NCBI GenBank assembly: GCA_047495785.1 | Contig: JBLDXI010000019.1 | Coordinates: 2,108,001-2,172,000 of the forward strand | Origin: Lepidodermella squamata | Lineage: Eukaryota; Animalia; Gastrotricha | DNA: 64,000 nt | Reading direction: 5' to 3' | Shown: positions 1-64,000 of the stretch, in pieces | Numbering within the stretch: position 1 is the first letter of the stretch | Layout of the letters: each line of letters starts with the position of its first letter | Position numbers and translations under genes: made by a program | Notes under the pieces: generated by a model | Told to the model about the DNA's origin: nothing | Databases searched by the model: none | The model's input: only the letters and a program-made list of their open reading frames with translations

Positions 1-175
1 TTCGCCGAATTTACGCCATTTTTCATCCGGCTGGCTTGAATTCCAACACCTGCCCCAAATGTCGATTTTCACGCCGAGGCTCGCTAGTGATAGCACCAAT
101 TTCTCACGCCGACTCATTGTTAAACAATCTTTAAATTAATTAAATTAAATTAATTATTTTAATAATTATTTTTAC

Positions 176-835
176 CTGAAACAATCCATACAGCATCTTT
201 CGGGCGTTTCGAGAAAGAATCGACAAATTCGTTGATTCTCGCTCGGATATTTCTTTTAAAATTATCGCTAGATTTAACTTTTTCTTCAACATTTTGCGAA
301 GCACCGTATGGGAAAACAATTTCCGAATATCGACTATACGACATGGTGTAGTTGAATCCGAAATTATGCAAAAAGTCCCGATATTCCGCATCGTATAATT
401 TGTTCAATTGAGGCGGTTCCAAGGTGAATAGAATGTAATTTTGCCACGGTTTTCTCGCTTCAATCGGAAAATCGGTGTAATGATTTTGGAAGAAGCCATT
501 TGTTTGAAAAATCAAAGCATCAGCCTCAGAAATTAGCGAACGATTTGTTGTTAAATAGCATCGATTTCGCTGGGTTGTAGTCACCCAAGGTCCGTTATTT
601 TTAGCGAAAACCTTCGACCAATCCGGGTCGTCATACCAACTGCTCCATAACCTTGAAAAAAATTTAATTAAAAAATTAAAAAATAATGATTGACTCACAA
701 TATAATTTTCGTCGAGTTTTCCGGAACATTCGAATTACCATAAATTAATGTGAATTTGTGAAAATATGCCGCCAATAACCAGGTCGTTGATAATATTGCG
801 CCGATGATTACGAAAAAAATCGGATAGCGACTCAT
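176..835 (-). CDS. GT10 alpha-1,3/4-fucosyltransferase paralogue 1 (type II membrane; 3' exon lies left of the window)
   Basis: Exon 1 835..699 (MSRYPIFFVIIGAILSTTWLLAAY, TM), 47-nt GT-AG intron, exon 2 651..176 with LWSSWY, CYLTTNRS..ADALIF, TLEPP, FNYTMSYSRYSEIVFPYG, DAVWIVS; donor gtaaaa at 175. Confidence 0.88.
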
Positions 836-2773
836 TTATACCAGCCTCACGTGATGAACGTCCGGGTCATTGGCAATTTTTCAGCTCATCCGCACAAGTT
901 AATTTATCACAGCGCAATTTCGAGTTTATAAAAAATTCATGCCATTTTAGCTTGTTGCCTCGCAAAGAAAATATAAAGCCGAAATTGTGTTGCACAGGTG
1001 TGAAAAGAATAGTAATAATAATAATAATAATGTCGTGTCTGCGATAAGAGAGACACGGGGATGATACCTGTTTACTATTTACCCATATTAATGCAAGTGA
1101 ATATGCCTGTGTTTTACGCTAAAAAGTGCATTATTTATGGCATTCATGCCCATCGTCGCTGTCAATAACAAACGAGCGAAATGTTTACTTGCTCAATGAC
1201 CGCCCTTTGAAAGGCCTAGATTATGATTATGATTATGCTTAATTTCCGTTTTCCAAGTCCAATCAGTGTATTTTGCCTTTCATCTTTTTTATTTACAAAT
1301 GAGATTTATTTACAGTAATTTTCAACAAAATAGCAGGCAAATAAAGTCAGATAGCCGCCATCTTTTTCATCATAATAGCCACTTGATTATTTTTGACTTA
1401 AATTAGCACTCAAACTCAAAAGTTGACTGAATGTGAGCCATTACGTCTTATTTTGTTGGCAATTTAAAGATCGGCCGAAGCCGTCGTGGACACCCGGCGT
1501 CCCGTTCTGGCTTTTGCCACAGCACTCCGTGAGTGCGTGAGCCGCTCATGTAAAGCAGCTACTGCAGAGGGAGCCCAATCACTCGGGCCGCAATTTTCCG
1601 GCCTCTCTGCAGCAATAATGATGCAATAAAATTAGCACCGGGGCTCGCGGCCGAGCAGGTCATTTAAATGATAGGTAATTTGCGTATTCACACAGCCTTC
1701 GATTGAGGAATTAATGATAAGGCGCACACACGTAAATTTAAACGTCTCATAATTTCGTAACCGTCTGTTATTTGCGCTATTCAGCAGCCAAGAGATGTGC
1801 AATGGGTCATTTTTCGAATCAAGGACGGCTAGAAAGCTGCGGCAAATTATGTGTTTTATGTTCTAGCAGATATTTCAAGCATTCATAAATGGGACGTTAA
1901 CCATGTCATGCGTAGACTCATGTGAAACATATTCATCATTTCTGACACTTTCGCGGTGTTTTCTAGATGACCGGATAAAACAGTCCAATGACCCATGGAA
2001 TGGGTTAGAAAATTGCATTAAAATCCTATGTTCTGCAGAAAATCTCGACGCAAACGATAATGACCCGGTGCGATATTCGAAGCCTGATGAAAAATGATAT
2101 CGTTTGTTCATACGAGAAGAAACAATGTTCATACTTGTCCCTTTACCGACATAACATCTGTCCTTACATACTTACTCCATTCTCAGGGATCGCCGCCTCA
2201 TTGTCCATTAGAATGATGGATGCGGTGCAAGCGGAATCGAACCATGACTTAAAAAGCATTTACCAGAAACGTCTTGCCAACTGGCTCAATTGAAAAAGGA
2301 ATAGGTATAGGTATATATTCACACCATATAGAGGTTAGAAATATAGTCTCTATGATTCAGTCTTAGATTTTGGCCATTTCCCCGAAGGAAATCGAAGCTT
2401 CAAAAAGTCACAGTTCGGGTGCTTTTTTGGATAACTTTTGGGCCGGTGTCTGGCTTCTGGCTTCGGTTTTCAAGGAATTTTACAAGGACTAAGACACTTG
2501 CCCCTGTTTGGCGCCAATTTTACCACGCGTGTTTCCAATTTTACGGAGGGCGAAGGCAGGCGAAGAGGGATCATCACGTGAGACAGCTGAAAGTCCTGAA
2601 TTTACTATGAAATTCATAATTTTCAACAAATCAATCACTGTACTTGATCTTTTAAGACTTAAGATATCACGTCAATAGACAATAGTCGTGCTTTCTCCCG
2701 CTAACAATTGTTAACTCTTAAAAATATCGAATTTCGATATCAAATTCAACTTTGACTTAGACACAATCGCTCT

Positions 2774-4422
2774 CTACGTGACGAGCCGAGTTCCAGAATC
2801 CATAGATGCAGGCGATCTATTTATCGAAGAGTGCACGACCAATGGGTTGTTTGGATATCGCTGCGACAACCGATTGACAAAGTCCTTATACAGCGCATTA
2901 GTATCCACCAACGTAAGCTGTTGGCAAAGGCTATGAGCATGAGCATCAATTCGCCGCGCCCCTGCCTCGCCGTAAATCGTTACGACAGATTTGAGCATTG
3001 AATCATTATCTTCCCTGCGTTGGCTCAAGAGGTACGCCTTGTAAAGCGATTGCAGCCTGTACAAAGATTCGCCTACTATTGGCGCGTTAGAAAAGATACA
3101 ACCCCATTTTCCACCTGCAACACAAACAGAATTAGCATTGTGTTATTACCTTTTCGATCTGAGAAAAAGAAAAACCGTTGTAGAAGAACAGAAAAGCCAT
3201 GACAAAGCATATATCCTCCCGAGTGAGGCCGACTGCTTGTTGCAGATGCCACAGCCGCCTTGTTTCCTCCGCAGCATACTTGGTTTAAATGCATCATGAA
3301 GCTGTAATAAGACTGTGAGAAAGCACGGCATTTACCTTCATTTTAGGGAAGTGATCTGCCACTACTTGGAAGTTGGGATCAATCATTCCAAGAGCAAGCG
3401 GGAGTTCGCGGGTCGTATTTTCGAGAATCAGCGCTGCTGCGTAGCTCGTTGTAAAAAGCTCACATCTCTCGCGGAATGAGAAGTCCTTGAATCCTGATAA
3501 AGACAGCAATTTTAAATGAATTATCATTAATTTGCGAAATTCGAAGTTCCGGATAACTAGCCTCTAAGTTTCCTTTGCGTAGAAACGCTTGATCTAGTCA
3601 TTAATTAGCTAGTTAGCGCATCTAAACTAAAATAGAACCATAGGGTTAGTCTATGTTTTAGGACTTGCCCGAGACAAAATCTGACCGGAACTCATGGAAA
3701 ACCTAAGAGGGTCCAATTCCAGCCAATAACAATGAAATTCACATGGAATAAAAACTCGGAAAATTACGTGTAATTTAATAACCTGGTATAGCATTTGTAA
3801 ACTCGCGGACCATCAACACTTGAGGAATGAACATGTTGCTCATAATTTCCATCCACACCTGACCGGTAGAGTGATACGGCGAGAGCATCGGAATCTTCCT
3901 GAAACTCAGCTATAAAGGGAAAACTCATCATATCGCGTAGCATATTCGAGTAGAAATCTAGTACGTTGTTCAATGCTGATAGCAAGCGATCAGAAGCAGT
4001 AAACAAATTGCTGATATCTTGCTCGATAGTTGATAGATCAGTTTGAATCTCTGCGCAGATTTCGTAGCTGTCGTTTCCGAGCGATTGACGAGTGCGGCAA
4101 GTTCGACTTTGAACCTCGACGAATCTGCGAAAACGACAAGCCGAACACATCGATCGCCATTTCTTGCCATTCCCAGCAGTGATCAGAGCCCTTCTCGAAC
4201 GTTCGATGCAGTCTGAACCGATATCACAAGTCAAATCGCTACCGTTGGATCGTTGGCGGATGTAGAAACGGCGGCAAGCTTCACAGACGATTGCGCCGTT
4301 TCTTAACCGTTTATTCGCCTTATCGATTCCACAAACCTGGGTGATAGGAAAATCTATGACACGTTAATTTGCCTTAAAATACGGTGGTATACCTGGCAGG
4401 TAACTGAGTTTTGAGTGTGCAT
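2774..4422 (-). CDS. Divergent nuclear hormone receptor (C4 zinc-finger DBD + LBD-like domain), tandem copy B
   Basis: Six phase-consistent exons 4422-4393, 4336-3965, 3909-3783, 3493-3336, 3278-3176, 3114-2774. CQVC..CEACRRF..C-x5-C..CSACRF; LBD-signature-like VREFTNAIPGFKDFSFRERCELF and GLTREDICFVMAFLFF. Confidence 0.8.
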
Positions 4423-4638
4423 GATGGAAAATTATTTTTCTGTAACGATTTTTTAGCCTGAAAGTTAATGGAAATAGCGTCAGTAGCATTGCTTTGACTG
4501 TCAGTTCAATTACATTCGCAGGAACTGACAAGATGCCATAGCTCTGTAAAATTGATCAAGTAATTAATATACTTAACAGTTCTGGGAATTCGATTGTATG
4601 CAAACTCTATTCATTGTAAATTTGATTATACCCTAATA

Positions 4639-4753
4639 CAGGGCGTTCGCGTAATAATACTCTTCTATAAATAGCTTGCTAGTTTTTGCATGCATTTGAG
4701 CTTTTTTGTAGCTATTTTTAGCTCGCTCAGAGTATTATCACGCGAACGTCCTG
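4639..4753. mobile_element. Small Tc1/mariner-type MITE
   Basis: TIR CAGGGCGTTCGCGTAATAATACTCT / AGAGTATTATCACGCGAACGTCCTG, flanked by TA on both sides. Confidence 0.75.
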
Positions 4754-5140
4754 TAGACAGACGTCAACGTTCAAAATTAGCAGCGCAGATCTTGCAGATC
4801 TTTCAAGTACCTCTTAAGGGACTTTCCGCATTCCAAACTGAGTCACCAATCCTAGAAAGGCAATAATATGACTTGGTACATGTACTCGTTCTCTATTTTT
4901 GTGTGGAATTCTGTAAATATCTAAAGCTTCTTAATGAAATTGCATTCTCTGGAATTTATTCGCGTTGTTGAATCAACCCTAGTCACGTCATACGGCACTC
5001 CAGCCAGTTCCAACAAGCTGCCAGATACTACTCACAGCGGGCTGCAAGCATCCCCAGCTTCCCCACCGGACCTACCAGTCAGGGTAAAAAGTAGCGACAA
5101 CCTGTGAGTTCGCATTTTTCATTGATTCTGTAAAGGAGCT

Positions 5141-6509
5141 CTAGCAGGGAGTTTCATCTTTGAGTACAACGACAAAAGCTTCGTTAGGATAGCGTTGTGT
5201 CAAATGTTTGACAAAGTCCTTGTAGAGTGGATTGGCATCCATCAGAGAAAACTGGCGGCAATGCTCCTTTGCATGAGCGACCATTCGTCGCCACCCGGCC
5301 TGTTCAAAAACCGTTAACATCGCCATGAGCCTCGTATTGATCTCCTTCCGATGATGGCGAAGTAAATACGCTTTGTAGAGCGATTTCAGCCTGAATAAAG
5401 AATCGGAAATTATCCGATTTGGAACAGCACTGCCCCACTTTCCACCTGGAAACGAAATTTGATAAGCCGGTAGGTAATATCATGAAAAAACTTGTTTACC
5501 GTTGTAGAAAAATAAGAAAGCCATAAGAAAGCATCGTTCCTCTCGAGTCAATCTGACTGTTTGCTGCATGTACCAAAGCTGCCGCGTTTCCTCAGCTGCA
5601 TACTGAAAGATAAGCGTAAAATGCTCATCTATCATCTTTCAGCTTTCAAACCTACCATCATCGCAGGAAAGTGGGAAGCTGCAACTTGGAAATTGACGTC
5701 ATTCATTCCTAATGTCACAGGTGTTTCGCGAACCGAATTTTCGAGAATTAATATGGCTGGATAGCTTGCCGTGAATAGTTCACTTCTCTCGCGGAGTGGG
5801 AAGTCTTTGTAACCTGAAATAAGGTTAAATTGTGGTATAATATCCTTAATCCTTAATCATCAACAGTATTTACCTGGAATTCCCTTTGTGAACTCGCGGA
5901 CCATCAACACTTGCGGAATGAACATGTTGCTTAAAATTTCCAACCAAACTTGAGTGGTCGAGTGGCATGTTGTAAATATCGGCATTCTCCTAACGCTCAG
6001 CTACAGAAAAATTAAAAGATCAGCTAGAGTTGGTTTACAGAATCCTACATTGTTTATTGCTGATAGCAAGCGATCCGCTGCCCATACCAAGTTGTAAATA
6101 TCCCTCTCAATATTGGCTAAGTCGGTTTGAATCTCTGCGGTCATTGTGCTGCTTCTTTTAGAGAAGGATTTCAATAATGGCTTGCTTCTAGCAACTTCGA
6201 GGAATTTCTGATAACGGCAAGCCGAGCAGAGCGATCGCCACTTCTTGCCGTCTCCGGCTGTAATCACGCTTCTTTTTGAATTCGCCATGCAGTCCTCCGA
6301 GCCAGATTGGCAGATCAAATCTTCGGCATTGGATCGTTGTCGCATGTAGAAACGACGACAAGCTTCGCAGACGATTGCGCTATTCCGCAACCGCTTATTC
6401 GCCGTTGCGATGCCGCAAACCTTGAGATAATGAAAACATGAGGAAAATGTTGGAAACACAGCTTTAACTCGCGGCATACCTGGCAATAATCGGAGATAGG
6501 ATTTGGCAT
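5141..6509 (-). CDS. Divergent nuclear hormone receptor, tandem copy A
   Basis: Six exons 6509-6480, 6420-6049, 6000-5874, 5813-5656, 5602-5500, 5445-5141, with the same intron positions as copy B. CQVC..CEACRRFY..CQSGSEDC..CSACRY; VREFTKGIPGYKDF. Confidence 0.8.
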
Positions 6510-7077
6510 TGGATAATATAGCTGAAATACAAAATTTGAGAATATTGTCTGGTCGAAGGTTAAATTGTCATCTGAGCCACGTTGTCACGTCTCCGTGGGA
6601 AAGGAATGTTTACCATAGTTAATTGAAGTGTGTGGTAAATTGTTGAGCATGCAAATCACGTGAAGTGCAGGTAATTTGATAGCTCAAAATTCGGACATGC
6701 ATTCTATATCACTCAGTACTCTCGATAAATCTCAACCTTCTATAAAGCAGACAAAACTTGGTACATGACATTTTAGCGCAGTTATGTCTTCAACCTCAAC
6801 CGTATGAACACATTTTGCGCTCCTGGAATGCGATGCGAGCCAGGGTCGTAGCTTCAAAAAAACACCATTAGAAATTCAATTTTATTTCTCTCATTTCTTC
6901 CGTCAATATAATCTCACTCAGCCGATAAATTTCTGCTATGAAACAGTACGTGAAGTATACGATATAATTTCGTCATCAGGTATTCCGAGAACGCGAGGTA
7001 AAAAAATAAACGGACAATTTCATTGCAGAACAATAAACACATTTTGAAGATAAGAAGGCACAACATAGAAGATGAAA

Positions 7078-9379
7078 TCAAAACTGCAAATACGGCGATT
7101 CAGGATCTTCGGGGTCAAAATCCGGGGTCCAGATGCAAGCGCCGATTTTCGACCGAATATCCACGTAAGTCCTATTATTTTTACTACTGCTATCATTTTG
7201 CGGGGCTAATCTCGAGTTAAGATTTGACGGCGAGGGTGATGAAGATACAAGTGATTTTAGCACGGGTTTAGGTGGGTCTTTCGCATGCAGATGCCGACAC
7301 AGATTGCGCCAGCCGTTCAACACGCGCCAATTCGGGTCGCTCGGCACGTACTTTTCGTACTGCCACGAGTAGAAAGCCGCCAGTTTTTTGTAGCTGTAAG
7401 ACGGCGATGAAATTTCTGTCATCAGCCGCGCCAAATCAGCCGCGTCTGAGAAGGAACTCGCATCTATGTAAGAACCCTCTGGAAGGTATTCCGAGTAGTT
7501 AGCCAGGCCGTAGACTATGGGAATCACGCCGTAGTTGGCACTAGCTGCCAGGCCCTGATAGGCTTTTTCGGAGATGTACTCCTCGCATAGCGCGTTTTCA
7601 AAGGCAAAGTAGAAGCGGTATTGTTGGAAGAAGGTTTTCGGGCCGAAACTTAGCCAGAGATCGTCCGGCTGTTGCGAATCCCAACACTTACCCCATATGT
7701 CGATTTTGATGCCGAATGACTGAAGGGATCGGACTATGTTTTCGCGACGACCCATCGTTCGACAATCTAAAGATGATAAGCAAATTAATAGTTAGCGTTT
7801 GGATGACATCAGGTAAATTCAGGGCTGAATGATGAACTTCGACTTAGAGACATCAATTTGAATAGCCAAGGGAAACATCTGGCTGAAAGATGAAAGATTC
7901 ATGTGATGCATGGTTAATCGTTCAGTCAGTATCAGGAAACTTAAATCTTGGTTCTTGTTGTATATTTAGAGTCATAATTTAGAGTCACGGAATCAGCAGC
8001 AGTACAGCTGTTGATATGGCCCATCAAATCCTTAAGGATAGCATTAGGATCCTGAATAATCATCTTTACTCAAATAGCCAACCTACTCAAAGACGCTAAC
8101 TAATCAATCAATCAAGCAATTAATTCATCAATTAATCTCATCAAATTATAAACTTAATAATTTATAATCCTGTGTCTCAAAGGCAATGTTATAGTTTGTA
8201 TATAACACAGTATACCAATAAAAGGTTTTCTCTCTTATATTGGGAATCACAAAGGTACTAAGTCAACCAAATATAGTCAATCATCGAACCTGAAACTATC
8301 CAAACTGCGTCTTTCGGCCGATGAGCGAAAGTTTCGACGTATTGGTCGATGCGATATCGCACATTTTCGACAAAGCTCGGATTTGCCTTTGTCTCGTTGC
8401 TGAAATCAAACACCTTGCCGTAAGGAAAGACAACGTCGGAGTACCGACTGTAAGACATGGTGTAGTTAAAGTTCATCGACTCGACAAAGTTGCGATACGG
8501 CGCGTTCGCCAGCCTGTTCAGCTGTGGCGGTTCCAGCGTGAATAGCACGTAGTTTTGCCACGATTGGCGCGGCACTGACGGCAGCGCTTCTGGCGAATAA
8601 TTTCGGTAGAAATCGGTACTGTGGAAGATGAAAGCGTCGGCATTTCGCGCCAGTGAGTGATTGGTGGTGAGGTAGCAATATTGCCGGCGCAAGTTGCCAG
8701 TTTCGGGGTCTCGCTCATTGTACGCAACCCAAGGGCCGCCATTTTTCGCGAAAATTTTCGACCATTCCGGATCGCGGTACCAAGCAGTCCATAATCTGAA
8801 TAATAAATTGGAATAAATATTTAAAATTAATTGAAAAAGCGAATGGCTAGTGTACGTTCCCCAGGGATCTCTGGCTAAAACAAGGTATTTGGCAGATTAG
8901 GATGATGGAATTAGGATGAAAGGAAGTAGGGGAATCAGTTTGGGGAAGATAGATAGAAATATTGGGAGGTAGGGGGAACTTTGGGGAATTGGGAATTATG
9001 TGATTCATTAGAAAAAGGAAAGGAAAGGAAAGGAAAGGAAAGGAAAGGAAAGGAAAGGAAAGGAAAGGAAAGGAAAGGAAAGGAAAGGAAAAAGGACTTA
9101 CAAAATTAGTTTCGTTCCAAGATGCAAGTCATCAGTGATGATCTCATCCAATGTTGCGATATCAACATCTCCCGGGCCGATGCGTCTATGCCGACCAGCT
9201 CCACCACCGCTGTCAATAAATGACGACCAGTCGATGCCCATGTCGATATCGCCATTCAGGATAGTTATCGCCGACAAAAGCACAATCAAAGAACCGATGA
9301 GAAAAATTAGACACAAAAGTTCGCGCCGTTTCCGCTGCGCCGGACGTTCGACGGGGCGATATTCGGTAACTAGCAGCAT
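7078..9379 (-). CDS. GT10 alpha-1,3/4-fucosyltransferase paralogue 2
   Basis: Exons 9379-9102 (TM LLCLIFLIGSLIVLLSAITIL), 8795-8290, 7766-7078; alpha-3 motif YRFYFAFENALCEEYISEK..VIPIVYG..LPEGSYID. Confidence 0.92.
9017..9091. repeat. (GGAAA)15 microsatellite in intron 1 of FucT paralogue 2
   Basis: Perfect pentanucleotide run, preceded by a degenerate purine-rich tract from about 8895. Confidence 0.95.
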
Positions 9380-12300
9380 AGGTAATTAGTCAGCCGCTAA
9401 TTAGATGAATGGGTGATGAAAAAACTCATTCGCCGTATTCGTTCAAGTAACGAACAAGCAAGTGGGCAGGGAACCACATCATTTAAAATTGATAAAAATT
9501 CCTATGAGATAATAAAAATGAAATTAAGCGAGATTTTCCGTGTGCCGGGGTAATATGTCAGCGAAAAGGAATGCCGCATCCCCACATACCAAGTTAACAA
9601 AAAAATTAAGCAACATAAAATAAGTCAAAGAGAGTAGGTGCGAGAAATGTGACTTTTGTTTATCCAACAAGTTTTTTCTTATTAGAAGATTAAAACGCGC
9701 GCAAATCCTGTTGGCCATTATAGCCGCCTTAATAATAATTGAAAAAACTACCCTGCCCGCCTTAAGACATCACAATAGAAGTCATTATATTTCGTTACGC
9801 CCTGGCGCATCGTAAAAAGGCGTGCACGCGTTTTACATGATGTAACGCGCTTTTTTGAGTGCCATCATCAGGTATGAAGGATACTCATGTTTTACAACAC
9901 AAATAAAAAAGCGCTTCTGAAATATAATATATCATAACCGCGCGCGGAAAAATAGTTTTCTGCATGGCGGTTTTTCTTGTGATACCTCGTCAGATCGTAT
10001 CTAGGGTTTTAATGTGCTGCTTTTTGAAGTTGCGCGGCTGAAAAAGCATTTACAACACGGGATTGTTAGGGTAGATAAGCGACGCTGAATGAGTAACAAT
10101 GTCTTTGTTTTGTTTGTGTTTGCGGCCTCTCAAAAACCAGTGTTCTTAATCTGATTTTCGGCCTGTTTTTCTCAACAATGTAAGCCGGTTTTTGATAATA
10201 ATTACAGTTGGCAAAAATGTGATAATGGTCGCTTCAGAAAAATGGTCATGCAGAAAAGCGGAGTAGACCTTAGATGAAATAATTTCCACTATATTAGGAT
10301 AAAATACAGGAATATATCTTGCGGGAAAAAATCAGCGTATTCTCGTTAAAAATAAAAAATATATATTTTTTGAGAAGCACGCAAGGTGACACAGACTCGC
10401 ACTAGCACCGATAGCGAAAATGAGGTCACGCAATACCGAGTTTTAAAAAGCTAATTTCAAATGTGGGCCGAATATTACGCGTCTCAATTAACGCTAAATT
10501 TAACATCGCCTGAGGACAAATTATTGCAAATAATCAACCTTATAACAATGAGGTTATTTTACGCGTGAAATGAGATATAGGGTTAAGATAACAATGGGCG
10601 GTGAACGCGAAATCAAGTACAATAAACAGTGCCGAGTATTTCAGCCAATTTTTTTTCATTACTTCGATATAAACTAAAAATGAAATTGATATCCTGTAAA
10701 TTCAGCGATAAATAAATATTATATTCGCCTGAGGGTGTCCACAACACAATAGAGACTTGGGGCTATATGCTGGTTTGTCAATATCCAAGACGCGCGAAAG
10801 GAGAGGAAGAATAGGGTGACCACAGCGGAAATACCCATAATCCATAATAAATAGGGATGCGGGTGAAGTTGGCTGATCGAATACCTTGGACTTCCTGACC
10901 ACGCATAACTGACCATGAATGATGAAAATATTTACAAATAAATTTTGAAATTTGGATAAAAAAAATGTAAAATTCTAGAAAATTAATACAAAATGGGAGA
11001 ATTTTTTTTAATTGATAGAAAATATAATGAAATTCATGCTGTGTGATGGGCAGAAAAATGAGTGTCGAGAAACAGGGCCGAGTCAAGTAAATATTATCAC
11101 CGCATCGCATGTTTCAAGATACCTTTCATTTGGCGAGTGAACTTTTCAGTAAGTAAAATGTCGCGCACTACCACAAGTATATAAAACCGGCGTATAATGA
11201 GGCCACAATTATAAAACTGTTGTTCACGCACAACATGAACAGCGTTGTATAAGTGTTTTTTGCGCGAATACTATTCTCACTTTTAAGGTGGCGGCTTGTT
11301 TTCTTGAGATGCCGTGTGATATAATGTTGTGTTATTTTCCGGTGCCTTATGTATGCAAAATCAGAGTCGTAGGCGTTATAAGTATAAGTATACCTGTATA
11401 TTCTAAGCCGTGATATCTTGGCACGCGCATCGTGTTACGGAACTCTTACCAGAACAAACTATCAAATCGCAAGAGACGCATTAACTATAGGGCTATTATT
11501 TGCGCGTCTTTTGGCTCCTGTGTATGTATATAAAGTAGCCGCCCCCAAATCTGCGCTTGAACACACACACTCACACCTCCATGTATAGTACAGGTGTGCG
11601 CGCGTTTAATTTGCGCGATCCTGAGGGTGCAATAAAAACGTAATTATCACATGACATCTGACAACATATTTATCGCCCCGTCTCGTCTTAGACGATGAGA
11701 CGAATTAAGCATTTGTTGACCCGACTGCCAGCTGGTGGGAGTGTGAAGAGTTCAGACACCCTGGCTAAAAGTGCCTGAAATAGAAACGCCTACAAAGGCA
11801 TGGACTAAATATGGACAAGTCATAGGAGAGTCTGGAAGTCTGTTGACATAGGTCGGCGCTTAAAAACTCACGATTCTCTGGGCTGTATCTGACCCGATGG
11901 CTCGAACTTTCTGAATAGGGTAAAGAGACAGAAATGTTCGAGGTTTTGGGGCTTGAATTTTTTATGATCGCTCAACTTTACTTTTTATAATTAATCAAGA
12001 AGTTGTTGAACGCTCCCGCAGGTGTGACCGGTGTAAAAACAACGCGTTTAGGCGTGACCTCCTTTGCCTAAAATTAGGTATAATGTGGTAGATCAAAATT
12101 CGAAGTTGAGATCTGAAATTTTATTCTTGTTAAGGCTGCCAGATTTTTCGTCAGTTTCCTCCATTGTTTTGCAGCCTGAGTATACTGCAGCCGAGGTTCG
12201 ATTTCTATTAACTGATATTATTAATTTGTTGGCTTACTTTGTGAGTGTTTGTGAGTGTGTTTTGCGCTTAAAGCTATTTAGCATGGTTTGCGTGCCTTTT

Positions 12301-12868
12301 TGTCAGGGTATAATACCGACCGGTTTTTTTGTTGAAAAAACCACCCACCGGTATAAACCGGTTTAAACCGGTGAAAAAAACCGGTTTTTTTACATATGCT
12401 AAAATCACTGAAATGTCTTATTTGACATAGCTAGAGCTCGCTAGCACTTGGTCCTATAGAGATTTGGACTGCACCACGTGATTCTACGTGAAACACTACA
12501 TAGTTTGACATATCACACGGCCATTTTTCTCACTTGGAAGAAAAAAAATTTCTTAGTGCAATAAAGCAATAAAAAAAACTAAAAAACGCAGTTATCTCCG
12601 GAAGTATGGTGATTAGTAAAATTCTGAAAACGGATTCGGATCCGCCGTGAAAAGTTACCCCCCCTGGATTTCTAAGGGGGGTTTCAACGACAAAGGAAGC
12701 GGTTTTGCCGGTTTTATTTGAAAATTTCAACTTGAAAGGTCTAAAACCGCCTAATTATACCCTACCGGAAGTGAAACTGATTTCGCGATAGTCTCTTTAC
12801 CATTATAGATATCGCCATGAAAATTTGGTATCTTAGGTAGAATTTGCCGCTGAACACGATGGTGACAT

Positions 12869-15800
12869 GCACATTTCCGGGCCCGCCTATGTTTCGTCCG
12901 GGCGCGCGCACTGGTTGGCCGGCTGTTTCGACCAATGAGAGCGCGTAATCAGACCGCAGGCGCGCTGTTACGCCCTGCTCGATTGCGCGCGAGTATAATT
13001 ACACACTTCACGGCCGCGCAGGCGAGGCCGCGCGGCAGTCGCGGTCGCAGTCTCGGCTGAATTTTTGGCGCAAAATTCAAATTCAAATTTTGGCGCCAAT
13101 TTTGAGGTGAAAGAAAATTCAAAAGGAAAATTCGTCATTACTCGTGAATCGTGCTATAATATTGTTCAATAATGACTAAACGCATTGCTGATCTGCCGCC
13201 TGACGTCGAGGCTATCTTGCCTGACGATGAACACCGTCTTCTTCACATCGTCACTAAATTCGAGCGGAAGAATGAGTCATCGTGGATTCTGCATTTTCGA
13301 GCGCCTTTCAAGTCAAACGAATGGGGCAGGTTTTTGGCCGGTGTACAGCGTCGCAGTCGAGTTGATTTCAAAGCTAAGCCACACGGAACGACGAAACCTA
13401 AAGGCATCAAATTCATCGCGAAGGAAGAGCTTGTGTGTAATCACGCTGACCACGAGAGCGGTGTACACGACTCGCGCAGAAAATGCGCCGCGCCCGGCGA
13501 AAAGGCGAAAAAACGGCAAGTCACCTCAAGCGGCGCTGCTCCGAAAAGCAAAATAACCGATTGTACCGCATCGATCTCGCTTTCAGAAGTCGCACCACTG
13601 ATCGACGACGGCACGCCAAAAAGTCGCGACGCAGCTCGAAAACGGCTGAGACGCGACCCGCTGATTACTTCGCACCCTACCATCGTCCAAATCGAGTGGC
13701 AGCATGACCATAATATTGGAGTCTTGGCTGCGTTAAGGTGGCGAAATCACGCCGAGGGCGTTGATACGGCAATGTTTTGCCATCTACAAGCCGAAGGTAC
13801 AGCATCTGCAGCAATGCAAGCTTATAATAATGAGCTGGAGGAGCTGTATCCGGAAATACCCTGGTTGCAGCTGTCGGCTGATCGCTCGCTCTGCCCAACG
13901 CGCAAAGATTGGTACCACTTCGCCGATAAATTACAAGTAAGCACACACGGCGATCGTAATGGAGAGTTAATGCGGTCGAAATTGAAGGAGTTAGCTGCGC
14001 AGCACTCGGAAACGTTTAGTTATCGCGAGACACTGGCGAAAAACGGCGAGCGGGTCTGGTGCTTGTTAGTTCGAACCCCGATGATGCGCCGTGTTTACGA
14101 CACCGTTTCTGAAGCTCGGGACATCCTTTTTACCGATTCAACCGCCAGCTGCGATCTTGTAAACAGCTCTCTGACTTTGATAGTCAGCGCGTCATCAGCA
14201 GGCGCCTTGCCAGTAGCCGCCGCAATTCATTCATCGCAGACCGTCGATTGTTACAAGTAAGTTGAATGAATTTTATTTTATTTTTTATATTATATTTTTA
14301 GACATTTTTTTTTTAAATTTTATCCGAATTTTTTAATTTTAAATTATATCAAATTAAATTTTAAATTAATCTGCTAAAAAAACTGAATTTTACGGCGGAA
14401 CTATTGTGCATTTTGACGTAGGGGGGAAATTTGCCGATGTGAAAATTTCTCAACCATTTTTTTAACTTGGGGCAATAATAAATTGATTTTTGTTATTTAA
14501 TTCAATTTATTGTTTTTTTTTAAACAGACTGGCGTTTGGCATGTTCAAACAAACCTTGAACGGTGTTGAGCCAAAGCTGTTCTTAACAGACGACAGCGAT
14601 GCAGAGCGGGAGGCTTTACGCCTTGTCTTTGTCAATTCCACTGTGTTGCTATGCGCATTTCATATTCTCCAAGCCCTGTGGCGGTGGCTGACGAATAAAA
14701 AGCACAACATCGCTGCCGAAGACGCGCCGCTTTTGCTTCAACGTAAGTTCGGGAAATATTTAACGCGATTGAATTTTAATTAGTTTTTTTCGCAGTGTTC
14801 CAAAATGTTGTTTTTGCACAAACCGAAAAAGAGTACGAAGCTGCACGTGGCGCTTTGCTCTATTCGCCGCTTACTCGAAAATACATCAATTGGCGACTAC
14901 ACATCCTTGCCCACCTACAGCGTTCTCGCCTTTTCGTGGCTGCGTTTCGCAATTCCTACTCGCATGGTCACATGACCAACAACATCGTCGAAAGGTGAGC
15001 CCTTTATTTCTATTTTATATGCAACAATTTTCAATTATTTTTGCTTCATTTCAGATGCGTTGGCATTTTAAAAGACGTGGTGTTATGCCGTGTTCGCGCC
15101 TTTAACCCTGTCGCGCTTGCGCAATTTTTGAGCGAAAAATTTGATAATTTTTTTGCGAAAAAACTTCTTGACTTTGCGAACGGTCGCAATGATTTGAAAA
15201 CGGAATGGCTGCGCTACAAAGACGCGGCAATCGTCGAAATCGCCCAGAAAAACAGCGAAATCCAAGCATTCGATGTCACGACTGCGAAGGGTGATAATTA
15301 TGTTGTAAATTTGGCGGCGTGGCTGTGCAGTTGTCCTTATGGTCGAAATGGCCGGTTTTGTAAACATTTGGTAAGTAAAAATTTGGTTATTTTAATTTAT
15401 AAATTTTAATTTTATTTTGAAAATTTTCGGAATTTTTTTATATTTTTATCAAATTTTTCTACGCTCGAATTTGTGTAAATTTATGAGATTAATTTTAATT
15501 TTTTAATTTTTTTAATATTCGCTCAGGTTCATGTCGCTGCTGCTAACAATGTTGCGCTGCCTACAAGCCGCATGGTCGTTGGAACTCCCGACGTTAAGAA
15601 ACTCTTGGCGTATATTGCTGTCGGAATTTATTACGACGATGAACTTTTTCTCGGCCTGACTGAGGTCAACACCAGCGCGAACGAGAACGCTGCATCGTGT
15701 TCAGCTTTTGTTAACGTACCACCGTCCAGTGGCCTCGAAATCGCCGATAATAGCGAAACCAATGCTATTACTATTGAGCAAGAAACCGACGAGAATGCGG

Positions 15801-16561
15801 GAGAAGAAAACGACGACGGAACGAAATTCGCCGAAGAGTCACTCGTTAATTTCAGGTCCATGTGCGCTAAAGTGGAACGTCTCATCGCTGAAAACAAGTC
15901 GAATGGCGGGCTTTTGAAGCAAATGAATAAATTCAGCCATCGGCTATCAACCCTCGCAGATACCGGTGTCATGGCGATTGAGTCTTGGCTCGCCAGGGCC
16001 TTGATGAAGTCAGGCGGACATAATCGCGGGGCGCTTATTCATGTGCAGAGTACCGCGGTCGGCCGGCGGATGTTTAACGTCGGTGGCTCCAGGCCACATC
16101 GCGCCGGAAGGAAACCAAATGGGTATCGAGCGCCGAAAAACTACGCCATTCGCCCAAGAAATTTTCGTGAGAGAAACGGCATTCCGCCCACTCAGTGACT
16201 TGAGATTATCTCGTTGTGAGCAATAATTTAAAATAATTTGAATTCTGATTCAGTCGTTTCATAATTTTTAAATCGATGTATTTAATCGTTACTTGTTTAT
16301 AGCGCTTTCCATGACATTTGTTGTAAGCACTCAGCTCTGAAAGTATTTGAAATTTAGCTCTGATGATTGTTGAAATGAAATAATTGGAATAAAGTCCTGT
16401 TCTGTCTCGTTTATTTGAGTGGCGTTATGCAATGCAAAATGCGAGTGTGCGAGCGAGCGGCGGGCGGCGGCGGCGGCGTAATAACGCGGTCTCATTGGTC
16501 GAAACAGCCGGCCAACCAGTGCGCGCGCCCGGACGAAACATAGGCGGGCCCGGAAATGTGC
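12869..16561. repeat. Perfect 72-bp inverted repeat pair (12869-12940 / 16490-16561) bracketing the transposase gene
   Basis: GCACATTTCCGGGCCCGCC...GACCAATGAGA and its exact reverse complement; no adjacent duplication seen. Confidence 0.9.
13172..16198 (+). CDS. Mutator-family (MULE) DDE transposase with SWIM zinc finger, apparently intact
   Basis: Exons 13172-14256, 14528-14742, 14796-14994, 15055-15370, 15527-16198 join in frame; FTDSTAS, LTDDSDAE, LCAFH (CxxH), TNNIVER; SWIM CSCPYGRNGRFCKH. Confidence 0.88.
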
Positions 16562-19500
16562 GACTGGCATCGAATCACCCGCATCAGGTATCGATTATCG
16601 ATTATCGATTATTGGTAACTGATCGAGTGATCGATTTTTCAAAATTTAGCTATCGATTTTATGTGATACAGTGTAGTCTTTCTAAAGTTTTTCAGCTGTG
16701 CGGTATTGGGGGACGTAATGACTCTTAGACGACTTCTGGCTTGCTGTTATATATGAAAATGTGAGCTTTTTTGCGTGAAAACACCCCAAAAACCGCTTTT
16801 TGAAAAAACCGCGGTTTTTTCAGGCCCTAAAAAAACCGGTATAAACCGGTACCGGTTTAAACTGGTTTATACTGGTTGGGGTTTAAACCGAATACCCTGC
16901 TTTTTGTTGCGTTCCACTTTCTTTGAAGCCTTCAGCTAATTAATCAAATTAAGAAATAAAGATCGGATAATATAGGACTGATTACGCCGCAATAATCTGT
17001 CTATTGCTTCGCTGTCGCCCGTTTATAGCCAAATACTGGCCGCATTTCCTACGTTTTACTGGTCCCAGTTACATTTTGTATTTTGTATTTTGGTTATTTT
17101 GTTTTGTTATTTGTTATTTGGAAAGAGGACAACAATAAAGATTTTTATGTTTTTTAACGCGGGCAGTCTCTAGCAAGCTCATGCAAGTAGATTCTATCAC
17201 AGTCGCCCCTATTGATACCGTCGAGGTTAGCCTTTATCCAGATAAAGAAATTGCCAGCCATCTCACAATGTCTGTAGCCGAAAACGACGAGGCAAATGTT
17301 ATGCCTGGCTCCACGCAACGCCAGCATGCGGTGCTGCAACGTGCCGCCTGAAAAATACATCAATGTATCAAGCTCTAAATGACTATAATATAGGCGATAG
17401 GCTATTACTTCTAAGGATACTGCATTCGTGGACATTGAACATGTTGGTTCTCGACCTATAGTCCGCTATGATATTTTTGCATGTATCCTCGGGAAGCTGA
17501 AATGGCAGACAATTAGAGCAATTTGTAGTAAGTTTGGGCTTTTCGGCATTAGACTTGTCTCTATTTGGTTATCGAAAGCAAGAAAAAATGTGAAAATTTA
17601 AAGAACGGATACTTTGGAAAAGTAAGTAGTATGCTACAATCTCTAAAATTCCCTTAACTCGCCTAAATGTAGAATAGGTACGCGGGAAGAATTTTGTCAC
17701 TTTGTTTCTAAGGAACAATTTTTAAAAGAAGCCTATTAGGACTTGAATCTTGATTGATGAGAAGACTCAAAAATGTTCGTTCTTTTATAATAGTACTAGG
17801 ACTTACGATGAAGGATAACGACGGTTTTACGACGGACAAGCTAAACATCAGGAAAAGCAATGTCTTCATTTTCCCTTCGAAGAATTTCTAGCCGAATCGA
17901 CTATAACTATTCAGCATCATTGAAAGCACTCGCTCTACTGGCGAGACATGCCTGACACGAAGACCTGCCGAGAATAGCTAATGAGACCGCAAAATACTTG
18001 ATTATAAATGCTAACCCATGTACGGTAAAAGGATGATTGAGATGGTTGTCTTTGACTTTTTAGAAGACAGAGTTCGTGTACAGGATTCGAACCGCTTTGA
18101 CATCAGTGGCTATGAAAGTGTCTTGAATGATTAAAAAGATGCGGAATCGATACCCATAGAAACCTGTTTGTTTCATAGTTCGAAAATTTGTTTAGTTAAA
18201 TATCTTCAAAATCTTCGAAGTCATTCACTTGGGTTCCGCATAATTTTTAATTCAGGTATTTTCATCAATCAGTATGCGGCTAAAAGGTCGGATGATGAAA
18301 GCCAATAGGTATATCGTAAACCATTTTTGAGCAGTGAGTCGAACATTCATGTGAAAAACATCGAAACTCAAAATAAATGAACACATTTCATCTGCTATTT
18401 CATCTGCTCTCAGAGAAAGGATTACCTATGAATTATTTTTTGAGTTATTAAAAAACTCAATAAATAAACGATTTCAGAAGTGCTTTTTATTTACTTTTCT
18501 ATCTATACTCAGAAATAGGTAAAGACAGATGCCATCTCGCATTGTGCTCGCTAGTTAACTCTCAAGTTAGAGGGTCAGCGTGTTCAAAATCCGAGAGGCT
18601 TTTCCGTCCAAGTGCTGTTTTAGGAATCGAGCTGAGAAGAAGACCACGCTCCTGGGCACGCTAAAACGGCCCTGCTAAGGAAGAATTTGTATCGCCAGAA
18701 GGTCAATGTTGACCATCAAATCTAAACTGTTGATAATCATCAACTTAACACTTAAATAAATCAGCAAACTTCAGTTTACTTCACCAAACTGCGGACAAAG
18801 GCACGCGCCGTAGAAATTTGAAAGTCAGCTACCGTTAAACTCGAGTCATTCTTCGAATTTACAAGGGAGGCTTGGCGCTTGGCGGGCTTATATTCGAACA
18901 GCTGCGGATAATGAAAAAATTTCCCGAGATGTTATTGGCCGCCCCGTCAATGGCGATTTCGGAAAAAATGTAATAACTTGGCTTTTGCCATAATGCCTAC
19001 ACGTAGCAAGCTTGTGCTCAATGTGCTCAATGCTCATTGTTTAAATTTGATGTTGCACGAAGCAGGTCCGGATAAGACGACTTTCACTATTTTGGAATTT
19101 CCGAACAACCGCATGAGTTCTGAATCAGCATGAATTCCATAATTTGGTAACTAGGCTAACAGGCGAGACGAATCCTGTACTTGGAATTAATCTGACTTAT
19201 TCCTAATTCATAATTCCCGCTGTTCTCCTCGGTTCGACTACAACAACCGACGGTTTGACGGTTGATAAATTTAGCGAAAAAATTGCCGAATTTCGTCTCC
19301 AATCAAAACATCGTTAAAACGGCCAATACTTACACCTGATAATAAATTATGCATCGGATGTTTATATGCATAGAGTCTGGCCGGTTGTGTCTGCAGAGAA
19401 AAACAAGAGGCGTGAGTCGGAAAACTTGAATTTATTCAACACAACAATAACAACATCATCAATAGCTAATATAAAGGAAATCAAGGCGACACCTTGGCAC

Positions 19501-22097
19501 GATAACGCACATACATCCAATATATTTCGCACAAAACATAAGTATTGTCCAAAAATATTTTCAAATTCAACCCTCAAATTTTTTCAAAAAATTGCACTTG
19601 CTCGCTAAAATATTATTTTTTTAAATCGCGTTTCATTGCCATATTTGGTTCTGAGCCAAACAGGCACGCTTTGACACAATAAAGCCTTTATTTATTAGGC
19701 TGACCTTGTCAATTAAATGCCTTACATTAAATGGCCAATTTATACACCAGGTGAATATACGCTTATCTGTTTGCCCTGAATAAGCATTCAACGTTTTGAC
19801 ATTATTTGCAACTCGGTGTTTAACTATATCGGCCTGGCCATCTGTACCGTTTTGTTATACAGCGTAATGTGATACTACTGCTACAACAATAATCACCACG
19901 TGCTGGTTAAAATTAATTGCCGACAAGACGTCAAATAATCTCTGTGTCGCAGTCAAAAAGTTGCGTTGGATGTCAACTTTAACACAGGTATAATTGTTCC
20001 CAATGCCGGCGGCGACTTATTGGTGTCACAGTGCAACAACAATAGCGTAATTGTTACACATGAAAGTGATAGATATAGCTTTAACGCAGCAAAACGAAGG
20101 TTATATCTAGCCATCTTTTGCTTGTATTTATACAATAAAATTTGTTTGCGCGGTTTATGTTAAAAATAATGTCTATACGCGCGCGCGCGTGTGTGTGTAG
20201 GTAAATTATAGGCGCATGTGCGCGCGTGCGCAGTTCATTTGTCGGCGCGCGCGCATCTTTTAAACACGCGCGCTCGCGCACATTTCAAAGCGCGCAGACG
20301 CCAGGGTTCATCTCGGCGCCGAGAACGACGTGCCAAATCCCGGCCCCGGCTGTCGGATTACTTATTACGACCGTAAACTGCTCAGTCACACTCGGCCTCA
20401 TGTATGTCTCATCACCAAATAGCGCGTATAAGCCCTACTATTTTCCGATTTTAAGGCGGACGGGTTTTATAATTAATATTTTTTTCACACCGTGAAAGGT
20501 GCTATACTCGCCTCTTGTTTGTAGAATCCTTCAATGGCCGCCTAGTACATTCATACGAATTTTTTCGGTGCCGTATTCAGGATATATTTTATTATTAACC
20601 TAGTTTTAAGCTGGCGTAAAATTTAGCATACCTTAATGATGTGCGTTATAATTTCAAGTTCACTTGACCTGAATTCAATTTTAATTATCTGGAGTATATT
20701 GTTTGGCTTCTAGCTTGGAATATAATAGAAAAACAAACAATTCGGTCGGATGATCCCATTAAATACTCCGTGTAATTGAGCTCCCTGACAATTTGAGTAA
20801 ATTATGGACTCACTGTTTATAGGAAAATTCCTAATTGATGGCGATGACCGAATTTTATTTTTTTATGTAACAAAAACACACGCACACGCGATTAAGCGTT
20901 ATTAGACACCTTGTATACTCGCAGTTTGATGCGTCCGCTAAATGCACGCAATCTCATGGGCCATTTAATTCCTTTCATCTACCCTCGTAATTCCGTAAGC
21001 TAATTCAAGAATATAGCAAATGATGACGCTCTTCTCGAGAGGAAGTTTGTGACCTAGAAATGAAATACTTAAGCATAATTCTATTTCGAAAATATAAGCT
21101 CGCTTATAACTCATCATCGTAGTTTGGAATAATCAGAACTTTTCCCACCGCGGTTTTCTTGGCTGGAAAATTCACCTCGCCGTCGATTTTACTTAGGAAT
21201 TTTATTTCTCCGAGAAAACACCCCTGGCACTTATGCTACAGCGAGTCGAGACGATTTCTTAACTTTAAGCCTAGATATTTTGGGAACTTGAGAAAATTGT
21301 GTTTTTTCTCAGCATTCTCTCAGCATATTCCGTTGACGGCAACTTTCAGACTTTCAACTTTCAGAAATCTGTTGCGGGAATCTAGAGCTCTATTCACCTG
21401 AATTGTAGGGTAAATTTTGTGACCGATGAATCATCGTCCTATTTTTCAGTTTAAAATTTGAGGCATCAAAGTTGAACAGCTGCTGGTTGGCTTAAAAAAA
21501 CTGTTATCCGACCAAGTTACCCCACACCACAGTACCATTTTGTCGTATTCAGAGCGTATTCTGTATGCGATTGCCGTTAAAGCGAATAAATGAAACAATC
21601 TAATCCCTGATCCCTCAACAGTTTTTGAATGCGATTATTCGCTTCTTATCCTCATTGTCCACCAGCTGAAACAACAGCTTAGTTAATTTTTTTTAATAGG
21701 TAAGCCTATTCTTCTCTACTACGAAAAATGGAATTTTACGATGAAAAAATCGCGCTTTTTTCCGCGAGCAAATGAAATAGACCCCTATAGGTAAAATGAT
21801 TTACAGAGTAACAGTATAGGCAAGACCCTATTAACCAAATGATGTTTATTTTTTTTACCTTTAGAAAGTTACCGGACGAATTTAGCTTCTGCTCTCGTAG
21901 ATTTGACAACAACACGTCAAAATGTTGAAAAATTCCTAATAATATTTTGCAATTTTTCAAGTATATTTTGTCATAATTTTCTATTTTAAAATGTCGGCGC
22001 TCTTCAGTCATATTAAATTGTGTATCTCCTCAAATTTTCAGTTGAATTTTTCATCTTCGATTTAGTTACGAACTTTATTTTTCTATTTTCCCCATAG

Positions 22098-24146
22098 ATT
22101 CAGCAAAATTAAGACCAATACAGTAATATTCGTCATCCTCGCCGTTGCGACGGCATCGTTCGTCCTGTTCTTCTCCGCAGTCATCCTAACCTATGACTCA
22201 TCATCAAGCTCAACTCCGCCGTCCGCGGCGCCACCAGAACAGGGCAACGACGCCGCTAAGAAGGCCGCCGTAGCCGCCCAGGCCGGCAAAAAGCTCTGGT
22301 CCGGCGACCAAAAAGTGCTGTCAGACGACAAGGAAAGCACATCGGCCGACTCGAAATTCCAAGCAGTTACTGTTCCGGTCAAACTCGAGGAAGACGAGGA
22401 GGGCGATGTCGGTTCCGCTCCGATGGATTTCGCGAACTCAGCCGATACGCCGCCGCAACTGCTCGACGTAATATCGGCCGGGGCTCATTACCAAAACGAC
22501 GACGCGATGGCGATGGGCTCGGGTGGGCGGAACGAGAAGACGATCATGCTATGGTCAGCTTGGTGGGGCGACAAGTCGTGGAAGAAAATTTTGAAGCGGA
22601 ACGGCGGTGCTTACGTGAGACTGCCGCCGCTGGTCAACCACAACGGCGATGTTGCGCAACACCGGTCTTGCCGGTTGAGTCTCAACCGCTCGCAGCAGAC
22701 CACGGCCAGTGCGTTTGTGTACCACAGTTGGGATCTGCAGCCGAACAAATTCAAAGATGTGCCCAGCGTTCGGCATCCTTGGCAGGTTTGGGTAAGTTGA
22801 CCTAGTTTCGGACATTCGATTCCAATGATTTGTCTCATCTCCGGACATGACCAAAGTTTATTTTACCAATTTTGGACAAATTATTATTGATTGGCCTAAT
22901 TTCGGACATAAGTGAATGATTTGTCCCAACTTCGGACGCCACCAAAAATCATTGTAGCAGTTTTTGGCAAATTATTTTCGATTGACCTCATTTCGGACAT
23001 TGTTGAAATTTTAATTTTTTCCAGGTTTTCTGGATGATTGAACCGCCGCCCCGGTCAGGTCTGTTGAACAACTACGACTGGGACCGGGCGAATGCGATGA
23101 ATTACAATATAACCATGTCCTATCTACGTTCGAGTGACGTCTGGTTCCCGTACGGTCGAATTTACGAGTACCCAATTGATACCAGGCGGAATTTGGCGAA
23201 ACCAGTCAAGCATAGGATAGAAAATTTCGTCCGAGAATTCCCTCACAAGCCGATGGACAGCTTATGGGTCGTTTCAGACTGCGTGTAAGTTCCAATTTTT
23301 AATCAGCATTCAGCTTTCATAAACTTTAGGTTGCGAGGAAAATTCTGAAAAATTCAATAAAATTGTATTTTTTATTGATATTTTAGGACTTATAGTGGTC
23401 GTGAGGACATTGTTCAAGAGCTGAAAGATGCCGGCATTACAGTCGATTCTTGGGGCAACTGTTCCCACCGCAATCCAGACCGAGAATGGCAACACTTCGG
23501 CCGAAAGAAATTTTTCAGTCAATACAGATTTTACTTCGCCTTCGAGAACACATTTTGCGACGACTACGTCTCCGAAAAAGCCTTCGTCGCTATGAACATG
23601 AGCCGGCATTACGGCATGATCCCAGTTGTTTACGGTGCTGCTAGGTATAAGACACTTCTGCCGCCGGGTTCGTTCATAGACGCCCGGTCGTTCAAGGACA
23701 TGTCGGCGCTGGCTAAATTTATGCGTGAACTTTCGCTGCCGCAAAGCGCTGAAAAAGTGCGCGGCTTCTTCACGTGGCAATACAAGTATTTTACGGATCA
23801 GAACGAGAACAATCGCGTCATTTTAGGTAAATAACATTTCCAATATTCCAAATATTCAAATTTCATTTCAGAATTTGAATTTGAAATGTTTAAGGATTTT
23901 TAAAATCTTTTTAAAAAAAAATTTTAATTTTTGAAATTTAAAATTTAATTTTTAATTTTTTAATTGTTTTATCAAGGATTATTGATGATTTATAATTTTT
24001 CAAAATTTACCCTAATTTTTCATTTTTTTCAAGGTTGGCAATCATTGTGTCAGCATCTCTGGGATATGGATTTATCCGGCAAGCTGGTGAACTCAAGCTC
24101 GAGCATTCACAATTTACGAGCTCGCATGGGTGAATGCACATTTTAG
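22098..24146 (+). CDS. GT10 alpha-1,3/4-fucosyltransferase paralogue 3 (start exon not located)
   Basis: Exons 22098-22791 (TM VIFVILAVATASFVLFFSAVIL, long acidic/Ala stem), 23025-23284, 23387-23826, 24034-24146; YRFYFAFENTFCDDYVSEK, MIPVVYG, LPPGSFID. Confidence 0.88.
22798..23000. repeat. Degenerate intronic tandem repeat built on a TTCGGACA core
   Basis: Variants of (t/c)cggaca recur roughly every 30-35 nt, with a longer ~95-nt unit present about twice. Confidence 0.5.
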
Positions 24147-25905
24147 CATAATATATATTCTCTGATGAAAAGAATATTTTGGGACCTGAAAAATCTCATG
24201 CTTTCGCTATCGCTTCGAAATTCAACAAGAAATCGACAGCAGTGTTTTTTTGTACCAACAGAATTTTTTCTAGTTTGTTTCAAATATTTTATCTGAAAAA
24301 AATTATTATTTATATTATAATTATCTTATGCGCTTTGTTGATCGAAAGAATTATGGATGCTTTATATTCGGATTTTTCGAAAATATTCTACCTATTATAT
24401 TTACCTCCGGGCGGACAATGGAAGAGAGAAAGTACTTCAAAAATAAAAAAATGAAGCAATCGCCAACTTGTTTTCCGTGGCTGCTTTGTCTTTTCCCTAA
24501 TCAGAAGCGTAAATATTGGCCAGCACTTCGACCATCAGAGCGTGACCGGTTGCTGACACTAAAATGTATCGTTTTGTTCGTGTTCAATTCGAAAATTTAA
24601 TTACAGTGTTACCCGCTAAAATTTTCAAAACTTTCGACAGAAATCGATATACAAGTTTATCAGGCGTGCGAAATTGAGAACTCGCGCAATCGGCTATTTT
24701 TCCTTATACTCGTTAGTCTTCTATATTATAGGCGATTTATTTTACACGGCTGCCAAATGTAATGATCTCTTTAGGGAGCGAAATCAAAATCTTCCGTAAA
24801 TTACTCACCGATCGAGTATATTTTATGGTCTAGAGCGCTTTACTAGGAATCAATTTGACTGCACTTGGTTTTTATTACTACAGCAAATAATAGAGAAATT
24901 GGCCACCATAATATCGGATGTCTTGAAAATCGTTTTTTGAGTACACACACACTATCATATCGGCAATCAAAACCCGATTCGCTAAGGAATTATTTCCCCT
25001 GTTTTCTTTGTTTCTTTCCTGCAGTTTCGAGATTTTTCATAGAATAAATAACATTTAGATTTAAAATTTCAATGTGCGCATTATTTTTTTTGTTGACCCA
25101 CATTTGAATAGAGAGAGGTAATATTGCTGTGAGTTGTGCGTCTCTATTGCTCGTGGCTATTTTGATATCTTTAAAAACAGAACAGAAGGTCAAGCCATAC
25201 TCGTTGGATTATTATCGCAAAAAAAATTTCATTTTAGTTCAAAAATTATTCGCATGTAATTTGAACTCAGTTATTCGTGCAAAAACAAACAATCAGCAAA
25301 CAGTTAGTCGAAAAGCACTGAATATGACCGGCGATTTCTGCACCTGACTGACTGACTGCCGAGTCGGTGTGCACCCGTCAGACATCGCACCACTTGCGCA
25401 TATTATTGTTCCAATAATAAAACAATAATATAAATACGGGACGTTTTATACGCAAAACAAATCATCCTCACCTTTATATTCATTAGGTGTGGCCCTCGAC
25501 TATATACTTACGTCCTGTTAATAGGGGCCAGTTTTTCTTCGATCGCTCTCTTTTTTCACTCGTGCGCACACGCGCGATATTATTATTATTATTAAGGAGG
25601 CTGCTGTAATAAAAAAGTGCGCACGCGCAAATATTGACGCAACAACTTTATTATATCCGCGCACGCGCACAGACAGGTAATGATAGCAGCGTCGCGCCAC
25701 CTGTAAAAAGTGAATTGATATAATTATTATTGAGGGGGCTAGCGGCGCCTCGCGGTTATACGAAACCGAACAATTGCGCTATTAGATACGCGCAAGACAA
25801 CAATCAATGGAGTGTAGTAGGGTGGCTCTTGCATTACCATAAAAACCACCTAATATACAGTTTTTTACCTACCACACACGTGCCTGGGTAAAATCGTGGT
25901 GAAAA

Positions 25906-28900
25906 ATGCGGTGGTGTTACTCCTTCGCCGTTTTTATATCGCTTTGCGCGTCGATTGCCGCTTACCCCGCGTTTTATATTCGAATCCCAAACGGCGACAA
26001 AGTGCCGCACGTTTGCCCGGCGCCCTCGAGCGACCCGGCCTCGAAACGCTGGCCAGCTGTCGGCCATTGGCGGTCGAAAGGCGGCGATGGATCGCGCAAC
26101 TCGTTAAACCCATTCGGGCGTGACTTTGCGCTCAATCGCTTCCAATGGACTGTTGCGCTGTGCCGCAACGATTCTGACCTAGATGGCCGGACAAATGGCG
26201 AGGAATTGGGCGATCCTGATTGCACGTGGTCGATGACGAGCCACGCGCCGCCGTCTGGTAAGGTTTTGTCTCACCCTGGCGTCTGCGAGCCGCTTGAATC
26301 GCCGATCTGTGCCGAGATTAACTCGCCCCACCTCGCGACTGAATGCCCGAATCACGTCGAGGCGAAAACGCTGATTGAGGAGGCTGAGTCTGAGGAACTG
26401 GCCTGCCCGCCGATAACCGCGACTTTGGTCAAGAAATTCGATTTGAAACTCGCCGGTGGGCCTGCGTTGGTTTCAATGACCGAGGACGTTTCGACGAAGG
26501 ATTTTGTGCATTTTTGCCAGACGTTCACACTGCCGGCCGATCAGCCGTATCATTTGATAGCGTTGAAGCCGACGACGTCGCAGGATGACATATTTTTTAT
26601 CAGTCACGTGACCATGCATGCGTGTACCGATCAGGTCGATTCGTTTAACTTGGCGGCGATTGGCGGGCTCAATCAACCGAGTCGAACGGCGTGCCAACTG
26701 CTGAAGCCATGCACGAAGCTGGTCGGAACTTGGAAATTTGACCCTCAGTAATTTTGATTGGATTTTCTTTTACAAATTTTTCTTGAATAGGTCCAAGTGT
26801 CGTATAAAATTCTCGGTATAGTTTCATAGCTTCACATTTTTTCACGTCCTTATTCGGACAAAAAATTGTTGCCTCAAATTAGTGGCAAGGGTTCTAAAAT
26901 TTTGAGAGCGGATTTTTTCCTGAGTGATAAGGCAATTTAATGACGGCTTTCCTAAATAAAAATATACAATGCTCTGATTTTTGGCCTTTGATTTCAATTC
27001 CCATAGCAAAGCTAATTATCTAAGATTTTCCAACTGGAGAGATTTCATCGGAAAACTTTTGGAGAATTTTCGTAATTTTTTGTGCAATTTCCGACGAAGC
27101 GCAGCAATTTTCTAGAAGGGACATACATAATCATTTACACCTTCAACCATCGAAATTGCAATTTTTAGCCAGTTTTTCAATTTTTTAACTTTTCCAATTT
27201 CTTATAGACAGCCTAAAAAATTGGAAACTGTTTACCTGTTTCTTCTGATCTTATCTTTTAGACGAAATTAAGTTTCGATTATTTTTTAAGATTTTTTTAA
27301 ATGGTCCACAGAATTTTCAAATTGCTCGATATAAATTATATGTTAATTACGTGGGGCGTCAACTCATCCGCGGTCAACTCGTCCGCGACAACTCATCCGC
27401 GACAACTCATCCGTGGACAACTCATCCGAAATTAAATAAATATTTAAATAATTATTTTTAGTGACAACTCATCCGGTGACAACTGGTCCGGCCAGGCCGA
27501 GTTGACGCGGATGAGTTGTCACTAAAATTAAATAATTAATTATTTTTTAATTATTTAAATTCTGGGACAACTCGTCCACGGTCAACTCATCCGAAATTCG
27601 AAATATAACATTTGTTGGTAAATTCAGGATGAGTTGGCGCGGATGACTTGTCCGTAGACGAGTTGTCCCAGAATTTAAATAATTAAAAAATAATTAATTA
27701 TTTAATTTTAGTGACAACTCATCCGCGACAACTCGGCCGGGCCGGACCAGTTGTCACCGGATGAGTTGTCACTAAAAATAATTATTTAAATATTTATTTA
27801 ATTTCGGATGAGTTGTCCACGGATGAGTTGTCGCGGATGACTTGTCACCGGATGACTTGTCGCGGACGAGTTGACATTTCACCGTTAATTACGATGAAAT
27901 TCGGCGCAAATATATCCGAAAATCTACTGAAACCTGCTTCATTTAAAACAGTTGAGGCTATTTTTTAGACATATTTTTAAATTTTTAAATATTTTATGAT
28001 TTCAAGGTCGCGGGTTGTCGCAAAGCCTAATTTGAGGCTCTAGCACTAGATTTTACAAAAAGGGTTGGAACTCTCCCTGGATTTTTTGGGTCAATCAAGG
28101 AAAAAGTCGAAGAATCTTATAATTTTGGGTCATTTTAATTAATTTTTCTTAATTAATTTAAGTTTATTTACAACTTAATTTCCCCTTTTTATAGAGCCAA
28201 AGCACCAATTGTTTGCCTGTCGCCTATCGTCGGTGTTCGATTCGGCTCGGAGCGCTTTCAGAAAGTTGTCGTCGATTTCTACTTCGCCTTCCGCCTCGAC
28301 CATCCCAACAGCACCAGCCCGAATATTGACGTCAGTTCATCCGGCATCACGTTGTACTACACACCGAAACTCCGCCGCTTCGACATGGGCGTCATGCTGC
28401 TCGGCGAAAATTACATGAAAATCCCGCCCGACACCAGTCTATTCAACGTCACGTCCCACTTACCCCAACCTTGCCTATCGAAATTGACGAATAATCAAGT
28501 TATTACGCCGACCGAAGCGACGCTGCATGGCAATAAGATGTTTCAAACAATGCAACTTTTGTTACAGCCGTTTAACCAGCCGTTGCGGCAGACGCTGGAA
28601 ATGGCGGCGACAGACCGTGACGAAAGCTTTGACTCGCCGTTTTTTGTCAGCCGCATCGGCAATTTGCAAGTGAAGCCGGTGGACAGTTTGCTGCTCAAGT
28701 GTAGCTATGACTCGGTTGATTTGGATCGATTCACGTTTTTCGGCCCGTTGCCTGATGGCGAAATGTGCTATGCGACCATCAGCTTTTTCCCAGCCAATAA
28801 CGCCACGGTAACTTTTTTAATTTATTTTACGCTTCATTTTTGTTAGATGAGAATCATCAGACCGAAAGTTATCACATAAATTATGATCGAAAAATGCTAC

Positions 28901-30752
28901 TTTGAATTTCCAGTCAGTTTTGCCTGAAATTTCAGGCTTGGTATTTTATTGGATTTTTGGGCCCTATAAATTCTACTCGAAATCAAAAGTTCACACAACT
29001 AATTCCGCAACAAAAACTTAACTCGGAACTTGTACCCCCCCCCCCCCCCCCCCCGATTCTAATTTATTGCGAAAACCTTCAACTTATTTTTCAGTTTAGC
29101 GGAACCAATTTCTAATCATCGATCAAGCGCCAATTTTTTCAATATTTGCGTCACCATTTTTTGAGTTTGCATAATAAATTTAAAGACAGTCTATTCAGTT
29201 GACCTAAAGGAAGGGGCACTGCCATCCATTTTTCGCGATCTACCGGAAAATTTCGAAATTTATCGGAAAAAAACCCGGAAAAATTCGGTAATTATATCGG
29301 TATTTTACTCGATAGGACCAATTTCTCTATATTTTTATTGCTGTTGTTAAATTTTATACTGACTAGGGCATTTCAGGAACTTAAACAGCTTTTCTACCGG
29401 AGATCGAAGCAAAACTGGGGTTGAATTATTAGGAGGTCTTGCTCTGTCCTTATCCGCGGTCCTGCCTGTAATTCGGTATTTATGGTAGCTATAATTAAAT
29501 TAGTTCTGATGGCGCTTGAAGCCATGAGTTGGTGAATCGCCTCTGATCCAAAGCCTTTTTGATACCTTATCCATATATTTACCTTGGCTGATTGTGACAA
29601 TGAAAATTAGATATAAATAAGGATGGTATTGTGTTTTTTGAAGTAAATAGATGGTTTCATGTCTTGGAAACTAATTACTTCGAAGCCGTATTTTTCCGTA
29701 GTTAGAGCATTAAGAACGGTGTTCAGCTCCTTAACCTTTCCCGACGATGCAAACGCGAGTGTTGAGGCCGTAATTATTAGAAACTATGAGATCCACGCTA
29801 AAACATAGCAACGGTTGTCAAGGAGCTTTTTCTCGTAAACTGTTTAGTTCCACAACTCGAAATTTTTATTGGAGCTATAAGAATTTTTATTGCTTACCTA
29901 AAATTAGGTTCCGCAAAATGCCGATTTGGTTCCGCTAAAAGACATTTTGTTTTAGTTTTACTAAGGGCCAAGCATAGGTCTTTCCAAACGCTTTTCAGTA
30001 AAATGTTTTTTTTTGAGATATGCAGATCTTTTTCATTTATAACTAACACTGAAGTCGATTTTATGACTGCATATAAACAGAATTAAGACGAACAAATTTC
30101 ACTATATATGTAACTCTGAGTTCACTCAAATAAATTGATTGTCTTTTTTATTTCAGTGGTTCATCGATGCGACTCAATACGGAGGCATCAGTGCATGTCC
30201 AGCCTCGAATATTATCGACGGTTGTCCTTACCAATCTTTCGCCTCGTAAATATTCCCACCCGAACTTTGACCTAATTTTCGCCGATTATTTTTTACCCCA
30301 GAAAATACCAAGACGTATTGCGAAATTTGCGCCAAGCCTGCGACAGCATGTCGTACCCGCCCGCGTCGTGCCCAACCGAGTGTAAAACGCTCATCGTCCG
30401 CGAGGACCTGCTCGGCCACGACTGCCTCGTCGGCGATGTCTTCCAGAAAATCGTGCGAACGCCCGAGCTCATGACCGCCTCGGTGCCGTTCACGCCGTTC
30501 GAGGCGTCCAGCGTAGCCGGCACCATCGACCTGTGCCGGCTCGAGGTCTACGCGATTGTCATCGAAAAGTCGGGCCTTAAAAACTCGCTGAATAAAACGC
30601 TCGAGAGCGAGTACGCCCTGGCTAGGGTGGAGACATGCCGCGCGTCGCTACACTCATCATCACCGGCCTCAATTTATTTCTACCTAGTTTTAGTAACGCT
30701 CTCTGCCTGCCAATTATTATCATCATCTCGACGTAATTTACTTGTGCCATGA
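25906..30752 (+). CDS. Temptin-domain + copper type II ascorbate-dependent monooxygenase-fold protein (DBH/MOXD1-like), probable pseudoenzyme with hydrophobic C-terminal anchor
   Basis: Signal peptide; temptin motif YPAFYIRIPNG..WPAVGH..GG..RN..NPFGRDF..WT..LCRNDSDLDGRTNGEELGDPDC; monooxygenase motifs SSGITLYYTPKLRRFDMG, CSYDS, GEMCY. Exons 25906-26747, 28195-28807, 30157-30245, 30302-30752. Confidence 0.85.
27351..27883. mobile_element. Foldback/Mutator-like MITE, almost entirely palindromic, in intron 1 of the temptin-monooxygenase gene
   Basis: ~240-bp inverted arms built from ACAACTCATCCG repeats; TSD GTTAATTAC (27342-27350 / 27884-27892). Confidence 0.88.
29035..29054. repeat. C20 homopolymer (G-tract on minus strand)
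   Basis: 20 consecutive C in intron 2. Confidence 0.9.
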
Positions 30753-30900
30753 TGTCCGTGAGATAATATACACGTGTTACAGATAGTATTTTTTTCTGTG
30801 AAATTTTTTCGAACAAAATAAAAATTTATGAAAAAATGTTTTTTATTGACTTGCAAATATCTGGAGAATATTTCAATGATCTTCTTATAAAATTGTGGTG

Positions 30901-32368
30901 TTATTTTTTATAGACGACGGGTATATTCCGATGCCGCCTGGTTTTGACTCGGTATTCGTCCCAGTTGTAATAGCTTTTGATACTGAAAAAAATTACAGAA
31001 TTAATCACGCGAATAAGTGATAGAAAATCCAAATTTTTAAGAATTTTCCAGAATGTGAATTCAATATCTTATAGATTTCCTTACAAAGATGGAAAATGTT
31101 AAAAAATGATGCATAAAAAATGGGGACGGAAAATTATTAAGGAAATCACCAAGTAGCCAACCTAAATTATAGGACCCAGCGCTAGATTTTCCCAACTTTA
31201 ATGGCCTTTAAAGGCGAAATCGAATTCGAGTTTTAAGTCTTCGATTCCAATTTCAATTTTTCTAGAGCATGTCAAACCGATAGCAATCGATTTTCAAGCA
31301 TAAAATTCACTAATCGGGGATTTTCCCAAAATCAACAGTTTAGGAAGCCAACTAGGAAAATTTCCTCCCCAACAGCTGACATGACAGCTGATGGTACCAG
31401 GTATAGCTAAAAAAGTTTCAGTGTAATTGGGGGCATCAGTACTCGCCAACAGAAATAAGTCGGATGAAGGTAGTCTAAATGACTGAAATTTGGTGATGAA
31501 ACCTGAATATTTATTTTTAGTTTTGCTAATAATAACACCCTAATATGAAAATCCTATATTATACCATTGTTTAGGAGGTCGAACGCTCCAGTGGCCGTTC
31601 GGCATGCAGTAGACATCGCTTGGAAACACGACTTCACTGGCTCGATTGCAGACGAAATGCAAGTGGGAATTGACTTTGTAAAGCCGACGGGTTCCCGGGA
31701 AAGCTAAGGATGACTGATCGTGATCGACGGATACCGGCCCCTTAGGATCAGCAACCCAACTCGGCAAAACACAGGCAACAGCTGCAAGAAAAAAATTAGA
31801 AAGTTTTCGAACTTGAAATTTCTAAATTTGAAATTTGGAATTTTTTCAAGATTTTTTTAATTAGCTATCCCTCATTATATCTAAAGCTCACGATGAAAAA
31901 TTGATGAAAATAAAAAATCGTTTGAAATTTGAAAATAAATTATGGCACAAGCTCTTGTCCGAAATTGGGTCAAAACTTTAAAAGCAGGGAAAAAGTTTTA
32001 AATTTACGTTTGCATCTGCCGACATTGTGCGACCATTTTCCAGTGTTGGTACAAAAAGCTTCATGAGCTTCACTGGTACCCATTGTAAATCCAGTTTTAC
32101 AGTTCATTTTGACGATTGAACCCGGCGGTACGGTGCCATGGCGGTGGTACATCATAGCCGGGCCGGCTAGGAATGTCTCGACGTAGCCGTAAGGATCCGA
32201 AGGCAGCGTACAAGCCCTAATATATCCATCCTAATTAAGAATTAATTAGACCATGAACTTGTTTAATGAAAAAAATTTACAAACCTCATCATGGTACCTT
32301 GAAAGATACGCAGCATGGCTGGTATCAATGAAGAGGCAGATTCCTAATAAGATGAGCGCTCCAACCAT
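30901..32368 (-). CDS. Small secreted protein with two sushi/CCP domains
   Basis: Signal peptide MVGALILLGICLFIDTSHA; exons 32368-32285, 32230-32008, 31781-31565, 30982-30901; two C..C..C..G-W..C modules (CTNTGKWS..RC; CMPNGHWS..QC); basic tail. Confidence 0.82.
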
Positions 32369-34155
32369 TTGTCGAAAATTCAGAAAATTATTGCTGCGAC
32401 GAAAGTAATGACAATAAAAATTATCACGCGCCATAATATCACTTTCGCACCAAATAATAAAGCGTCGATATATAAAGAAAAACAAATAAACAGCAATAAA
32501 ATAAAATAAAATGTTACAAATTGGTATAAATGATTCCTAAAGAAATGAAATTATGCTATGCGCGCGCGCTTTTTACGCGAGCAAATTTTTGCGAGAGAGT
32601 CAATGAAAGGCTGCTGTTGTAAACAAGACAGCAGATACGGCCGATGATTTTTGTCGGCGCGCGCAGTATTGTCAACTGTCACGCTGCCGACGTTTTTGGC
32701 GGCGGGATAAAACAATGATAATTAACGACAATGGGCTGGGTTTTTGCGCGCTCAAAGACAGCGACGCGCATTTATTTTGCGCGCACCTGTTGATAAATAT
32801 TGTTATTTATTGTTTGTTTCTTATACAGCGATCACGCTTCACTGCACCGGCGCTTTCTCTTCATCTTGAATATGAAGGCGGCTCGAAAACTGCTGGCGTG
32901 TTGGCGGCTTGTGAGTTGTGAGTCACGAAATTTTAATAAAACACCACTCAAGTGATACGTGGTAAAATGTCCCTAGAGTCAACATTTACGCTTCGTTAAA
33001 TAAAACAAACCTTGCGTTTTTTCTGATTTTAATATTCTGTACCCTTTATACCCATGAGGGAATTGAAATTTCGAATAAAACTTCAACATCAGGATCTCCA
33101 TGGGTATTTATTATTTCAATTCAAGTTTTTTCGTTTTATTATTCTGGTCTGCGAAATATGAGCCTGGTATTTTTTTTATTGCTCTTGTTGGTCACACTTT
33201 ATTTAATGTTGACCGACCTTCATTGCACGCAAAATGACAAGTTGGGAAACATTATTTCTAGAAAATTGGGTTAAACAACAAATTTAAACGAGCACCATGG
33301 CTTTTTACGTTGGCAATTTGCTGGAAAACAATACTGTATACCCTATTGCCCTGGGATTGTTTACTACAGGTTGGCCGCAAAAAAGCCGCAAGGGGCGAAG
33401 TTCATTGACTGGAGTGCGCAGAAGTGGGGAGTTCCAAAAAATGAAGAAATTTGAAGCATTTCTTGAAATTGATGCGCCACTTATGAAACTCGACTTTGAG
33501 TTCAAATTTAACGAGTCCACTTGCCACTTCAAAGTAATTAATTTTATCCAATAAAATGCAGGACTTCGAAGTTCCACCTTACTCCTTACCTCGAAAGGAG
33601 CATCAAGATTCAGAATGTTTATTGCGATTTCTGAATTTTAGGTATTTTATTAATCGTAAAAGCTAGCCCGGTCTGTCACAAATATCTTTTATTTTTTTAA
33701 CTCATTCAACAATTTTTCATTGCACAATAAAAACACGTTATGATTCTTCGACGAACTGTTCACATTCTGATGCATATTTATCATCAATATTCTAGTACCA
33801 ACAAGCAACAACACGTATAAGGTTAGCAGGCAGCTTATAAGATACGCTCACTTGAAGTAGTCGCAAATTTTTTAATGGCAGTCAAGTTCAAGGTGAGAGT
33901 AATTTCATGAAAGACAGCTGAGTCATAACTTTCTAAATCAGGTCACATTATTATTTGTGTTTAAAACGCATTAAAAATAATTAAAAAATTCCACGTCCAA
34001 GCAATAATAAAAGATGCGCGTACTAATGATGATAAGAATAAAATGGGACATGAGGGTGCCGTACGTTTTCAACGCAATTATTTTTTCAAGCAGAAGAGGG
34101 AAGATAATATAATTAAGCACCGATTTTTTTACATTAAATTTAAGGAGGATTTTTC

Positions 34156-36704
34156 TCACTGAACAGAGAACATCGAATCAGGCGGGGACGGTTCACATTT
34201 GCCGAAGACAGCCCGAACGTTGTCACTGTCCATGGGCCGGCTAACGTGCGCCGGGTGGTGCGCTTCGTCCCATAAAGCGGCGCAAAAACTGCGCCATTTA
34301 TTGACAAACGGAAACGGGTCAATGCCGTGGTAATACTGCCAATCGTAAAGATCGCGCAATTTTTGTGGCGATTTCGGCAGGGATTTCGTTAAAAACGCCG
34401 CCAATCCGCTCAAATTGCCAGGCATATAATCGCGAACGTCGATGAAAGATGCCTTCGGAACGCCTAAAATTGAATAATCGACATCGCCGTGTAACGCTAT
34501 GGGTATCAAGCCGTGGTGTAGGCTTAAATTAAGGCCTCGGAACAACTTTTCCGTAACGTAATCGTCGCAAATTGAGTTTTCAAACGACAGGTAGTAGCGG
34601 TATTTCGAGAAAAATTCCGCGTTTTCTTCCGGGTTCCACTCTGGCGCCGTGTTGCCGGTACAGGCGCCGAACTGGTCGACCTTAACGCCGTAGTTGCGTA
34701 GGGTGTCTACAATTTTTTCTCGCTTTGACAACGTGTCGCAATGCGAGACAATCCACAACGCGTCCAGCGGCCGATTGGCGAAAGATTTGACGAATCTTTC
34801 GATTTTTCGCCTCCGTTCCTGTTGCCGGGTCTTTGTTGGGACAATCCAGCCGTATGGGAATCTTATCGTTGATTTTGAGCTGTAGCTTATTGTCCAATTG
34901 AAAGTCGAGACATTAACGATATAAGCCCACAAGTCGTCGGTGAACGTCATCGAGGGCGGTTCCATTGAGAAGAAAATCCAGCGTTGGTTCGGGGTTCGGA
35001 ATTGCGGCTCATCTGTTCCGACGGAGTAATCGCGGCCGTGGAAAAGCACGGCGTCCGTTTGGTTCAGCAAAGATCGATCAGTTGTTAGATAGCATCGCCG
35101 GCTCGAACCATCATCTAGTTCGATGTAGGGGCCGCGGTTTAATTCGAACCAGCCTGTCCACGTTGCGTCTCCAAACCAGGGTGTCCATAATAAAACCTGA
35201 AAAATAATGGCATATTAAAAGTCAACGAATCTTAGCAAAATATCGATAGCTGTTATAGCTATTATAAATTGAATTTAAGAAGAAATAAATTTGAACAGCA
35301 ATTTCAAGCCATGCAATTTCAGATTTGGTTGTTCGAGACAAGAGCATCTCGTGCTTTGGAAAATAAACCAGGTTTTTAAGCCTATGTAACTAACAAATGG
35401 ATTGACAAATTAGGTCCGACCAGGGATGTAACATGTCTCCTTTCGCGAGCTATATCAAGGGAGCGAAATTTTCGGCGAAATCAGTATTGAATTTAGAGGA
35501 GATTTTCAGCAAATATTACCGTGAAAACTGGGAGATTCGGCTAAAAGGTTAAGCACTGGCTGTTGAAATCGTAAATAAAATTTAGTCGATTTTCAAACAA
35601 TAACAACCTGGTATCCATTTTTTTCTTTGCATTAATTATGTCATGGGTTATAAGAAAGAAATGGGGAACGATATTCGAACCCTCATAATATTCATAATTG
35701 TAGTCACCCTAAAATGCATTTTCCCAGAAGTTCCGCATTCATTTTTTAACTTCAAACTTTTTTAGGAAATTCAACTAATTTGGTTTTTAAATTAAACATA
35801 ACGAGAGAATATTCCATCTTTTCTCCGCGATTTAACCGAAGAAATAAAAAATTTACCGAAGAAAACCGCGATGGTAACTGGTATTTTACCCGGCTGGGCC
35901 AAATTTCTCCGGAATTTTTAATCCCATTAAATTCCGGAAACATATTTTAAGAAACATATTTGATATCTATTCTCGTGAATTTTTGAATTTTTCTAAAATT
36001 TCTGACCATGAGATATGTGGCTCCCCTCTCATTTATGATCCCTTTTCCGTGTATTTTCTTTGCTTGCGTTACTTATAGGACAACAAAGGTAATAGAAAAA
36101 ACGGCAATTGAGTTTTGATGAGTTTATGAAGAAAAAATTCGTGGGTAGAAGATTTAATTAGGTCTAAAAATAGAAAATTGAACAAAAAAAAGATGGACGA
36201 AAACGACTGAAATTATCCTGGATTGGAGAAATAATAAACAATTCGTTCGTTTGAACTTCAGGACCAATTTTCATCAAACCGCTGAGTTTTAGCTCATGAT
36301 TTTTTAATCCAACCATCCTAAGTGAACATTTAACCTCTTTCTAAAAATTGCGATTAAAGGTTAATTGTTGAAAATTCGGAAAAAATTAATCAAAATTAGG
36401 CAATATAGCTCTACTTATATTCATAAAAATGTTGGGAATCCAGTATTAAAAGTGTACTTTATGGTGATTGCGAAAATATTTGCCATTTTACCATCTTAGG
36501 GTCTTGAGTTAGCGGTTTTGATGTAGTTGTAGTAAGAACCGGGACAGCATCTTCCCCGCTAACTATCGACAGCCGAACAAGGAGGAACCCGGCGAAATTC
36601 AGCACCAAGACACCGGCAATAAGGGCGCTGCGGAAGTTTTTCTGCCGTTTCACGATAAAAATCAACGGCGACGGCGTCGATCGGTCATGATGGTTATTTG
36701 TCAT
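34156..36704 (-). CDS. GT10 alpha-1,3/4-fucosyltransferase paralogue 4
   Basis: Exon 1 36704-36492 (TM ALIAGVLVLNFAGFLLV); exon 2 35196-34156 holds the whole catalytic domain: SMEPP, FNWTISY, WIVSHC, YRYYLSFENSICDDYVTEK. Confidence 0.92.
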
Positions 36705-38449
36705 TGAAAAATCGAAATTGAAAATATTTTTCGAAGAACAGAAGCGAAATGCGCGGCGTGGTGGCAATAAACTTTGTCACATTATTATAGCGCGCTCGCT
36801 TTTACGGAAGTTATTCGGAGGTATAACGCAAGCTGTCAACTGGCCGGAAGAAAGAACAGCAGCAACAGTCTGGCGCCTGCTCGATTTAGCCGGCTCATTC
36901 AACGTTTAAAACATATCTAAATCTTGTCGGTCTGAACAAGGTGAGAAAACATCAATACATACATGCGCATTTCAAGTGCGATGGGATATTTCACGAGAAA
37001 ACACAATATTTAGCAATAATAATCTTTTGATGATAAAACCCTCACTCTCGATTATTAAAATATATCACAAGCACATGTGTGTATAGCCTTTTGACGTGAA
37101 AAAATTAAATAATAATATAATATAAGCTTAATACGCTAGCGTTTGTGTCAAGTATTTGTACAACAAAACATAAAACGCGAAAAAATTCACCTCTAGACGA
37201 CAAAAAATAATAGTGATGATGATGATGTTGGTTTTTAAAATTGCCTATAATCATAATACAAGTGAAAAAATGCACACGTGAGAGCTGTCATCAACTGAAA
37301 AAGGGATTTTCGGAATAAAAAATGCGTATTTAGAGACTTATACCAATCGATTCGTCACGCTGCCCTCTTTCATTTGATACCAGTCTCTAAGCACGTGAAA
37401 AAGATTAAGAAAATATGTTATTTTCCCTGTTAATGGGAATTAGAAGGTGTCGCGGTGGTATTTATTACATGTGGTCGAGCGCACAAGTAAAACATTAAGC
37501 CGAGCAACAAAAATGACAAGACATAAAACACGTGCGGCGGCTACCAGGTATTAATAAAAGACGCACATCGAATCAGAAAAATAAAACGCGCCATTTTTAT
37601 TGCCGCCGCGCACAATTAGTATTTGTTTTAACGCGCTCGCAGAAAAGTCTTAAGATGTTGCATCATCGTCGTCATAATGGTCTCATTATTATTTTGTCGC
37701 CATTTGCGTCAATTGTAGCGTGTGTGTCCTGCGCGCACAATAAATGTCTCGAGACGTTACGAGTGATGATAATGATGATAATGCGGTGAGCCATTTTGTT
37801 AAAAATCTTGATGAGACAACACGCCGTGCGTGACTTGCTTTGAGCTTCCGTTCAGCATCTCTCGTCAGCTAAATCCGCCCTCAATGTAAGGCATCTCTTC
37901 TCACCAGGATAATAATGCTTATATGGGATTTTCTTTGCGCGATGGGCTATAGGTACTACTTGTTGCCTGCAATATACAGGCATATAGTGTCACCTGTTAT
38001 TTGGAGACTAAAGCGGGTAAACATTGCGTAAACAAACGGTAATAATTACTCGCTCGGTTGGTAATTCTAGCAAAAAAACAAAAAAGATGACTTTATAGTG
38101 GATCTCACAGCCACTTGTTATCGCAGTGCCTAGCCTATAGAATAGCACTAATTTTCATTGACCGAGTAATTTATTCAAAAATATGTCATGAATTAATTAG
38201 AAAATCACAATATTTATCACGATATCATGTAGAAATGAACAATTTCAACAGCTAAAAAATGACAAAAAATTCAGCTTGCAGCTATCAGCTTCGCTGAATG
38301 ATGAATAATGATTGATCATTCCCGAAATCCCGAAATTTGTATATCGAAAAAAATTCTAAAAATAGAACGATTGGAAAATAGCAAGTCATTATATCAATCT
38401 TATGATGACTTGATGACTGTCCGAAAATATATTCGGATAATCCAATAAT

Positions 38450-38517
38450 AAATCCAAGGATCGAACTCACGACCGTCATATTATGAGACTGGCTCTTGTC
38501 AAATGAGCCAAGGAGAA
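38450..38517 (-). pseudogene. Degenerate tRNA-Met(CAT) relic
   Basis: Minus strand ..CAGTCTCATAATATGACGGTCGTGAGTTCGATCCT resembles the anticodon and T arms of eukaryotic elongator tRNA-Met; D arm and acceptor stem decayed. Confidence 0.55.
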
Positions 38518-38585
38518 ACCAAGGAGGACTCTTATTCTCGTCGCCCTTTTCACATTGGTCAGATTTATGTTCAAAACGTGAACCG

Positions 38586-38640
38586 TGGCCCAGCCGGGGT
38601 TCGAATCCGCGACCTTCTGTTCACAAGACAGATGCTCTAT
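38586..38640 (-). pseudogene. 5'-truncated tRNA-Thr(TGT)-like sequence
   Basis: Minus strand AGAGCA-TCTGT-CTTGTGA-ACAGA-AGGTCGCGGATTCGAACCCCGGCTGGGCCA; anticodon arm, T arm and 3' stem strand present, 5' acceptor strand missing. Confidence 0.6.
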
Positions 38641-38684
38641 CTGAGGACAAACGCTCCTATAAGCTGCTGAGGACAAAAAATTAT

Positions 38685-38778
38685 CGACCCAGATGGGACT
38701 CGAACCCACAATCTCCGGCTCCGGAGGCCGACGCCTTACCATTCCTTACCATTACCGACGCCATTAGGCCACTGGGCC
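38685..38778 (-). tRNA. tRNA-Arg(CCG) carrying a ~22-nt D-loop insertion (possible pseudogene)
   Basis: GGCCCAGTGGCCTAATGG[CGTCGGTAATGGTAAGGAATGG]TAAGGCGTCGGCCTCCGGAGCCGGAGATTGTGGGTTCGAGTCCCATCTGGGTCG; stems otherwise intact. Confidence 0.8.
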
Positions 38779-38966
38779 GGGTTAGAAAACTGATCGATTA
38801 TGTTATGCTTGATAATTAAAAATTTACATCAGCATCCTAAATCCTAATATATCATATTGCCTAGCAATGAATTCTTTTAAAATGCGAGAATTTTTTCGGG
38901 GAAAATCCTCGATTCAAAAATATCAAGTATATTGGCAGCCTCAAATAAATTTCAGGGTAGACTATA

Positions 38967-39736
38967 CCGTAACGAGTGGTAACTTTGGACAAAACGTGTT
39001 TTTCGAACATTAAAAATCAGCCTTTGCTCCTAAATTTCAGTAATTTTTACCAAAGGTGGGGACGGTGATTCTTGAATTTACTGCAAATTCTAGAAATTTT
39101 TAGAATTTTACCTGACCTTTGGCTAATTAATATGTGTTCCGGTAACTTTGGACAATTAGAGGGTAGTTTTGGACACTCATTTGCATTTGCAATTTCATTG
39201 CAATTTCATTGTGAATTATCTATTATTCATGGTTATTTATTTAATCTTGGGTCAGATTTCGGAAAAAATTATAAACAGATGGCGCATCATCTGTTTCTCG
39301 GAAGTTCAATAAAAATACGTTTCTGCGCAGCCGCATACTTAACCCGTCCAAAACTGTCCAAAATTACCCCAATTTTCACCTGTTTTTCAGGTAAATGTCC
39401 TGCTAAAACGCGTTGACGGATTGTCATTTTTTCTTCGATTATAGGGAGAGTAAATATAGGAGAATGCTCATGCCAATTTTTATTGAAAACTGTTCGATTT
39501 TTAGAAAGATAGAAGGGGGGTCCCAAAACGGCACCCAAAGTCTAACTGCTTGCAACATTTTCTGAAATCCGATTTCAGCTCCAATCGTCTTGATTTTTAT
39601 TTCAAACGAAAGCTGAGGAGACGGAGAATTTTATGCAAAAACCCCCATGATTTAAACGTTCAAGCCTGAAAAGCTAAACACCTGCAAAGCCGAAAGTGTC
39701 CAAAGTTACCGTGTCCACAATCACCACACGTTACGG
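38967..39736. mobile_element. Tc1/mariner(pogo)-like non-autonomous element
   Basis: TIR CCGTAACGAGTGGTAACTTTGGACA / TGTCCACAATCACCACACGTTACGG, TA flanks, internal GGTAACTTTGGACA repeats. Confidence 0.8.
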
Positions 39737-39960
39737 TAGGTATGGCTGAAAAGCCGCAGAGGGAGAGAAGCCGACGAGCTTCCAATTTAATGAGGAGTTT
39801 CATCGGCAAAATAATGCTTGAAATTCTTAAGAATTGTGCGAATTGATGCGCATATCAGCTTCTCCCCGTGTGGCTCCTTTTGGTCACCCTGTAGAGCAGC
39901 GAAGTCATTGATTATTAGAACGATTAGAAACCATCGTCATCATGATTGGAAACTATAGCT

Positions 39961-40697
39961 CAGTGCTCCGAAAACTGTTTTCACCAGCAGCATTTTTGGC
40001 GGCCAGAAAGCTATGGCATCTGCCGCAGATAAAATCAGACCTTTCTCCGGCCGCACTTACATTGGTAGTGCTGTTTCTTCGGCCGCAAATTTTCTTTTAA
40101 CGTTTAGACAATTTTCTTCTAAAAAATGTTATTCCGCTAGAGATCTATTATCTGTTGTGCTTAGCGGAAGAGGTTAATTAACAGAGGCCTTAATAAACAG
40201 GTTAATTCCACCAGGCCATAAAAACGAGCTTCAAATACTTACTTCAAATACTTCAAAGCCGACTGATTCCATAAAACTTCGAGTCAACAGAACCGGTACT
40301 TCCTACAAATTTTTCCTAAACGGGCCACAGTTGTAACCCGCTGATACGCCACACGCCTCCCGGGGTCTTTTCCTTCAATTCACTTTGGTTCGATGTTCGA
40401 TTCAACTCACTGTTTTGCCTTTCCTATTTCCAACTTGACTAAAGTTGGGGAAAAAATGCTCAAGATTGCCGAATTGGTCCCAGCGAACCAGACGTTGATA
40501 ATATGCGAGCGAAGCTAACGGTATTTCGCAGTTATTGTGGCTGGAAATAATCTAAAATAGGCTGATTTTAGCGTACTGATCGAACGCAACGGGGTAGCCG
40601 GCCGCACCCCAACAATCGCTCGAGGAAAGTTTTCCGCCCGCGATGAACTGCCCCGCCGTCCGCTTGCGGCCGAAAAAACCGAGTTTGCGGAGCACTG
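39961..40697. mobile_element. hAT-type MITE
   Basis: TIR CAGTGCTCCG(A/C)AAACT; 8-bp TSD CTATAGCT (39953-39960 / 40698-40705); subterminal GCGGCCG motifs. Confidence 0.85.
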
Positions 40698-41005
40698 CTA
40701 TAGCTGATTAAAGGCCGAAGGGAACAGGCAATCGCTGTAAAAGCGTGAGCATGCAACTATCCTTCCAGTTGCTTTCAACTCATCTGACCTTCGATAGGAA
40801 ATGATGAAAAAAGACAACTCTCGCTTTAAATTCTCATTCTCGCATCATCGATTCTTTATTATAGCTTTTGCCTGCACTTTCTGCAGTGTTCTCAGTGTTT
40901 ATAATCAAAAGGTAAAAATGGCGAGGTACAGCTTCTTATAGCTAATAGAAAATATTCTAAAAATCTAGCGATAATAAATAAGCATCATTTGAAACCACTT
41001 CAAAT

Positions 41006-44000
41006 CTAAAATTTCGGCTTCAGACATTGGCCGAAGGTAGTTTGAGGATCAGCCACCGTTGCATTGTACCTTTGGCCGTCGATCATCCACAATTTTTCAC
41101 ACAATCTCCGCCACGAGTACGCAAACGTCTTCAAGCCGAATCGGTACCTCATTTGCCACGTAAATCGTTCCGCTAGTTCGGTTTTATTGCCTGGTAACGT
41201 GTGCTTCAGATAGTGAACGAGCTCGGCAATTTTACCCGGCAGAAAGTCGCGAGCGTTGATGAAAGAGCGTTTCGGTATTTCGAGGTTGTCGTAGTCAACA
41301 TTTCCGCCGTAAGCGATAGGAATCACGCCTTGTTCAATGCTGAGTTTAAGGCCGCGGAATAGCTTTTCCGTGACGTAGTCGTCGCATAGCGAGTTTTCGA
41401 ACGATAAATAGTAGCGGTAGTTGCTGAAAAACGGACTGCTGGCGTTCCATTCTGGTGCCGCTGTTTCGCCACACGCGCCGTATGTGTCGATTGTGAGACC
41501 CGCTTCGCGCAATTTTTCGACCAATTTCTCACGAGCGCCATCCGTCCTAATAAAAATTAAAAATAAATTAAATGATGAAAACATCAAATTATCAATAAAA
41601 ATTCCGAAACTAAATAAATCCTTATTCTAAGATGGTTCGCCATCCTTTTCTCAACCGTACTTTTCTCAACAGTGCATTTCGTTCTCAACACGCATTTACT
41701 CAACACGCATTTATCTCAACAGGTGTAATTTATTGCGTAACAAGTGTTCAACTTAATACGACGCGCTTTGAATCAGAGCAACAGCGTCGATAAATTTTAC
41801 GAGACGTAGTATGCGCGCATTGTCTTTCAAGGACTGTAAGTCGAGCGCGAGCTCAGCAAATAACGTAGCTAGCTGATGCTCTTTACTGATCGAGGCATTG
41901 TTTGTTTTCCTGACTTTCTTGCCCAACTGCTGTTGAAGGCACTCGCCACCGACACGCCGGTCTTCACCCTTCAAAAGGCAAATGAAGCGCCAGAATTCGC
42001 AGTCGGTCTTGTTGACTGTTCGGCTGTCAAGGGCGTGGTGGAAGCTCTCCGCGATGTTATTCGTTCGACGGTCTTCGTCGTAGACGTTCCATTCGTTCTC
42101 CGGGTACAGAGTGAGCCACGTGTGGCGAAAATAACCCGCGAAATCAAGGTTTTTCAGCCTAGGAGGCATGGCGTTGATCAAATGTAGAACGACCGGTTTA
42201 ACGTCCTCGAGAGGGACGAAGGCGACGTACATGAAGCGCCGAATGAATCGACGAACTATGTTCGGACCCAGCAGTTGACCCGCCTCATCGCGAGGAGCCG
42301 GGGCTTCGTAAACAGTTTTGAGGCCATTCCTGTCTACCCACCGACGCATGCTATCAGAGAAATGGAAGAAGCAGCCCTTAATGACAAGTTTGCCATTTCT
42401 AGTCACCAGTTTTCTCAGCACGGGCAAAAGGCCGCTCTCGAAGTCGGTGGTGACCTCCTTCCAAGCGTACTCGGGATTAACGCGCTCGATGTGCTCAAGA
42501 ACAACGCCGAGAATTCGCTCGTAACTGTCACTGGTCCTATCAGTCGAGAGAACGAAGATAGCAGGTTGGCCAACACCTTTCTCCTCGTGATGGATCGTCC
42601 ACAACTGATCGAACAAGGGCGGAACTATCTCGAAGGTTCCATCAACATAAATGCGCGTCGATTTACTCAATCGAAGCAGCGCGGCGTCGGTCGCTAGAAT
42701 CATGAATCCGTGACCGGGTTCGTCGATTTCGTAATGAAGCAGCATGGTACCGTCGGTTTTTGTCAGCAGAAATCGTTCACAAATCTCGGCCTCGGCAGCC
42801 AGGATGTAAAGCAGCTCGTCGGTTGAATCTGGCGAGTCAGGAAAAATTTCACGCCTACGTTTGATCTTGTTGATGTTTGTAGTTGCCTGAACTTTGGTCG
42901 GCATTAGGGCCCGCACCTCATCATCGTCAACGTTATTGTGAACATCGATAAAATGATTTCCTGTCGAGACTAGAGGTTGAGTGATAGCTCTGTGGCGATA
43001 TGTCGCCATATTCACCTCTTTTTCGCACATTGCATGGCTGGCGAGGCATTTCGGTTTGTGCACCGGTGTGACAAAATCGGCGGGTAAATCAAAGGGTTGA
43101 ATGGCCGGGTGTTTTGCCAGTTGCTCCAAATTCTTGGTGTCTTTGACGGGAAATTCTGGCACGAGATTTCGGGGAAGTTGAGCCGTACACCTTATACTAG
43201 TACTATAAAAATAATTAAAAAAAAATTTTAATTTATTATTTTTTAAAAATTTATTATTTTTTTTTAATTTTAATTTAATTAAAAAAAATAAAAAATTAAC
43301 TTACTATGAATTTTGGCAGCGATGATAAACGCGGCTGTCGCTACGCCTATCGTCGTAGTAGATGTGACCCCCAACTGTTGTCGCATAATTTCCTTTGGCC
43401 GTGACAAAGCGCTTGCCATTTTTAGGTCCAGACGTGTCCAACAATTCGTCTAATCGCGCCGTTTTAGCCGCTTCAGTTTCACCTTCATTTTCGGCGATTT
43501 CTTCACTATTTTCCTTATTCAAACTGTCACCTTCGAGTTTTCGCTTGAGATTGCGATTTTCTGTTCTAATGGCCTCCAGCTCACGCCGCAATAACTCCTC
43601 TGTCGTTGGAATTCTTATTGGCGACGTGAATTCTTCGCGTTGAACCTCATCAAAGACGCGATTGACAATTGCCGGCGATAGCTGTTGAACATTGAACAAT
43701 ACCGGTACCGGCGTCTTGGCCCTATAACAACTTTTTGCAAAGCGCTGATGAGCCGCGAGTGCTTTTTCATTTTTATATGCCTTGTGGCACACAGTACAAT
43801 AATGCGGCATTTCAAGAGTTTAATAAGCGGCAACAAAATGGAGTAAGTGTTATTATATTGATACTTGGCTAAGTGAGTTGTTAACGTCTCAGGAAGTGTG
43901 GAATACGGCAGTGGGTATCACCTGTTAATCCGATTACAAACACTCGTGATAACCACGACGCGCGCGCCCTCTCGTACACATTCGCCCTCTCGTACACGCG

Positions 44001-45865
44001 CGCGTAGTTGAGATGAACACCTGTTGTGTAAACAATACGTTGAGAAAAATGCACGTTGAGAAAAGTACGGTTGAGAAAAGGCGGCACTACCTCTAAGATG
44101 TCCTACTCCTATTTTAGCCTAAAAGTCTAGGCTTTAGACTGGGAATGAAACCTTAAATTAAACATCAAGCTCTAACGACTTTAATACAGCGTGTCCCATA
44201 AGTAACGCAAACAAAGGAAATACAAACAAAGAGCTCAAACCCCTAAACTGAAAACCGTATCTACAGGGACCGGCAGAAGTTATTCTACAGACGCATTACT
44301 TATTATCGTTATAGTCATCATTATTTCTTCAACTTCTTCAACCCCATATGCGGAATTTCGGCACGAAAATGAAGAAGTTGAAGATATTGACGGTCACATG
44401 ACTCCTAATGATGACTATAACGATAATGATAATGCGCCTGTAGAATAACTTCTGCCGGTCTCTGTAAAATCTCAAAAAGCGCAAAATGTCATGAGAATTG
44501 TAATCAGGAATGCCACTTTTTGATGGCATTAAAAAATCAAAGAAATTGGGCACAACCGGTAAATTACCGAAAATTCCCGAACCGGTTACCATCAGGGTTT
44601 TCCGGGTTTTCTTCGGTAAAATCGCCGATAAAGGATTGAAGATTCTCCCGGTAGGTTTATTTCCAAAATATCAGTTTCAAACAAGAAGTCGCAAAATGGA
44701 AAAAGGTTGCGCAAATTATGGGACACGAGCAATTATATAGGTCAATCAGATCAAGCAACCAATTTAGCTAAAAGTGAGATTTATCACTACAGTGGATCTC
44801 GTTATACCTATTTTATCTATGAAATTTACATTTTTACAATTTTTCCTGGGCCAAAATGCAAGCCTTGGCCTTAAATGATAGCAAATATAGGATAACAAAT
44901 ATAGGATAACATGAATCATCTAAATATCAGACCACAAAAGCTGAATTCTATCGATATTTAGGAAAATCGAATGCTAGCTCATGAAACGCCTGAATTTCGA
45001 ATAGCTATATTGGAGCTTGGAGCTCATTAAATTTTCTATAATTGAATTCCTAAAATAGTATGACCCAAATAAAATGAGCTATTTCGCAAAAAAAATTGAA
45101 AAAATTGAAATTAAATGAATTTTACTTGCAATGGCTGACAATCCATAGCGCGTCCTTTTTACGAGCCGCAAAATTGTCGATAAATTTTGATATCTTCCTC
45201 CTAGCTAATTCTACGTCCCGCGCCAGTTCAGGAACCAGGCGGCCATACGCAAATCTAACATCGGCCAGTGACGAATAGGACGCCGTCCAATTGAAAGCAA
45301 CAGCCCTTTTAACACTTTTCCACATTGACTGCGTAAACATCATCGGCGGTGATTCCATTGAGAAAAATACATAAATCTGCGCCGGGTTTCGCGACGACGG
45401 CAAATCGTCCGCCTCGAAATCACGCGCGTGAAAAATTAACGCGTCCGATTTTGTCGCCCGACTTCTATCAACAACCAGGCGACACTGCCTTTTATCGCCA
45501 TTTTGATAATCGTCATCTAGCGATAAAATGTGCCGAGATTCATTGGCGATGCGTGGGAAAATTTCGTTCCACAACGGGTCGCCGAACCAGGGTGTCCACA
45601 ACAGAATTTCCTTAACGGCTGGAACTGTTATAGGATTTTTCACGGTAGCTAATTCGATGGATGATTTTCTACTCGTATGATTACTATCAGCGTCACGCTT
45701 CACTACATCGTTAACAGCGTCATCAGCCGCTGCGGAATTTTGACAATTTCGAAATATGAAAATCGTGGAAAATAGTAAAATTGATGCGAAAAAGGCGGCT
45801 TGAACACTCGTCGGCCGGTGCTGAGATCGGATAATTGTCGGTAAAATTCGACGAAATTCACCCAT
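41006..45865 (-). CDS. GT10 alpha-1,3/4-fucosyltransferase paralogue 5
   Basis: Exon 1 45865-45126 (TM, LLWTPWFG, SMESPP, WIVSHC); exon 2 41546-41006 (YRYYLSFENSLCDDYVTEK); the 3.6-kb intron is filled with transposons. Confidence 0.9.
41634..44091. mobile_element. Autonomous Phantom-like Mutator element inside the intron of FucT paralogue 5
   Basis: GGT...ACC ends, imperfect TIRs with repeated TTCTCAAC motif (CCTTTTCTCAACCGTACTTTTCTCAAC), TSD TCTAAGAT (41626-41633 / 44092-44099). Confidence 0.9.
41753..43810 (-). CDS. MULE transposase with N-terminal C2H2 finger and FLYWCH-like motif
   Basis: Exons 43810-43305 and 43202-41753 in frame; CTVCHK..LAAHQRF; YHRCQNSYTSIRCTA; VDGTF, TDFE, GCFFH, RTNNIAESFH. 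Confidence 0.9.
44187..44729. mobile_element. MITE family with CAGCGTGTCCCAT ends, containing a nested palindromic TA-element at 44264-44464
   Basis: Ends CAGCGTGTCCCATAA / TTATGGGACACG; nested TIR CAGGGACCGGCAGAAGTTATTCTACAG with TA flanks; related core at 53117-53593, ~55250-55508 and ~35780-35990. Confidence 0.7.
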
Positions 45866-47295
45866 ACGATAATAACGTCACATTATAACAGATGTTTTCT
45901 AAGAAACATTCCGAAAAATTCTAAAAATAAAATTATTAAATCTCAATAATAATTATTCAATTGCAAAAGTTCAAAACCTGACAAACAAGGGAAGAGCGGT
46001 ATAATTGAATGAATTAAGAGGGTATTAGCCGGTCTGGTGATTACATTCAAAAATTATTTTAATGATAAATCCCAGCCAAGTCGGTTTTGCAGACGCGAGA
46101 CACCGCCAACGCGCTTTATATTACTAGGCCACGCATGGGACCTAGTTTTGTCTTACATCATGGCAAAATATTATTAAGGTAGAGAGTATTTATATTTTTG
46201 CGCGACATGTGCGTGTGTTGTAAATAGATAATAACAATAATAATGATGACGTAGTAGAGAAAAATGGCGGCGTCAAAGCGCTAGCCAAGCGATGAATACT
46301 CATAATAAATACTTGAAACAACTGATGTCTCCACGACTGCTGCGTGATAAAAGGTGATGGTGACAAAACTGAGTTGAAAAACAATTTTTTTCACGAAATC
46401 TGGCACCTTGCCTAGAAGAATCAGAAAATCAAGACGAGTCGATTGGTATATACCTTAAAATAACAATTTTGAGAAACTGAAATCTTCACATTTCACTGGC
46501 GTGGAGATTTCTATCCGAGCGCGCAATTCTCGGGCCTGCTACAATATAGTAATTTGTTGCCCAGGTTGTCCTCGGGCGGTTATATTGCACTGAATGAGAG
46601 AAGCGCGTCTAATTGAAAGAAACATTGTATTAATTACACAACCGGCGGCCATCGTGTAATCAGGATTTTGAATACCTGGCACACGACGCATGATAATAAA
46701 TAAACACAGACACACACACGCAGTATGAATGACCCGACAGGTGTCGGAATATTATTTTAATAAGATACACAAGTAATAAACAAATAAACAAATAGTAAAA
46801 GTTTTACGTTTTAAGATGTTGATTGTAAATAAAACGGCAACTTGAATCGGCCATAAAAGGCAAGTATGTAATAGAGATGAATGGCGAAAATAAACAAGCA
46901 AATTAGCGCGAAAAGGTGCAGGTTAAAACGCACCTTTGTCGTTAAGGGAAAATACCTTGTTATGCAATATTTTTCTGAATCTGCGAGGTTTAAGTGTAAG
47001 AAGAAAACTTCTTCGCATGTAAAGCTTGAGCTACTTAATTTGAGAATAAAATCAAACTTTTAATTTAATGGATGAATTTTTTATTTTCGGATAAAACTGG
47101 GTAACGAGAAAATTTCTTATCCGCAAATTATCAAATAAATTAACAACTCAATCACACGCGGTTTTTACCTGTAGATTTAGAAAAATGTCCCCCGTGGTAA
47201 AAATCTAGCATAAAGACATCTTTTGTTTTCGCGAAAGCGTCGTCTGAAATCTTTAAAATGCGTAATTGTTAACAAGTTCCCGCGGTAATTAGCGG

Positions 47296-48328
47296 GGTGT
47301 ATATTATTTCGTCAGCTATTTCCATGTTTTGTCAGCTAATTCCAGTTTTCGTCAGAAATACCATTTTCTGTCAGAAATGACACTTTTTTACAGCTAATTT
47401 AATATTTAATTTATATTTATATTTAGAAGTGCTCAGTAACTCTATTTCCCGCCCAGTTTCACGAAAAATAACGTAGGAAAATGTTGAAACCTTTTTCCAA
47501 AATTATTGGCTCCGGATTTTGATCGCACGACGTCTTAGTAGCACATGTTGACCTTACGCGTTTACAGGTAGAAAATAGGATTGCTACCATAGTTTTTCCG
47601 GGCACTACGGTAAAACTACTATAACCAGTACGTTAAAGAAATCAACCAAATTATGTATGGGACACCTTGATGTTTGCAACTGAAGACGTGACTATGTCTC
47701 GCCTGGAATTAACTTCGAACTTCGAAAAATGCACTGAAAGGGTATAGCGTTAGCGGCGCGCCAAAACAACCACTTTACTATTTATAGATTTTATATGGAT
47801 AGTACGATCGAGAGTAGAAAAAAATCAGTGCTCAAATGGCCTATCGTACTTTATCATTACGTTCGGCGACTTCAAGTACGATCGAATGAATCATCTAAGT
47901 GGTTGTTTTGGCGCGCCGCTAACGATAGACAGTTTACGGTAAAATCTCGCGAATAAGTCTGGCAACGCTGTTTTTGCGTTTTTGACGCGTCAGAACCGCA
48001 TAAACTTGGCTGCCGAGCCCTGAAATCTGTCGGGATTATTGAACTGGAGGCGCACCTTTGCGAACAAAAGGTCGAAATGGGTTCCGCTCAGGTTTAGCTA
48101 GGAATTTATGATCGAAAAGATAGCACCAGCAATATTTAAAAAATTTCCGCGCTATTTACGTGAAAATTGGGAACACTATGTAGTTTTAATTGTAATAGTA
48201 ATTAAATCAGTACTTGAATATGAAATTAGCTGTAAAAAAGTGTCATTTCTGACAGAAAATGGTATTTCTGACGAAAACTGGAATTAGCTGACAAAACATG
48301 GAATTAGCTGACGAAAAAACATTAACTC
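47296..48328. mobile_element. Mutator-like MITE with ~100-bp TIRs
   Basis: GTCAG-repeat TIRs (47310-47400 / 48222-48316); 9-bp TSD AATTAGCGG (47287-47295 / 48329-48337). Confidence 0.85.
47748..47924. mobile_element. 177-bp nested MITE with 28-bp TIR and apparent 4-bp TSD
   Basis: CGTTAGCGGCGCGCCAAAACAACCACTT and its reverse complement, both flanked by ATAG. Confidence 0.75.
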
Positions 48329-49911
48329 AATTAGCGGTATTATCAATAAAAAATAAAAAATAACTAATTTTTTTGTAATATTTAAGGTTGTGATTGATGC
48401 GCGAGATATTGAAACGCTTTTGGGCACGCGAATGGCATTACTCTATTTGTTAGCATTTATTCAGATGAAGCATCGTGTCGAGCATCAAACTTAACCACCA
48501 CCGATGAATGATAATCTGACCGGCCAGAGGTCACCTAGCATGCTAACAAGGCGTTTTCACGTTAAATAGCCATTTGTGATATAGCATACATGTGCGAAAG
48601 TTCGGCAGATTTTCATCATCATCGCAGCAGAGGCTGTCTGGACAAAAAACCGGGATGAAAATGAAAAAGTATATACGAAACTTCAAGATGGTAGCTAAAA
48701 ACGTGTTTTTTGCTGCGAAAGTGAAAAAAATATTCGTAATAGAAATAAAATAATTGAAACAATGGCCGCTTCGTGCTCATAATGCACTTCACCAAAATTA
48801 ACCTTTGTTTCGCAGGTAACTGCTGCTGTTTTTTTCATCCTGGTAACACTCGTGAATTTTTTGGGTATTATTGCAGGGAAATGATCTCCTCTAATCCTTT
48901 TGATACGTCTGATCAATTTTTTTGGGTATTATTATTATTAAAATTGCATGATTCCTAAACAGTGGTGACCGGTGACCTGCTAAATTGATATGAATGCCGC
49001 TATTTTATGAAAATATCGGAAGGTCACAAAGCATCTTTGGCGCTTTGGGCATTTATTGAAAGTTAATAGCTTTGCTTCGCCAAACGAAAATGATAAAATT
49101 TCTTAAAATTATCCGTCTCATTAGATTTCAAATGGCCTTAGACCCAAGGTGATGAATATTGAAGTAATATTTGATTTTTAAGATATATTTCAAACATCGA
49201 AATCTGATGTCGATTTTGGACCCGCTCGCATCTCCTGCAAAGGATCCATTTGGCACGTTTTCATCGCAGCAGAGCAGAGCATCGCAGCAGAAAGTTTTGA
49301 TTGGGAATTCCCATTCCTTATAATCGAGAGAATAATGAAAATCCGATGATTAGTTTCAAGTTTACACAAAGATCAGATTGATGTTGGAGAAGAGCGTCCA
49401 AAACCACCTGCTCACTATTCAAAATTTAAATGTATGCAAAATGTTTAAATCGCCAAAATTCATTTTAAATTCGAGAAATTGCCAAACCTTGCAAATAAAT
49501 CAACTTAAACACCTTCCTCTGGTCTGAAATAATTTCTGAATTATGGCTGGCTTTTAATCCTCGAAAATCATGTGTGTTGTCCAATATTACCGCGAGTATT
49601 TATTTGGTAATTTATTTGGTGTTTTTGGGAATCATGGCGATCCCGAAAATTGAGTCCGAAATCGGTAATACTTCGGTTCCCTCAAAATTAAGACTCGGTA
49701 TTAAGGTGGTTTTATTCACGCGGTGCATTTTTCACGTATATTCAAGTGGTATCATATAAAAACCGATAAGGCGTAACAAAAATCAATTAATACGCACTTG
49801 ACACGTCACGCCAAGGTGTCTAAACCGAGTCCACTCAATATTTTTCCAGAAAAAAATGCGACAACGATTGCCACACTGAAACCACCTCCTTAAAACTACC
49901 AAATATACACA

Positions 49912-52900
49912 ATGTCTTTAAAGCGATGTATTTACAAAATTTTACGATTTATCATCGCGAATTGGATGATTTTCGCTTTCATCGCTTTCGCCGTCTCAGT
50001 GGTGTCAATTCGTTTCCTGTTGTATGTACCCCAAAAAACGACCATCTACCACAGCAGCGTTGAAGACTATCAAGACTCGCCGAGGCATCACGTGCCGCAT
50101 GAGGCTAAACCTGGTAATATTTACGCTGATGACAGCGACGCTGGCCAGCCGATAATTGTCTCATCGAGCACAACCTGGGCACCACCCAAGGCCTCGGTTC
50201 GAAAATCGTTCGTATCATCGGGGAAAATTTACCAAAATACAACTACCGAGTTGTTTTTAATCGACGGCATGGACTGGCGAATCGCGGCCTGGGAGTATTT
50301 TATTCATTTTCAGGGGAAAAATAACTCGAGGCTTATTCTAATGTGGACACCGTGGTATGACGATGATACGTGGAAAATTCACATGCGGCGAAATGACGGG
50401 CCAGTTATCCGGCTTGGCAAGCTGGATGAAGCCGGCAAATACGACGATTCTCGAACTTGCTACATCGGTCTTGATAGATCCAAGGTCGAGGAGGCGACTG
50501 CGGTCATTTTTCACGGCTCTGGTATTGACATTGACCTGAGTTTCTTACCCGAATCGCGGCTGCGGAGTCAATATTGGGTTTATTACGACATTGACCCGCC
50601 GTCTATGAATCGGTTGACGAAAGTTGCGAATTGGAACCACCGGGCGAGTGCGATCGGTTTCAACTGGACTTGGTCCTATTCGCATTTAGCCGATGCTAAG
50701 CATCAGTATGGGTACTTCCATAAGCGAGTTGCGAGTAAGGCTGAAGAGGAAGAACAGCTCAGGCTGATTCGTAAAAATTTGGAAAATTTTTCAAAGCGGG
50801 AATTCGATGGCGTCGTTACGGCTGGAAGATGCATGTAAGGATGACAATTTTTCACTTTATTCCGATCTCAGTTTCGTAAGCAGAAATTTGTCCTAAATCA
50901 GGACAGAATTTCAATTCTTTGAATTAAAGTCCAGAATATGTTTGAGAAAATCATTTCTAATTCCCTATTGACACGCGCTATTTCGATAGAGAAAACATTG
51001 GGGAGTAAGACATCATCCAAAATCCCATATTTTTATACCGTATTTCTCGAAAATATACGACACACCTGTATATATCCCCGCTCCCTAATACAACCCGACG
51101 AAAAAATCGTTTGTTCATATTTAACCCAGGCCTCGAAATTGTACCACAGCTATTTTAATTTGGGCGAAGCATGCGTTGGAACAAAAGAAAAGCCTTATTA
51201 ATGACGCATTATCGTAATCAGTGATTAGCTATCGCGTAAGCAGCTTCGCAACGTCTGATCTTGGCACCATTCATAAGCCAGCAGAAAATGCCCATTCAGC
51301 ATTCACTAGCTGAGACACAGAGTTTTATTTTAACATTTTCATATCCTTCTTAATCGTTTTAACCTTCTGGAATCGATGATGGCTGGCTCTCCTGATCGTA
51401 TTCAAGATTCCGTCTAGGTGTCCGAAGAAGACAAGCGAAAGCGGCACCGCAAGTATTCCCTCGCATTTTCACTGAATCGACAAATAAAACAATCTAAAAA
51501 CGTCGTCTTAATACGAATTGCTCGCGGCTTTTTGTGATGATTCGCAATTAAACAGCACACCCGTATATATCCCCACTCCCTAATACAACCCGAATCAAAA
51601 ATCATTTGTTCATAAATATAGCCCGCGGTAAATTTTCGAGAAATACGGTAACTTACGGTTACGGAGAAATTCCAGTGTCAAATAGGTCACGTGACCTTAC
51701 TACTTTATCTCATACCTGAGCGGTTATCTCGAGAACGGTGATAGCTATGAAGCCGCTCTCAAAGAAAAAGATCATCAGCTAGGTGAGTTCTACCTAGAAA
51801 TGCCTTCCGTTTGTGGTCACAGGTGATATTTCGTGCAAAATCCATTTAGATGGCACTATAGTTCACTTAGGTCCCATAAACAGGTCCTCGGTTATCCCCA
51901 AGCCGACTCTTATCCGATTTTTCCGGTTTTTTCACCGATTTTATACGATTTATCAGGAGATAATTCTTTTAGACACCCTGTGATTGTAATCACCCTACAG
52001 GATATATTTTTAAATATCGAAAAAGCTGCCATTGGGCTTTAAAAAGTGAGTGGTTGAACCTTCTTATGACTTGGCCTCATCTATTGAGATATCAGAATCA
52101 ATCATAAAATTCCGCGTTAATTACAAGTATTAGGGTGGGCATCTTTGGTTAGTTTTGAAAAAATGGTAAAAATTTTATTTATTAATGTTCATATTTTAAT
52201 GACATATTTTTTAATTTTTTTTGCCAGAACTCAAAGCTCGCGGGAGGTTTTGATTGCTCGATTGAAAGAATACGGCTTGAAGTTGGAATTTCTCGGCCGC
52301 TGCAACAACCATTTTACACCCGAGTTCCTACTCGAAACCCTTGGCGATAAAGAAATGTACTCCAGATACCGGTTCTTCTTCGCCTTTGAAAACACCCGTT
52401 GCGACGATTACATAACTGAGAGGGTAAAACTGAAATTTAAAATTTTTTGAAATTTTTACAATAATTTTTAAATCAGGTTTATCAGGCTTTCAATGTATCG
52501 AAACATCATAGCGTTATTCCAGTTCTTTACGGTAGCAGCTGTGAATCATACGCGCGTTTTCTGCCGAAAGATTCCTATATCTGTGCCGAAGATTTCCCAT
52601 CAGCCCGGCAACTAGCCAAGCATTTGAAGCTAATTTCAACTAGTCCAATATCAAAACTCGAGCGTTATTTCACGTGGCAAAAAGACTACGACTTATACAT
52701 GCGTTTCATGCGAGCTTCTCTGCACAAATTATGCGAAAAAATTTGGGAGGTGACTGCTGATCAAGTCGAAGAAGAGGAATTAGATGAACTGGACGAGGCA
52801 ACGGTTAAACCAACGAAGCCTTCAGCGATTGTTCACGATATTGCTGCGACGTATGGCAAATGTTACGAGCCGCCCCGAAAATGGTTGGGAATCGAGGCCG

Positions 52901-53013
52901 ATGATGCCGTTGAAGAGAATGAAAATCCGACTACAACGCCTGCTGGGAAAGTTAAATCAAAATCGAACAACGAATTGCCTCATCCGGACGTTAGAGCTGG
53001 TCTTAGAAGATAA
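49912..53013 (+). CDS. GT10 fucosyltransferase paralogue 6 (divergent active-site motifs)
   Basis: Exons 49912-50834, 52228-52423, 52477-53013; TM, LMWTPWY, FNWTWSY, YRFFFAFENTRCDDYITER, VIPVLYG; DIDPP in place of xxEPP. Confidence 0.88.
51038..51648. mobile_element. pogo/Tc2-like MITE in intron 1 of FucT paralogue 6
   Basis: TIR CCGTATTTCTCGAAAAT, TA flanks, internal direct repeat GTATATATCCCC(G/A)CTCCCTAATACAACCCGA near both ends. Confidence 0.85.
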
Positions 53014-53116
53014 TCGATTGATTTTTCTGACATGTTTACGAGCAAGGATGATTTGGAAAATTATTTGAAAATTTGGAAAATTAACTGTTAAATTCCAGAA
53101 AATTATGGGTGACTCA

Positions 53117-53593
53117 CGGCGTGTCCCATAAATTGTCGCATAAATCCGGAGAAATTTGGCCCCACTGGGTTAATTACCGAAAATTACCGAAACAGTTACC
53201 ATCGGGGTTTTCCGGGTTTTTCCGGTAAATTTTTTTATTTATTCGGTATTAAAATCTTGGATCTTGACTTAACGATGGGAGGTTCTCCCGATATGTTCCC
53301 CTCAAATGCCCCTCAATTAGCGCGATTTTTTTCTGATTTTTAATTTCAAAAAAATTAGTCAAATTCCCTGAAAAAAATTGCAATACGAAATATTTCTACA
53401 GGGTGGCCAAAAAATTCAGCAGAACGCGAATTCGATGCGCAGCAATTTGATGAGGAGTTTTAAGAAGTTGACGAATTTCAAGCATTCTTTTGCCAATGGA
53501 ACTCCTCGATATTTCGAAACTCCTGATGCGCATCGAATTCGCCTTCTGCAGAATTTTTTGGCCGCCCTGTAGGGCAACTTGTGGGACACGCTG
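53117..53593. mobile_element. Second copy of the CAGCGTGTCCCAT MITE family with nested palindromic element 53399-53569
   Basis: Ends CGGCGTGTCCCATAA / TGTGGGACACGCTG; nested TIR CAGGG(T/C)GGCCAAAAAATTC..GCGAATTCGATGCGCA with TA flanks. Confidence 0.72.
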
Positions 53594-54122
53594 TATGGAT
53601 TTAAAATTGGACTCTACTAATATTAGAAAATTAATTGATTATGAAAATAATGTGATTCAAAATTTTTTTGAAATTTAAAATTTATTTCCACCTTAATTTT
53701 TGACAATTTTACAATTTTATTGCCAATCATCCTTGCTCGTTGCTGTACCTATGTCTCGGTATTAACAGACTGTTTAAGCCGCATCTCACTCGCCATTACA
53801 TTAGAATTGTTAATTGTTTCCAGTGAATAAAGCTGCTGATATTCGCGTACGTTGTCTGGCGCTCTCAAATGCGACGAGCGCATTGTTTTTCTTTAACAAA
53901 TTTCAGCGCGTCTACAACTCAGCTTTATAAATACAGTGCAGCAAAACACCCTGAGTTACCCTGCTGTAGTAAAAACAGTCATCAGGCATTCAAATTATTT
54001 TAGCCTCATTGTGGAAATCTTTTCCATTCATAACACAATGTGAGCTGGTTTTCATGCAGCGTCATTTCTACTTTTTCAACTTGAAACGAGGGGCGAGATG
54101 TGCTCGAAACACCGATGACGTC

Positions 54123-56296
54123 ATGCGGCTTAGGTTTAAATACTTCCTAGCGCTGTCTATCGCCACGATTATCATTCTTCTATGGATTAGAGGGCGATAT
54201 TTCGGCCCACCTTTGGTCCAACGTCTAGCGTCGTTGAATTACCACATCGAACAAATTCCACGGCTTAAAAATGTCGACAGAAATTCGACGAAATTTATCT
54301 TACTCTGGACTAAATATTTCACAAACGCGAAATGGTCGCAATTTTTTGATTATTTACCGCATAAAATCGACCGAGGAGATGGCAAATCTTGCGTCTATAT
54401 GACTTCGGATGCTTTGCGGGTCGATGAAGCTGACGCCCTAGTTTTTCACGGCCCGGACGTTGACTACTACAACATACCGAACGAGCATCGAATTTCACGC
54501 CAAAAATGGGTTTATTTCGTGTTAGAATCGGCGATGAATCTGCATTATTACGAGCCGGCTTATCTTGCCGATATCAATTCGGTGACTTACAACTGGACGA
54601 TGAGTTACTCGCGGAAAAGTGATGTTTGGTACCCGTATGGCAAGTTTAAAGATGTCGACAAGTCGCAGGTGAAAAAACTTGCGAAAATTCGGTCACGCAT
54701 CGAAGGATTTAAGCGCAATTTTTGGAAGCGGAAACACGATGCTGTTTGGGTTGTCAGCAATTGCAAGTAAATTTTTGCTTTTAACATTTTCTATTTTTAA
54801 TTAATGAAAATATGATATTGCCAAATTTATTCATACCTATGAGAGCACTGTAACATTGGGTAGCTTTCGACAAAACTATGGCTTTCAAAGCTCTAAAAAT
54901 CAAAGTTTGCTGAAAAAATAAAAAATTTGAAACAACGATGGGCAAGGCGATTCCTCATTTTTCTGGTAATTTTTATAATTTGGCAACTGATTTTTCAAGA
55001 ACATAAAATTCTTCTTAAATTTAAAAAAATTTAAAAATTATTTCGATTTTTGGAATTATGTGTCTCGTAATTATGGAAGGAGTGTCCACATTTAGAGTTT
55101 TCCTTTTTTTAAATCAAGGCGAGCTCCTTAAATCTCCAAAATTTATTTACAAATACAGATTTCTCTGGCGAAGGTTTGCCAATTTTTTTCAATTTTTTGG
55201 ACGAAAGCCAATTTTTTTGAATAATGTTTTCCAACTTTAGGACCCATTACGGTATCCGCAATTTTTCCGAATATTTGACAATTTACCGCAGAATTCCCGG
55301 AAAATCCCGATGGTAATTGCTTCGGTTATTTTCGGTATTTTACCCAGGTGTACCAAATTTCTCCGAATTTTTTAATTCCATTTGCAATCTACTCTCATGA
55401 CATTTTAGATTTTTCTAAAAAATTTTCTAAAGATTCCTATGAGTTCATTTCTCTTTAAGGGTTTCTAATCATTTTTCGTGCATTTGCGTCACTTGCGGGA
55501 CACGCTGTCTCAAATAGATTCCATTTTCCCCATTAGATTTTAATTTTTAATTTTTTTTTATAGAACCCCTTCATTTCGAGAGCGGCTTGTTCATAAACTA
55601 AAACTGCTTGGAATGGACATAAAAATAATCGGCGAATGCGGCCAATCATTCAACGGAAGCGTCAGTTCGGTCGATTTCAGCCACTACCGCTTCTACTTCG
55701 CCATGGAAAACACGCTATGCAGCGATTATATGACTGAAAAAGTTTTCCACGGCTACGACGCCGCTCTTCAGTACGGTCTCATCCCAATCGTTTACGGCGG
55801 CTCGAAATTCGATGAACTACTCCCACGAAATTCCTACATCGACGCCAAGTCTTTCAAATCAGCTACGGATTTATTTCATTATTTACAAAATATTCGCGAC
55901 AAATTGGACACATTTTTTGAATGGCAAATGTCGTTCGAGCTTGACGGTGATTACAACCGAAGTTTCACGGGCAAGCACCACGAATCGCGGCTAGGCTGGC
56001 CGGCTCTGTGCGACAAATTATGGCAGGAAAATCCGATTTCAACCATCGAAAATGTTGCCAGTCACTTCGGCCCGTGTGAACGAAAAGTCGACTCGGCCTA
56101 CTTTCAATTGACCCAGGAGGAAACTGTGCGGTTATACGTGCCAGATATCGAGAATATGCTGCGCCTTGTCAAGCCGAATTCGATTTCGCCTAACGGGACT
56201 TTTGACTTTGAAACGTTGAAAAATCAGCTGTTAAGTGGCGAACACGGCATAAATGATGCGATGCTTTTTGGATCTTTGATGTCAGTCTCATTTTGA
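54123..56296 (+). CDS. GT10 alpha-1,3/4-fucosyltransferase paralogue 7
   Basis: Exon 1 54123-54766 (TM YFLALSIATIIILLWI; VLES; WVVSNC); exon 2 55564-56296 (YRFYFAMENTLCSDYMTEK); ~70-aa C-terminal extension. Confidence 0.9.
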
Positions 56297-56523
56297 AACA
56301 CGATTAGTCTAATAATAAAGACGAGATTTTTTCGCAAAATTTGTAATTTTAGACTGTTGAAACCGAGTTAAATCGAGCTGAGGGAGCCATTCTGGAAATT
56401 ATAGAATTTTTCGGTAACTAACTTCAAGCTTCAAAGTTCGGAGTTTTCAAGTATTTCCTGTCCCGATCACTTAAGTATAATTTTCTATTGAAAAAAGCAA
56501 ATCTCTGAAAATTTAAATTTAAA

Positions 56524-56966
56524 CGGTGTGGCTATTAGCACATAATTATGTGCCTCTTATTGGCTATTGGCACATAACATTTTTCATTTAACTGCTTTTT
56601 TCGGGAGTTTAATTCCCAGATACCAGCATTTCAACCTTGCATTAGCATCCTTGCATTAGCGGCGAATTCACTGGAATCGTCGGATTTCACGTAACTATGC
56701 GATAGACTTCAGATACTCTACTTGGGCTACCCATTGGATGACGGATACCCCGATTTGCGGGCCCATGACTGCAATTTCGATATCGCCATTCGATTCCCCG
56801 TTGACGAAAACCCTAATATCAATACTCGTGGAACATTTCGATGCGTGACTTTCTAAAGCATCGAAAATTGAAATTAGCGTTATGTGCCAATAGCCATTAA
56901 GGGGCACATAATTTATGTGCCAATAGCCAATAAGAGGCACATAATTATGTGCCAATAGCAACACCC
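56524..56966. mobile_element. Mutator-like MITE
   Basis: TIRs made of GCTATTGGCACATAA repeats; 9-bp TSD AAATTTAAA (56515-56523 / 56967-56975). Confidence 0.85.
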
Positions 56967-58082
56967 AAATTTAAAATTGCTATTCGGATCCTGGCTCAAA
57001 CAACTCGGGATAGCAAGATATGTTTAGATCTGTTTTTTTCTGCTTTGATCCTGATAATATGCTACAATATCTGGGAATTTTACAGCGGATAGCGGAAAAT
57101 ATTCGCTTGAATGCCAGCTACCTGAGGCTATTTGAACCCCCTGAATTCGATATTTCCCCTAAAAAATATATACTATGTTGTAGCATCATACATTTTTTAT
57201 TCCACCTATAGGATAACTGAACGAGGGTTCAATCGATATCAAACCAGACGTTGTTCAATACTATCACTTCACTCTTAATTTTTTTAACCTGCCAGATAAA
57301 AAGTCCCATTTCGCAAAATACTGGGTACATCAACTATTGCTACTGAGCGGCATTTCAAAAATCATTAGTCATCGCACAAGCAGCCCCAATTGAGGCGAAA
57401 GTACGCGTATATAGGTAAGATAATTTCACGTATACCGTATTAGCTTTTCATTTCAAATATTTTCGTCGGTTTTAGAAATAGTGCTACATGCTTCGAAGTG
57501 AAATAATGAAAGCAGCCTTTACGCCACAACCACGCGGCACTGCTGTTGCTTTCAACGGTGAAGAATACATTTTCGAATAGCGGTGAAAGGGTTTTAAGCT
57601 GTGGCGTACCTGTTTTCAACTGAAATTTGATATCAAAGGGCAAAGGGTGCTTTGATATAAAGAAAGGGACACATTTCTAGGTGTCTACAGCGCCCTTGCT
57701 GTAACTACGTTCTAACAATTTTGGCCTAGATTTGCGATGGAATTTGCCGCAGTGAGAAATTTCACTGTGTCTCGTAACATGCTACCTTATTAGCAAAATT
57801 AATAGCTAGCTGCAGTTTCCTCCTTCTTGTAATCTGCTGCTTGAACTACAGCCTCAAGCGTCAAGGCCTTATAAGTTATGCACAAGATATCGACATTTCG
57901 GGTGCCGCAAAGTTCCCCAAAAAAAGGATAACGCAGTATTGGCGATCTGCGAGAGGTGCAAAAATGTATCGACCGATTCCCAGTTCAACCAACCAGGAAG
58001 TGTGATTTTCCATATTCAGCAAAATTTGGTCACAGGAAAGGCTGTTATCCACCGTTGTTTAGCCACGCTTCATTCTTCCTCC

Positions 58083-59724
58083 ATGAATACCTCAAGTGAC
58101 AAAATACTGCCGAATAATTGTACTTACCGCTTGATATCTTACTGCAATTTGCTACTCCTTGGACTGCTGGTGGCCATTTTCATCGCATGGCAAACAGGGG
58201 CTCACGAAAAGTTGTTTCCGTCATCTTTCCGAGGTCGCAAGTCATCGTACCCTACTACTACGGCATCTATTCCTACGCCGGCTAATCTTGGCGCGACTTT
58301 CGCTATCGATATACCGAAAGAGATTGCATTTCAGCCTCCAATTTCACCTGAACAGTACTATAAGGATAATCCGAACTGGCAGTATGAAATAACCCCTCGC
58401 TACCACGATTTCTCTAACGACACCCCTACCAAAACCGTCATCCTGTGGACGCCATTCTTCGGCGACTGGTCCGACCATTTTATCCACAATTACGGGCCTT
58501 ACGTCGAACTTGAAGCCTACAACTTCACGCGAAGATGTTTTTTCACGAGAAAACGGGACGCAGTAGAAACAGCTAGTGCTTTCATGTTCCACGCGCCTGA
58601 TATCAACGACCAGGACATGCCACAGGTGAGGTATCCATTTCAACGATGGGTGTTCTATGACCACGAATCACCGGCGAATTTGGCGTTTCCAGATGAGAAA
58701 TGGGAGAGGATGAATATGATAGGTTTCAATTGGACGATGTCTTATGCGAAAACAAATGATATTCACTACCCTTATGGTTACTTGCGAAGGTCGAAGGTCC
58801 CACTGAACGTCACAGCTTGGCGGGAGAAGGTTATTGGCTTTGCGAAAAGCTTCAAGAACCGACCAAAAGATGGTGTTTGGATTGTAAGCAATTGCTGGTA
58901 AGTCAATTGAAACACTTAGCAACCGTTGCTAGGATTAAGCGTCGCTATTTTCCAGGGCTAGATCAGCGCGTAAGGAATTGGTGGACGCTCTCATTCGATT
59001 GGGTCTCAATATTGACGTATTTGGAAACTGTGGCAATCCTGGTGTTGATGAGTTGTGGCGGGTAAATGGCCAGCGACACTTCTTCTCCCAATACCGGTTC
59101 GTTCTAGCTCCTGAGAATTCGCTCTGCGATGGTTACATAACCGAAAAAGCTTTTCGTGCTTTCTATGGCAACTTCATCGCTGGCCCGATACCTATTGTCT
59201 ACGGCGGTGGGAATTACAGTGATTTCTTCCTAAATGGAAGCTACCTCAATATTAGAAGCTACAAGAAAGTCAGCGAACTGGCCGATCATATGAAAAGACT
59301 GTCGAAGCTCGACGAAAAATCTAAGGAGTTGTTGAAATTCTACCATTGGCAAAAGGAAATCAACCCAGCTTACGAGCTTGGCTACGAAATCGAATCACAC
59401 TTCTTCGATGCTTTCCGTCTATTGTCGATTGCTAGAAAGGTTCCGGATTCTAGCCTAAATGAACAGCTGGCCTTCTACACCCGATGGCGATATTTCTCGG
59501 CCCCTTATTCCTTTCCCGGTGAACGAGAGAGCAAAGTAGCTCCGGATTGTTACGCGTATTACTACACGAAGAGGGTCGGAATGCGCAAGTTGTGCGGAAT
59601 GCTCTGGGAACAAGATACCGGTACTAATAAGAACCAACTGCCAAAGTACCATTCAGTTGTCGAGGACGTGCATCGCAACGTCGGCCATTGCCTTCCGTCT
59701 GAAGAAGTTATCATAGATGGGTGA
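58083..59724 (+). CDS. GT10 alpha-1,3/4-fucosyltransferase paralogue 8
   Basis: Exon 1 58083-58897 (TM LLLLGLLVAIFIAW; DHESP; WIVSNC), 58-nt intron, exon 2 58956-59724 (YRFVLAPENSLCDGYITEK). Confidence 0.9.
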
Positions 59725-59839
59725 TTCGACTGATAGGCCAGTGATTCTCACATTTTTTCACCCTCATTGAACTATTTTATTAAAATAAATCTCATTGTCA
59801 TTTCACTTTTAATGTTAAACTAATGTGACCAGCGGTTCT

Positions 59840-61485
59840 CTAGAACAAGTCATTGATTGGGCCGAAAGAAGTTGACGGCATTGGCCTGCCGCTGTAATCA
59901 TCAAATTCGCACGGTTTTGACGAGAAATGCAGGTGTCGGCGTGTTGGTGCTAGCGAAAAGTGTGACGCCGATTCCGCAAAGCCACTTCGCGTTATGACCA
60001 GCCGATCCATCTTAGTCAGCAGTAACCAGTCGACGTAGATTTTAGCCGCTTCGAACCACGCCGAGTCATCTGTAGCCGAAACTTGCGGCAGCTCTTCAAT
60101 GTGCCTTATCGTCAGATTCTGGCTTTTGTCAGTCGTGAACATTTTCACAGTTGAAGAGAAGTTGGTGAACACAGTGGATGTAAGAAGGTTCTTCATGTCG
60201 AGATAGGTCTTGTCGTCGTCGCTGGTCATGAAGATTGTGACATTTTTCCCTGTGAAGACATCCGAAGCTAGAACTTGAGCCAACTCGTTAGCGAAGCACT
60301 GCAGATCTGATGACTTGTAAACGGATGGATTGTCTTGCTCTGAGAGAAAAATTGAGCATTAGTTAGAGAGGTTTAGGGAGTATCAAAGGTCAACGATAAA
60401 AAAATCAAATTTCCACACTTAATATCATTTTTCAGAAATTTTACTCAATTTACTTAGGTTAAGATTAGGTTAAGATTTAAGAGAGCTTACTTACTTGAAA
60501 ATGCCAGTGTCCGCAGCTGGATGCCAATTTTGAGTGACTGCCTCCAAAATTTGAGTCCTACAGTTCCAGCAATTACCTTTTCGACAAGCTTTTGCAGCTT
60601 CGCATTCGGTTTCTCGAAAATGATTTGAAGAGCAGCTGACAGCGCAATATTGAAATCCTTGTTGTTGTCCAGCAAACCCGGCGCGAAATGTTCAAAATTA
60701 GGCTTGAACACTTCATTTTTCAGCAATGCATCCAGTCCAGCATGCCGATTCGACATCAATTTTACGTGTTTGAATTGATTAATTTCCCGAGGCAAACTCT
60801 TTCGCGCCATCAAATTGAAATATTTCCTAGCTTCAAGATTATCAAAGTGGCACATCCATTTTGTATTTTCCGGGCTGTAAGAGTTGCCGTAGAGCTTCGA
60901 GAAAACGTCGGTATCGGCGTTGTAGTAATGTTCGTTAACATCGAAATATTCGGAGACATCCGCCGGCTTTGTCCAATCAAAGTTGAAAACTCGACCAGTG
61001 GCGATCGCAAGGTAGAAAGCGATAACCGTACCTCTTAGCCGATCACCTAAGCCGTTGCAATAGCTAGGTTTTGTGAAAGTACAGTTTCCTTTCTGTCTAA
61101 CAGCGGGATACATGAAGTCGAAACAGGTAATATTGCTCGGGAAAGCATTCGGCTTGCAGAAAGAAGTTACAAATCGAATTTCACTCCGATTTTCCGATTT
61201 TAACAGCGCTTCCATTCGAGCCAAGTAGTTTTTCCGGATCGATTCAGCCAGTGCTCTTGCCTGGGCTTGTCTCGGAGAAATAGGCGCTTTCACCTTTTCA
61301 GGTAGTAGGTCTTTTTCTAAGCGACCGGCACTTTGCATCACCCGGTGGATAAAATTGCTCCATTCAGAATCGAAAGCAGTGTCTCTGTGTAGCTCGAACT
61401 TTGGGGTTAAAAGTAAAAATCCACTCATACCGAGAAAGACAGAAGTTAACAGGAAGCATCTATTAGATCGCATCTTCCTTATCAT
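59840..61485 (-). CDS. Non-GT10 fucosyltransferase with alpha-1,2/alpha-1,6-type motifs (GT11/GT23/GT37/NodZ-like)
   Basis: Exons 61485-60495 and 60339-59840 in frame; N-terminal TM; NGLGDRLRG..FYLAIATGR, IGIQLRT (motif I), IFMTSDD (motif II), DWLLL..MDRLVITRSGF (motif III). Confidence 0.8.
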
Positions 61486-62014
61486 TCTAAAAATGCCCTA
61501 TGAATTGGTCGGATAGTTGGAAGTGATTATAGCAAAGAATATGCCATACGTCGGTAGTTCTTACTACATCAAGTCACTTTTTACGCTTTAATATGAATAT
61601 TTTCACGCAAATATTGAAAATTGTAGAGACGGCTTCATTCATAAAAAAATTCGGCACGCGTTCGCATCTACGGTTAGATTTTTTTGTCATCAGAAAACTT
61701 GTTTGGAAACAGGTTTCATTAGCCACTTCATTGGGTTCCAGAAATTGCTTCGATTTTCAATTCAGCCGTGGAATCGTTTTAGTTTATTGGACCATACCCG
61801 GAATTTGAGGAATTTGAGGGAGAATTCACAGTCAAATTGTAGCAAAATGTTCACCCTAATCCCGAACAAAGTGCGTGAAAACAATGCTCTCATTACAACG
61901 ATATTGCTCAACAATTCACAGCATACTTATAAGCGGTGCATTAACTAAGTCTACGTAGGTAACAATCAATGGCGCTGCACTGGCTATTTGTAACATTTAC
62001 GCATTATATACAAT

Positions 62015-63449
62015 ATGTTCACATGTCGAAAAAATGAAATAATGCGAATACGCGTGAAAAGACTCATTTGCTACCTGTCTGGCTTCTTATCATTTTGTTT
62101 GCTCATTGAAGTCATCAACATATCATTATTCGCCGGCAACGGACAGCGATATCACGATGGTCCCATGCGCATTATGCTTTGGACCAAATTTTTCGGCGAC
62201 CCGAAATGGAAAACGTTTTTCAAATCGCTACCAGCGACTTTGCATTACAAGAATCAGGATCAGCAATGCATTATCATGACGAGGGATCAATTAGCGTTAA
62301 AGGATGCCGATGCAGTGATATACCATGCCTACGATCTCGTGGATTTAGACTTTGAAAATCGAACTCGGACCCAATATTGGACTTATTTCACGCTGGAATC
62401 TCCGAAAAGCATGTGGGCAGTCGAGGCGCTTGAAAATCAATTACGGCTGATTAATACCGTGAAATTTAACTGGACTATGAGCTACAACCGGAAAAATGAT
62501 ATTTGGTATCCTTATGGCAAGTTCAAGCCAAGATCTGGCGAGAGTTCGCTTGACGTTCGGTCGAAAATAGCTGCCTTCCGGGAAGATTTCGCCTCTAGGC
62601 CTAGGGATGCTGTTTGGATTGTTAGCAACTGTCGGTAAGTTTTTTTGCAAATTAAAAAATGTGATTCATTTGCCATATTCTTACAGCGCGTCCTCAGAGC
62701 GAGAAAAGCTAGTCGCCAAACTTCGCAGCTTAGGACTGGATATTCAAGAGTTCGGCGAATGTAACGGCAAAAAGTTCAACGAAAGCGTTAGCTCAATAGA
62801 TTTCAGCTCTTACCGTTACTTCCTAGCCCTGGAGAACTCGTTATGTGAAGATTACATATCAGAAAAGGTATTCCAAGCCTATCATGCAGGCCTGCGTTAC
62901 GGAGTAATACCTATCATTTACGGCTCGGCCGATTACCGTGGCATGCTGCCACCTCACTCTTATATAGATGCTCGATCTTTCCGGAAAGTTTCAAATCTTT
63001 ACGATTTTCTCGCGCAGCTGTCGTCGAAAAATGGAACGCATATGCTTGCCAGCTTTTATGAGTGGCAAATTTACAACGAATTGGACGGCTATGATGAAAG
63101 CGGCAGTCATTACGTGTCAAAACATGGCTGGCCAGCTTTATGCGAGAAATTGTGGACAAGCATTGGTGAAGAATACACGGTCGACAATGTCTGGCACCAT
63201 CTCGGCCCTTGTGTTGGAAAGATTGACCAATCATATTTCGACATGTCAATACGAGAGGTTGCTAAGCTGTATATTCCAGATATTTACCATAGAATAATCG
63301 CGGTCAGGCCTCAGGCTCTCTATGATGGTTCTATTAACTGGGAGCAGCTCATTTCTCAATACAAATTCCAGGACCCGGCGACTGCGTGGGATAGAATAAA
63401 CTTTGAATACTACAGCATTTTGAATAAGCCTCAAGCGAATGAGTTTTGA
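62015..63449 (+). CDS. GT10 alpha-1,3/4-fucosyltransferase paralogue 9
   Basis: Exon 1 62015-62634, 52-nt intron, exon 2 62687-63449; TLESP, WIVSNC, YRYFLALENSLCEDYISEK; closest to paralogue 7. Confidence 0.9.
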
Positions 63450-63497
63450 ATGTGATGCTCTCTCATAGAATAAATTCATTCACATCATTTTTACTTG

Positions 63498-64000
63498 ATG
63501 ATTATACGCGTTAAAAGAATTTCTATTTCTATTATTAGGCACTACAAATGCCTGCTTTTACTCTTTTGCTTTCTGATTTTGATTTCGTTCATTCGACGAT
63601 GGCTTGCACAGAAGGCTGACTCGGAGGAGGAAGCCCGCCTCAATCGGCTGGCGCAGAAATTTTATCGCGAACACCCGAATTGGCAATATGAAATCTCAAG
63701 TCGCCTACATGATGCTGAAAAGCAAATCCCTACTAAAACAGTGTTACTATGGACAACATTTTTCGGCGACTGGTCTGACCATTTCGGTCACAACTATGGT
63801 CCCTATGTCGAACTGGAGGCTTACAACAACTCGAAACGGTGTTTTTTCACGAGGAAACGAGATTTTATTGAAGACGCTAGTGCTTTGATCTTTCATGGCC
63901 CTGATTTGCGGCTTGAAGATATGCCTTCGATAAGGCACCGCTTTCAGAGATGGATTTTCTACATGCATGAAACTCCAATCAATGCTCACTTTGTCACCTT
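63498..64000 (+). CDS. GT10 alpha-1,3/4-fucosyltransferase paralogue 10 (5' part, runs off the window; absent from the ORF track)
   Basis: Open frame MIIRVKRISISIIRHYKCLLLLFCFLILISFIRRW..HPNWQYEI..PTKTVLLWTTFFGDWSDHF..NYGPYVELEAYN..MHETP; closest to paralogue 8. Confidence 0.85.
   Translation, partial: MIIRVKRISISIIRHYKCLLLLFCFLILISFIRRWLAQKADSEEEARLNRLAQKFYREHPNWQYEISSRLHDAEKQIPTKTVLLWTTFFGDWSDHFGHNYGPYVELEAYNNSKRCFFTRKRDFIEDASALIFHGPDLRLEDMPSIRHRFQRWIFYMHETPINAHFVT

Follow-up and report, generated by a model that had tools for sequence, protein, structure and literature searches.

A tandem array of twelve diverged GT10 fucosyltransferase genes in the gastrotrich Lepidodermella squamata

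Gene content of the locus

The 64,000-nucleotide stretch of the Lepidodermella squamata genome analyzed here (hereafter, the window; part of contig 19, abbreviated C19) is touched by 10 genes of the GT10 (alpha-1,3-fucosyltransferase) type that lie in both orientations and reach both edges (Table 1). These genes were counted by Pfam searches of the window ORFs, a six-frame search of the whole genome with PF00852 and PF17039, and an HMM scan of the window with 20 kb added on each side; the initial annotation of at least 10 such genes, on both strands and at both edges, is borne out by these scans. Extension of the search beyond the window, which the same annotation had proposed as a check, brings the array to 12 genes in ~70 kb, bounded on both sides, with G11 and G12 located past the right edge of the window. 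The boundaries were drawn from the resulting 104-kb scan: the HMMs detected no additional GT10 gene in the left-hand 20-kb extension and none on the right, between 69 and 84 kb, where the array is bounded by a P-type ATPase gene. The density is one gene per 6 kb, in a compact genome of 121 Mb.

Table 1. Positions and main features of the array genes and associated elements (window coordinates; negative values and values above 64,000 lie outside the window)
Feature	Position	Strand	Remarks
G1, GT10	-488..835 (1..835 within window)	-	3 exons; C-terminal exon extends left of window
G2, GT10	7081..9379	-	3 exons; introns 306 and 523 nt; Pfam Glyco_transf_10 6e-28
G3, GT10	21991..24143	+	5 exons; short exon 1 at 21991-22019; first intron 78 nt
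G4, GT10	34159..35214	-	N and C domains in single exon; Pfam 1.9e-31 and 9.3e-14
G5, GT10	41009..45865	-	2 exons; Pfam match
Transposon-like ORFs in G5 intron	41753..43810	-	469-aa ORF and C2H2 zinc-finger ORF
G6, GT10	49912..53010	+	3 exons; most divergent copy
G7, GT10	54123..56293	+	2 exons
G8, GT10	58083..59721	+	2 exons
GT37-like fucosyltransferase gene	59843..61485	-	between G8 and G9; 2 exons; signal anchor; no GT6 domain
G9, GT10	62042..63446	+	2 exons
G10, GT10	63498..65037 (63498..64000 within window)	+	leaves window on right
G11, GT10	65182..66495		outside window, right side
G12, GT10	67620..69041		outside window, right side

The window copies score above the Pfam gathering cut-offs for both GT10 domains, with 82-110 bits for the C domain (cut-off 23.9) and 52-76 bits for the N domain (cut-off 28.7); in G3, an intron interrupts the N domain, one part of which yields 26.7 bits. 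The membership of G11 and G12 in GT10 follows from the six-frame genome scan. At the left edge, G1 matches Glyco_tran_10_N (4.7e-17), with its C domain at C19:2107632-2108132; the introns of this gene are 47 nt each, with GT..AG borders, and the ATG at 835 is followed by a membrane anchor. All 12 spliced frames are open, free of stop codons and frameshifts, and use GT..AG introns. The in-frame stops encountered in the six-frame genome scan fall inside introns, and the canonical intron at each junction restores the frame, so that the frames are indeed intact, as originally described. An intron position after 'VSNC', in phase 2, is common to G3 and G5-G10. Joined exon models were used for the alignment, the residue tables and the NG86 counts, and the searches were run exon by exon. 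The G5 intron (41547-45125; 3579 nt, GT..AG, phase 2) carries the transposon-like ORFs, which show a faint MULE match (E 0.12) and a zf-C2H2_jaz match (6.6e-5) and are unrelated to the element at 12304-16899. At the other end of the window, the spacers between G9, G10 and G11 are only 48 and 141 nt long, the first of them running from the G9 stop codon to the G10 ATG. Sites that resemble poly(A) signals, and one that resembles a splice acceptor, suggest that the three genes may form a single transcription unit.

The nearest solved structure is that of human FUT9 (8D0O; E 2e-20), in which a Glu is the catalytic base and Arg, Asn and Lys bind the donor (PMC12717137). The equivalents of FUT9 Glu137, Arg202, Asn246 and Lys256 are retained in 11 of the 12 genes, and the FxxxFEN....Y.TEK motif (FEN...TEK) is likewise conserved in 11 copies in the alignment to 8D0O. 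The exception is G6, where Asp replaces the catalytic Glu and Arg replaces the TEK Lys; the equivalent of Asn195, a position that varies among the copies (D/H/N/S/R), is substituted in this gene too, and G6 may be inactive or functionally changed. By sequence, the array proteins share with FUT9 the GT-B fold of GT10 enzymes, including the Glu base and the Arg/Lys diphosphate clamp in all copies but one, but the identity is about 25-30%, the acceptor-side His141 is not kept (L/R/M/N/S), and neither stems nor C-tails are related to those of FUT9; the acceptor specificity of FUT9 is hence not transferable to the array genes. A hydrophobic 19-mer located no more than 45 residues from the start Met, the predicted N-terminal anchor, is present in G1-G3 and G5-G12; for G4, the anchor would be provided by a candidate first exon at 36462-36704.

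The gene of the second family gives a match to Pfam XG_FTase that is below the cut-off (E 0.014, 14.4 bits vs 23.4); its exons had no sequence matches in the PDB, and a word search of the protein collection yielded no homologues of the second-family domain. The gene is clearly paralogous to the neighboring single-exon domain L004:3826-4851 (E 4e-21 and 1e-9; 31% and 41% identity), and the conserved Arg motif of the superfamily appears in an alignment as 'IGIQLR'. The predicted structure of this domain (pLDDT 64, pTM 0.65), that is, of the paralogue rather than the spliced window gene itself, matches Arabidopsis FUT1 (GT37; Foldseek E 5e-9), followed by FUT8, NodZ and POFUT2. This GT-B fold of the paralogue places the window gene in the alpha-2/alpha-6/O-fucosyltransferase superfamily, which supports the original assignment of one alpha-2/6-type fucosyltransferase. 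The likeness to Arabidopsis FUT1, a xyloglucan alpha-1,2-fucosyltransferase (5KOP/5KOR), which the paralogous domain matches best by fold with a TM of about 0.5, extends to the 'GIQxR' and C-terminal 'D..LL.K.D.L..(T/S)RS.F' motifs; the differences are the identity of 16-17% and the presence, in an animal gene, of a type II anchor.

Divergence, phylogeny and genomic context

The 12 copies share 25-57% amino-acid identity in pairwise comparisons, and the divergence is unevenly distributed along the protein, with mean pairwise identities of 18% for the stem, 35% for the N (acceptor) domain, 42% for the C (donor) domain and 26% for the C-tail. The stem spans 39-155 aa in the 11 genes modeled from the start codon, and the C-tail 46-125 aa. 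The claim that stems, acceptor domains and C-tails are strongly diverged is thus upheld by the regional identities. Synonymous sites are saturated even in the closest pairs (pS 0.73-0.89, pN 0.28-0.38), which leaves the dN/dS ratio undefined or unreliable for most pairs; where computable (NG86), it is 0.08-0.18. Accordingly, of the dN/dS analysis proposed initially, what stands is that pN is far below pS, whereas the ratio itself is unreliable for most of the comparisons. The frames are unbroken despite the saturation of synonymous sites, which rules against neutral decay; judging from these sequence comparisons, the copies are old and have long been retained under purifying selection.

In a quick SH-aLRT tree, all 12 array genes fall within a 38-gene clade that is exclusive to this genome (support 99-100), in agreement with the initial view of a lineage-specific, clustered expansion, and the array is the largest one in the genome. 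Neighboring genes group as sisters, namely, (G1,G2,G3), (G4,G5), (G7,G9) and (G8,G10,G11), with support of 99 for each of the G1-G2 (55-57% identity), G7-G9 and G8-G10 pairs; G4 and G5 are sisters as well, and G6 is the longest branch in the tree. Mapping the array label on the tree takes 5 changes, compared to 10.6 with shuffled labels. The backbone of the tree is poorly resolved, and a dispersed gene, C19:1454350, nests among G8-G12; the 12 genes may or may not all have arisen in situ from one founder. The G7-G8 and G9-G10 pairs look like a duplicated two-gene unit. The best named matches, at 30-41% identity, come from ticks, spiders and insects and are annotated as 'alpha-(1,3)-fucosyltransferase C-like', and the array genes group with dipteran FucTC at 83% SH-aLRT, in a tree without FucTA or FucTB outgroups; these best hits and this branch point to the arthropod FucTC-like proteins as the probable closest named relatives. 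Word-based searches of the protein collection returned neither copies of the array genes themselves nor any protein more than 51% identical to them. Metagenomes contributed two proteins, P0110 and P0112, with 49-51% identity to G4/G5, and a scan of JGI metagenomes with alignment recovered 16 short contigs at 26-39% identity, which are uninformative on arrays in relatives.

Genome-wide, there are ~74 GT10 loci in ~40 clusters, among which the 12-gene array is the largest; the array thus is one among many. Certain near-identical GT10 copies located on other contigs may represent haplotigs. The GT37-like family is similarly widespread, with at least 75 exon-level matches in ~45 clusters across the genome, six of these genes lying around the array (C19:2.06-2.19 Mb). 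A 250-kb stretch of contig 19 is enriched in both GT10 and GT37-like genes. There are 4 cases of a GT10 and a GT37-like cluster lying no more than 30 kb apart, compared to ~1 expected (Poisson P about 0.02), but the four co-locations are not independent because three of them share one 250-kb stretch. Matches to GDP-mannose dehydratase (GMD) map to contigs other than that of the array (C21, C2, C59, C132 and C17). The other window genes that were tested comprise a Temptin/copper-monooxygenase gene, transposons and Cys-rich ORFs. No 7- or 8-mer shared upstream of the array genes was found above the random-segment control, in a crude test.

Origin and maintenance of the array

The 12 GT10 genes are paralogues, and the locus is likely a tandem array of considerable age, an ordinary product of repeated local duplication. 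Such duplications, including an inverted one, would have built the array, with the two-gene unit G7-G8 giving rise to G9-G10. Each gene would encode a type II Golgi-type protein, with a short cytoplasmic tail, an anchor, a variable stem and a GT-B catalytic domain that, by homology, is predicted to act as an inverting enzyme and to move fucose from GDP-fucose onto a glycan acceptor, the Glu serving as the base and the Arg and Lys holding the diphosphate. Enzymatic activity, the alpha-1,3 linkage, the Golgi location and copy-specific acceptors are all inferred from the sequences. The copies would persist, most plausibly, via diverged acceptor specificity and/or differing place and time of expression. 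The array is the biggest block in an expansion of ~70 GT10 genes that extends across the genome, and a parallel GT37-like expansion supplies one member within it.

The initial annotation read the locus as a fucosylation island resembling a biosynthetic gene cluster. In a fuller form of this reading, co-regulated GT10 and GT37-like enzymes, each attaching its own kind of fucose, would jointly build one polyfucosylated glycan of the surface, cuticle or egg coat, and clustering would have been selected for co-expression, as in metabolic gene clusters. The interleaving of two fucosyltransferase superfamilies, with six GT37-like genes in the vicinity, the fourfold co-location of two-family clusters where about one is expected and the short G9-G10-G11 spacers all speak for such a reading, but 12 of the 13 enzymes belong to a single paralogous family, and the tested ORFs include neither a further glycosyltransferase family nor a gene for GDP-fucose synthesis nor a transporter. 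The locus does not bring together dissimilar enzymes that would act in succession, the GMD matches are located elsewhere and no upstream motif rises above the control, so that the biosynthetic-cluster reading is not sustained. Furthermore, three of the four co-locations come from a single stretch of one contig, the genes occupy both strands with unrelated genes and transposons interspersed, and tandem duplication alone explains the clustering; co-regulated construction of one glycan appears improbable.

Still less credence can be given to a partly decayed array, in which a burst of duplication left behind several copies that are now silent or devoid of catalytic activity. The changes in G6, the longest branch, which affect its Asn195 equivalent as well as two catalytic or donor sites, the variability of the latter position across the array and the transposon in the G5 intron would fit this possibility, but all 12 frames remain unbroken at saturated synonymous divergence, pN is far below pS and every splice site is canonical. 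Finally, if the assembly analyzed here is the published one of L. squamata, it was derived from multiple-displacement-amplified DNA (PMC11660948), and this, together with the near-identical, possibly haplotypic GT10 copies on other contigs, brings up chimeric or duplicated sequence as a source of the array. An artefact of this kind is extremely improbable, given that members of the array share no more than 25-57% identity and differ in intron lengths and flanks, and that the assembly paper reports no suspected chimeric contig (PMC11660948).

Comparison with known systems and significance

The closest parallel to this old tandem array is found in the mangrove horseshoe crab, where 29 alpha-1,3-fucosyltransferase C (FucTC) genes are arranged in tandem over about 820 kb (PMC7210998). 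Both invertebrate arrays are tandem, lineage-specific and made up of GT10 genes, FucTC in the crab and probably FucTC-like in the gastrotrich, and in each genome the tandem clusters are enriched for fucosyltransferase activity; the gastrotrich array, in contrast, includes fewer genes (12) at about five times higher density, its copies are much older, with saturated synonymous sites, a member of a second superfamily is interleaved, and it belongs to another phylum. The human FUT3-FUT5-FUT6 cluster of GT10 genes on chromosome 19p (PMC12717137) similarly is a tandem cluster produced by local duplication, the copies of which differ in acceptor and linkage specificity, but it is young (primate-specific) and consists of three partly redundant genes, compared to 12 ancient ones sharing 25-57% identity. 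In Schistosoma mansoni, the seven alpha-3 genes mostly reside on separate scaffolds, with one tandem pair, the arrayed family is that of alpha-6 enzymes, and one copy of the fucosyltransferase family is a pseudogene (PMC3655985). Like L. squamata, this spiralian has a monophyletic expansion particular to its lineage, here of alpha-3-fucosyltransferases and associated with heavily fucosylated glycans (PMC3655985); the difference lies in the ~74 GT10 loci and the 12-gene array. The initial annotation considered that its case would be refuted if GT10 arrays of equal density were the norm across the clade and already described: arrays have indeed been published, in horseshoe crab and human, and the objection applies in part. 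Tandem GT10 arrays are already known, and the present locus reveals no new mechanism or kind of gene organization.

A broader picture, which we consider rather unlikely as a whole, would combine one of the densest animal fucosyltransferase repertoires, a single spliced-leader operon encompassing G9-G10-G11, and an unusually fucose-rich, combinatorially decorated glycome of the cuticle, adhesive or egg coat. A literature search found no paper on fucose or glycans of Gastrotricha. If the operon is real, it would represent a co-expressed set of diverged fucosyltransferases. The array provides a well-resolved example of a lineage-specific fucosyltransferase expansion in Gastrotricha. The 12 copies combine great age and intact frames with differences that lie mainly on the acceptor side, and hence make a natural panel for the study of the evolution of acceptor specificity in GT10, as well as a candidate source of enzymes for glycan synthesis.

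Extent and gene structure of the GT10 array

In the eukaryotic source assembly (121.2 Mb, 151 contigs), where the window occupies C19:2108001-2172000, Pfam scans of the long ORFs of the window detected Glyco_tran_10_N and Glyco_transf_10 domains recurring on both strands, and a six-frame scan of the window plus 20 kb on each side, using HMMs made from the window's own GT10 copies, identified 12 GT10 (alpha-1,3-fucosyltransferase-type) genes in about 70 kb (G1 to G12, from left to right). The window is touched by G1 to G10: its left edge falls within G1 and its right edge within G10. Beyond the right edge, G11 and G12 follow within 5 kb; the same scan found no further GT10 copies over the 20 kb left of the window or at 69-84 kb. 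These results agree with the initial annotation, which described at least ten such genes in both orientations reaching both edges, and provide the array size that it proposed to obtain by extending the contig. The right flank following the array encodes a P-type cation ATPase; it also contains a C2H2 gene, along with a gene that fuses GT6 and fucosyltransferase-like domains.

The GT10 N and C domains mostly reside on separate ORFs, and a canonical GT..AG intron at each junction restores the frame; the stops seen within the six-frame GT10 matches lie in these introns, so that the frames are intact, as originally stated. A phase-2 intron immediately behind the 'VSNC' codons is common to G3 and G5 to G10; G12 contains an intron close to this position, G1 and G2 carry a phase-1 intron two codons upstream of it, and G4 and G11 have no intron at this site. 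Introns in the array are typically 47-58 nt in length, with long ones in G2 (523 nt), G7 (797 nt), G6 (1393 nt) and G5 (3579 nt), the last of which harbors transposon-like ORFs that show no kinship to the MULE-SWIM element of the window. In each GT10 gene, an ATG is followed by a hydrophobic anchor, although in G4 this applies only to a putative first exon around 36704. The start codon of G3, read off the sequence, is on a 29-nt first exon. The spliced models were assembled by script, and the searches and fold predictions used no joined sequence.

Features in and around the array (window coordinates, or own coordinates of the fetched loci L001 to L004)
Feature	Position	Strand	Description
Two Cys-rich ORFs	3767-4363; 6004-6567	-	sub-threshold matches to nuclear-receptor C4 zinc finger
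MULE-SWIM element	12304-16899		
Single gene between G3 and G4	25906-28846	+	Temptin C-terminal domain (1e-28); N and C domains of copper type II ascorbate-dependent monooxygenase
Transposon-like ORFs in 3.6-kb G5 intron	41753-43810	-	469-aa ORF with faint MULE transposase match; C2H2 zinc-finger ORF
GT37-like gene	59843-61485	-	two exons, signal anchor; sole Pfam match XG_FTase (E 0.014)
Spacer G9 to G10	63447-63500		48 nt
Spacer G10 to G11	L002:1038-1184		141 nt
Flanking GT37-like gene	L001:3189-4917	-	
Flanking GT37-like gene	L003:2017-4417	+	
Flanking GT37-like gene	L004:3826-6155	-	joined to GT6 (ABO-like) domain

The second fucosyltransferase family and the pathway question

The GT37-like gene between G8 and G9 is homologous to three neighboring genes. 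In one of these, the GT6 fusion at 77.8 kb, the homology is to the C-terminal domain, which a single exon encodes; the other exon of this gene matches Pfam Glyco_transf_6 (1.6e-11). The AlphaFold model of this C-terminal domain (pLDDT 64, pTM 0.65) has Arabidopsis FUT1 as the top fold match (E 5e-9), followed by FUT8, NodZ and POFUT2. Through this paralogous domain, the predicted fold establishes the second fucosyltransferase family at the superfamily level, with GT37 as the nearest fold, which upholds the earlier assignment of an alpha-2/6-type enzyme at that level. The family is also much expanded, with at least 75 exon-level matches genome-wide, 6 of these within 2.06-2.19 Mb of the array's contig (C19). 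The L001 copy is nearly identical to the window's copy over long stretches.

The initial annotation further likened the locus to a biosynthetic gene cluster for a polyfucosylated glycan. Clusters of GT10 and GT37-like genes occur within 30 kb of each other in 4 cases compared to about 1 expected (P about 0.02), 3 of the 4 being on one 250-kb stretch. The pathway reading is not borne out: no other glycosyltransferase family or nucleotide-sugar gene was found among the ORFs tested at the locus, matches to GDP-mannose dehydratase fall on other contigs, and the array genes have no upstream 7- or 8-mers in common beyond the control. No feature was found that would raise the locus above an array of paralogues. 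As to expression, G9, G10 and G11 are separated by short spacers, with AATAAA right behind the stop in each, and the pyrimidine-rich, acceptor-like TTTCTTTTGTAG sits 6 nt upstream of the G11 ATG; this operon-like layout hints at possible co-expression.

Phylogeny and distribution of GT10 genes

Extraction of every PF00852 locus of the genome, with exon-level matches merged, yielded 74 GT10 loci in 40 clusters, the largest being the 12-gene array and the second largest comprising 6 genes. Several pairs are nearly identical (C32:3865432 and C38:677576; C7:2088218 and C32:263162; C7:2145824 and C32:230024; C1:145386 and C1:175110, by contig and position); the two members of a pair sit on separate contigs or at a distance of 30 kb. 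Such pairs, which inflate the count of 74, may reflect either haplotigs left uncollapsed or segmental duplications of very recent date.

All 12 array genes belong to a 38-gene clade composed exclusively of genes from this genome (SH-aLRT 99-100), which substantiates the proposed lineage-specific, clustered expansion. Sisters in the tree are physical neighbors: (G1,G2) with G3; (G4,G5); (G7,G9); and (G8,G10) with G11, then G12. The interleaving of G7-G8 and G9-G10 in the tree indicates a probable duplication of a two-gene unit. The backbone is poorly resolved, the starred branches are compatible with a single origin of the array, and a dispersed gene (C19:1454350) is nested among G8 to G12. Two exon-sized ENA metagenome proteins, P0110 and P0112, are 49-51% identical to G4/G5, one containing only the N domain and the other only the C domain, which suggests that an environmental-sample relative may have the same split gene structure.

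Tandem GT10 arrays are already known, as exemplified by the 29 FucTC (alpha-1,3-fucosyltransferase C) genes in about 820 kb of the mangrove horseshoe crab (PMC7210998) and human FUT3/5/6 (PMC12717137). The seven alpha-3 genes of Schistosoma mansoni, the comparison originally drawn, are mostly dispersed (PMC3655985), in contrast to the 12 arrayed genes here. The published Lepidodermella squamata genome paper (PMC11660948) does not mention fucosyltransferases, and no paper linking Gastrotricha and fucose was found in the literature collection searched.

Divergence, catalytic residues and age of the array

The array copies show 25-57% pairwise identity, and the strong divergence of stems, acceptor domains and C-tails noted initially is confirmed by mean pairwise identities of 18% for the stem (39-155 aa across the 11 genes whose models begin at the start codon), 35% for the N domain and 26% for the C-tail (46-125 aa), compared to 42% for the C domain. 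The single-exon G11 matches human FUT9 (8D0O) with E 2e-20. In FUT9, Glu137 is the likely base, Arg202 and Lys256 serve the diphosphate, and Asn195 and Asn246 the transition state (PMC12717137). With these positions carried over by alignment, the equivalents of Glu137, Arg202, Asn246 and Lys256 are conserved in 11 of the 12 array genes, the exception being G6, where Asp stands at the position of Glu137 and Arg at those of Lys256 and Asn195. Across the array, the equivalent of Asn195 is variable (D/H/N/S/R), and so is that of the acceptor-side His141.

By Nei-Gojobori counting, the six most similar pairs have pN of 0.28-0.38 and saturated pS (0.73-0.89), which marks the array duplications as ancient. 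The open frames have been maintained far beyond the time that neutral sequence would permit.
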